Assembly (NCBI GenBank): GCA_039034155.1
Contig: JBCCBI010000001.1
Location: 1 to 44,218 of the forward strand
Direction of reading: 5' to 3'
Length of the DNA stretch: 44,218 bases
Origin: Deinococcota bacterium
Lineage (GTDB): Bacteria; Deinococcota; Deinococci; Deinococcales; Trueperaceae
This document shows, in pieces, positions 1-44,218 of the stretch. Position numbers and translations under genes: made by a program. The first letter of the stretch is position 1, and every line of letters begins with the position of its first letter. The notes below the pieces were generated by a model. The model worked only from the letters and a program-made list of their open reading frames with translations, searched no databases and had not been told where the DNA came from.

Positions 1-120
1 AGCAAGCTCATGATGCGTCACACAATTATAGAAAATGATAAAATCTCCCTTTCCTAAAGCACAACATCACACACAAGTCGTCTGCAAATGGCATCTCTTA
101 AAATTGCTATAGGTGTTCTC

Positions 121-168
121 AAACAATCACAAAGAAGGTGAAGCGCTGAGCATCCTCAACACTTCACC
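121..168 (-). terminator. Candidate intrinsic terminator after the sugar-binding protein gene
   Basis: The inverted repeat GGTGAAG (137-143) / CTTCACC (162-168) is followed, reading the minus strand, by a T-rich tract (plus-strand A-rich 121-136). It begins 14 nt past the stop at 182. Confidence 0.5.
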
Positions 169-181
169 CAAAGTCTTAAGT

Positions 182-1156
182 TTAGAAGTCGAATTCGTCG
201 AGGTTGTCTAGCGTAACAGTTACCCACGCTTGTCCGTAGATAACTTTGTCTTCAACGACAACGCTTTCGTAACCAGACTGGCCTAAGTCCATACCGGTTT
301 CAACGGTTTCGCCGTCGAGTACCATCTCGGCAACTTTAAGTGAGACGTAACCAGCAAGAGACGGATCCCAGAAGAACACGGCGTCTACTGCGCCAGTTTC
401 AATGTACTGACCGCCAATTGAAGGAAGGCTGGTGCCCATCACACAAGTTTGGTCTTCAAGACCGCGCTCTTCAATCACTTGCCCAATGCCAGCGACATCG
501 GTTGACGCACTACCTTGCATACCCTTAATGTTCGGGAAGGCGCGCAGGACTTCGCGGGCAGCATCAGCAGCTTCGCTCACGTCGTCATAGGTTTCATTTT
601 TATCGCCAACTAGCGTCATGTTTGGATAAGCTTCCATCTGGCGCTCAATGGCACCATCGACCCAGTCGTTGTGGGTTTCTGAGGTGAGGCTGCCGACAAA
701 CACAGCGTACTCGCCTTCTTCAGCCATGCAAGCTGCCAGTTGATCCATCAAATACGCGCCGTACTCACGGTTGCGGAAGGCTTCCACGTCGTAGTCGACA
801 TTTTGTTGGCTAGGTGCTTCGTGGGTAACTACTACGATGCCTTCTTCGCGGGCGCGGGCAAGCACAGGCTCGAGCGCTTCAGGTGAAAAGGGCACCACGG
901 TAATAGCATCTACGCCTTGTGCAATCATATCTTCAAGAATTTGCACTTGCAAGGCGGCATCTGCTTGGGTTGGCCCAAGTTGGAAGGCATCGGTGCCAGT
1001 GTCTTCGGCGTACTGCATGATGCCTTCTTCCATACGGTCAAACCACTGAATCCCAGACACTTTCACAATCATGGGAATGCGGCGTGCTTCCTGCGCGAGG
1101 GCAGCAGGTGCCAGCACAGCAGCAGCTAAGATGGATACAGCTAAAAATTTCTTCAT
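182..1156 (-). CDS. Periplasmic/extracytoplasmic sugar ABC transporter substrate-binding protein, PBP1 LsrB/RhaS-like
   Basis: The 324 aa ORF has an N-terminal signal peptide (MKKFLAVSILAAAVLAPAALAQ). It shows type I periplasmic-binding-fold similarity to LsrB/RhaS-type binders, including the C-terminal ...DEFDF ending (LsrB ends ...KYDF). An AAGGAA RBS precedes the ATG. Confidence 0.8.
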   Translation of the reverse strand: MKKFLAVSILAAAVLAPAALAQEARRIPMIVKVSGIQWFDRMEEGIMQYAEDTGTDAFQLGPTQADAALQVQILEDMIAQGVDAITVVPFSPEALEPVLARAREEGIVVVTHEAPSQQNVDYDVEAFRNREYGAYLMDQLAACMAEEGEYAVFVGSLTSETHNDWVDGAIERQMEAYPNMTLVGDKNETYDDVSEAADAAREVLRAFPNIKGMQGSASTDVAGIGQVIEERGLEDQTCVMGTSLPSIGGQYIETGAVDAVFFWDPSLAGYVSLKVAEMVLDGETVETGMDLGQSGYESVVVEDKVIYGQAWVTVTLDNLDEFDF

Positions 1157-1523
1157 AACGTTCCTTTCGTCACTTAATCATTGAGTAGTTGACTCAATAT
1201 TGAACATGCCTAATCTGTCTTCTTATAGTGCCAATTTTGGGTGATGCTCATATCTCTTAAAGATAGTTAAGCCCACAAAAGTGTTTTTAGCTTAAATGTC
1301 TTGGTGTGACCATGTAGATAAGCTTGTTATATGACCTTGTACAAGCAGCCTACGACGGCCTCAACTTTCACCTCCCCTAGCACACGTGAGCGTTAACATT
1401 TGGTGAATGTCATATCATGAAATTTGAGCAGGTTGACCCTTTTGGGGGTGGCTCGAGCCTCTGCTTGCTTTGCTAATAGCTGAACACTCGGCTCAGCGAC
1501 AGCTCGCCAGCAAACGCCAGCAC

Positions 1524-2864
1524 TCATGACAGCACCATACTTCGCCTAGATGTTGGCTCGGCTGTGTGACTTAAACTGTGTGGTTCTTGAATAATATCAC
1601 GCAAGCTGTTCAAAAAAAGCGCGACTGCGACACCATCCACCGCGCGGTGATCTGCTGATAGTGTGAAGCTGATGCTGTAGCCAGGGCGCAGCGCACCTGC
1701 CTCCACAAAAACATCTTCTTTAAGCGTTCCCACGGCTAACATCGCCACATTTGGCGGCAAAATAATGGCCGAAAAGGCCTCGACGTTGTACATGCCGAGG
1801 TTGGAAATGGCAAAGGTTGCTCCAGAAATATCGGCAGACGTTGCCCGCCCACTAGCTAGCCGCGCCCGCACCTCCCGCACGCGGGCGTGAACCTCGTGGG
1901 CAGTTAGTGTGTCTGCATCGTGCACAACGGAGGTCATGACCCCTTGCGGTGTGGCGGTAATAACGCCGATATGAACGTGCTTGTGTAACGTAAGCGCGTC
2001 TTCACGTGTGGCACTCGCGTTGAGGCGAGGGTGATCTTTGAGTGCACGTGCTACTGCCATCACCACAAGGTCGTTGATAGAGACACCCTGAAGACTGTCT
2101 GCCAAGTTTTGTAGCGCACTTGCATCTGCCCGTACGGTCACGTAAAAGTGGGGGATTTCAGCAAAGGATTGGGTGGTAACTCGAGCAGAAATTTGCTCGA
2201 CCTTAGTTAGTTTGTAACTCGTCGCGTCAACATCGTCTCGAGCCAGTAGCACATCATCTAACTGAGGTAAAGGTGATGCCACAGTCACATTAGATTTAGA
2301 TGGTGTCATCAGCTCAGGTTGCGTAACGGGTGATATTGATGTCTCAGTTAAATCAGCTTGACGTGCTGCAGCTTGTACGTCTTCACTGGTGATGCGCCCG
2401 CGTGGCCCGGTGCCGTCTACATCTGCTAAAGAAATATCCAATTCTCGAGCCAAGCGCCGTGCAGACGGTGATGCGCGATATTTGTGTTTGTCTTGAGGAG
2501 GTTCAGCAGGTGTACCTAAAGGCACATCAGATGATGCATTTGATGGCGCTTTAGAGGCGTCTTCCGTAGCTACCTGTGAAGGTGACTCTTGGCTGGACTC
2601 AGACATTGATTTAGAGGCTGGCTCGAGCCGCGCCACCACATCGCCCACCACTACCACATCGCCTGGATGAACGAGATGCTCGAGGAGTACACCACTTTCT
2701 AGAGCAGGCACTTCAACGGTGATTTTATCCGTTTGGACTTCAAACAGGGCATCCCCTCGAGTGACACTATCACCTACCTGCTTGAGCCACACTAAAACCT
2801 CAGCTTCGTCTGCCGTTTCACCCAGTTGTGGCAAGGTGATGTTGCTAACCTCAACGCCTGCCAT
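1524..2864 (-). CDS. Dihydrolipoamide acyltransferase (E2) of a 2-oxoacid/acetoin dehydrogenase complex
   Basis: The 446 aa ORF has an N-terminal lipoyl domain (EVQTDKITVEVPA), a Pro/Ser-rich linker and an E3-binding segment (ASPSARRLARELDISL). The C-terminal catalytic domain carries the SADHRAVDG motif. The start abuts the E1 beta stop (TAAATG). Confidence 0.9.
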   Translation of the reverse strand: MAGVEVSNITLPQLGETADEAEVLVWLKQVGDSVTRGDALFEVQTDKITVEVPALESGVLLEHLVHPGDVVVVGDVVARLEPASKSMSESSQESPSQVATEDASKAPSNASSDVPLGTPAEPPQDKHKYRASPSARRLARELDISLADVDGTGPRGRITSEDVQAAARQADLTETSISPVTQPELMTPSKSNVTVASPLPQLDDVLLARDDVDATSYKLTKVEQISARVTTQSFAEIPHFYVTVRADASALQNLADSLQGVSINDLVVMAVARALKDHPRLNASATREDALTLHKHVHIGVITATPQGVMTSVVHDADTLTAHEVHARVREVRARLASGRATSADISGATFAISNLGMYNVEAFSAIILPPNVAMLAVGTLKEDVFVEAGALRPGYSISFTLSADHRAVDGVAVALFLNSLRDIIQEPHSLSHTAEPTSRRSMVLS

Positions 2865-3929
2865 TTAGCGTGATGCTCCGGTTGTTTGACGGCTACTTAA
2901 TGCCAGCCGCGCTGCTTGCACAATCCGCATAACATCGGGCACAGCAGCAGCCTCTAATTCAGGTGAGACCGGAATGGGAATGTCTTCACCGCACACGCGC
3001 AAGATGGGTGCTTCTAAAAAGTCAAACGCATCTACTTGTAAACGGGCGACAAGTTCGGCGGCGACACTACCCGTGAACGTGTCTTCACTGATAACTACGG
3101 CACGTCCTGTGCGAGATACAGACTCCGCAAGAGTGTCACTATCCAATGGGTTCAAGGTACGTAGGTCGATGACCTCAGCATTAACATCATCTTCTTGAGC
3201 AAGTAACTTGGCAGCCTCGAGCGTTCTATGTAACATCCTCGAGTAACTAATGAGCGTAATATCAGTCCCAGACTTACGAACTGCTGCTTTGCCCACGGGT
3301 AGGGCGTCGTCTTCCAGCTCACCTTTGTGTGTGTAGAGCGATTTATGCTCGAGAAACATCACCGGGTCGTCACTTTGTAGGGCTGCTTTGAGCAAATAAT
3401 AAGCGTCACTGACGGTAGCAGGCATGTAAACCCGCAAGCCGGGCACGTGCATGAGCCAGGCTTCTAAACTTTGTGAGTGCTGCGCGCCCGCTGAACGACC
3501 TGTGCCGCCTTGCATGCGCAAGACCATCGGCACGCCCACCTGCCCGCCAAACATGTAGCGAATTTTGGCGGCTTGGTTGGCGATTTGGTCCATGGCAAGG
3601 CCTGCAAAATCTACGTACATAAGCTCCGCTACAGGTCGCAGTCCAGTCATAGCTGCGCCGATGGCAGTACCGACAATGGCGGCTTCGGAAATAGGGGTGT
3701 CGAGAACCCTACTCGCGCCAAAGTGCTCGTAGAGTCCTTTAGTTACGGCGTACGCACCACCGTAACGACCAACTTCTTCGCCAAGAATCACGACTCGAGC
3801 ATCCTCCGTCATGCCTTCCGCTAGCGCTTTACGCAAGGCGCTGCGGTAGTCGGTGACGTTAACCTCGAGTGGCTGAGTCATAATAGATTGGGCTGAGGTT
3901 GTCACAGAAGTCGTTGTTGAGGCTGTCAT
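2865..3929 (-). CDS. E1 component beta subunit (transketolase-like) of a 2-oxoacid/acetoin dehydrogenase
   Basis: The 354 aa ORF shows typical E1 beta similarity (VILGEEVGRYGGAYAVTKGL, DTPISEAAIVG). It overlaps the E1 alpha stop by 4 nt (ATGA). Confidence 0.9.
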   Translation of the reverse strand: MTASTTTSVTTSAQSIMTQPLEVNVTDYRSALRKALAEGMTEDARVVILGEEVGRYGGAYAVTKGLYEHFGASRVLDTPISEAAIVGTAIGAAMTGLRPVAELMYVDFAGLAMDQIANQAAKIRYMFGGQVGVPMVLRMQGGTGRSAGAQHSQSLEAWLMHVPGLRVYMPATVSDAYYLLKAALQSDDPVMFLEHKSLYTHKGELEDDALPVGKAAVRKSGTDITLISYSRMLHRTLEAAKLLAQEDDVNAEVIDLRTLNPLDSDTLAESVSRTGRAVVISEDTFTGSVAAELVARLQVDAFDFLEAPILRVCGEDIPIPVSPELEAAAVPDVMRIVQAARLALSSRQTTGASR

Positions 3930-4981
3930 GGTTGCCAGCTTTCAGCAACAGGGGTTGGTTTTGCAGCAGTTGGTGTGTAAACGTCTTCAAACATGCTGGT
4001 GAGAGTTGGAGGTTCAGCAGCTTCGGCAAAGCTAATGGCAGCATCCATCTCGGCATCTGCGTCACGTTGGATGGTGTCAAACTGCGTTTGGGTGAGGCTA
4101 CTAGCCGCAATGAGTTGGTCTCGAGCCCGGCCAATCGGGTCACGGGTACGTCCTTGGGCTTCTTCATCGGCATCTCGATACGGACTTTTATCTTTACGCG
4201 CGTGACCGTGGAAGCGGTAGCAACTGACCTCTAAAAAGACGGGCGTGCCCTGCCTAGCGACCTCTAATAACTCTGTGGCTTTTTGATACACCGCGCCAAC
4301 ATCCTCACCTGACACGCTGGCAGCCATGAGGCCAAACGCTTTGGCTCGAGCTGTGAAATCTAAGCTGGCTGCTGCCTGGTCAATGCGCGTGCCCATGCCG
4401 TATTGGTTGTTTATGCAGATAAAGGCTGCAGGTAAGTTCCATAGGGCTGCTAGGTTCATAGCCTCATACAAGATGCCTTGTTGCAGGGCGCCATCACCAA
4501 AAAAAGCTGCTGAAACATAAGGTTGTTGTAGGGTTTTGTACGAAAGTGCCGCGCCCACCACCGTGGGAATACCTCCGCCCACAATGGCGTTTGCGCCCAA
4601 ATGCCCGAGTTGCATATCGGCAATATGCATCGAGCCACCTTTGCCACGGCAGTAACCGCTCGCTTTGCCTGCAATTTCAGCCATCATGTGGTTGGGGTCA
4701 GCGCCACGGGCTAAAAAAATGCCGTGCCCACGGTGGTGGGTGGTGAACGAGTCGCCCTCTTGCAGTGCTAGTCCCACGCCAGCTGCCGCACCTTCTTCGC
4801 CAATCGACAAGTGCAACATGGTTCCGGCAGACTGACCTTTAAGAAACAACTCGCCGACGCGCTCTTCAAAACTGCGAATGCGCACCATGCTGGTGAGCAG
4901 CTCGAGCAGCACCTTGGTATCAATAGCATCGTTATTAGTAGCATCGAGGGTATTCGTAGTATCAGCTGAAGCACTGCTCAT
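3926..4981 (-). CDS. E1 component alpha subunit (TPP-dependent) of a 2-oxoacid/acetoin dehydrogenase
   Basis: The 351 aa ORF carries the TPP-binding motif GDGALQQG...NNQYG. Its start overlaps the regulator stop by 4 nt (ATGA). Confidence 0.9.
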   Translation of the reverse strand: MSSASADTTNTLDATNNDAIDTKVLLELLTSMVRIRSFEERVGELFLKGQSAGTMLHLSIGEEGAAAGVGLALQEGDSFTTHHRGHGIFLARGADPNHMMAEIAGKASGYCRGKGGSMHIADMQLGHLGANAIVGGGIPTVVGAALSYKTLQQPYVSAAFFGDGALQQGILYEAMNLAALWNLPAAFICINNQYGMGTRIDQAAASLDFTARAKAFGLMAASVSGEDVGAVYQKATELLEVARQGTPVFLEVSCYRFHGHARKDKSPYRDADEEAQGRTRDPIGRARDQLIAASSLTQTQFDTIQRDADAEMDAAISFAEAAEPPTLTSMFEDVYTPTAAKPTPVAESWQP

Positions 4982-5955
4982 GAGATAGCTACCTTGTGGG
5001 ACTCGAGCAACTTCACTGCTGTCACTTCATCTGTCACAAGTGTATTGATGTAACCGCCGCGCAACGCGCCCAAAATGGCAGGTACTTTGGCAAGCCCACC
5101 CGCCACCAAAAGCGTTGTGTCGATAGCGCGCAAGTCGGCTAGTTCTAGCCCCACCACACGGCCATCAAACTCGGTGCGAACAGGTTCGCCGTTGGCATCA
5201 TAAAAACGTGCTAGCAGATCGCCGACAGCCCCCTTCGCGCGTAATTCGGCCAGTTGAGGGCCAGACACAATTCCCGCTGTAGTCAGGGTGGCGTCTGGTG
5301 TAACTGTACCTGCACCAAGCAGGGCCACGTTGCAGGCTTTGGCTAGAGCCAAGGGTGTTCGGATACTAGGGTCACACAAAAGTGCCTCACGCAACTCAGG
5401 ATTTTCAAGTAACACTGGCGCGCACAAGTAATACATGCGCCCAGACAAACGCTCGGCAAACATGCGGGCGATGTCATTGGGGTTAACCGCAGGTAAGCTA
5501 TCAGCAATGCCGCCCATCATCATGACCACTGCGCTGTGGTCACGCTCGAGCGCGCGGAAGTGCTTCGCTGTCTCGAGCAGCGTTGCTCCCCAAGCCGTTC
5601 CTAAGGTCATGCCGTCTTCCAAAATTTTGGGGAGGTAACTTGCAGCTGCTTGTCCTAACAATTCCGTTAGGCGTTCAGTGTCTTGTGGGGTGGGCATCAC
5701 AAACGCGTCTTTAAGCTCGAGCTTACGTTTAAGGTCAGCCTCGAGCGCCAAACAATTGAACCTTTTATCAGACAATTGTATAGAAACAGCACCACTATCA
5801 AACCCGTCCCGCAAAAGCTTAATGACCCTCGAGCGGGGCATCTCGAGCAACTCAGCAATATCACTTTGAGTGAGACCTTCAACATGATAAAGCCATGCCA
5901 CACGTAAAATTACATCATTGGCGGCAGTATTAGAGGCTGTATTTTTGTCGTCCAT
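4978..5955 (-). CDS. SorC/DeoR(B. subtilis)-family sugar-phosphate-sensing transcriptional regulator
   Basis: The 325 aa ORF has an N-terminal HTH (LTQSDIAELLEMPRSRVIKLL) and a C-terminal SorC-type sugar-binding domain. It is the first gene of the E1/E2 operon. Confidence 0.85.
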   Translation of the reverse strand: MDDKNTASNTAANDVILRVAWLYHVEGLTQSDIAELLEMPRSRVIKLLRDGFDSGAVSIQLSDKRFNCLALEADLKRKLELKDAFVMPTPQDTERLTELLGQAAASYLPKILEDGMTLGTAWGATLLETAKHFRALERDHSAVVMMMGGIADSLPAVNPNDIARMFAERLSGRMYYLCAPVLLENPELREALLCDPSIRTPLALAKACNVALLGAGTVTPDATLTTAGIVSGPQLAELRAKGAVGDLLARFYDANGEPVRTEFDGRVVGLELADLRAIDTTLLVAGGLAKVPAILGALRGGYINTLVTDEVTAVKLLESHKVAIS

Positions 5956-6181
5956 GGGTTAGTGTATAAGGTTTGTTAATAAAGTGGTAGCCGTTAAGCA
6001 CACACTTGATATGCTACCAAGTAAGTACCAGACGCACTTAAAGACATCAAGATTAGTCCTTAAAAGCATCTTGATAAATAAGATGTCTCGAGCACCGCAG
6101 TAGGTCGTCAAACTAGCCTTGGTACTCGAGACGCTCAGGAGGTATGGAACTTTTGTCTCGTGCTGTTTTCAAATGTAGCAC

Positions 6182-6210
6182 TTGTCGTCACAAAGGTCAA
6201 GCCTTATAAT
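6182..6210 (+). promoter_or_regulatory. Candidate sigma-70-type promoter for the mtnA-like operon
   Basis: The elements are TTGTCG (6182-6187), a 17 nt spacer and a perfect TATAAT (6205-6210). This would give a leader of about 245 nt before the ATG at 6461. Confidence 0.35.
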
Positions 6211-6268
6211 TGCCTCATCATTTTGTTATCGATTTAAGCTGCCTAGGTATTAGATATTTTAGTTATTA

Positions 6269-6299
6269 GGTGTAGATGTTGGGTGTAGATGTTGGGTGT
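6269..6299. repeat. Tandem 13-nt direct repeat GGTGTAGATGTTG x2 plus a partial third copy
   Basis: Exact copies lie at 6269-6281 and 6282-6294, followed by GGTGT at 6295-6299. A related AGGTATTAGAT lies at 6245-6255. All sit in the divergent regulatory region. Confidence 0.85.
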
Positions 6300-6460
6300 C
6301 AACGCTGAGATGACTCGCTCAATCTCTGGTTTTGCATCGATGTGTTATGCAGTATCGTTAAGTAACACCCTACTGTAGACGTGAGTTTCACCAACAACCT
6401 CGAGCATGTCTGGCGAATGACCCCATATGTGCTTGATGCTTCGGGAGGATAATCTTTAAC

Positions 6461-7672
6461 ATGAATGTAAACGGCAAGCCCATGCGTACCATTTGGCTAG
6501 ACGCTCACAACCCCGGCGTGGTGCATATCATTGACCAGCAACAACTCCCTCACGTGTTTGAGGTGATGCAACTTAGGACTCTGGCAGATGTCGCTACAGC
6601 CATCAAAGATATGCACGTGCGCGGTGCTGGACTTATTGGAGCAACAGCGGGTTACGGCATGTACTTGGCAGCGTTAGACGCGCCCAAGACAAATATTGAT
6701 GCATTTTTAGCATCTTTGGAGCAGGCTGCAAGCACACTTCAAGCTACCCGACCAACGGCGGTGAATTTAGCATGGGCCTGCTCGAGGCAACTTACCAATA
6801 TCCGCAGTCAAATGGCCGCAGGTCTAGACGTTGAGGCACTTATTCAGGTCGCCAAAATCACCGCCCAAACCATTGCTGATGAAGACGCCAATTTTTGTAA
6901 GCGCATCGGTGAGCACGGGCTTCCCATCATACATAAGCTTTTACAGCAAAAATCTGGTGACACCATCAATATTCTGACGCATTGCAACGCAGGCTGGTTA
7001 GCCTTTGTTGATTACGGGTCAGCCACGGCCCCCATTTATGCAGCGTTTAATGCGGGCATCCCTTTACATGTCTGGGTAGACGAAACCCGGCCGCGCAACC
7101 AAGGGGCTAGCTTAACAGCGTGGGAACTTGGTCAGCACGGCGTCCCGCACACAATTATTGCGGACAATGTAGGTGGGCATCTCATGCAGCACGGTCTGGT
7201 GGACATGGTCATTGTTGGCAGTGACCGCACCAGCTACACAGGCGATGTTGGCAACAAAATTGGCACTTACCTCAAAGCCCTTGCTGCTAAAGATAATAAC
7301 GTTCCATTTTACGCGGCACTTCCTTCCTCTACCTTTGATTGGGCCTTGGAAGATGGTGTTCACGGCACACCTATTGAAGAACGTGCTGCTGACGAAGTAA
7401 CGCATATTTCGGGCGTTGCTGAATCAGGTCCAGCAGCAGGTCAGGTGACCAAAGTACGCATTACACCAGAAACGAGTCCTGCTAAAAATTATGGATTCGA
7501 TGTCACTCCAAGGCGCTTAGTCACCGGACTCATCACAGAGCGCGGGGTGTGTGCCGCTAATGCCGAAAGTGTCTTAGCGCTTTACCCCGAAAAACGTACC
7601 TTAGTGGAGCAGCACAAAGCAGTACATACAAATAGCAAAGATGGAGGTAAGCGTGTCGTATCAACCTCTTGA
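6461..7672 (+). CDS. mtnA: MtnA/eIF-2B-family aldose-1-phosphate isomerase (methylthioribose-1-P or 5-deoxyribose-1-P isomerase type)
   Basis: The 403 aa ORF matches the family N-terminus (IDQQQLPHVFEVMQLRT...AIKDMHVRGAGLIGATAGYG), and a GGGAGGA RBS lies upstream. The C-terminus is about 40 aa longer than typical MtnA. Confidence 0.85.
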   Translation: MNVNGKPMRTIWLDAHNPGVVHIIDQQQLPHVFEVMQLRTLADVATAIKDMHVRGAGLIGATAGYGMYLAALDAPKTNIDAFLASLEQAASTLQATRPTAVNLAWACSRQLTNIRSQMAAGLDVEALIQVAKITAQTIADEDANFCKRIGEHGLPIIHKLLQQKSGDTINILTHCNAGWLAFVDYGSATAPIYAAFNAGIPLHVWVDETRPRNQGASLTAWELGQHGVPHTIIADNVGGHLMQHGLVDMVIVGSDRTSYTGDVGNKIGTYLKALAAKDNNVPFYAALPSSTFDWALEDGVHGTPIEERAADEVTHISGVAESGPAAGQVTKVRITPETSPAKNYGFDVTPRRLVTGLITERGVCAANAESVLALYPEKRTLVEQHKAVHTNSKDGGKRVVSTS

Positions 7673-8942
7673 CGACCAAAGTGTCATTACCTATTTGCAG
7701 CAAACCGCACCTCAGGTAGGGCGTTTAGCCAGTCAGATTGGTATAGATAACGCTTTACATGCACGTGAGGTGGGCGATGGCAACCTCAACCAAGTGTTTA
7801 TTGTGACGGTAGGCAGTCAGGACAGTCCAAGCGCAACCATTATCGTCAAGCAAGCGTTACCTTATTTGCGCGTTTCTGGCGAGGGTTGGCCGCTCAGCCG
7901 CGAGCGCATGCGCTTTGAAACCCAAGCACTCCTCAAATACAGCGAGTTAATGCCTGAGCTTGTACCTGAGATTTATCATCACGACTTAGAGATGTCGCTG
8001 GTGGTGATGGAATACCTAGACGGATTTGAGGTCATGCGCGGGCCCATTACCAAAGGACAGCGCTTTCCTAATTTTGCAATCAATATTGCTGAATTTACAG
8101 CCCGCAGTCACTTTTTTACGTCGGATGCTTACCTTACAAGTGCAAACAAAAAAGCGGCCCAAGCGGCGTTCATCAATCCTGAGCTGTGCAAACTGCAAGA
8201 AGATTTTGTGTTTACGAATCCGTTTATGACCTCGCCAGAAAATAATTGGAATCCGCTGCTCGAGCCAGACATCATCAAATTACGCGGGAACGCAACCCTC
8301 AAAGTCACCATCAACCAAACCAAATATGACTACATGACCAACGCCCAAGCCATGTTGCACGGTGATTTACACACAGGTAGCTTAATGGTGCAGGGAGATG
8401 AACTTAAAATCATCGACCCAGAATTTGCCTTTTACGGACCGCAAGCTTATGACGTCGGCACGCTCCTTGCCAACATTGTTCTAGGAGCAGCCTCACAGGT
8501 CCATCACACGCCAGATGAGGCAGCACGTCAGGACTATCAAGCCTATCTTTTGGACTTAATCGAACCCATTTGGCAACACTACGCTCAAACCTTTGACCGG
8601 CTTTGGCAAGATCACACGGCAGCAGGTACAGGGGGCGATTTGTCACCAGCATCTTACTGGGAGTTTGCAGGTGGTGCCGAGGCGTTTACAAGCTACAGAC
8701 ATAACTATTTGCAAGATGTCCTTGCTAGCACAGCCCGCCATGGTGGTTGCGAGTTGTTGCGTAGGCTGATGGGCATTGTGAGCGTGGCTGAACTCTCGAG
8801 CATTCCTGATGACAACATCCGCGTCATCGCCGAAAGACAGGTTCTCGACATTGCTAGTGAATGGCTTAGCGTGCCAGTCACCTCCATTAATATGTTAGCC
8901 GATGCCGCTAGACACGTCATTCTCGATGTATCTGATACTTAG
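7641..8942 (+). CDS. mtnK: MtnK-family sugar 1-kinase (methylthioribose / 5-deoxyribose kinase type)
   Basis: Family motifs are present: VGDGNLNQVF, NPELC, FTNPF, HGDLHTGS and IDPEFAFYGP. The real start may be GTG at 7653, which lies 5 nt after GGAGG (7643-7647). The ORF overlaps the mtnA-like stop. Confidence 0.85.
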   Translation: MEVSVSYQPLDDQSVITYLQQTAPQVGRLASQIGIDNALHAREVGDGNLNQVFIVTVGSQDSPSATIIVKQALPYLRVSGEGWPLSRERMRFETQALLKYSELMPELVPEIYHHDLEMSLVVMEYLDGFEVMRGPITKGQRFPNFAINIAEFTARSHFFTSDAYLTSANKKAAQAAFINPELCKLQEDFVFTNPFMTSPENNWNPLLEPDIIKLRGNATLKVTINQTKYDYMTNAQAMLHGDLHTGSLMVQGDELKIIDPEFAFYGPQAYDVGTLLANIVLGAASQVHHTPDEAARQDYQAYLLDLIEPIWQHYAQTFDRLWQDHTAAGTGGDLSPASYWEFAGGAEAFTSYRHNYLQDVLASTARHGGCELLRRLMGIVSVAELSSIPDDNIRVIAERQVLDIASEWLSVPVTSINMLADAARHVILDVSDT

Positions 8943-9107
8943 TCAATCTGTAACAAGTAACCTCCGATACACCTACCTCGAGACGCAACACAACTACTTC
9001 ACAAACGCCTTTTCTCCCTAGCTCCCCTTCCCCTTTCACAAAGAACCTCATCAAACATGTACTTCACTAACTCACATCACCCACCCTTACCCACAGGAGT
9101 TTAGATT

Positions 9108-11082
9108 TTGAATAGCTTATGGAATGACAGTGACGCCCAAGCCTTGGCAGACGATCCGCTTGCACTTAGGGTGTATAGCTCGAGACTCCTCGGTCAAAAC
9201 CCCGACTTAGTGCTGCACGGTGGCGGCAACACCAGCGTCAAGGCCCACACGACAGATTTTTTTGGCGATGACGTGCACGTGCTGTACGTTAAGGGCAGCG
9301 GTTGGGATTTAGCCACTATTGAAGCAGCGGGGTTTGCGCCTGTGCGCATGGACGTGCTCACGCGGCTAGCCACTTACAACAGCCTGAGTGATAGCGATAT
9401 CGTTACCCAGCAGCGACTTGGTCTCCTTGACCCCGCTGCCCCCAATCCCTCAGTTGAGGCTATTTTGCACGCGATCATTCCCCACATTTACGTTGACCAC
9501 ACTCATGCTGATGCCGTCGTGACGCTTACCAACACGCCCAACGCCGAGGCACTTGTTCAAGAAGTCTACGGCGATGATGTGTTGGTTGTGCCCTACGTGA
9601 TGCCGGGGTTTACGCTGGCGCGCACAGTCTACACGATGACGCGAGATATTGATTGGACGAGCATTCAAGGAATTCTGCTGCTCAATCATGGGCTATTTAC
9701 CTTTGCAGATGATGCCAAAGCTAGTTACGAGATGATGATTGAGTTAGTGAGTCGGGCTGAGGCGTACCTCGAGCAACACACCCAACTTGCCAAGGAGAGC
9801 ATTAGTAACCTGGATGATGACCACTACAAACTCATCGCTAGCTTGCGGCAAGAAGCATCACGTGTTGCGGATAAACCACTTGTGGCCTGCTTGGACAATT
9901 CTGGTGACGCATTAAATTTGGCGCAGCATTCCAATGTTAAGGAGGTGGCGGCCCGAGGTCCCCTCACTCCCGACCACGTCATCCGCACCAAACTTGTACC
10001 ACTCGTTCACGACATCAGCCAAGACCCTAAGGCGAACCTCAACACCTACGCAGCCAACTATCAAGCCTACTTTGAACGCCATCAAACCGGGCAAACCATG
10101 CTCGACCCCCGCCCCGCGCTGGCTTGTTTTGCCAGAGATTGGCTCACTCTGTCTTGGCGAAAGTGCTAAAGCTGCAACCATCGTTAAAGACATCGCAGAA
10201 CACACCGCCAAAAGCATCCTGCAAGCTGAACAACTCGGTGGTTGGCAAGCGCTACCCGAATCAGATTTGTTTGATATGGAGTACTGGGAATTAGAGCAAG
10301 CTAAACTCAAACGCGCCAAAGCTTCGCCATCGTTCAGCGGGCAGGTTGTCTTGGTCACAGGTGCTTTAAGTGGCATTGGTCGCGCCTGTGCTGAGCACTT
10401 TTACGCGCAAGGTGCTGCGGTGGTTGCCTTGGATATTAGCCCAGACATTACCAGCCTCAGCAAATCGGGATTCCTCGGTGTTGTGTGTGATGTCACTGAC
10501 GCGCGTGCCTTGCAAGATGCTGTGCAGCAAGCTGTAACTGCGTTTGGTGGGCTTGATATTGTTGTTAGCAACGCGGGTATTTTTCCGCCAAGTCAGCGTT
10601 TGGATGTACTCGAGGACAGCCATTTCCAGCGCAGTCTAGCCATTAACTTGGATTCCCACCGTAAAGTCTTACAAGCGTGTTTGCCGTATCTGGAACGCGG
10701 CATCAAGCCAGCCGTTATTTTGATGGCCTCCAAAAATGTGCCTGCACCAGGACCGGGAGCGGCAGCGTATTCGGTTGCGAAAGCTGGCCTGACCCAACTA
10801 GGCCGCGTAGCTGCTTTAGAACTTGCGCCCAAAGGCATTCGCGTGAACATGCTTCATCCAGATGCCGTCTACGACACAGCCTTTTGGACAGAGGAAACCT
10901 TACAACAACGGGCGAGTAGCTACGGGATCAGCGTGGAGCAGTACAAACGCAAAAGCCTGTTAGGGGTTGAACTTACATCTCATGATATTGCCTTGGCAGC
11001 GGCGGCACTTGCAGGGGATAGCTTTGCTAAAACGACGGGCGCGCAGATGCCGCTGGATGGCGGGAATAACCGGGTTATTTAA
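9108..11082 (+). pseudogene. Bifunctional class II aldolase / short-chain dehydrogenase (RhaEW/YuxG type), interrupted by a frameshift
   Basis: The N-terminal part lies in frame 9108..10169 (TTG start after AGGAG; LVLHGGGNTSVK aldolase motif). The SDR part lies in the frame of ORF 9934..11082 (VTGALSGIGRA Rossmann motif, YSVAK catalytic motif). Homology continuity (MLDPRP then RWLVLPEIG) places the frame change at 10107-10116, in the run GACCCCCGCCCCG. Confidence 0.75.
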
Positions 11083-11314
11083 TTGGTCTTTATTAGCCTA
11101 GTTTATGACAGCCTAGATACCACAGGTATCTACGAAAGTGGCAAGCGAAGTTGTGGAGGTGTTTGAAACGTAGATTATGAGGATGGATCCAAAAAGTAAG
11201 GGGTAATTGAAGCCAAAGAGAATGTCTCTTGGCTTTGTCTCAGCAATCTGCCTGCTCTGAGAGCGTGAATTATCATAATCTTGAACAGTGAATCATATAG
11301 TTGACTTGAAAGTG

Positions 11315-11629
11315 CTAAATCTTTGAAGTAAGTAATATAAAAAGTATCCCAATAGCATAAATGATGCCGAATGAGATAAAGGCCTCTAGTATGCCGCATT
11401 CAGAGGTTTGTTCTCTACGCTTCAAAAAGATAAAAAATGCGTTGTATCTTGGTCTCATTAAGATTTGATTAAGAAAAAGTATGAGGATTAGAGCATACTG
11501 GACTGTATATGTATACCTACTCCAGCTTAGTGGTAGATTTACAAAAGATAAAAATAGTAGAACAACTACTATAGATCGTCCTATTTTGTATTTTACATAC
11601 ATATGGATTGATGATTCACCCTTCTTCAT
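11315..11629 (-). CDS. Hypothetical small membrane protein (about 104 aa from Met25 of the ORF)
   Basis: Three hydrophobic helices are predicted by eye. It lies immediately downstream of the giant surface protein gene. The DNA is very AT-rich and there is no clear SD, so this may be a chance ORF. Confidence 0.25.
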   Translation of the reverse strand: MKKGESSIHMYVKYKIGRSIVVVLLFLSFVNLPLSWSRYTYTVQYALILILFLNQILMRPRYNAFFIFLKRREQTSECGILEAFISFGIIYAIGILFILLTSKI

Positions 11630-11771
11630 TTGTAAAGCACCTGCAGAGGTGGCTTTAGATAAACCACTAAATGCGTGTTGGGCACAGTGTCTACCCAACA
11701 CGCATTTGAGTTAATCGCAAGACGTTGTTAATTGGTGATCAAAATTATTCTTCTAGTACAACTTTCTCGAC

Positions 11772-13364
11772 TTACCAGTCGAAACATGGATACAGTGGAA
11801 TCTTGACGACCTCTTGTACTACATCAATGTCTATGTCCTCCACCCTGTAGAAGTATCTATCAGGTATAGCCAAGATAGCACGGGGTGCCGCTTGGTTAAG
11901 CTCATCATAGGCGGCAATTAGGTTTTCGAGTGGTTCGTTGTAAGAACCAACTGAAGTCCCTGAAAAAACGCTCTTGATAATTCTTATGTTGCTCAAAGGT
12001 AAGCGTGGTTCTATGTAAGCTATGATGCCTATGCCCGCTTCACTGAGAGAGCTTCTTGTCCTAGACATGCATCTTTCAAATTGCCTTTTCTCATTTTGTA
12101 GACCACGCCATGCAACTGTTGCATTTAGCGACAAGGCAGTAGACGTGACTAATGCTGTATTTGCACACGCAAGATGTGCTGCTGTTACTACTGTACTACC
12201 CACAGGAATCAGTGTTTTTGCAAAGCAAGTACCATATTCGTAAACGGACACTGCAAAAGCACTTGCGGCAGCTACCCTATAGCTAATTTGCGCTTGTACA
12301 AGGTCTTCCATCTCGTCTTCACAAAGGACCACTAATGTTTCAAAAGTATCGTTGTTACATCCACGAGACTGGGTTGTGATTCTTAAATTGCTAGGATCGG
12401 GTATTTCTGCAAGCGGGTGTTCATAAAGGCTTAGTAGCTCACTACTAAACTGATCTAAGCTTGCCACATCACTCGTTAGGTAAGAAGATATATCTCTAAG
12501 AAAAATACTTCTTCCTTCTAAAAAATTTGATGCAACGAGAACATTCTCTTCAAAGTCGAACATGTAGTACACAGCACCCAGAAGTTCATTTCCTTCAACT
12601 AAAGCGTATGTGATACTGTTATCGTATTGGTTGGCTAGTAGCATCAGGACAGTATCATGGAGAACAACTGCCTGCATATCATTTGGATCAAAGGATCTGT
12701 TAAGTCCGACCACTTCAGGAGTACTTATGAAAACATCAAATGCTGCTTGTACTTGTGGGTTAGAGTAGTAGGCTACAAACCCTGCCTCAAGTGCTTCTAC
12801 AGTTACAGTTTGGTTGGTTGTAGATTCACCATCACTAATAGTTAAATCAATGGTGTAAGTACCAGCCGTACCATACTCATAAGTTACTTCGTTAACGGCA
12901 CGACAATCATTGATGGTCTCATTGGGCAGCCCATTACCCCAATCAATCTCACACGTAAGCCCTAAACTATCCACATCACTCACTTGCCAAGACAGGGTAA
13001 GCGTTCTACCGATGTCAAGACGTGTTTGATCAACGCTAAATGACTCAATCACAGGTGCAGCGTTTTCTAACACCGTGAAACTCACAGGCGCACTTTCTTG
13101 CCCTGCGGTCACAGCCACCACATCCACTTGACCCGTACTTCCCTCTGGCACCACAAAGCTAAGCTCGCTAGCACTGCTCACCGTAAAGTCAGCGGCTTGC
13201 CCGCCCACACGAACTTCATCAACATCTGCCAAATACGACCCGCGTAGGGTAATTGTGTCCCCTGCAAAACCTTCGGTGGGGTCTAGACTGTCTACAACAG
13301 GTGCGCGTGTGCCTAGGTGGGTAAATTGTCTAGGTGCTCTTTCTTGTCCTAGGGCAGCCGCCAC
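11772..13364 (-). CDS. Distal part of the giant surface protein (IPT/TIG, PKD-like, about 340 aa unknown C-terminal module), in frame with the upstream ORF
   Basis: It shares the reading frame of 13461..16829 and is separated from it only by TAA at 13461-13463. The in-frame sequence between the stop and Met (13365-13460) continues the interrupted IPT repeat. There is no signal peptide or RBS of its own. Confidence 0.6.
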   Translation of the reverse strand: MAAALGQERAPRQFTHLGTRAPVVDSLDPTEGFAGDTITLRGSYLADVDEVRVGGQAADFTVSSASELSFVVPEGSTGQVDVVAVTAGQESAPVSFTVLENAAPVIESFSVDQTRLDIGRTLTLSWQVSDVDSLGLTCEIDWGNGLPNETINDCRAVNEVTYEYGTAGTYTIDLTISDGESTTNQTVTVEALEAGFVAYYSNPQVQAAFDVFISTPEVVGLNRSFDPNDMQAVVLHDTVLMLLANQYDNSITYALVEGNELLGAVYYMFDFEENVLVASNFLEGRSIFLRDISSYLTSDVASLDQFSSELLSLYEHPLAEIPDPSNLRITTQSRGCNNDTFETLVVLCEDEMEDLVQAQISYRVAAASAFAVSVYEYGTCFAKTLIPVGSTVVTAAHLACANTALVTSTALSLNATVAWRGLQNEKRQFERCMSRTRSSLSEAGIGIIAYIEPRLPLSNIRIIKSVFSGTSVGSYNEPLENLIAAYDELNQAAPRAILAIPDRYFYRVEDIDIDVVQEVVKIPLYPCFDW

Positions 13365-13460
13365 AACGTCTGTAGGGCCCGCACTACCACTGGGTACGGT
13401 GAAGCTAATCTCGTTGCTTGTGTTGATGGTGAAATCAGCAATTTGCCCACCTACACGAAT

Positions 13461-16400
13461 TTAGTCAACATCTTCTAAAGAAGAGCCACGCATAGTGATG
13501 ACGTCCCCTGCAAAACCTTCAGTAGGAGACAGGGTGCGCACAACAGGAATGCTGACATAACGGTAAACAGCACGGACACTGTCGCCCCCTGCTGGCACAT
13601 TGACGATTACATTGTCAGTACCACTGCCAGCAGGCGCTGTTGTGGTGATTTGGGTATCACTGTCAACAGTAAAGGGAACTTCTTGGCCGTCGAACTTAAC
13701 GGTCTCTGCACCTGTAAAGTGTTGCCCACTAAGCACGACAGTGTTACCACCTGCTAGAGGACCTTTGTCGGGTGTAAGGGCTTCGATAACAGGTTGGGGT
13801 ACAGCACGATTAAGTGTAATACGAACTGAATCACTGTTACGAATGCCATTTTCGTCCGTAACACGAAGACCTGTAAGGGTATTAGGTATGTACCGAGTGA
13901 ATGTATGGGTTTGTGAGGTTACAGCGCGGCAGTCATCAAACTCGTACTTGACTTGATCGTTAGTTGTGAGTTCACAACTAATCGCATCACCTGCAAGATC
14001 ATCCACTTGCCATGTGTAAGTAACAGTCTCTCCCACGACGGGCCTTGTGTTATCTGCAGTAAGGGTAACGGTAGGGGTGTATTCGGGAATGTAAGTGAAA
14101 TCAACAGGATCACTTGTACCAAATGGTGTAGTGATGGTTATCGGTTGGATTCCCGCGTTGCTTGTATTAGTCGTTGGCAATCTAAACGTGATCTCATCAC
14201 TAAAATTGTCTTCACCAAAACCACTTGCAAATCTACTGCTAGAGCTTGTTTTACCAACTAGATCAACACGCCACCAGCTAAACAAGTTTTCACCTGCTAG
14301 TTGAATTGGCATAGCACTTCCACTTGTCTGGGTGGGACCTGAAGCAGGATTCAGTGAGGTAATGCTAGGTGGTCCTGGAATAGCAGGTTCAACATCAAAA
14401 GGAATATCAACGGTTTCGCTCACGACACTGCCGTCAACTTCAACTCGAGCTGTACCTTGGAGTGTGTAGCTACCTGCACCGGGTAATTCAGTATCGAACG
14501 ATAGGGTTGTAGCGAGGGGTGTACCATCTGCAACAAGCTCGTTAGCAAGGGTATTAAAAATAGCGTCAAAGCCACCAGGCTCGTTAAGTTCGGTAAACAA
14601 GCCGCCTGTAGAACAAGCTAGCCACTGTAAGTACTGAGCATAAACACTTCCTCGGGTTAGGCCAATGCCTATTGAAAAGGCTTTGATGCCCTGTTCTTGG
14701 AGTTGCTCGAGTGCAGGTGAAAAACTCAAACTGTCACCTACAGTTTGACCGTCTGTAATTGTAACGATTGCTTTAGTTGGATTAGTGCTGTCAGCAAAAA
14801 GATCAATAGAACGAATCAGAGAACTGTAGACATTGCTGGCTCCTCTGGGAAAGCGTCCATCTAAAACAGAATTTAACGCGGCTTTATCACTTGTAAAAGG
14901 TTGGATCAGCCTATATCTATTAGGGGTTAAGAATGAGCGGGGATTTACACCTATCACGGCAATTGCAGCTTCATCCCCAGGACGCAAACGCTCCACCAGT
15001 GCTTTGGCAGCCTCAAACCGCTGACCATCACGATCAAATCTTGTCACACTGCTACTTTGATCTAACAAAATCACAATACTGGCAGATTTGTCATCGCCAC
15101 TAGACGTGAGTACACTGTCTACACTCAGGCTGGCTGTGGTAAGTTCAGTCCCATCTTCAGCCACAACCCGTAAATCACTAAAAGCAAGAGATAACGGATC
15201 AATTTCACCATTTACAAAGTTGCCATCATCATCTTGAAATAGCAAGTTGGCATTAAACGCCCCGCCTAATGGGTTAAGCTCGCAGGTAGCAGAACCTGTC
15301 ACCGTTAAAAAGCGGTTTGGTGGTGGCGTGATAATCGTGACGCGCGCACTTAGGGTTGTCGTTTCACCCGACGCATCGGTTACGCTAGCACTCACCGACC
15401 CTGTGCTTTCAGGTAGATTCACCATGATGCTTGCACCTGTACCTAGGCTAATAGCGTCACCCATATCAGGCGTGTACGTCCAAACAATTTGACTAGCAAT
15501 GTCACCGTCTTCGGCATCGCTTGCGGTCGCGCTTAAGGTGATGTCATCATTGGCGCTGTACAAGGCATCTTCTTGCGGAGAGACAAGCTCGAGAACAGGT
15601 GCTGTGTTGCCACCAGTTGCGTTGTCAAAGACTGTGTAGAACGTCGAAGTCACTAGGCTGTACTGCCCACTAGCAGCTTCAAACCTAAGTCCGTTGGTAC
15701 CTTCAGGAAATACCACGTTCATACTGTCTGTAACATTTTTGTCGGCAGGCGTTGTTAACGATAGGGTGCGTGTTTCAAGTACTATGCCCTCACCTAAAAA
15801 GCTAATCACAGCCTCAAAAGCAGCACCTTTACCAGAGCGGAATTTGAGGTTAGCATCTGTAAACGCATGTGGGAAGCTTAGGGTCAAAGACTCATCACCA
15901 TCAATGAGCTTGCGCTGGGAACCATTATCGCCATCACCCTTAACGCCATAACCTTCACCACCACCAACTTCAAGCACGCCACCTGCAGCCTCAACACTTA
16001 CTACAGTCATATCGACTGAGGTTAATCCCGAAGCCCCACTTTGCTCATCTGTGCCTGTCGTATCAGCCACGTTGACCCAAGCTACGCGTGCGCGTCTGTG
16101 GTTATGTCTGAGCTGAAGTTCCCCACGGTAGGGAGTTAACGGACCTGCAGCTGCATCACTAAGCGTAACCGTGGTAAGGGTACTTTCCCGCACGCCAAAA
16201 CGACTGCCTCTGGGGGCACGGAAGCTCAACTGATCAGCAGGCTCACTAAACGTCACCTCAACACGCTCCGAGGTAGATTGTCCAGCGCCCACTGTCACTG
16301 TTAGTGTTTGGCTGTCTACAATCACGCCGTTTTTCTTAGCGTCTATGATGACAGTTTGGGTGCTATCTTGGGGCAAGCGGAACTGGAGCAACGCACTTTG

Positions 16401-16829
16401 AATGCCAACAGGTACGCCTGCAGGAACATTCAAGTACAAAACCTCAGCACCGTTGACCATTTTGCGCCCATTGCCATCTAGCGGGCTTGTCACACCGTAG
16501 CCTTCACCTGCACCCACTTCCATAACACCACCAAGAGGCGCAAATTCTAGGACAGGGAAGCTTAGTAAGCTTTGCCCACTGGCAGGTTTAATGCGCTCAT
16601 CCCCACTGGTACCATTTACATCCGTCCAGATAAGACGAGCATCACTATGACGGTGAAGCAACCGGATGCTACCTGTGGGTTCTGCCTGGGTAGCAAGTTC
16701 AGGGTCAGGACCTTCAGCACTGCGACATGCAAGCAGCATAAAGGCTAACGCAAGCACCCAGACTGTGGCTCGCAGCACACGTTCTAGGGACGGTGAATGA
16801 GACGTTGACGTCGACGAATGAATAGTCAT
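13461..16829 (-). CDS. Large surface lipoprotein with two N-terminal repeat domains, an Ig/PKD-like domain, a VWA domain and IPT/TIG domains
   Basis: The likely start is Met65 of the ORF (ATG at 16829, GAAAGGA upstream). It gives a signal peptide with the lipobox LLAC. The VWA MIDAS motif DQSSS lies at 15048-15062, followed by a TDG motif. IPT/TIG repeats follow the pattern P.V..L.P..G...G...V.L.G..F. Confidence 0.8.
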   Translation of the reverse strand: MTIHSSTSTSHSPSLERVLRATVWVLALAFMLLACRSAEGPDPELATQAEPTGSIRLLHRHSDARLIWTDVNGTSGDERIKPASGQSLLSFPVLEFAPLGGVMEVGAGEGYGVTSPLDGNGRKMVNGAEVLYLNVPAGVPVGIQSALLQFRLPQDSTQTVIIDAKKNGVIVDSQTLTVTVGAGQSTSERVEVTFSEPADQLSFRAPRGSRFGVRESTLTTVTLSDAAAGPLTPYRGELQLRHNHRRARVAWVNVADTTGTDEQSGASGLTSVDMTVVSVEAAGGVLEVGGGEGYGVKGDGDNGSQRKLIDGDESLTLSFPHAFTDANLKFRSGKGAAFEAVISFLGEGIVLETRTLSLTTPADKNVTDSMNVVFPEGTNGLRFEAASGQYSLVTSTFYTVFDNATGGNTAPVLELVSPQEDALYSANDDITLSATASDAEDGDIASQIVWTYTPDMGDAISLGTGASIMVNLPESTGSVSASVTDASGETTTLSARVTIITPPPNRFLTVTGSATCELNPLGGAFNANLLFQDDDGNFVNGEIDPLSLAFSDLRVVAEDGTELTTASLSVDSVLTSSGDDKSASIVILLDQSSSVTRFDRDGQRFEAAKALVERLRPGDEAAIAVIGVNPRSFLTPNRYRLIQPFTSDKAALNSVLDGRFPRGASNVYSSLIRSIDLFADSTNPTKAIVTITDGQTVGDSLSFSPALEQLQEQGIKAFSIGIGLTRGSVYAQYLQWLACSTGGLFTELNEPGGFDAIFNTLANELVADGTPLATTLSFDTELPGAGSYTLQGTARVEVDGSVVSETVDIPFDVEPAIPGPPSITSLNPASGPTQTSGSAMPIQLAGENLFSWWRVDLVGKTSSSSRFASGFGEDNFSDEITFRLPTTNTSNAGIQPITITTPFGTSDPVDFTYIPEYTPTVTLTADNTRPVVGETVTYTWQVDDLAGDAISCELTTNDQVKYEFDDCRAVTSQTHTFTRYIPNTLTGLRVTDENGIRNSDSVRITLNRAVPQPVIEALTPDKGPLAGGNTVVLSGQHFTGAETVKFDGQEVPFTVDSDTQITTTAPAGSGTDNVIVNVPAGGDSVRAVYRYVSIPVVRTLSPTEGFAGDVITMRGSSLEDVD

Positions 16830-17506
16830 AGATGTCCTTTCAAAGACAAAGTAGAGATAGAGACGAAAGACCTCATAACCACATATATGCAGCAAAGATG
16901 CGCAAGGAGACATCACAACGCATGACGGCATAACCCTAGGACAGGCCCAGAGATATGACGATAGTGGCGACGTCACAAAGCAATCAGGTTGTGATGAAAA
17001 AGGCTTGTTAGTGCAAGCCAAATTTCTTAACTATCTTTGCTACTCACTCAACTAATGAGTATCTAAGATAATCATAAGAATCACTACAAAGCGCTACAAT
17101 TAAAAATTGTCAAACGGAACACAAACATAAAAGGGAAATTATAATAAATGAATTCCATAAGCCAAGTCAAGACATATGACCATGCGACCTTAGCGATAGA
17201 CAACGAGAGTGATAGCGAATCAACAACAGGGTTTAAAGTAGGAAATACATATAACGTGTAGGCTGTGATTAAATTTAGGCACTTAAAGAGTGAAATGTAA
17301 TCTACACTAATGATATCTACCTAAAATACATGTCCAAATGACAAAAAATTGATCGAAAAACACAACAACATTTTTAAGATTAAAGCATGTTTATGAAAAA
17401 TGAAAATGTGAATTAAAATTGAAGAAAAGTAGTCAAAGTAACTTTTCATTGAGTCTAGTAAAAGACCTAATGAACTTTACAAATGTTTATTATGCGTTTT
17501 GTCAAG

Positions 17507-18394
17507 CTAGCTAGAAACTTCTTTGTTGGGCATCCTTTGAATCTGCTTGAGATACGCTGTCACCTCATCATCTACCGTTTGTGGGTAGTGAAGACTGAGG
17601 CTATCTGTAACACGTTTAGACACATCACGAAACAAGTCAATAGTGTTGAATAGCGCCTGCCACATTTCATCCACATCAAAACTTACAAATGTCTCCACCA
17701 ACGCTTGCCACATCTCTTTAGGAAGATGATCCTGCAAGCCGCGCCCGAGCACACCGGGGCTGAACGTCCAGTTTTGCTGGCTAGACACGTACCACTCGAG
17801 CACCCTGCGTAACCTCTGCTGCTTCATGACTTGCTCGAGGTTGTAGTGCGCATGCCATAACTCATCCCGCCATAAGTTTTTGGCAACATAAGTGGACTCC
17901 CAAAAAAATTCTTGTACCGTGTCATCTAACATCTTCTGGTCAGGTGGATGGACAACATAAGCGCTGTAGGTTGGTGATTTGAGCTTGACCGCGAGATTGT
18001 CTTTATCTACCAGAACCTTGTAACCAACATCTAAATCTGCCGTGAGGGTTTGGGTAGTGACGTAGTGCTCGAGCAAACTCACAGGTGTAAGTGTGTAATC
18101 GACTTTGCTGCCATCCTCATAAAACACCATTCGGTAATGTGATCTTTGGTTAGCGTTATCTAGATCATCCACAACAGGTAAGCGCACCATCACCTTGGCG
18201 ATATCTTCTTGCCATGCTAGAGATTGCAAAAACGGTAGCACATCGCTTGCAACCAGTACAATGTCGAGGTCAGAAAGTGCGTCTGGCTGCTTCATCTTGC
18301 TAGCACGCGAGCTTGTGAGGAGGACGGCATGGACATCATTACGGCGTTGTGCCCACTCTATAATGCGCGTGAGTGTTCTTTGAATATCGGTCAT
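17507..18394 (-). CDS. Aminoglycoside 6-nucleotidyltransferase-like protein (ANT(6)/AadK family)
   Basis: The 295 aa ORF carries the nucleotidyltransferase motif LTSSRA-x13-DLDIVLV, which aligns with the GSRA...DYDI motif of ANT(6). The C-terminal helical domain is similar (EFFWESTYVAKNLWRDELWHA). Confidence 0.65.
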   Translation of the reverse strand: MTDIQRTLTRIIEWAQRRNDVHAVLLTSSRASKMKQPDALSDLDIVLVASDVLPFLQSLAWQEDIAKVMVRLPVVDDLDNANQRSHYRMVFYEDGSKVDYTLTPVSLLEHYVTTQTLTADLDVGYKVLVDKDNLAVKLKSPTYSAYVVHPPDQKMLDDTVQEFFWESTYVAKNLWRDELWHAHYNLEQVMKQQRLRRVLEWYVSSQQNWTFSPGVLGRGLQDHLPKEMWQALVETFVSFDVDEMWQALFNTIDLFRDVSKRVTDSLSLHYPQTVDDEVTAYLKQIQRMPNKEVSS

Positions 18395-18496
18395 AAGCTA
18401 AGCATAGTCCAGAAGTCTCATCAGCTTCTCAACTAAATAGCTGCGGCTACAGGCAAAACTTGCGCGCGTGCGCTTGTTTTATGAAGAAAATATGCT

Positions 18497-18928
18497 ATGT
18501 TTGGCGATATGGCAATCGAACGTACTTTTGCAATGGTCAAACCCGATGGCGTCAAACGTAACCTCGTTGGTGAAGTGGTCAGCCGTATTGAAGCTAAAGG
18601 TTTTAATATCGTCGGCTTAAAGCTCTTACAAATTAGTCGCGAACGGGCTGAACGGCACTACGGTGAGCATAAAGACAAGCCTTTTTTTGAGGGGCTCGTG
18701 TCCTTTATTACCAGCGGCCCGGTTGTAGCGATGGTGCTCGAGGGTGAGAATGCTATTTCCGAATGGCGCAAGATGATGGGCGCAACCAACCCTAAAGATG
18801 CTGCTCCCGGCACCATTCGCGGCGATTTAGCTACCATTATTGACGAAAATGTCTCACACGGTAGTGATGCACCCGCAACGGCTGAACGCGAAATCAATAT
18901 CTTTTTTGAGGATGCTGAGCTGCTTTAA
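18497..18928 (+). CDS. ndk: Nucleoside diphosphate kinase
   Basis: Canonical Ndk sequence is present ([19 protein letters not shown]). The true start may be the ATG at 18509 (MAIERTF...). Confidence 0.95.
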
Positions 18929-18959
18929 GGTAACTTGAAAATTCACGTAATGGCAGGTG

Positions 18960-18988
18960 ACCTCGAGCAATGCTCGAGGTTTTTTATT
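18960..18988 (+). terminator. Intrinsic terminator of ndk
   Basis: There is a perfect 9 bp stem, ACCTCGAGC (18960-18968) / GCTCGAGGT (18972-18980), with loop AAT, followed by TTTTTATT. Confidence 0.85.
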
Positions 18989-19098
18989 GCTACCCAAATT
19001 TATCACTAGTGTGCCTACAACAAAATAGAATATATACACAAATAAATGTATTATAGATTTACATTTGTAGATCATGTGGGAAGTTGAGGGGAAGTCTC

Positions 19099-20526
19099 AT
19101 GAAACAATTATTTGTTGTCCTTACCTTGTGCATTATCAGTAGTGCGCAAGCGTTTTGCGGTTTTTATGTTGGCAAAGCAGACAGCCAACTGTTCAACGAA
19201 GCATCCAAAGTGATTATTGCCAGAGATGACAATCGTACGGTACTTTCTATGGCGAACGACTACCGTGGCGAGCTTAGCGAATTTGCGCTGGTTGTGCCTA
19301 TTCCTTACGTCTTTGACCAATCCCAAATTCAAGTAGGTGACGCTAGCATTTTTGACCGGATAGATGCTTACAGCGCGCCGCGTCTAGTTGAATACTTTGA
19401 TAACAACCCTTGTCCAATTTATGCCGATTACAACAGATTGCCTGGTTCACCAGGACCAGTAGGTCCACCAGGACCAGCAATGACGATGACACCGACACCT
19501 GATCTAGTTACAGTTGAAGCGTCTTTCAGTGTAGGTGAGTACGACATCCTCATACTTTCTGCAGAGGAAGCAACTGGCTTAGAAACATGGCTTTTACAAA
19601 ACGACTATAAGATACCAGAGGGTGCTGCTGAGATTTTTAACGACTACATAGACGCTGGTATGAAATTCTTTGTTGCAAAAATAAATCTGAATGCTGTGAG
19701 TGCTGACGATAGTGTATTGCTGAGTCCTTTGGTAATGGCTTTTGAATCTGAAGAGTTGATACTCCCGATTCAGCTTGGCACAGTAAATGCTGCAGGACAA
19801 CAAGACTTAATTGTGTTTTTGTTATCCCCAGAAGGTCGCATCGTAACTGATAACTACCCTGTTGTTGATATTCCTTCAGAGGTCAACTTACCAGAGTATG
19901 TAGATGAAAGTTTCGCAGATTTTTATATCAGCATGTTTGACACCATTGCTGATCGCACTCAATATGACGGCGGCGTTGTTTTCTTGGAACATGCGTGGGA
20001 TATGCGTTGGTGTGATCCTTGCGCAGCTAATCCTTTAAACGATACCGAGTTACGCCAAGCAGGGGTTTTTTGGAATGTGGTTGGGGTACGTTCTGCGCCT
20101 GCGCCTTCACCTAGAGTTATTTCTAATGCACCCAATACAACTGTACCTGTACCTACAACTCGGCCCACTGTAACAACCACTACGAGATCTAATACGCCAC
20201 CTAATGTTTACCTAACCCGTCTCCACCTTCGTTACGACCGCGAGAGCTATCCAGAAGATTTACGCTTTCGCGTGACGGACAACCGTGAGAACTTCCAAGG
20301 TCGCTATATTTTGCAGCGTCCTTTTAATGGCACTATTACCTGTGAAGCGGGTGAAGTGTATGTGCAGGAAGTGCTCGAGCGACAACAGCGCGAGGCCCAG
20401 CAACTTGCTGATCTAACCAGTTGGGAACTTTCAGACATTCGCGCTAATATAACTCCCTACAACCCAGAAATTAACATCCGTGATTGGTGGGACAGCGTAT
20501 TTGATAGTTTTGAGCCATCCATGTAA
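19099..20526 (+). CDS. Secreted DUF2330-type protein, paralog 1
   Basis: The likely start is the ATG at 19099, after GAGGGGAAG. The signal peptide ends AQA, followed by FCGFYVGKAD. A conserved WCDPCAA motif is present. The protein has a GPPGP-type insert and a 41 aa Pro/Thr-rich segment that replaces a 7 aa segment of paralog 2. Confidence 0.75.
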   Translation: MKQLFVVLTLCIISSAQAFCGFYVGKADSQLFNEASKVIIARDDNRTVLSMANDYRGELSEFALVVPIPYVFDQSQIQVGDASIFDRIDAYSAPRLVEYFDNNPCPIYADYNRLPGSPGPVGPPGPAMTMTPTPDLVTVEASFSVGEYDILILSAEEATGLETWLLQNDYKIPEGAAEIFNDYIDAGMKFFVAKINLNAVSADDSVLLSPLVMAFESEELILPIQLGTVNAAGQQDLIVFLLSPEGRIVTDNYPVVDIPSEVNLPEYVDESFADFYISMFDTIADRTQYDGGVVFLEHAWDMRWCDPCAANPLNDTELRQAGVFWNVVGVRSAPAPSPRVISNAPNTTVPVPTTRPTVTTTTRSNTPPNVYLTRLHLRYDRESYPEDLRFRVTDNRENFQGRYILQRPFNGTITCEAGEVYVQEVLERQQREAQQLADLTSWELSDIRANITPYNPEINIRDWWDSVFDSFEPSM

Positions 20527-20628
20527 GCCTCAGTATCATAACGTTCACACGCACAGCAGACGCCAAATAGGTAATGTAGATTTAGACACATTGTAACTCT
20601 TATCTTTACCCTTGCTCTAGGAGGCGTT

Positions 20629-21945
20629 ATGAGACATATATTGATTGGGCTTATCTTTTGCGTACTCACCAGCGCGCACGCGTTTTGTGGGTTCTACGTC
20701 GGCAAAGCCGACAGCCAACTGTTTAACGAAGCATCCAAAGTGATTATCGCCAGAGACGGCAACCGTACTGTTTTGTCAATGGCGAACGATTATCGGGGTG
20801 AGGTGAATGAGTTTGCGCTCGTTGTGCCTATTCCTTACGTATTTGAGGAATCCCAGATTCAAGTGGGGAGTGCCAGCATTTTTGATCGCGTAGACGCCTA
20901 TAGTGCGCCACGCCTTGTTGAATATTTTGATGAAGACCCCTGCTGGATACACGACCGCGAACGTATGTTTGACATACTTCCCAGTGCGCCTACGATGGAG
21001 TCTGCCGGCGCATTACCTAGTGAAGATGCGCTTGGCGTGACTATTGAAGCATCGTTTAGTGTGGGTGAGTACGATATTTTGATGCTCTCTGCAGAAGAGT
21101 CGGATGGGCTCGAGACCTGGCTTCTCCAAAACGACTACAACATCCCCGCAGGTGCGGCTGAGGTCTTTAACCGCTACATAGCTATGGGCATGAAGTTTTT
21201 TGTGGCTAGGGTTAATCTAGCCGAGTTTGAAGCTACTGGCAACGTCTTATTGCGACCCCTAGCGATGGCCTTTGAGTCAGATGAGCTGATGTTGCCCATT
21301 CAACTTGGCACGGTCAACGCAGCTGGCAAGCAAGATTTAGTTGTGTTTTTACTTTCACCAGAAGGGCGCATTGTCACCGATAACTACCGCATGGTGAATA
21401 TTCCGTCAGATGTGAACTTGCCCGAGTACGTTGACGAAAATTTTGCGGATTTTTACGTGAGTATGTTTCAAGCCGTGAGCGAGCGCGAGCAAACTGGACA
21501 AGGTGTGACCTTTTTAGAATACGCGTGGGATATGAGCTGGTGTGACCCTTGTGCTGCTGATCCCCTCACAGACGACGAGCTAGCCCAAGCAGGTGTGTTT
21601 TGGAATATTGATAATCGCGGTGGTGCACCCAATGTCTACCTCACCCGTTTGCACTTGCGTTATGACCGCGAAAGTCACCCGGAGGATTTGCAATTCCGCG
21701 TCACTAACAACCGGGACAACTTTCAAGGGCGCTATATTTTGCAACGTCCCTTTGATGGCGTCATTACTTGCCAAGAGGGTGAAGAATACATCAATGGTGT
21801 TGTGCAACGGCAAAAACGTGAGGCAGAGCAACTTGCCAACTTAACAGGTTGGGAGCTTGCCGAGATTCAAGCCAATATCACGCCCTACAACCCAGAGGTG
21901 GACTTTCCAGAATGGTGGGAAACGCTGTTTGATAGATTGCGTTAA
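20629..21945 (+). CDS. Secreted DUF2330-type protein, paralog 2
   Basis: The 438 aa ORF follows an AGGAGG RBS. The signal peptide ends AHA, followed by FCGFYVGKAD. It is collinear with paralog 1 apart from two variable segments. Confidence 0.75.
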   Translation: MRHILIGLIFCVLTSAHAFCGFYVGKADSQLFNEASKVIIARDGNRTVLSMANDYRGEVNEFALVVPIPYVFEESQIQVGSASIFDRVDAYSAPRLVEYFDEDPCWIHDRERMFDILPSAPTMESAGALPSEDALGVTIEASFSVGEYDILMLSAEESDGLETWLLQNDYNIPAGAAEVFNRYIAMGMKFFVARVNLAEFEATGNVLLRPLAMAFESDELMLPIQLGTVNAAGKQDLVVFLLSPEGRIVTDNYRMVNIPSDVNLPEYVDENFADFYVSMFQAVSEREQTGQGVTFLEYAWDMSWCDPCAADPLTDDELAQAGVFWNIDNRGGAPNVYLTRLHLRYDRESHPEDLQFRVTNNRDNFQGRYILQRPFDGVITCQEGEEYINGVVQRQKREAEQLANLTGWELAEIQANITPYNPEVDFPEWWETLFDRLR

Positions 21946-22184
21946 ATGTTTAGATAGAGGACGTTAACTCAAAACTGAGGTTATCAACACTTTGGGGCAA
22001 CGTCCATCTGAATATCACTTGCTTGTGTTGATACGAATTTGACCTCTATATAAAAATCTTGTGATGACGGCTAGTATTTAAGGGATTTGTAGAATGCCCT
22101 CATCACAAGTTGATGATGAGACTACACGCACATCCTCACTGCTACTGATAGGTCTAGCCGATGCTGCTAACCTCGAGCCAAAAA

Positions 22185-22227
22185 CAACGTCCACCTTAAA
22201 TCTATCTCGGTGGACGTTGATGTTTTG
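22185..22227. terminator. Bidirectional terminator between convergent DUF2330 and amylase genes
   Basis: There is a perfect 11 bp stem, CAACGTCCACC (22185-22195) / GGTGGACGTTG (22209-22219). It is flanked by AAAAA upstream and ATGTTTTG downstream. Confidence 0.65.
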
Positions 22228-22242
22228 CTGGTTCAGCAAGTG

Positions 22243-25200
22243 TTAGTCGAGCACTACCTGAAGCGGTGTTTCAAATTCAGCTAAACGTGGGGTTGGCCCG
22301 TCATACTGTGGCTGAATCGTGTTGCCTGGTGCGTCGGGGGTAGAGTTGACATTGGGAATAATGTCACCGGCACCGTACAAACTACCGCCGAACACACCTG
22401 CATAGAGGTCAATTGAGGTAGGTTTAGCATCCAAGCCCAAAGCTACCCACGGAATAGCAACTTCACTGGCAAATGCAAATTCATCCTCACCAGTTGATAC
22501 CGTCGCGGTAATACCTGCCTCAGATGTAGTTTCTGTAGTTGAGACGAGCCTACGTACGCTAGGCACGCCACCACCATCTTGAGCGATAATTGTGTCAATT
22601 CCAGCAGTAAAGGTTGCCCACTTAGCGAAGGCATCTAGTTCGTTCATAGCTTCTACGCCGCCGTCAATACTGTCAACGTAGACAATCATAGCGTTGCCAC
22701 CTTCAGCTCGGTAGCGGTAACCAAGGTAGAGATAGTCGTCGTCAGCATCTACATACATGTCTATAAACAGGTTGTTAGCACCAAAGCCAAAATCGAAGCC
22801 TTCGGGACCGTTGACGAGAACAGGGGCGCTATCCCAATCGCTTAAATCGCCATCGATGGCATAGTGAGTGGCGGGTGGGGCAAGTTCGAGCATCACCTCA
22901 TCAGCTGGCGCTGTAACCTCGAGGCTAGCGTTCGTTAAACCAGGCGCGCTGGCAGTTAGTGTCGTCGTTGTATCAGACGGTAACGGCAAGTAGAACGTAC
23001 CATCGTCAAAGGTAAACGCAAAGTAAAAACGGTCATCCAGTGCAGCATCAACCAGTGCATTCGCCACGGGTGCATCCAAGCTCGTCACTGTACCTGTCAC
23101 AGCGGCGTCCGGCATACCTGGTGGCAAGCCCTCAATGAAGTTGTAGATACCTTCGTAGTTAATTGTAGATTCGTCGAGCAAAAGGGTCCGGTTGTTCGTG
23201 CCTACGCCTTCATAGCCGCCGTTTTTGGCTGTGGCTGCGTCGTTGGCAAACTTGAATGAGATTTCGCGGAAGAGGGGAAGCTCGAGCGTCATCTCATAAA
23301 ACCCGCGCTGACCGTCAACAGGTGTCATGGGGTAGCGAATTTCACTGCCAGTGTCAAAACGGCGGATTTGCATAGGTGCATTACCTTGTGAACGGGCGTC
23401 CACCACAAAGGTCACGCTCGAGACAGCATCAGCATCTGGCGTCGCCATCACCGTGGGATTATTCGTACTTTCGCGGCCGTCACCGTCTACGGTTACAACC
23501 TCAAAGTCGTAACTGACGCCATTGTCCAACCCGCGTACCACCACACTATCCACGTTCACACCCAGCGGTGCAAAGTTGCTTTGAACGCGCTCGCCGCCGC
23601 TCGTTAGAGAATAGTAAACGCGGTAACCAAGGGCATCAGCATCCGTCACGGGTGTCCAACTGAGTTTCACCGCAGCACCACCGGGGAGTGCAGTTACGTT
23701 GGCAACGGTTTCGAGATCGTCATTACTGCCGCCCGTCGTACTACCTGCTGCACCTGCTACGGCAATGACCGTGCGCGCTGGAATTGTGCCGACGAGCAGA
23801 CCATCTACAATGCCCAGATCTGTTGGACGCCCACTTACTTCGGTCAGCGTTGTGCCTTCAGCAAAAGTTCCCAATAAGGGGATGCCACCTGCGGCAATTT
23901 GACTTAAATCCACAGCTTCATCGGCGTTGTTCATGACCATTACGACGGAGGGTTCACCGTCTAACGTGCGCCTAAAGGCCATCACATTGGCACCGTTGTC
24001 ACTGGGGCGTGAAAGCATCTGCTGAGCACCATGAGTGAGCGCGCGGTACTGGTCGCGGGCACCTGCCAGCGCGCTCATGCGTTCGTCTAGGTCACTTTGT
24101 CCAAGCTGACCAAAGTCCATGAGGTCACGGTTTTGGGGGTCGTTGTCACCTTCTAAGCCAATTTCGGTGCCGTAGTAAATGCTGGGCGCACCACGGGCAA
24201 TAAAGATGAGCGAGAGGGCCATGTCAAGCCGCTCGAGCGCATCTTCTCTACTAATGCCGTTGTTCATCGTACGAGTCATAAAGCGCTGCACATCGTGGTT
24301 ATCTACAAAGGTCACTAGGCGTGTGGGGTCGTCGTAGAGGCTATCTTGGTCAAAAATTTCAGCGATGTCGTTGAGGCTACCACCGGAGCTCGAGAGGTGA
24401 TCGTTAATGCGGTAATACAGCGGAAAGTCAAACACCGCAGGTAGACCAACATCGTTGAGGTAGGATGCCAAAAAGGGAATATCTCCCGTAAAGATTTCGC
24501 CGACGAGCCACACACGGTTTGGGTCGCCCGGCTCACCGGGGCCAAAAAACTGTGCCCAGTAGCTATCATTAACGTGCTTGACCGTATCCATGCGGATGCC
24601 GTCAATGCCAAAGGTTTCCACGTAGTAATCCACAATGGCGTTGAGCCAAGCGGTTACTTCGGGAATGTCTTGGTTGAGGTCGGGGAGGCGCGCCAGTTCG
24701 CACTCTTGGTCGGGGACACTCGAGGCTTCACAGGTTGCCGTGTCGTGGAACCAGTTTGGTTGCGTGGTGAGCAAGGTAGCATCGTACCCGGTGTGGTTGA
24801 CGACAACATCTTGAATAATTTTGATGTTGTTGGCGTGGGCTGTGTCAATCAGCGAGGTTAAATCATCCAACGTCCCAAAGTGGGGGTCAACTTGAATAAA
24901 GTCTTCGGCCCAGTAGCCGTGGAAGCCTGCAAAAATCCCGCTGTCATTGTTCCAAACATCTTCTGGAAACACATTGGCGTAATCGCGCATGTCAATGGCG
25001 GGAATTTGTAATTTGACGGGTGAAATCCAAATGGCGGTTATACCAAGATCGGTAAAATATCCCTCGCTAATCTTGGCTTCAATGCCCGAAAAATCACCGC
25101 CGTACCAGCCGCGTACATTGCTCTGGTCAGCTTGGTCGTTGGCACCGGGGCGATTAGCACCATCGTCGTTGCTGGTATCACCATTTGAAAAGCGGTCGGT

Positions 25201-25773
25201 AAGCGCAAAGTAGATGACCTCATCGCGCCAGTCGTCAGCTGGATCGAGGCCGATACGCGGCGTAAAGGCAGTTAAGCTCACGGCGACATCGTTAGCAGCA
25301 TTATCTGGACAAGGTTGACCAGCTTCAGTTGACAAATTCCCCGTTAAACCGCTGCCACTAGCAGATAATGTGAGGCTAAAGTCGGTTGCTGCTTGGTTGA
25401 GGTCTAGGCCTGTGCTTGTTAACGTACTGGTCGTTGTTGTAAGCGCTAGGTTGAGGGTATCGCTGTCATCTACCTCACCAGAGGCTTGCCCCTCAATCAG
25501 CAGTCCGGTGCGTCCGTCGAGCATGGAAAAATCACCTGTGAGGCGGTCATTTTGTTGACTCAGCTCGAGGTCCAAAAGAACGCTGTGCTCAACCTCACAA
25601 AGCTGTAAGGACACACCAGACTCGCGCCAGCGACCTTCAAATTGCTCAGTTTCACTTGTACTACTTCCACAAGCAGTAAGCACAAGAAGCATCATGAAAA
25701 GCGCTGTAAACGACCAGCGCAGACGAGTAAACGAGGCAGACCTCGCTTGATAACTTTCTATTAAGTTGTACAT
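22243..25773 (-). CDS. Large multidomain GH13 alpha-amylase-family lipoprotein
   Basis: The likely start is Met33 of the ORF, with the lipobox LVLTAC. GH13 conserved regions are present: YFALTDRF, DVVVNHTG, GIDGIRMDTVKH, LVGEIF and FVDNHD. An FN3-like segment and further beta-rich C-terminal domains follow. Confidence 0.85.
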   Translation of the reverse strand: MYNLIESYQARSASFTRLRWSFTALFMMLLVLTACGSSTSETEQFEGRWRESGVSLQLCEVEHSVLLDLELSQQNDRLTGDFSMLDGRTGLLIEGQASGEVDDSDTLNLALTTTTSTLTSTGLDLNQAATDFSLTLSASGSGLTGNLSTEAGQPCPDNAANDVAVSLTAFTPRIGLDPADDWRDEVIYFALTDRFSNGDTSNDDGANRPGANDQADQSNVRGWYGGDFSGIEAKISEGYFTDLGITAIWISPVKLQIPAIDMRDYANVFPEDVWNNDSGIFAGFHGYWAEDFIQVDPHFGTLDDLTSLIDTAHANNIKIIQDVVVNHTGYDATLLTTQPNWFHDTATCEASSVPDQECELARLPDLNQDIPEVTAWLNAIVDYYVETFGIDGIRMDTVKHVNDSYWAQFFGPGEPGDPNRVWLVGEIFTGDIPFLASYLNDVGLPAVFDFPLYYRINDHLSSSGGSLNDIAEIFDQDSLYDDPTRLVTFVDNHDVQRFMTRTMNNGISREDALERLDMALSLIFIARGAPSIYYGTEIGLEGDNDPQNRDLMDFGQLGQSDLDERMSALAGARDQYRALTHGAQQMLSRPSDNGANVMAFRRTLDGEPSVVMVMNNADEAVDLSQIAAGGIPLLGTFAEGTTLTEVSGRPTDLGIVDGLLVGTIPARTVIAVAGAAGSTTGGSNDDLETVANVTALPGGAAVKLSWTPVTDADALGYRVYYSLTSGGERVQSNFAPLGVNVDSVVVRGLDNGVSYDFEVVTVDGDGRESTNNPTVMATPDADAVSSVTFVVDARSQGNAPMQIRRFDTGSEIRYPMTPVDGQRGFYEMTLELPLFREISFKFANDAATAKNGGYEGVGTNNRTLLLDESTINYEGIYNFIEGLPPGMPDAAVTGTVTSLDAPVANALVDAALDDRFYFAFTFDDGTFYLPLPSDTTTTLTASAPGLTNASLEVTAPADEVMLELAPPATHYAIDGDLSDWDSAPVLVNGPEGFDFGFGANNLFIDMYVDADDDYLYLGYRYRAEGGNAMIVYVDSIDGGVEAMNELDAFAKWATFTAGIDTIIAQDGGGVPSVRRLVSTTETTSEAGITATVSTGEDEFAFASEVAIPWVALGLDAKPTSIDLYAGVFGGSLYGAGDIIPNVNSTPDAPGNTIQPQYDGPTPRLAEFETPLQVVLD

Positions 25774-25934
25774 AGTAATTTCTAATTTACCACACACATA
25801 AGTGTAGACGCATATTAGCTTGCAACATATACACACCAAAATGAGGCTGCTGAGCCCAAAACCTCTCATGAAGACTATGAGAAAAGTGCTTATTGCTAAC
25901 TTTAGTTAGGCTTTTCACTACCCCGCCAGGGGGG

Positions 25935-25962
25935 TGGAAAAGTTCGTCCAGATGCTTATACT
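25935..25962 (+). promoter_or_regulatory. Candidate promoter giving a leaderless transcript for the small ORF at 25969
   Basis: The elements are TGGAAA (25935-25940), a 16 nt spacer and TATACT (25957-25962). The -10 element ends 6 nt before the ATG, and no SD is present. Confidence 0.3.
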
Positions 25963-25968
25963 AGAGAT

Positions 25969-26202
25969 ATGAATACTGTCAATGCTGCCGGACTCATCTT
26001 AATCGTCTTTGCTGGGTTTGAGCTCATGCGTTGGCTAGATAGACTGCGTAAAGATATTTCTACAGATGAGTCATCACCTGCCGAAGCAACGCAAGATGTT
26101 ACGCAAACCCGCGTTACCCAAACGCTCACACCCGCGCATGTTTATGCAACCCAAGACGCGGTTATGAGTAAATCTATGATCGACACCGTTTGGGATGACT
26201 GA
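25969..26202 (+). CDS. Hypothetical small protein with one N-terminal transmembrane helix
   Basis: The 77 aa ORF has a hydrophobic N-terminus (AAGLILIVFAGFELM). It is bracketed by a candidate promoter and a good terminator. Confidence 0.4.
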   Translation: MNTVNAAGLILIVFAGFELMRWLDRLRKDISTDESSPAEATQDVTQTRVTQTLTPAHVYATQDAVMSKSMIDTVWDD

Positions 26203-26243
26203 ACTAACATACCTCTTTAGATAAACTAACTTAGATGATTTTG

Positions 26244-26269
26244 AACGCTGCCTGCGGGTGGCGTTTTTT
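26244..26269 (+). terminator. Intrinsic terminator after the small ORF
   Basis: The stem AACGCTGCC / GGTGGCGTT has 9 bp including 2 G-T wobbles. The loop is TGCG and the stem is followed by TTTT. Confidence 0.6.
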
Positions 26270-26454
26270 ACTGTTATGACCTCATGGGTATTGTGTTTGG
26301 AGATACAGCACGATTGCTTAGTGTGTCTCGAGTCATGATAGACAGCGTGTTTGACGTCATCGTCATCGTCTAACTTAGATTGAGACTATACGACCCAAGC
26401 ACCACACACAACTTACAACCAATACGAAAGAAACGGTGACACGGTGAAAACGTC

Positions 26455-27711
26455 ATGATTGCAGAATTTATAAGCATAGGTACAGAACTTTTACTAGGTG
26501 AAATTGTAGATACCAACAGCGCTTGGGTCGCCAGCGACCTGGCTGAGCGCGGGGTAACAGTCTACAGATCCACACGTATTGGTGACAACTTAGGGCGCAT
26601 TCAAACTGTCCTTCGCGAAGCACTGTCACGGGCAGATGTTGTCATTACTTGTGGCGGATTAGGCCCAACTGATGACGACATGACCCGCGAAGCCATCGCC
26701 GCGCTAATGTCCGAAACGCCAGCAGTTGATGCTGAATTAGAAGCAACCTTGCGCGCACGCTTTGCTAAGTTTAGTCGCCACATGCCCGAGCAAAACCTCA
26801 AACAAGCCTGGTTAATCCCATCTGCAGAAAGTTTGCCTAACCCCAACGGCACAGCACCCGGGTGGTTTGTGCGTACAGTAGAGGATAAAGTCATTATCAC
26901 CTTGCCGGGGCCGCCGCGCGAGCTTAAAGCGATGTGGACAGGGCAAGCCGTACCGCGCCTCAAGCTCCCCAAGTCTGCGTTTTACATCAAAATCCTTAAA
27001 ACTACTAACATCGGCGAATCAACCGCTGCTGAAAAGCTTGGCACATGGACGCGCTCTGCTAACCCCAGCGTGGCGACCTATGCCAAGCGGGATGGCGTGC
27101 ACGTGCGCGTTGCTGCCAAGGCGGATACTGTAGACGCCGCCAAACACGCTGCAGAAACAGCCGAACAAGAAGTCAGAGAGGCACTACAAGGCTTTGTCTG
27201 GGGGGAAGATACCGACGAATTTGGTGAGGTTGTCACCCAGAAACTAGCTGCTAAAGGTAAGACACTCGCCAGCCTCGAGACTGTCAGTGGTGGCATGTTA
27301 GCAGATAGTTTAAGCACGCCCACTGCTGAAGCTGCATTTTTAGGTGGCATGGTGGCCCACAACTCGAAAAGTTTGCGGGCATTTGGCATAGCCGAGAAAT
27401 TCCTCACTATCCAACCAGAAGACAGTGCAGATTATGAAGCTTTAGCTGAGGCTATGGCAGAAGCTGCTGTGACACAATTTGGCGCAGATTATGGCCTGGC
27501 GATTTGTGGCCACTGGCAAGCTCGCAACCAAACTAGAGGGCAAGCTCAAGACGCTTCACCACAAGACAACATCGTGGCAGTAGGTAGTTTTGATGGGCAA
27601 ACACACATCAGCAGATCATTTAACTTACCTACCAGCGAACGCGACTGGTTGCGGGAGCGGGCAACCTACCGCGCTTTAGCACTTTTACTGTTCGAGGTTA
27701 TCAATGGTTAA
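26455..27711 (+). CDS. cinA: CinA-family competence/damage-inducible protein (MoCF-binding domain plus PncC-type NMN deamidase domain)
   Basis: The 418 aa ORF has the typical N-terminus MIAEFISIGTELLLGEIVDTNS, and GGLGPTDDD is present. It lies upstream of recA. Confidence 0.9.
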   Translation: MIAEFISIGTELLLGEIVDTNSAWVASDLAERGVTVYRSTRIGDNLGRIQTVLREALSRADVVITCGGLGPTDDDMTREAIAALMSETPAVDAELEATLRARFAKFSRHMPEQNLKQAWLIPSAESLPNPNGTAPGWFVRTVEDKVIITLPGPPRELKAMWTGQAVPRLKLPKSAFYIKILKTTNIGESTAAEKLGTWTRSANPSVATYAKRDGVHVRVAAKADTVDAAKHAAETAEQEVREALQGFVWGEDTDEFGEVVTQKLAAKGKTLASLETVSGGMLADSLSTPTAEAAFLGGMVAHNSKSLRAFGIAEKFLTIQPEDSADYEALAEAMAEAAVTQFGADYGLAICGHWQARNQTRGQAQDASPQDNIVAVGSFDGQTHISRSFNLPTSERDWLRERATYRALALLLFEVING

Positions 27712-28392
27712 GGATGAGGTAGATCGAGCTGTCAATTACACCATGTCCTCGTACTATTACCGACAAAGATGATCCTACTCATCCATTAGATGCCAACCTC
27801 AACAGAACGCTTTCAAAGTTTCAAAATCCTCCACCAGAACGGATATTTAAGGTCTAAATTTAGGTTGGCCAAAGCTGGAAATTAGACCGTCTGGCAGGGT
27901 ATAATAAGCGATTCGTAAAGACGCTGGCAGAGGTTTTTATCCTTCATTTAGGGGCATTCTAAGCCAGCCACCTACGTTAAACCTAAGCTGTGACTGCCAC
28001 GCTTTTTTGTCAGGATTTTAGGTTGAAAGGTCAATCATCCGGCGTACTAATTATCTAAAAATCTTGTGTCTATGATGCTCTTTATTAACTCATCTATGCC
28101 TTTGAAAGAAACTTCGAAAGAACCTTGTTGATTAACGCAATACCCGCACTGCCTCATGATTTTCGAGGTATCTATGTCACAGGTACTTGATACCTTAAAA
28201 AATAAGTGCTTTAATAGATGTCTGGTAATGTAGATGCTCAAAAGCATTTAGGCTAAGTCACCCTTAGCTAAATAAACATGAGGTGGGACAACGAATTTGA
28301 CAAGATGAGCTAACTATCAACACTTACGCCTTTGACATTTAAATACGTACACAAACTTAGTCACAACTTCATTCTGCTTTTGAGGAGGCACT

Positions 28393-29469
28393 ATGGCAAA
28401 AGCAACACTTGAAACACCCCCAGATATTCAACGCCAGAAAGCACTTGACAACACCCTTTTACAAATTGAAAAACAGTTCGGTAAAGGTGCTGTCATGCGC
28501 CTTGGCGAAGATAACTTTTCGTTTACTCAAGGGGTTATCCCAACCGGATCTATGTCCATTGACTTAGCACTGGGCATCGGCGGGGTCCCGCGCGGGCGTA
28601 TTATTGAGGTCTACGGGCCGGAGTCTGGCGGTAAAACAACCCTCACACTCCACATTATTTCAGAAGCCCAAAAACAAGGTGGCATTGCAGCCTTTGTGGA
28701 TGCAGAGCACGCCCTCGACCCACGTTACGCACAAGCGCTTGGGGTAGATACCGACAACTTACTAGTCTCTCAGCCAGATACTGGCGAGCAAGCTCTGGAA
28801 ATTACTGAGCTACTCGTGCGCTCTGGTGCAGTTGATGTGATTGTGGTGGACTCGGTAGCAGCCTTGGTACCCCGCGCCGAAATTGAAGGCGATATGGGTG
28901 ACACCCATGTAGGCCTGCAAGCACGGCTTATGAGCCAAGCGCTCCGCAAACTTGCTGGCGTGCTTTCAAAGAGCCGCACCACAGCTATTTTCATCAACCA
29001 AATCCGCGAGAAAATTGGCGTGTTATACGGTAACCCCGAAACCACACCAGGTGGGCGCGCACTTAAATTTTACAGCTCGGTTCGCATGGAAGTGCGCCGC
29101 AAAGGTGACGTCAAGTCCGGTGCCGACAAAGTAGGCAACCGTACACGTGTTAAAGTCACCAAAAACAAAGTGGCACCACCGTTTCGCGAAGCTGAGGTCG
29201 ACATTATGTTTGGCCGCGGCATCGACAAACTTGGCGACCTTATTAACATGGCCAGCGACCTCGACATCTTACAAAAATCCGGCTCGTTCTATAAATACAA
29301 AGGTGAGACCATCGGGCAAGGTAAAGAGCGCACCAGTCAGTATTTAACTGAGCACCCCGAGGTTATCGACGAGCTCACCAACGCCGTTGTTGCCAGCATT
29401 AAAGGAACGCCGCTAGATGAACTAGATGATGTTCCCACCGCAGATGCAGACATGCGTGATGATGAATGA
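28393..29469 (+). CDS. recA: Recombinase RecA
   Basis: Unmistakable RecA sequence is present ([10 protein letters not shown] Walker [21 protein letters not shown]). A GAGGAGG RBS precedes the start. Confidence 0.98.
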
Positions 29470-31118
29470 ACGACGCGCTCTTACTCTTTGTCGGTTTACT
29501 CGCAGGACTAGCTGCTGGTGGATTAGGCGGGTTTTTATTACGCCAACAGCGTGACAAGCCCCTACTCGAACAAGCTGAACAAGATGCTAACAATATGCGC
29601 AAGCGGGCTGAGGAAGACGCTGACAGAACACTTGCCAGAGCCGAGCGTGAGCGTGAAGAGATCATTACCCGTGAAACGCGTAGGCTTGAAGACGATATTA
29701 CTAGAAACGCCAAAACGTTTGAAGATGAACTGAATAGAGCCAGAGGCAACCTCGAGCAAGACTTCGCTAGAATGCGCGAGGAGCTTAACCGTGACCGCCA
29801 AGAATTACGCCGCGACCGCGAAAAGCTTGACAACTTTGAGGAACGCCTCACTCGCCGGGGCGAGCAGCAGGACGCCCGCGCCCTCAAACTAGACGGTCAA
29901 GAAGAACACCTTGACCAACGTGCTGAGGAGTTGCGCGGCTTACAAGCAGAGCTAGATGACAAACATCAAGCTGCTGATGCCAAACTGTACGAGGTTGCCC
30001 AACTTAGCAAAGACCAAGCGACCGACATTATTTTTGAGCAGCTTAATCAAGCGCTCGAGCGGGAAAAAGCGGTACGCATCCGCGATGCTATTGAAAAAGC
30101 AGATGCCGAAGCGAAGCGCAAGGCAACAGATATTATCTCGCAAGCCATTCAGCGTAACGCCAGCGAAATTTCTGCCTCGGTCAGTGTCTCAGTAGTACCC
30201 ATTCCAAGCGACAACATGAAAGGGCGCATCATTGGGCGCGAAGGGCGCAATATTCGTGCGTTTGAAGCACTTACTGGCGTTGACCTTATTATTGATGACA
30301 CGCCAGAAGCAGTGCTGCTTTCGTCGTTTAATCCCATTCGCCGCGAAGTGGCTCAAATTGCGCTTAGCGAACTGGTTCGTGACGGGCGCATTCACCCTAG
30401 CCGCATCGAAGAAATGGTGCAAAAAGCCCAGCAGGATATGCAAGCCTATATTCGTGAAAAAGGCGAAGAAGCTGCGCTCGAGGCCAACGTGGTGGGCCTC
30501 AAACCGGGCTTATTACAACTGCTTGGACGCATGCATTTCCGTACCTCGTTTGGTCAAAACGTCCTCAAGCACTCGGTGCAAGTGGCCCACTTAACAGGGA
30601 TTATTGCGGCTGAACTTGGCTTAGATGCCACTATGGCCCGCCGGGCCGGCCTCTTGCACGACATTGGTAAATCTATCGACCGCGAAATTGAAGGCACCCA
30701 CACCGAAATTGGAGCCACGCTTGCGCGGCGCTTTGGCGAACCAGACGATGTCATTGACGCCATCGCCAATCACCACGACCTCGACCTAGCTGAAACGCTT
30801 TTCCCAGTCATTGTGTCTGCCGCAGATGCTATTAGCGCCGCCCGACCCGGTGCGCGCCGTGAGAGTCTAGAAACCTACATTAAACGCCTCAAAGAATTAG
30901 AGACGATTGCCCAGAGCTTCCCCGGCGTTGAAAAATCCTATGCGATTCAAGCTGGGCGCGAATTGCGGGTGATTGTTGAACCACAAAATGTGAATGACGC
31001 GTCAGCTGTGCTGCTTGCGAGGGATGTTGCCAACCGGATTGAGCAGGATATGGAGTACCCTGGGCAGGTTCAGGTGACGGTTGTGCGGGAGTCGAGAGCG
31101 GTGGAGTACGCACGCTAA
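29466..31118 (+). CDS. rny: Ribonuclease Y
   Basis: The ORF has an N-terminal membrane anchor, a charged coiled coil, a KH domain ([15 protein letters not shown]) and an HD domain (LLHDIGK). Its start overlaps the recA stop (ATGA). Confidence 0.95.
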
Positions 31119-31152
31119 GTTTAGTAACCCAACTCTAAACAGCCACTCTTTC

Positions 31153-31183
31153 AGAGGTGTCCGTGAGGATGCCTCTTTTTATT
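31153..31183 (+). terminator. Intrinsic terminator of rny
   Basis: The 10 bp stem AGAGGTGTCC / GGATGCCTCT includes 2 G-T wobbles. The loop is GTGA and the stem is followed by TTTTTATT. Confidence 0.6.
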
Positions 31184-31251
31184 AGCTCAACAGATTATAA
31201 CGACTTCCACTCCAGACTCTCCGACATATCGAGCAGTCGAGGCTGGATGCG

Positions 31252-31455
31252 CTACGTGCTGCGAATGTCTTCAGCTTCCGGGAAATCAGCTGGCCAGCTT
31301 CCTACAAGTTGCTTAACGCTTTCGGACCATTCTGTGGCCAGCTTTTCTTCAATCAACTTAGCAATCCAACGACTTTGCGAAACGCCCGCTTCGCTAGCAG
31401 CTAATTTTGCCCTTTCAGCAAGCTCATCATCTAAGTGAAGGGTGATTTTATTCAC
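31252..31455 (-). CDS. Ribbon-helix-helix (CopG/VapB-like) antitoxin-type protein, no adjacent toxin gene
   Basis: The 67 aa ORF has an RHH-like N-terminus (KITLHLDDELAERAKLAASEAGVSQSRWIAKLIEE). No ORF lies in the 133 nt downstream. Confidence 0.55.
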   Translation of the reverse strand: MNKITLHLDDELAERAKLAASEAGVSQSRWIAKLIEEKLATEWSESVKQLVGSWPADFPEAEDIRST

Positions 31456-31500
31456 TAAGTCAATTATAGACTTAGCCTTAACGGAAATAGTTTTTCGACA

Positions 31501-32865
31501 TCAATCAGTATGTTTTTGCGCCTGATGAATCTGCACACCACACCGTAAAGACATGTAAGGAACATGTCCGGTAATCTTGTAACCATCTTCAAAACGCTTA
31601 AACTTGTAGACGTTAATAATGTTATCTCCAGGTCCTAATCCTCTTCGGTAGGCATAAATCACTTGGACACCACCACGCATTTTGCGACATTGCCAACTGT
31701 GACACTTGGTGAGATCAAATTCTGAAGACCATGCCACAGACATAGGCAAGGTGTATTTGTTCTTAGTACGCCAATAATGCCTGTATATCTCTTGGGCTTT
31801 ATTGATAGAATCTTTGAAGAGCTTGTGTGCACTAGTAGATTCGTCAGTACTATCTTTGTTGTCTTGATACCACTTATCAACTTCAAACCGAGCTTGCATG
31901 TATGTTTGCAGGAGCTCGAGCACCTCAGCAGCATCTTCTATAGGTGGTGCTGTCAGAGTAATCGTAAGCTCACCCAACGTAACGTAAACCTGCTTGTCAT
32001 CAACCTGAGCGACGTAAACGCCATCAACCCTAGCTAAAAATGATGCCAGCGTTGCATACTGCCAGCCGTCGTCAGCACTAGCCTGCACGGTTGGTGTGAT
32101 TATTTCGCTTACTTCTTTGAGTTGCCCGTAATCCCGTACGTTTTGCGCGTGAGTTGTTAGTGCATTTGGTATCTGATCGTCAGCCCACGCCCACGTGAAG
32201 ATATCTTCAACCAGTGTGCCAACAATTTGTAAGGGCGTCTGCACCCGCTTGTCAGCAAGCGTGATAGTTAACATCCCCGTGTCTAAATCAAGATCACACG
32301 CTTGTTCACGCCCTAGTTCCCACAGATTCTTATGTGTTTTCGTTCTACTTTTGGCGACGTCGAGGCAACGCTCGTAAAACTGAGGAACGCTTTCGCGGGT
32401 GTGGTCAAACGACATCGCGACCTTGCCAAAGGTCATGTACACGTAAAGCTCAGCATCTGCTACGTGACCACGGTACGCGCCCTGTGCACCAGCAAGCTGG
32501 CTAGCTAAAGCTGTGTACTGCCAAGCTTGGTCTTCATCAGCGGGTAGCTTGGGCTGAGTCAGTAAGGTAATGTCATGCTCAGCACCATAGTCATGCACCG
32601 TCTTTGCATGTTGGCTTAGAGCATCCGAAACAGACGCATTTGCCCACGCCCATTGAAAAATACCTTGGTGCAACGTACCAATAATCTGCACGGGCGCTTG
32701 TGCCACTCTGGCATTTGCAAACTCCAAACGCAACACACCAGCCTCCTGATCTAATGACCAGGAGGCTTCTTCACCGAGTCTCCACGTTTGGGCGTGGGTA
32801 GCAGTTTGTTGCTGGAGGGCTTCGTATGCTTGGATAAGTAGGTTGTCAATATCTAATGACATCAA
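31501..32865 (-). CDS. Hypothetical protein with an internal tandem duplication of a domain of about 140 aa plus a distinct C-terminal domain
   Basis: Residues about 8-155 and about 160-300 align with each other. The shared pattern is W.LG.E...LD...G.L...RVQ.P.QI.GTL...F.WAWA...AL..HA..V.DYG...WQY..LAS.LA..G.Y...V.D...YV. I cannot name a characterised homolog. Confidence 0.7.
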   Translation of the reverse strand: MMSLDIDNLLIQAYEALQQQTATHAQTWRLGEEASWSLDQEAGVLRLEFANARVAQAPVQIIGTLHQGIFQWAWANASVSDALSQHAKTVHDYGAEHDITLLTQPKLPADEDQAWQYTALASQLAGAQGAYRGHVADAELYVYMTFGKVAMSFDHTRESVPQFYERCLDVAKSRTKTHKNLWELGREQACDLDLDTGMLTITLADKRVQTPLQIVGTLVEDIFTWAWADDQIPNALTTHAQNVRDYGQLKEVSEIITPTVQASADDGWQYATLASFLARVDGVYVAQVDDKQVYVTLGELTITLTAPPIEDAAEVLELLQTYMQARFEVDKWYQDNKDSTDESTSAHKLFKDSINKAQEIYRHYWRTKNKYTLPMSVAWSSEFDLTKCHSWQCRKMRGGVQVIYAYRRGLGPGDNIINVYKFKRFEDGYKITGHVPYMSLRCGVQIHQAQKHTD

Positions 32866-32894
32866 TTTACAAGATAGAGCATTAATCTCTCACC

Positions 32895-33575
32895 TCAGGT
32901 GATCGGTGCCATACCCAACCTAACGATATACCGCTGCGCGCCCGACTTCTGATTGTATTTTTGAAGCAGCTTAAACATTTCCTGCTGCAAGTTTTTAGCA
33001 TCTTCAAAATCAAGGTAAACACTATCACGCCAAGCACTGAGCGCAGCAGGTCGGCTGTCATCTAACATGATGTGGTTGCTAGACGGACTAGTGGCGGTTT
33101 GTAATTGCAAGCGGCCAGCATCGTCTTTGTAAATGCGGGTTCCCCAAGTACCAATATCTTCCATGCGCGCTTGCACGACACCTCTACGCAGTAGCTGCGC
33201 CCAGTACAGGTCGCGCTCACGAATCATAGCTTCTAAGGTTTCAGCGCTGGTGGCTTCGTAGGGTACAAAAAAGACGTCCGCAGTTGCTTGATAGTGGTTG
33301 ATAGCGCGCCCACTGCGTTTTTCTTGATGGACTATGGTGACTAGACCTAGTTTTAAAAAGCGCTTCACTCGAGCAAGCATAGTATTGGCTTTGGCACCTG
33401 TTTCGTGAGCTGCTTGGCTGACGGTGCAAGGTTTGCCCAAAAAGGGCTCGAGCTGCCTCAACGTCTTCGGGTTAATGAGAATATCTGCTGCTTGCGAGTC
33501 AGTAATCACCTGCACCTTAGACAACTCTTGCGATGGTTGATTGGTTTGCATACAAAGATAGTAAGCGGCCTGCAA
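32895..33575 (-). CDS. Winged-helix (ArsR-like) transcriptional regulator with C-terminal extension
   Basis: A wHTH segment (CTVSQAAHETGAKANTMLARVKRFLKLGLV) is present. The start may be Met9 (33551). Confidence 0.6.
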   Translation of the reverse strand: MQAAYYLCMQTNQPSQELSKVQVITDSQAADILINPKTLRQLEPFLGKPCTVSQAAHETGAKANTMLARVKRFLKLGLVTIVHQEKRSGRAINHYQATADVFFVPYEATSAETLEAMIRERDLYWAQLLRRGVVQARMEDIGTWGTRIYKDDAGRLQLQTATSPSSNHIMLDDSRPAALSAWRDSVYLDFEDAKNLQQEMFKLLQKYNQKSGAQRYIVRLGMAPIT

Positions 33576-33979
33576 CGTATTAGCTAGGTGATTTTACTAC
33601 TTTCAAATCATCTAGCTTGGTCTCACAATGAAACTATGCTTCGAAAGAGGTCATAAGGATAGTAACTGACTCAACAACTTAGAACCTTTAAGACAACTTC
33701 TGGCTATCTATAGATATGAGTCGATGTAACAACGTTCAAAACGGCGTGACCCCCTATTTGAGACCTTGGACGTTTGCTATGATGAAACAAATTAGAAATT
33801 TGTGATTGGTTGGCGGATAAGCCGCACAATCTAGCGGCTGTCTAACGTCTAAGTACTTAATGCAAACCTTACGTCATATTCAAGACCCTAATGTTTAAGA
33901 CGCGACGTTTAATACATGGTGAAATGTGCACAAAAGCTCATCGCAAGCGCGTTAACATATACCTTATTAAGGAGATCTG

Positions 33980-36712
33980 ATGGCACAACACACGCAAAAA
34001 AACAGTTTTAACACCAAAGAAACACTCCCTGTAGGAGACCGTAACTACACCTATTATCGCCTTAGCAAACTCCAAGAAGATGGTGTTGGCAAAGTTGACC
34101 ACTTACCCTTTTCCATCAAGGTACTTTTAGAGTCTGTACTTCGGAATGAAAATGATTACGACGTCACCCAGAAAGATGTTCGTAATTTAGCCAACTACAA
34201 CCCTGCCGACCCTGCTGACCTAGAAATTCCCTTTAAGCCTGCCCGGGTTATCCTCCAAGATTTTACGGGTGTACCTGCCGTAGTGGATTTAGCAGCCTTA
34301 CGCAGTGCTATGCAGCGTATGGGCGGCGATCCTAAAAAAATCAACCCTCAAGTACCTGTAAATTTGGTCATTGACCACAGCGTGCAAGTTGACGAGTACG
34401 ATAGCCCTTTAGCACTTGTCAATAACGCGGCTATCGAGTTTGAGCGCAACCGCGAACGCTACGAGTTTTTGCGCTGGGGACAAAGTGCGTTTGATAATTT
34501 TGGAGTCGTGCCGCCCGCCAGTGGCATTGTGCACCAGGTGAACCTCGAGTACATCGCCAAAGGCGTACAGGTGAACGCTAACAATGAGGTCTATCCTGAC
34601 TCACTGGTTGGTACAGATTCGCACACCACCATGATTAACGGCCTCGGCGTGGTTGGTTGGGGTGTGGGCGGTATTGAAGCTGAGGCTGTCATGCTAGGTC
34701 AGCCTATCTACATGCTCATGCCTGAAGTCATTGGCTTTAAACTCACTGGCAAGCTTAAAGAGGGTGTTACCGCAACAGATTTAACCCTGCGCGTGACCGA
34801 AATGCTCCGCCAAAAAGGTGTGGTTGGTAAGTTCGTCGAATTTTACGGCGCGGGCCTTAGCAGCATGACCCTCCCTGACCGAGCAACCATTGCCAACATG
34901 GCCCCCGAGTACGGCGCAACTATGGGCTTTTTCCCAGTTGACGAAGAAACCCTGCGCTACTTAGAACAAACCGGCCGCTTACCAGATGAAGTCGCAGCTG
35001 TGGAAGCCTACTGTAAAGCCCAAGGCATGTTCCGCACCGACGACACGCCTGACCCAGAGTTCAAAGACACCTTAGAACTCAACCTTGCTGATGTTGAACC
35101 TGCCCTGGCTGGTCCTAAACGCCCACAAGACCGCATCAATTTGTCTGATATGAAGTCTGAGTGGCAGTCGTCACTCACGCGTCCAGTAGGCCCTTCAGGA
35201 CATGGTTTAGGCAAAGACAAGCTGGCTGCAACTGCCTCCAATAGCATTGAGCGGCACGGGGAAACACACGACTTCACCCTCAAGCACGGTGATGTTGTGT
35301 TAACTGCCATTACCAGTTGCACCAATACCTCTAACCCAAGTGTGTTGATTGCCGCTGGTATTGTGGCGAAAAAAGCAGTTGAGCATGGTATTAAGCAAAA
35401 ACCCTACACAAAAACTAGCTTGGCACCAGGTTCTAAAGTAGTCACAGAATATTTGACGGACACAGGCTTACTGCCTTACCTCGAGCAAATCGGCTTTGGC
35501 GTGGTGGGCTACGGTTGCACGACCTGCATCGGGAACTCCGGACCGCTCCCCGAACCTGTTGTTGAGGCTATTAACGAAGGTGACATTGTGGCAGCTAGCG
35601 TCACTTCAGGGAACCGCAATTTTGAGGGCCGCGTAAACCCACACACCCGCGCCAACTACTTAGCTAGCCCACCACTGGTTGTGGCTTACGCGTTAGCTGG
35701 CACCGTCAACATCAACTTTGAAACTGACCCAATTGCCCAAAATGCTGAAGGTCAAGATGTATTCTTACGCGATATCTGGCCCACCACCGGAGAAATTGCC
35801 CAGCACATGAGTGCTGCCATGAAGCCTGAGGTTTTCGAGAAGATTTATAACGGGATTGAGGCTTCTAATGATAAGTGGAACGAAATCCCTATTCGTGGCG
35901 GCGAACTTTACGACTGGAACCCTGACTCGACCTACATTCAAGAACCGCCATTTTTTGTGGACATGAGCGAGAAACCTGAGCCTATTCAGGCGGTTCATAA
36001 TGCTCGAGTCCTGGTTAAAGTTGGCGACAGCATCACCACCGATCACATTAGTCCAGCGGGTAACATTGCTGCAGATACACCTGCGGCTAAGTACCTTGGT
36101 GATAACGGCGTTGTACGCAAAGACTTCAACAGCTACGGTTCACGGCGCGGCAACGACCGCGTGATGACGCGCGGAACGTTCGCTAATATCCGCCTGCGTA
36201 ACCAGCTTGCACCCGGTACAGAGGGCGGCTTCACGACAGACTTTACCGACGGCAATGTGAAGAGCATCTATGATGCCTCGCTAAACTACAAAGACGCAGG
36301 CATTCCTACCATCATCCTGTCGGGTAAAGATTACGGGATGGGCAGTAGCCGCGATTGGGCAGCTAAAGGCACGCTCCTGCTGGGTGTTAAAGCTGTCATT
36401 GCTGAAGCCTACGAGCGCATTCACCGCAGTAACTTAATTGGGATGGGCGTGCTACCGCTCCAGTACAAAGCTGGCGAAAATGCCGAAAGCCTCGAGCTAG
36501 ATGGTACGGAAACGTTCAACATTCACGTTGATGACAACCTCAAAGCGGGGGATGATGTCACTGTGGATGTAACTAGAGCTGATGGCTCGAGCTTCAGCTT
36601 CACCACCATCTGCCGCATCGACACACCTGTAGAGATTGACTACTACCGCAACGGCGGCATTTTGCACACCGTTTTGCGTAACATCGCGCAAAGCGAGACA
36701 GCTCAAGCTTAA
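33980..36712 (+). CDS. acnA: Aconitate hydratase A
   Basis: The 910 aa ORF has canonical AcnA/IRP-type sequence, with Fe-S cysteines in [10 protein letters not shown] and [10 protein letters not shown]. An AAGGAG RBS precedes the start. Confidence 0.97.
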
Positions 36713-36741
36713 GTTTCTGAATAAGGTTTACAAAATGAATC

Positions 36742-36785
36742 AACCGACGCGCCTAGCAAAAGCTGAGCGCGTCGGTTTTTGTTTG
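36742..36785 (+). terminator. Intrinsic terminator of acnA
   Basis: There is a perfect 11 bp stem, AACCGACGCGC (36742-36752) / GCGCGTCGGTT (36767-36777), followed by a T-run. Confidence 0.85.
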
Positions 36786-36800
36786 TGATGTCGCGTGATA

Positions 36801-37463
36801 CTAAAGCCAGTCTGGACAGTTTGGGTTTAGTCTAATTAAATGCGTGTAAAATTCGCTATTCTTGGCTATCTGAGCAAGGATGTAATCTGGAGTTGTGTGA
36901 TTAACAGCAAGTGCTCGCAAGATAAATTCGTCTTCAGATGTTGCTATATCGTAAAGGCGCGAAAGCGCTGTATCATCGGTCCAGTCTGTACAACCAGCTT
37001 CATAAATGTCTTTGTAATTGGGAAGCAACTCAAAAACTGGGCGCTCCCGTTCAACATCTTCACCAGAGGAAGTATAAACAACTCGTTTTTCATAATTACC
37101 CTTGAACTTGCCAATCATTAGTAGACTCCCAGTTTGTATGTCTAGTGAGAACGTTCCAAAACCGGGAATGTCATGTTGTACATGCCATATATGACTTTGA
37201 CAACCAGCATAAAAGTGTTGGGGTAGAGAGACCTCCGTGAAAGTATCGTCCCAAGCAAGTTGAATATGGATAGAAACACTTGTATCCCAAGAAGAGTCTG
37301 TTGCATAGACAAAGACTAGGTGTCTAGCTTTTTTCTCTTTTAGATGGGCTAATGCCTCCTCACGTTTTTCTCGAACCTCTTGTTTCCAATCCTTTTTCTC
37401 TTTTAGACAGGCTAACGCCTTTTCACGCTTTTCTCTAACTTCTCGCTTCCAATCCTTTTCCAT
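36801..37463 (-). CDS. Hypothetical protein with N-terminal duplicated charged 21-aa repeat and a C-terminal LA.N..TP...L..IA segment
   Basis: The 220 aa ORF has no recognisable catalytic motif. It is AT-richer than its neighbours and contains no CTCGAG. Confidence 0.55.
   Translation of the reverse strand: MEKDWKREVREKREKALACLKEKKDWKQEVREKREEALAHLKEKKARHLVFVYATDSSWDTSVSIHIQLAWDDTFTEVSLPQHFYAGCQSHIWHVQHDIPGFGTFSLDIQTGSLLMIGKFKGNYEKRVVYTSSGEDVERERPVFELLPNYKDIYEAGCTDWTDDTALSRLYDIATSEDEFILRALAVNHTTPDYILAQIAKNSEFYTHLIRLNPNCPDWL
37330..37455. repeat. 63-bp tandem duplication inside the coding sequence
   Basis: The units are 37330-37392 and 37393-37455. They encode KDWKQEVREKREEALAHLKEK and KDWKREVREKREKALACLKEK. 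Confidence 0.85.
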
Positions 37464-37508
37464 AGCTACCTACATCCTGCAAACTGCAACATGAGTATCA
37501 CATAAATC

Positions 37509-38357
37509 TTAGACTCTTTCCTGAGCAGTCTGCAACGCCTCAGCTACCGCATGAATATCCTCAAAAACATAATCCGGCTGAATGCCTGTCTTCTGAATAT
37601 CTTCTTTGGTTGATACCCCAGAAAGTACCAAAATGCTCGTCATGCCTGCTCGCTGCGCGCCAAGAATAGCGGTTTCTAACCTGTCACCAATCATAGCGCT
37701 GGTGTCAGGACTAGCATTCAAGCGTTTGAGGGCTCCTTGAAAAATAATCTGCTCGGGTTTGCCTACGACAATGGGCTTCACACCGGATGCTGTACTCACG
37801 ACATCTAAAACCGCGCCTGCACCGGGAAGTTGTCCCAGTTCAGACGGAAAAGATGCATCAATGTTGGAGGCAATGAACGGCACACCAGCACGAACAAGCA
37901 AGGCTCCCATCGCGAGTAGGTCGTAGGTGAGGTCTCGAGCCAAGCCTCCTACAACGGCATCCACCGCCGTCAAGTTATCTGCCTCAGCTAACTCGCGTAC
38001 GTCATCCACGGAAACAACTTGCAAGCCCGCTTGTTGCACGGCATCGTGTAAACCGTCTTCGCCAATCACATAGGCACGGGTTGCCTGTGGATAGTTATCT
38101 TTCAAATAGCTGACGGTGGCATTCGCTGAGGTCACCACGTACTGTAAGTCCAGATCAATGCCCATATGGGCAAGTTTTGCCTCCATTTGAGCAGCCGTTT
38201 TAGTGGAATTATTGGAGGCAAGTGCCACACCGACACCTAGATCTCGAATACTGCTGAGACATTTGCCGATGCCTGGTACAGCTGTGTCTCCGTGCCACAA
38301 GACACCATCCATATCGATCACGAGGTTGTTAACGTTCAACGTTTGGTCTTGACTCAT
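37509..38357 (-). CDS. HAD-IIA family sugar phosphatase (NagD-like)
   Basis: HAD motifs are present: IDMDGVLW, VALASNNS, GKP and IGDRLETAILGAQRAG. Confidence 0.85.
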   Translation of the reverse strand: MSQDQTLNVNNLVIDMDGVLWHGDTAVPGIGKCLSSIRDLGVGVALASNNSTKTAAQMEAKLAHMGIDLDLQYVVTSANATVSYLKDNYPQATRAYVIGEDGLHDAVQQAGLQVVSVDDVRELAEADNLTAVDAVVGGLARDLTYDLLAMGALLVRAGVPFIASNIDASFPSELGQLPGAGAVLDVVSTASGVKPIVVGKPEQIIFQGALKRLNASPDTSAMIGDRLETAILGAQRAGMTSILVLSGVSTKEDIQKTGIQPDYVFEDIHAVAEALQTAQERV

Positions 38358-38511
38358 GTCCTGAGCATACCGCGCAGCTCATCGCCGCTGATGCTCATCA
38401 CCTTCCTTTTGATACGCCTATCAGCTGATGACTCTAACCTTGCGTGATACACTTGCTTCACTTTTAAGTAAGCGTTATTTTGCAAGATGATAGCTGTAAA
38501 GGAGGTACGTT

Positions 38512-39675
38512 ATGCCCGGTTTTTCTTCACTGATTGAAGGCTTGAAGCCCTCGAGCACGGTTGCATTTAACACTAAAGCTGGCGACATGCGCCGTAACGG
38601 CATAGATGTCATCGCCATGACCGCCGGTGAGCCAGACTTTCAACCACCTGAGCATGTGTTAGATGCTGCTAAAGAGGCAATCGCCAAAGGCATCACCAAA
38701 TACACCGCGCCAGCAGGGTCGTTTGAGTTGCGTGAGGCGGTGGCGGCTAAATTTAAGCGGGAAAATAATCTTGACTACACCCCGGAACAGGTAAGTGTGT
38801 CAACCGGAGGTAAACAGGTTTTATACAACGCCTACATGAGCGTGCTCGAGCCAGGTGATGAGGTCATCGTCCCCACACCTTGTTGGGTATCCTACGAAGC
38901 GCAAATTGGCTTAGCGGGTGGACGTTTTGTGCCTGTTCACGCGCCTGCAAGCGATGGCTTTATACCTGACCCAGAGGCAATTCGTGCAGCTATCACGCCA
39001 AAAACTAAAGTCATCACCATCAACTCCCCCTGTAACCCTACGGGTGCGGTTTATCCGCCGGAAGTTGTCAAAGCCATTGCCGACCTTGCCGAGGAACACG
39101 ACCTGTGGCTGTTTACCGATGACCTGTATGAGCACCTCATCTACGACGGTACATTTACGGCTGCCGCTCAGTTTTATCCTGAGCGTACGTTAATCATTCA
39201 CGGTGCCAGCAAAGCTTACGCGCTGACAGGTTGGCGCATTGGTTACGGCATTGGCCCGCGCAAGCTTATTTCGCTGATGACGCGTTTGCAGGGGCAAGTG
39301 ACGAGTGGGGCGAATGCACTTGCGCAGTATGCCGTCGTTGCAGCACTCAATGAACACGACAAAACAACGGCATTTATTGAGATGACGAAAAAAGCGTATA
39401 TAGAACGGCGGGATTTGTTGGTAAGTGGCCTAAACCGTCTAGGACTCACCACGCCCACGCCCAAAGGTGCGTTTTATGTGATGGCCGACCTTACGCCGAT
39501 TCACGCAGATGAATACGAGGCTGCGGTGACGTTGCTCGAGCAAGCCCACGTGGGTGTCGTTCCCGGCACAGATTTTCATGCACCTGGTCAGGCCCGCTTA
39601 AGTTACGCCACCAGTACCGAAAGCATCCAAACTGCGTTAGAACGCATTGAGAGTGTGCTGAGTACAACTGTGTAA
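38512..39675 (+). CDS. Class I pyridoxal-phosphate aminotransferase (aspartate aminotransferase type)
   Basis: The 387 aa ORF carries the PLP-lysine motif SKAYALTGWRIGY and NSPCNPTG. An AAGGAGG RBS precedes the start. Confidence 0.9.
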   Translation: MPGFSSLIEGLKPSSTVAFNTKAGDMRRNGIDVIAMTAGEPDFQPPEHVLDAAKEAIAKGITKYTAPAGSFELREAVAAKFKRENNLDYTPEQVSVSTGGKQVLYNAYMSVLEPGDEVIVPTPCWVSYEAQIGLAGGRFVPVHAPASDGFIPDPEAIRAAITPKTKVITINSPCNPTGAVYPPEVVKAIADLAEEHDLWLFTDDLYEHLIYDGTFTAAAQFYPERTLIIHGASKAYALTGWRIGYGIGPRKLISLMTRLQGQVTSGANALAQYAVVAALNEHDKTTAFIEMTKKAYIERRDLLVSGLNRLGLTTPTPKGAFYVMADLTPIHADEYEAAVTLLEQAHVGVVPGTDFHAPGQARLSYATSTESIQTALERIESVLSTTV

Positions 39676-39692
39676 GTTGTTAGAGACGAGTT

Positions 39693-40610
39693 TTATGCGT
39701 GCTCGAGGGCGGTAACGTCCCAATTTGCCTTGGTTGCACCCGCAAGGTAGGCGCTCTCGAGAAACTCGAGCAGTGCTGCCTTCGGATCGTCAGCTTGTCT
39801 TACATCGTCGTACATGAGCATTGCCATAGCGCTAGCGTCACCTACCCAAGTTGCGTCACTTGGGCCTAATGCCATTGTCCGCAAGCCTTCCGGTTCAGGA
39901 TACGTGTAGGAGTAAAACGCAGGCGCAGGCACGCTACTATCGCCGGGCCAAAAGCCAAACGAAATGACCTCATGAGAGTAAGCTTCTTTGTCGACGTTAG
40001 AGCCTCCATCCAATGGTGCAGCCCTTCCTGAAAAGCGCGTATAAGCAAGGTCAAACGAGTGCCAAAATAAGTGTACAGGCGTGCTTTTACCGCAAAATTT
40101 GCCCTTAAACTCACGAAACACAGCATCGATCCAAGTAAGAATATGCCAGTAGCGGGTCACAAATTCCGGGTCATAGCTAGCGTTTGTAGTGTCTTCCGCA
40201 AACGGGATGTCACTACCTACTTTGTCTGGGTCGTAAGGTTTCGCGAGGATGTCCACGTGAACGCCTAGCGTGTCAAGGCTAGTCATAACAGCCTCATAAA
40301 AGCTTGCTACTGACAGGCCATCCTCTAGCTTGATGACCTCTTTACCACCAGATGTGCTGCGTAACACAAGCATGTGCTCAACAAGATCAAACTCGAGGTC
40401 AATCAGCCCAGTTTGTAAGGGGATGGCTTGGGTCGTTAGCCCTCTAGGTGAGACATACAGTGGCGCATGCCACCAATGGTTTAAACGCGGGTGCAACGCT
40501 AGGCGCACTTTGCCGACAATCTGACAGTACAAGTTGAGCGTGCGTTTGCTCGCTTCCCACGCATCTAGCGGCAACTCAGGTAAGTTTGCAAAGATAGATA
40601 TTGTGTCCAT
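39693..40610 (-). CDS. DUF5996-like conserved hypothetical protein
   Basis: The 305 aa ORF carries motifs I associate with that family: NHWWHAPLYVSPRGLTT, FWHSFDLAYTRFSGR, EAYSHEVISFGFWPG and PAFYSYTYPEPEG. An AAGGAGG RBS precedes the start. Confidence 0.6.
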   Translation of the reverse strand: MDTISIFANLPELPLDAWEASKRTLNLYCQIVGKVRLALHPRLNHWWHAPLYVSPRGLTTQAIPLQTGLIDLEFDLVEHMLVLRSTSGGKEVIKLEDGLSVASFYEAVMTSLDTLGVHVDILAKPYDPDKVGSDIPFAEDTTNASYDPEFVTRYWHILTWIDAVFREFKGKFCGKSTPVHLFWHSFDLAYTRFSGRAAPLDGGSNVDKEAYSHEVISFGFWPGDSSVPAPAFYSYTYPEPEGLRTMALGPSDATWVGDASAMAMLMYDDVRQADDPKAALLEFLESAYLAGATKANWDVTALEHA

Positions 40611-40736
40611 ACCAAGCCTCCTTAAATAGATAGCAACCCCACAATGTCGTGATACATATGTTGCAGTGAGTTTAGGCTGTCACTGATGAAATCTCCCTTT
40701 CCCACGTGCTCCCCTTCTCCCTTTCCAAAAAGCAAT

Positions 40737-40774
40737 ATCATACTCTTTCCGGTTAATTCGTTAACGAATTAACC
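40737..40774 (-). promoter_or_regulatory. Candidate promoter with overlapping 24-bp perfect palindromic operator
   Basis: The perfect palindrome GGTTAATTCGTTAACGAATTAACC spans 40751-40774. On the minus strand, TTAACG (40764 to 40759), a 16 nt spacer and TATGAT (40742 to 40737) lie upstream of the DUF5996-like gene. Confidence 0.45.
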
Positions 40775-40789
40775 CACCTGGAAGGTGTA

Positions 40790-40862
40790 AAAACAGCAAC
40801 CGATTCTGATTAGAACGGCATAAATCCCGCAGGGGTTTATATAGTGTTTAATCGGAATCGGT
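40790..40862 (-). terminator. Candidate gnd terminator: nested hairpin followed by a T-tract on the minus strand
   Basis: The outer 13 bp stem is ACCGATTCTGATT (40799-40811) / AATCGGAATCGGT (40850-40862), with 1 mismatch. The inner 9 bp stem is ATAAATCCC / GGGGTTTAT (40820-40840). The minus strand then continues TGCTGTTTTTAC. Confidence 0.45.
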
Positions 40863-41016
40863 ATCACATGTCGGTAAGTCCGTAATAACATCTCGTGTAA
40901 GTGCTAAGAGAAGCTCGTTAATGCCGCTCTACACTTTATAAACCTCAGCATAAAAAGCGCACCAACATGCTTGTAGTTGAAGCTGTTGATACGCATTGAT
41001 GCATTAAGCTAGTCGT

Positions 41017-42468
41017 TTAAGCGTCGTAGGAGCTCGAGCTTACATCACCGCCGGTGCCCGTCCAATTCGTGTGGAAGTACTCGCCACGTGGTTTGTCGGT
41101 GCGTTCGTAGGTATGTGCGCCAAAGTAATCGCGTTGTGCTTGAATCATATTGGCAGGTAACCGCCCGCGCCTATAGCCATCATAAAAGGATAGCGCTGCT
41201 GACATGGCAGGCACGGCAATACCAAGTTCCACAGCTTTAGCAATGACACGTCGCCAAGCTGCTTGTGCGTTTGCAATGGCATCTTGAAAGTAGGGGTCAA
41301 CCAACAAGTTAACGAGGTTAGGATCGCGGTCGTAGGCATCTTTAATGTTATTCAAAAACACTGAGCGGATGATGCAGCCACCGCGCCACATGAGCGCGAG
41401 TCCGCCGTAGTTGAGGTTCCAATCATAGGCTTTAGCAGCGGCACGCATAAGCATGTAACCTTGTGCATAAGACACAATTTTAGAAGCGTAAACAGCATCC
41501 TCGAGGTCATTCACAAAGGCCTCTTGATCACCATCAAAACTTGTACCCGGACTACTTAAGTGGTCGGTAACTTGCATACGCTCATCTTTAAGGGCAGATA
41601 GCGAGCGAGCGGCCACGGCCTCACTAATCAGTGTGAGCGGAATACCCATATCCAAAGATGACACAGCCGTCCAGCGGCCCGTGCCTTTTTGCCCAGCAGC
41701 ATCCAAAATCACATCAATGAGGTACTCGCCGTCTTCTTGATAGCCCAAAATGTCGGTGGTAATTTCAATAAGATACGAATCCAGCTTGCCTTTGTTCCAA
41801 CGTCCAAACACCTCATGCATGTCGGCGTTGCTCATGCCCAAACCTGTACTCATAAGGTCGTAGGCTTCAGCGATGATTTGCATATCGCCGTATTCAATAC
41901 CGTTGTGGACCATTTTCACGTAGTGCCCTGCACCGTTTTCGCCCACCCAATCACAACAGGGTACGTCATCTACTTTGGCAGCGATACCTTGGAAGATGGG
42001 TTTAACGTACTCCCAAGCGTCTGGGCTGCCACCCGGCATGATTGACGGGCCAAAGCGGGCACCTTCTTCACCACCGGATACACCTGTACCGAGGAAGCGG
42101 AGTCCTTTTTCCTCGAGCATCTTAGTGCGCCGAATAGAATCTTCGTAGTTGGAGTTGCCGCCATCAATAATAATGTCGCCTTCTTCAAGTAAGGGCAAAA
42201 GTTGCTCAATAGTGGCATCTACGGGTTTACCTGCTTTAATCATGAGCATGACCCGGCGGGGGCGTTTGAGCGAACCCACAAATTCCTCGAGTGAATGTGC
42301 GCCGACAATCTCGGTATCTTTGGCTTCGTCCGCCATAAAGTCATCCACTTTGGAGGTTGTACGGTTGTAGACAGCGACCTTAAACCCATGGTCGTTCATA
42401 TTCAAAATGAGGTTTTGCCCCATAACTGCTAGGCCAATCAACCCAATATCTGCGTGTGCATCTGCCAT
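41017..42468 (-). CDS. gnd: 6-phosphogluconate dehydrogenase, decarboxylating
   Basis: Canonical Gnd sequence is present (IGLIGLAVMGQNL, GTGVSGGEEGAR). GAGGAG is followed by three consecutive ATGs at 42474, 42471 and 42468. The third has the best SD spacing, and the ORF-track start at 42513 is probably too long. Confidence 0.95.
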   Translation of the reverse strand: MADAHADIGLIGLAVMGQNLILNMNDHGFKVAVYNRTTSKVDDFMADEAKDTEIVGAHSLEEFVGSLKRPRRVMLMIKAGKPVDATIEQLLPLLEEGDIIIDGGNSNYEDSIRRTKMLEEKGLRFLGTGVSGGEEGARFGPSIMPGGSPDAWEYVKPIFQGIAAKVDDVPCCDWVGENGAGHYVKMVHNGIEYGDMQIIAEAYDLMSTGLGMSNADMHEVFGRWNKGKLDSYLIEITTDILGYQEDGEYLIDVILDAAGQKGTGRWTAVSSLDMGIPLTLISEAVAARSLSALKDERMQVTDHLSSPGTSFDGDQEAFVNDLEDAVYASKIVSYAQGYMLMRAAAKAYDWNLNYGGLALMWRGGCIIRSVFLNNIKDAYDRDPNLVNLLVDPYFQDAIANAQAAWRRVIAKAVELGIAVPAMSAALSFYDGYRRGRLPANMIQAQRDYFGAHTYERTDKPRGEYFHTNWTGTGGDVSSSSYDA

Positions 42469-42855
42469 CATCATCTCCTCTAGTTGGTTATACGTGGTTA
42501 CGTAGGGTGTCAACGTCTAACGCTTAACGTTGACATCTTATAGTCGTTCCAGGATAAATTCCCCCACACTAAATGGGTCTGTGTAGGCTCGCCTAGCTCG
42601 CATGATTAAGTTGCTAGGGCAACTCAAAATGGAAACGCTATTAAACACACCCACTTTAACCTACACGCCATACATCGTGATGATTACAGTGCATGATGTC
42701 TCACGCCTGGTGCTCATAGGAGCATAACAATAATAATGACGTTTCCAAACCACCATTTTAATGAGCTGAAAACGTCATATTTGTTTAGGCGCTGTAATAA
42801 ACTTCTCTTAAAGATATACCTTGATGTGATGCTGGTACGTCACCTACCCCGAGAC

Positions 42856-42897
42856 TTACCAGTTGCGATTTACCAGCTGCGATTTACCAGTTGCGAT
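42856..42897. repeat. 14-nt tandem repeat x3 (TTACCAGYTGCGAT) spanning the M23 peptidase stop codon
   Basis: The units are 42856-42869, 42870-42883 and 42884-42897. Each contains a minus-strand TAA. Confidence 0.85.
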
Positions 42898-43618
42898 TCA
42901 CCATCAGGGGTAAAGGATCAATAGCGTTCCACTCGCAGCTTTCGTAGGTGCCCGTGTAGACGCCAAAGTGCAAGTGAGGTGGGGTCGTGCGGGCGTTACC
43001 TGTGTTGCCAACGTAGCCAAGTAGGGTGTCAATATCTACCTGCTGACCTTCTTCAAGATCTTCTGCATAAGCAGACAAATGGGCATAGTAGTAGCGCCAG
43101 CCAGCAGCACCCACTACGGTTACGGTCATGCCGCCCAGAGGGTTATCGCCAATACGGTAAACGAAGCCAGGCGCAGCCGGATAAATGGGTGTGCCAATAG
43201 GTGCAAAAACATCTTGCCCTTCATGGCGGCGGCCGCCCCCGCGCGGAGCTAGGTAGGTGTCGGCAATTTCGCTTACCCGCCGCCCCTCAACCGGCATAAG
43301 CAAAGCTTGCTCGGGCGTTGCAGGCACGCGGGCAAAGTAGAGTGGCAACGTTTCACGATAGCGAGCGCTACGCTCGAGCCACGCGAGCCGCTCTGGACTT
43401 AAATTACTGGTATCAATTTCTCTTACTGGACAACTAATGCCCATAATTTCAGCTGTGCTGAGGTCATTGGGATTTGGATCAAGCGCATCCGCAGGTAAGT
43501 TGGCAAACCCTAGCGCAATACCACCTAACAGCACACTCCAAACTACCGCTTGACGTACTCGTGTTGGGGATAAATTAAAGGAATAATCCATGCTCAACAG
43601 CTTAACCTTGTAAGCCAT
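42884..43618 (-). CDS. M23-family metallopeptidase (peptidoglycan endopeptidase type)
   Basis: The M23 motifs HEGQDV and GNTGNARTTPPHLHFGVY are present. The N-terminus has a membrane or signal segment. Confidence 0.85.
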   Translation of the reverse strand: MAYKVKLLSMDYSFNLSPTRVRQAVVWSVLLGGIALGFANLPADALDPNPNDLSTAEIMGISCPVREIDTSNLSPERLAWLERSARYRETLPLYFARVPATPEQALLMPVEGRRVSEIADTYLAPRGGGRRHEGQDVFAPIGTPIYPAAPGFVYRIGDNPLGGMTVTVVGAAGWRYYYAHLSAYAEDLEEGQQVDIDTLLGYVGNTGNARTTPPHLHFGVYTGTYESCEWNAIDPLPLMVNRNW

Positions 43619-43704
43619 ATACGTTTGCGTGGCAGTTGTCAGACGACCTTAACCCTTTGTTTAGGGGGTCTTTATCTTAATTTCCCCCTATTCTCCGTAA
43701 GTGC

Positions 43705-44218
43705 CTACTGTTCTTCATAGTGCCAGGTGAGGCCGCCATCAACAAAATAGGTTGCACCCGTCACATAAGACGCTTCCTCTGAGGCTAAAAACGCAACCAC
43801 GCTCGAGACTTCTTTGGGTTTGCCCATACGTCCAAGGGAGATATTTTCACGCAGGGTTCTTAAAAGTTCGGGTTGCTCCATCAGGTCATCGTTAATGGGC
43901 GTACGAATTGCACCTGGTGCCACGCCGTTTACCGTGATGTCAAAGTTACCAAGTTCAACTGCCAAGTTGCGCGTGAGCATTTGCATACCACCTTTAGAAA
44001 GACAGTACGAGGTGAAGTTTGCAAAGGGTAAGTCTTCATGAACGGAGCTAATGTTGATAATGCGTCCGGGGCGTTTGGTTTCAAGTAAGTGTTTAGTCAC
44101 CGCCTGCGCAGCAAAAAATGCCCCTTTGAGGTTGACATTCATCACCAAGTCATACTGATCTTCGCTCACTTCCCAAAAGGGGGCTTTGCGGGTAATGCCC
44201 GCGTTATTCACAAGAATA
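43705..44218 (-). CDS. Short-chain dehydrogenase/reductase (glucose 1-dehydrogenase / 3-oxoacyl-ACP reductase-like), 5' end outside the window
   Basis: SDR motifs are present (NNAG, the catalytic S...YCLSK and PGAIRTP). The ORF runs off the right edge of the window. Confidence 0.85.
   Translation of the reverse strand, partial: ILVNNAGITRKAPFWEVSEDQYDLVMNVNLKGAFFAAQAVTKHLLETKRPGRIINISSVHEDLPFANFTSYCLSKGGMQMLTRNLAVELGNFDITVNGVAPGAIRTPINDDLMEQPELLRTLRENISLGRMGKPKEVSSVVAFLASEEASYVTGATYFVDGGLTWHYEEQ

Follow-up and report, generated by a model that had tools for sequence, protein, structure and literature searches.

How a short, XhoI-type palindrome comes to be spread through genes and spacers alike is the question raised by a 44,218-nt stretch of DNA (the window) that belongs to an uncultured lineage of Deinococcota close to Trueperaceae. 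Both the gene content and the nearest relatives are those of Deinococcota, in line with the preliminary description, which had called the genes non-cyanobacterial. The hexamer CTCGAG is dispersed over the window in 79 copies (1.79 per kb), 20 of which belong to the 8-base palindrome GCTCGAGC; counts of about 79 and about 20 had been made by eye, and both proved exact. CTCGAG starts at 869, 1452, 2180, 2237, 2444, 2622, 2679, 2756, 3216, 3238, 3348, 3794, 3864, 4120, 4345, 4901, 5002, 5545, 5572, 5716, 5740, 5828, 5842, 6087, 6125, 6399, 6781, 8259, 8795, 8977, 9179, 9768, 10609, 14444, 14706, 15588, 17795, 17834, 18068, 18737, 18962, 18973, 20374, 21109, 22172, 22918, 23281, 23417, 24232, 24389, 24719, 25564, 26327, 27274, 29751, 30054, 30477, 31915, 33368, 33447, 34544, 35480, 36003, 36491, 36586, 37934, 38550, 38845, 39535, 39702, 39756, 39765, 40392, 41033, 41500, 42112, 42286, 43373 and 43802. 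The 8-mers (span 868..43379) start at 868, 1451, 2621, 4344, 4900, 5544, 5715, 8258, 18067, 20373, 23280, 24231, 30053, 31914, 33446, 36585, 38844, 39534, 41032 and 43372.

Simple null models do not reproduce this abundance. Dinucleotide-preserving shuffles of the window give 7.2 copies of CTCGAG (sd 3.0, maximum 16) and 0.58 of GCTCGAGC (maximum 4), and no shuffle attained either observed count. Markov models of orders 0 to 3 expect 6.4 to 17.3 copies of the hexamer, while order 4 expects 61 because the pentamer counts that feed the model already include the motif. The synonymous-codon shuffle, named beforehand as a possible refutation, yields 21.5 +/- 3.2 copies (maximum 32) of CTCGAG and 1.95 (maximum 6) of GCTCGAGC, totals that include the nine non-coding sites held fixed by the shuffle. 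Nor are unrelated hexamers equally enriched: CTCGAG is the sole outlier of all hexamers in the window (z = 28.6, order 2), the words ranked after it are its own sub-words, and the second-ranked palindrome, GCGCGC, occurs 23 times against 20 expected. CTCGAG is about 12-fold over-represented relative to chance, the opposite of the under-representation expected of restriction-site avoidance; GATC, for example, is avoided in the window (72 against about 160 expected). An order-of-magnitude excess over Markov and codon-preserving nulls is characteristic of the highly iterated palindromes (HIPs) of cyanobacteria, namely HIP1 (GCGATCGC) and its alternates (Robinson 1995; Elhai 2015, PMC4390886; Xu et al. 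2018, PMC5861425). HIP1 proper can be rejected, given that CGATCG is absent from the window (n = 0), that genes and relatives are Deinococcota and that there is no cyanobacterial host. No paper describing such an abundance of CTCGAG was found.

The sites are found in every kind of sequence context, another property of the HIP class. Seventy of the 79 (89%) lie in coding DNA, and the nine in non-coding DNA, each correctly placed in the preliminary description, compare with 0.97 expected from the base composition of that DNA (9.3-fold). Phase 0, which encodes Leu-Glu, holds 46 to 47 coding sites, phase 1 holds 11 to 12 and phase 2 holds 12; the phases assigned earlier at 869, 2622 and 2180 are all right. 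CTC-GAG spells 47 of 101 Leu-Glu pairs (47% saturation) against 9.2 expected, a 5.1-fold excess, but phase 1 (11 of 75 against 1.15, 9.5-fold) and phase 2 (12 of 78 against 0.97, 12.3-fold) are enriched more strongly, with the rare codons CGA and TCG used to build sites. The earlier argument that codon or dipeptide bias is insufficient therefore stands. A 5' G and/or 3' C flanks 64 of the 79 sites (81%, where about 80% had been estimated). This preference is symmetric: of 46 phase-0 sites, 27 have the G at -1 and 27 the C at +1, and overall 53% of flanks conform to it. The full GCTCGAGC accounts for about 25% of sites, leaving the 6-mer as the main unit. No conservation extends past -1/+1 around the 79 sites; each copy sits in unique sequence, so CTCGAG is not a repeat element. 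A polar signal of the Chi/KOPS type is also rejected, since CTCGAG is its own reverse complement. Spacing in the window is no more even than random (CV 1.12), one gap between sites spans 3.8 kb, and gaps of 30 nt or less (6 against 4.0 +/- 1.9) reveal no excess of close pairs. Site density per gene correlates with GC3 (Spearman rho 0.49, p = 0.007).

Density varies along the window. The densest stretch (1524..5955, minus strand) is an operon of 2-oxoacid dehydrogenase E2, E1-beta and E1-alpha genes with a SorC-type regulator, the latter assigned by Pfam. It holds 21 sites, one in every 211 bp or so, in agreement with an earlier estimate of about one per 200 bp, and each gene has 2.8 to 7.2 sites per kb. 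Here CTCGAG spells 12 of 22 Leu-Glu pairs, seven sites are in phase 1 and draw on CGA, a rare codon for Arg, and GC3 does not depart from that of the window at large. The SorC-type regulator gene and an mtnA-like gene diverge from an intergenic region that contains three sites (6087, 6125 and 6399; 6087..6404). Two copies form the stem of a predicted intrinsic-terminator hairpin 3' of ndk (18959..18981, plus strand), whose sequence is GACCTCGAGcaatGCTCGAGGTT followed by TTTTATT; with 10 pairs, a 3-nt loop, a T-run and a minimum free energy of -24.3 kcal/mol (z = -4.1), it is terminator-like. CTCGAG is scarce in the compositionally foreign genes of the window. Two IPT/TIG-PKD surface-protein genes with a GC3 of 0.36 to 0.39 (11772..17021, minus strand) have three sites in 5.2 kb, and two further low-GC3 genes have one (19084-20526) and none (36801-37463), a distribution that would fit recently acquired DNA yet to accumulate the motif. 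The preliminary description had offered recA and the 36801-37463 ORF as site-free contrasts. Both are site-free, but this carries little weight, since recA has only two Leu-Glu pairs and the ORF has none, along with its atypically low GC3.

The excess recurs in relatives spanning 39 to 68% GC, with varying intensity. In the loci that were fetched, observed counts can be set against an order-2 Markov expectation: 30 against 2.2 in L170, whose RNase Y is 96% identical to that of the window; 41 against 3.4 in L172; 44 against 4.0 in L173; 14 against 1.0 in L083; 26 against 2.1 in L084; 14 against 1.7 in L001, a Trueperaceae MAG of 39% GC; and 79 against 13 in Deinobacterium chartae. The extreme is an uncultured Deinococcales lineage (L134 and L135, with 123 and 173 sites), in which CTCGAG reaches 8.8 to 9.6 sites per kb, or 10 to 11 per kb outside ORFs, and spells 86 to 87% of Leu-Glu pairs. 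These enriched relatives all exceed synonymous-codon shuffles (z = 9 to 26). Sites in the extreme lineage are spaced slightly more regularly than at random (CV 0.85, random 0.99 +/- 0.07), and gaps of at most 30 nt number 29 where 43 +/- 5 would be expected. A weaker excess is seen in Truepera radiovictrix and in plasmids of Oceanithermus and Allomeiothermus, and none in four Deinococcus species and the outgroups. In high-GC relatives, codon usage by itself brings counts to 2 to 3 times the Markov expectation (T. thermophilus); once it is allowed for, Thermus thermophilus pTT27 is not enriched. Preferred flanks also depend on lineage, being G..C or C..G. The signature is lineage-wide but patchy, with variant forms in sub-lineages, as in the HIP class.

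Sites are also conserved beyond control words and beyond the same codons elsewhere, again as for HIPs, in the same test as that of Xu et al. Between the window and L170 (83% nucleotide identity), 17 of 24 sites are kept (71%), whereas control hexamers are kept in 35.5% of cases (p = 0.0008), and codon pairs with conserved amino acids are nucleotide-identical in 87% of site pairs against 42% of others. For L135 against L134, 73 of 82 sites (89%) are kept against about 50% of controls, and synonymous positions are protected within sites, with third-position identity at 92.7% there and 75.3% elsewhere. Coding and non-coding sites are conserved alike. Where genomes differ at a site, they often diverge at three or four positions rather than one. 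Some gains are accompanied by amino-acid changes (AQA to ARA, LKE to LEG, IEK to LEK, MEV to LEV), and the RNase Y of the extreme lineage has twice as many Leu-Glu pairs. Conservation alone cannot separate selection from biased repair.

Taken together, the excess of about 10-fold in every phase and in non-coding DNA, the unique contexts, the sharing among relatives, the conservation, the override of amino acids and the scarcity in foreign genes point to a directional force, and imply that this force acts on the DNA word itself, through selection or through biased transmission or repair. CTCGAG is a genome-wide, DNA-level signature of the HIP1 kind, with another sequence and in another phylum; the preliminary description had proposed as much, and that proposal is borne out by a lineage trait with preferentially conserved sites. 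The signature is real and probably linked to methylation. The several mechanisms put forward earlier are candidates. The suggested parallel with orphan methyltransferases finds outside support in Thermales relatives. CTCG(m6A)G methyltransferases without a partner nuclease are known from three Thermales species (Blow et al. 2016, PMC4752239, table S3), with 94.6% of sites methylated in Marinithermus hydrothermalis, 99.5% in Meiothermus ruber and 94.1% in M. chliarophilus; these orphan N6-adenine enzymes are named M.Mhy14884I, M.Mru1279II and M.Mch9957IV, respectively. In addition, one interaction group of hot-spring hosts and viruses shares CTCGAG and TCGA as methylated motifs, and the same work separately describes sets of motifs that are conserved in Deinococcota (bioRxiv 10.64898/2026.06.24.734251). 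The earlier suggestion to search for a CTCGAG methyltransferase led to no such gene: there is no methyltransferase gene in the 44-kb window, and the loci fetched from relatives yielded just one gene of the Eco57I family. This gene, in L173, is a strain-specific insertion of the Type IIG/PglX type and is therefore unlikely to encode a CTCGAG enzyme.

The best explanation, to which we give about as much belief as doubt, is that CTCGAG, preferentially as GCTCGAGC, is a highly iterated palindrome serving as a methyl-marked 'self' word that aids DNA exchange. Each copy would be methylated by a solitary CTCG(m6A)G N6-adenine methyltransferase of the type known from Thermales, and the methylated word may act as a mark of self in DNA transactions. 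Its most plausible role would be to favor conspecific DNA in uptake or in homologous recombination, so that site-bearing alleles would spread by molecular drive. The function is argued by analogy only, from other systems. Deinococcota are a naturally transformable phylum, and a drive from conspecific-DNA uptake or recombination is established for USS/DUS and now proposed for HIP1. Methylated HIP1 boosts natural transformation up to 100-fold (bioRxiv 10.1101/2024.09.10.611283; 10.64898/2026.06.24.733823). Several points count against this explanation. A 6-mer is short for a specific uptake signal. Thermus reportedly takes up DNA whatever its sequence. The plasmid of Allomeiothermus silvanus is enriched over codon usage (z = 5.4), yet Blow et al. 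(PMC4752239) show no methylation of CTCGAG in this species, and pTT27 has no excess (z = -0.4).

Alternatively, a solitary methyltransferase could mark CTCGAG for a chromosome function, for example strand discrimination in mismatch repair, replication timing or nucleoid organization, in the manner of Dam, with selection keeping a dense and fairly even cover. The Thermales methylomes apply equally to such a housekeeping mark (PMC4752239), an orphan CTCGAG methyltransferase of Nocardiaceae is associated with clustering of the motif at the origin of replication (Blow et al., PMC4752239), Elhai's model of HIP1 is one of strand discrimination in mismatch repair, and the slightly more even spacing of the extreme lineage and the equal conservation of coding and non-coding sites agree with it. 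We nevertheless consider it unlikely: spacing in the window is not even, Dam-type marks, GATC in E. coli for example, need neither a 10-fold excess nor 87% saturation of Leu-Glu pairs, four Deinococcus species manage without the motif, and the methyltransferase of the window's genome is putative. Very-short-patch repair is improbable. Here CTCGAG would carry 5-methylcytosine and a Vsr-like enzyme would turn T:G mismatches in CTTGAG/CTCAAG back to CTCGAG, as at CCWGG in E. coli. These words are indeed the most depleted one-off neighbors in the window (13 against 29 expected, ratio 0.45), and of the 101 Leu-Glu pairs a single one is spelled CTT-GAG, where about nine would be expected. This mark of the repair-driven creation proposed earlier is seen in the window but not in its relatives: in three groups of these the ratio is 0.75 (close ones), 1.4 and 2.0, with 1.5 to 2.0 in the extreme loci, and the transition neighbors TTCGAG and CTTGAG are in excess in the extreme loci. 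Furthermore, the modification documented in the phylum is m6A rather than m5C, the window has no vsr or m5C methyltransferase gene, and changed sites often differ at more than one position. Still less credible is a by-product of restriction avoidance, in which a long-resident TaqI-type system purges TCGA and a second methyltransferase spares CTCGAG, where most of the surviving TCGA would then lie. TaqI-type methyltransferases are common in Thermus, TCGA outside CTCGAG is scarce in the window (76 against 115 to 172 expected), and in T. thermophilus HB8 pTT27 59 of 62 TCGA lie inside CTCGAG, 55 of them in CCTCGAGG; however, exemption accounts for survival and not for a 12-fold absolute excess, leaves the recruitment of rare codons and the site-creating amino-acid changes unexplained, and sits poorly with the undepleted TCGA of close relatives (110 against 79 expected in L172, 116 against 88 in L173). 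Codon usage with frequent Leu-Glu, or a dispersed REP/MITE repeat, is refuted, for although 58% of window sites are in-frame CTC-GAG and codons alone raise counts in high-GC relatives, synonymous shuffles fall far short of 79, the enrichment is 9- to 12-fold in phase 1, in phase 2 and outside coding DNA, and the sites are 89% intragenic with no extended consensus.

The wider proposition, that Deinococcota independently evolved a HIP-type system in which methylated (G)CTCGAG(C) is actively driven to a hyper-abundance of up to 10 sites per kb and kept there by selection or biased transmission tied to a solitary m6A methyltransferase and DNA exchange, is one that we would stop just short of giving an even chance. 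If true, Leu-Glu codon pairs are saturated and the Leu-Glu content of proteins is even inflated by a DNA word, and HIPs, so far known only from cyanobacteria, have a second, phylogenetically independent case. Natural contrasts between on and off states would be available in Deinobacterium and Deinococcus, and in the window's lineage and T. thermophilus. With these, and with hosts that can be cultivated and transformed, the purpose of HIPs, a 30-year-old question, could be tested directly.

Known systems resemble this signature to differing degrees. In the case of Dcm/Vsr at CCWGG in E. coli, a methyltransferase target is likewise enriched rather than avoided, but the effect is well under 2-fold with a clear deficit of T variants, whereas CTCGAG is 12-fold enriched and its deficit is not reproducible. 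The orphan methyltransferases of Blow et al. share the same word, three of them share the phylum and no partner nuclease is listed, but what was reported is methylation and origin-proximal clusters in Nocardiaceae, not genome-wide hyper-abundance (PMC4752239). The uptake sequences of Pasteurellaceae (USS) and Neisseriaceae (DUS) are similar in having about 1 to 2 sites per kb, in lying within genes and affecting the encoded peptides, and in being rare in foreign DNA; one CTCGAG pair, a single clear case with close pairs as a whole not in excess, forms a terminator (18959-18981), and the host phylum is naturally transformable. USS and DUS are, however, asymmetric words of 9 to 12 nt recognized by a competence receptor, an extended consensus not shared by a palindromic 6-mer that is biased only at -1/+1, and we know of no uptake specificity in Deinococcota, with its absence reported in Thermus. 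HIP1 differs in its cyanobacterial host and in its modification (m6A at GATC and m5C at CGATCG, against the documented m6A at CTCGAG, an XhoI-type word), and the cognate methyltransferase of the window's genome is putative. With HIPs it shares a short GC-rich palindrome with a methyltransferase-type core and preferred palindromic flanks, whose excess is at least ten-fold by Markov and codon nulls alike. In both cases the word occurs in every phase as well as outside coding DNA, always in unique sequence, is preferentially conserved between genomes and is patchy across lineages with variant flanks, and the phylum has documented solitary methyltransferases that recognize the core. CTCGAG occurs mainly as a 6-mer and can be the denser of the two, with up to about 10 sites per kb in one lineage against a quoted HIP1 maximum of roughly 1 per 350 nt.

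CTCGAG occurs 79 times in the window and its 8-base palindromic form GCTCGAGC 20 times, with counts and positions exactly as given in the preliminary description. Dinucleotide-preserving shuffles yield 7.2 ± 3.0 hexamers (maximum 16) and 0.58 ± 0.81 octamers (maximum 4), and Markov expectations for orders 0-3 run from 6.4 to 17.3 hexamers. An order-4 model predicts 61 because the motif itself inflates the pentamers CTCGA and TCGAG. CTCGAG is the sole outlier among the 4096 hexamers (z = 28.6 relative to the order-2 model), those ranked after it are its own overlapping sub-words, and the hexamer scan found no other palindrome off expectation in the window; the concern that many unrelated hexamers might be equally enriched can therefore be put aside. 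A G at position -1 and/or a C at +1 flanks 81% of the sites, close to the 80% first estimated, and this preference is symmetric (27/46 per side among in-frame CTC-GAG sites). The flank profile reveals no conservation beyond -1/+1, so every copy lies in unique sequence and a repeat element of the REP or MITE type is ruled out.

Coding constraints can be separated from this signal with a gene map built from long ORFs, which places 70 sites in coding and nine in non-coding DNA (1.85 and 1.41 per kb, respectively). The coding sites comprise 46 in phase 0, where CTC-GAG encodes Leu-Glu, and 12 in each of phases 1 and 2. Shuffling synonymous codons within genes, with the nine non-coding sites held fixed and included in the total, gives 21.5 ± 3.2 CTCGAG (maximum 32) and 1.95 octamers; the excess thus stands against the very null named beforehand as its refuter. 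The same is seen when each context is scored by opportunity. Leu-Glu pairs are written CTC-GAG in 47 of 101 cases (9.2 expected), [S/P/T/A]-Arg-[V/A/D/E/G] tripeptides are written xCT-CGA-Gxx in 11 of 75 (1.15 expected) using an Arg codon of 6% usage, phase-2 opportunities are realised in 12 of 78 (0.97 expected), and non-coding DNA holds its nine sites where 0.97 are expected. An excess of about 10-fold across contexts, non-coding DNA included, bears out the earlier argument that dipeptide or codon bias is not the whole cause, and the shuffles and per-phase analysis rule such bias out as the explanation. An excess that is equal wherever the protein code permits is what would be expected if the force acts on the word as DNA. 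Two further features emerged from the annotation. Two CTCGAG copies 11 nt apart form the hairpin of the ndk terminator (18959-18981, plus strand), followed by a T-run. A class II aldolase ORF (9108-10169, plus strand) overlaps a short-chain dehydrogenase ORF (9934-11082, plus strand) by 236 nt in another frame, and the pair looks like one bifunctional gene split by a frameshift, through either sequencing error or pseudogene formation. No Rfam RNA family was found in the window.

Site density is uneven between genes and is positively correlated with their GC3 (Spearman rho 0.49, p = 0.007). Hardly any sites occur in the low-GC3 genes at 11772-17021, 19084-20526 and 36801-37463, which are probably younger, acquired DNA. 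The first interval contains two large IPT/TIG-PKD surface-protein genes and the last an ORF without a family match that carries an internal duplicated KEKKDWKQEVREKRE segment, both on the minus strand with a GC3 of 0.34-0.39. The gene at 19084-20526 is one of two tandem DUF2330 paralogues on the plus strand (the other at 20629-21945) that are 65% identical; it has a GC3 of 0.39 as against 0.52 and a Pro/Thr-rich insertion, and each paralogue has a single CTCGAG, the two copies not lying at homologous positions. No sites occur in recA, as first counted, but with just two Leu-Glu pairs in that gene this is not significant.

The window's genes, which include cinA-recA-rny, aconitase, 6-phosphogluconate dehydrogenase and ndk, have their closest relatives in Deinococcota. 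Its RecA is 75-76% identical to those of Trueperaceae MAGs, and its RNase Y shares 96% identity with a 'Deinococcota bacterium' MAG protein and 70% with that of Truepera radiovictrix. Elsewhere the window's proteins turned up solely on Logan contigs of SRR22824269, each 3 kb long, and a metagenome scan with the 1208-aa amylase-like protein returned no relative. The comparison took in about 90 recA and rny neighbourhoods, drawn from genomes as well as metagenomes, together with four Deinococcota plasmids. Against order-2 Markov expectation, CTCGAG is enriched in the syntenic locus L170 of assembly GCA_964564405.1 (30 vs 2.2), whose nucleotide identity to the window is 84-86% in most blocks and 83% overall, and in the relatives L172 of assembly GCA_964550765.1 (41 vs 3.4), L173 (44 vs 4.0), L083 (14 vs 1.0), L084 (26 vs 2.1) and L151 (22 vs 3.5), as well as in L001, a Trueperaceae MAG of 39% GC (14 vs 1.7), and Deinobacterium chartae (79 vs 13). 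Densities are 5.5-9.9 sites per kb in L134, L135, L138 and L161. An extreme lineage is L134/L135, uncultured Deinococcales from JGI metagenomes Ga0123339 and Ga0209100 (nearest named relatives of L135: Deinobacterium chartae and Deinococcus), with 8.8-9.6 sites per kb overall and 10-11 per kb outside ORFs. Here CTCGAG encodes 86-87% of Leu-Glu pairs, and the conserved part of RNase Y contains 14 such pairs rather than the usual 5-8. This doubling of Leu-Glu content in a conserved protein shows motif pressure visibly at work on protein sequence.

Synonymous-shuffle nulls give z = 9-26 in all of the CTCGAG-rich loci just listed, z = 5-10 in T. radiovictrix and in plasmids of Oceanithermus profundus and Allomeiothermus silvanus, and z = 2-4 in very GC-rich Trueperaceae loci. 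By the same measure there is no excess on T. thermophilus pTT27 (z = -0.4) or in D. maricopensis (z = 0.1), and the D. radiodurans MP1 plasmid has a deficit (z = -2.3). D. geothermalis and D. peraridilitoris, judged by Markov expectation alone, have no excess, nor do seventy-odd loci of other phyla. Within Deinococcota the signature is thus patchy, a trait of particular lineages. The flank type also varies: the window's lineage prefers G..C, D. chartae and T. thermophilus prefer C..G, and the Oceanithermus and Allomeiothermus plasmids show both forms. Synteny between the window and L170 is otherwise conserved, and is variable downstream of rny, where the window has a DUF6882 gene (31157-32865 region) and L170 a PIN/MazE toxin-antitoxin pair (6926-7565).

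Alignments of close relatives can also reveal how sites are kept and gained. Across 14.3 kb aligned to L170 at 83% identity, CTCGAG is retained at 17 of 24 window sites, compared with 35.5% identity of control hexamers (Fisher p = 0.0008), and among codon pairs with conserved amino acids 87% of site pairs but 42% of others are nucleotide-identical. L135 and L134, aligned at 87.6% identity, share 73 of 82 sites (controls about 50%), with 92.7% identity within sites and 75.3% elsewhere at third codon positions, and 97.6% and 83.4% at non-coding positions. The same kind of conservation evidence was used by Xu et al. (PMC5861425) to argue for selection on HIP1, the highly iterated palindrome of cyanobacteria. 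Turnover is also seen, with seven sites specific to the window and 11 to L170, and its pattern is curiously bimodal. In eight of these 18 (44%) at least three of the six bases differ, the figure for control hexamers that have changed being 12.8% (p = 0.001), and the L135/L134 comparison gives 6/23 (26%) against 12.2% (p = 0.054); one-off intermediates are scarce and therefore look short-lived. Some gains among orthologues alter the protein, for example AQA to ARA, AQS to ASS, LKE to LEG, IEK to LEK or LEQ, MEV to LEV and LDL to LEL. CTCGAG is thereby established as a hyper-abundant palindrome at the DNA level, lineage-wide and preferentially conserved.

As to mechanism, we infer that CTCGAG may be linked to a solitary m6A methyltransferase and may serve in the exchange or repair of DNA. 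Deinococcota are naturally transformable, and if site-bearing DNA were preferentially taken up or recombined, the result would be a drive that spreads the motif. Such a drive would account for the presence of CTCGAG in all sequence contexts, for amino-acid changes where sites are gained and for its rarity in foreign DNA, and possibly for multi-nucleotide replacements at sites. This functional reading is drawn by analogy with HIP1. In Synechococcus 7002, natural transformation rises as much as 100-fold with methylated HIP1 (bioRxiv 10.1101/2024.09.10.611283), and HIP1 abundance co-varies with DNA-uptake machinery (bioRxiv 10.64898/2026.06.24.733823). The main alternative is a Dam-like housekeeping role, to which the slightly even spacing of CTCGAG in L135 lends weak support. 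Creation of sites by very-short-patch (m5C/Vsr) repair is not favoured: the deficit of CTTGAG/CTCAAG that it predicts is suggestive in the window (13 vs 29 expected) but fails to replicate in four groups of relatives, the ratio being 0.75 in close relatives and transition neighbours being in excess in the extreme loci.

Published SMRT methylomes are a better lead than the very-short-patch model. Blow et al. 2016 (PMC4752239, table S3) list m6A Type II methyltransferases for cTcgAg without a partner endonuclease in three species: Marinithermus hydrothermalis (M.Mhy14884I, annotated as Eco57I/TaqI family; 94.6% of sites methylated), Meiothermus ruber (M.Mru1279II; 99.5%) and M. chliarophilus (M.Mch9957IV; 94.1%). 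An orphan CTCGAG methyltransferase of Nocardiaceae, with clusters of the motif at the replication origin, is described in the body of the same paper. A. silvanus is a counter-example, as it lacks CTCGAG methylation (Blow et al., PMC4752239), yet its plasmid is enriched. In a 2026 preprint on hot-spring epigenomes (bioRxiv 10.64898/2026.06.24.734251), CTCGAG and TCGA are among the motifs found methylated in common within one host-virus interaction group, and conserved methylated-motif sets are noted separately for Deinococcota. The window contains no methyltransferase gene. With M.TaqI as query (sequence checked against PDB 1AQJ), phmmer on all ORFs of all fetched loci yielded no CTCGAG methyltransferase candidate, a large protein search listed TCGA-type orthologues only, and tblastn against plasmids gave no Deinococcota match. 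L173, an 82% relative, has a gene inserted between ndk and cinA (3652-5946, minus strand) whose 764-aa product combines a PD-(D/E)XK nuclease domain at its N-terminus with an Eco57I-family N6-adenine methyltransferase domain; it is of the Type IIG or BREX-PglX type and apparently lacks its C-terminal specificity domain. This gene is absent at the same place in L172 and the window, and was set aside as a truncated Type IIG/PglX-like insertion.

Related words also depart from expectation. TCGA outside CTCGAG is low in the window (76 vs 115-172 expected). On T. thermophilus HB8 pTT27 (50001-100000), 59 of 62 TCGA lie within CTCGAG, 55 of them in CCTCGAGG, and the total CTCGAG count equals synonymous-shuffle expectation despite this confinement; TCGA appears to have been purged save in one 8-mer context. 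GATC is scarce in the window (72 vs about 160 expected, with CGATCG at 0), L170 (27 vs 58), L172 (17 vs 74) and L173 (21 vs 66), which suggests long exposure to GATC-directed restriction activity.

These results have practical consequences. The CTCGAG bias affects codon-pair usage and even protein composition, and so bears on how codons are modelled, how horizontal transfer is detected and how Deinococcota MAGs are binned; in cloning and mapping, XhoI would cut CTCGAG-rich genomes every 100-550 bp. Cultivable carriers and relatives (Deinobacterium chartae, Truepera radiovictrix and Meiothermus) exist, as do genetic tools for Thermus and Deinococcus. An incomplete literature search found no publication on CTCGAG hyper-abundance in Deinococcota, and highly iterated palindromes have so far been regarded as a cyanobacterial peculiarity. 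The initial reading of a HIP-like signature outside cyanobacteria is supported in its core. CTCGAG has every sequence-level property of a HIP. It is neither REP nor a polar signal, and is short and palindromic, unlike USS/DUS. HIP1 itself differs, its CGATCG core occurring 0 times in the window, and the density in L134/L135 exceeds the maximum quoted for HIP1. A second, unrelated HIP case, with another word, another methylation chemistry and close relatives without the motif, would provide comparative leverage: comparison of the two could show with which genes the signature goes together, whether it needs methylation, and whether transformation or repair is promoted.
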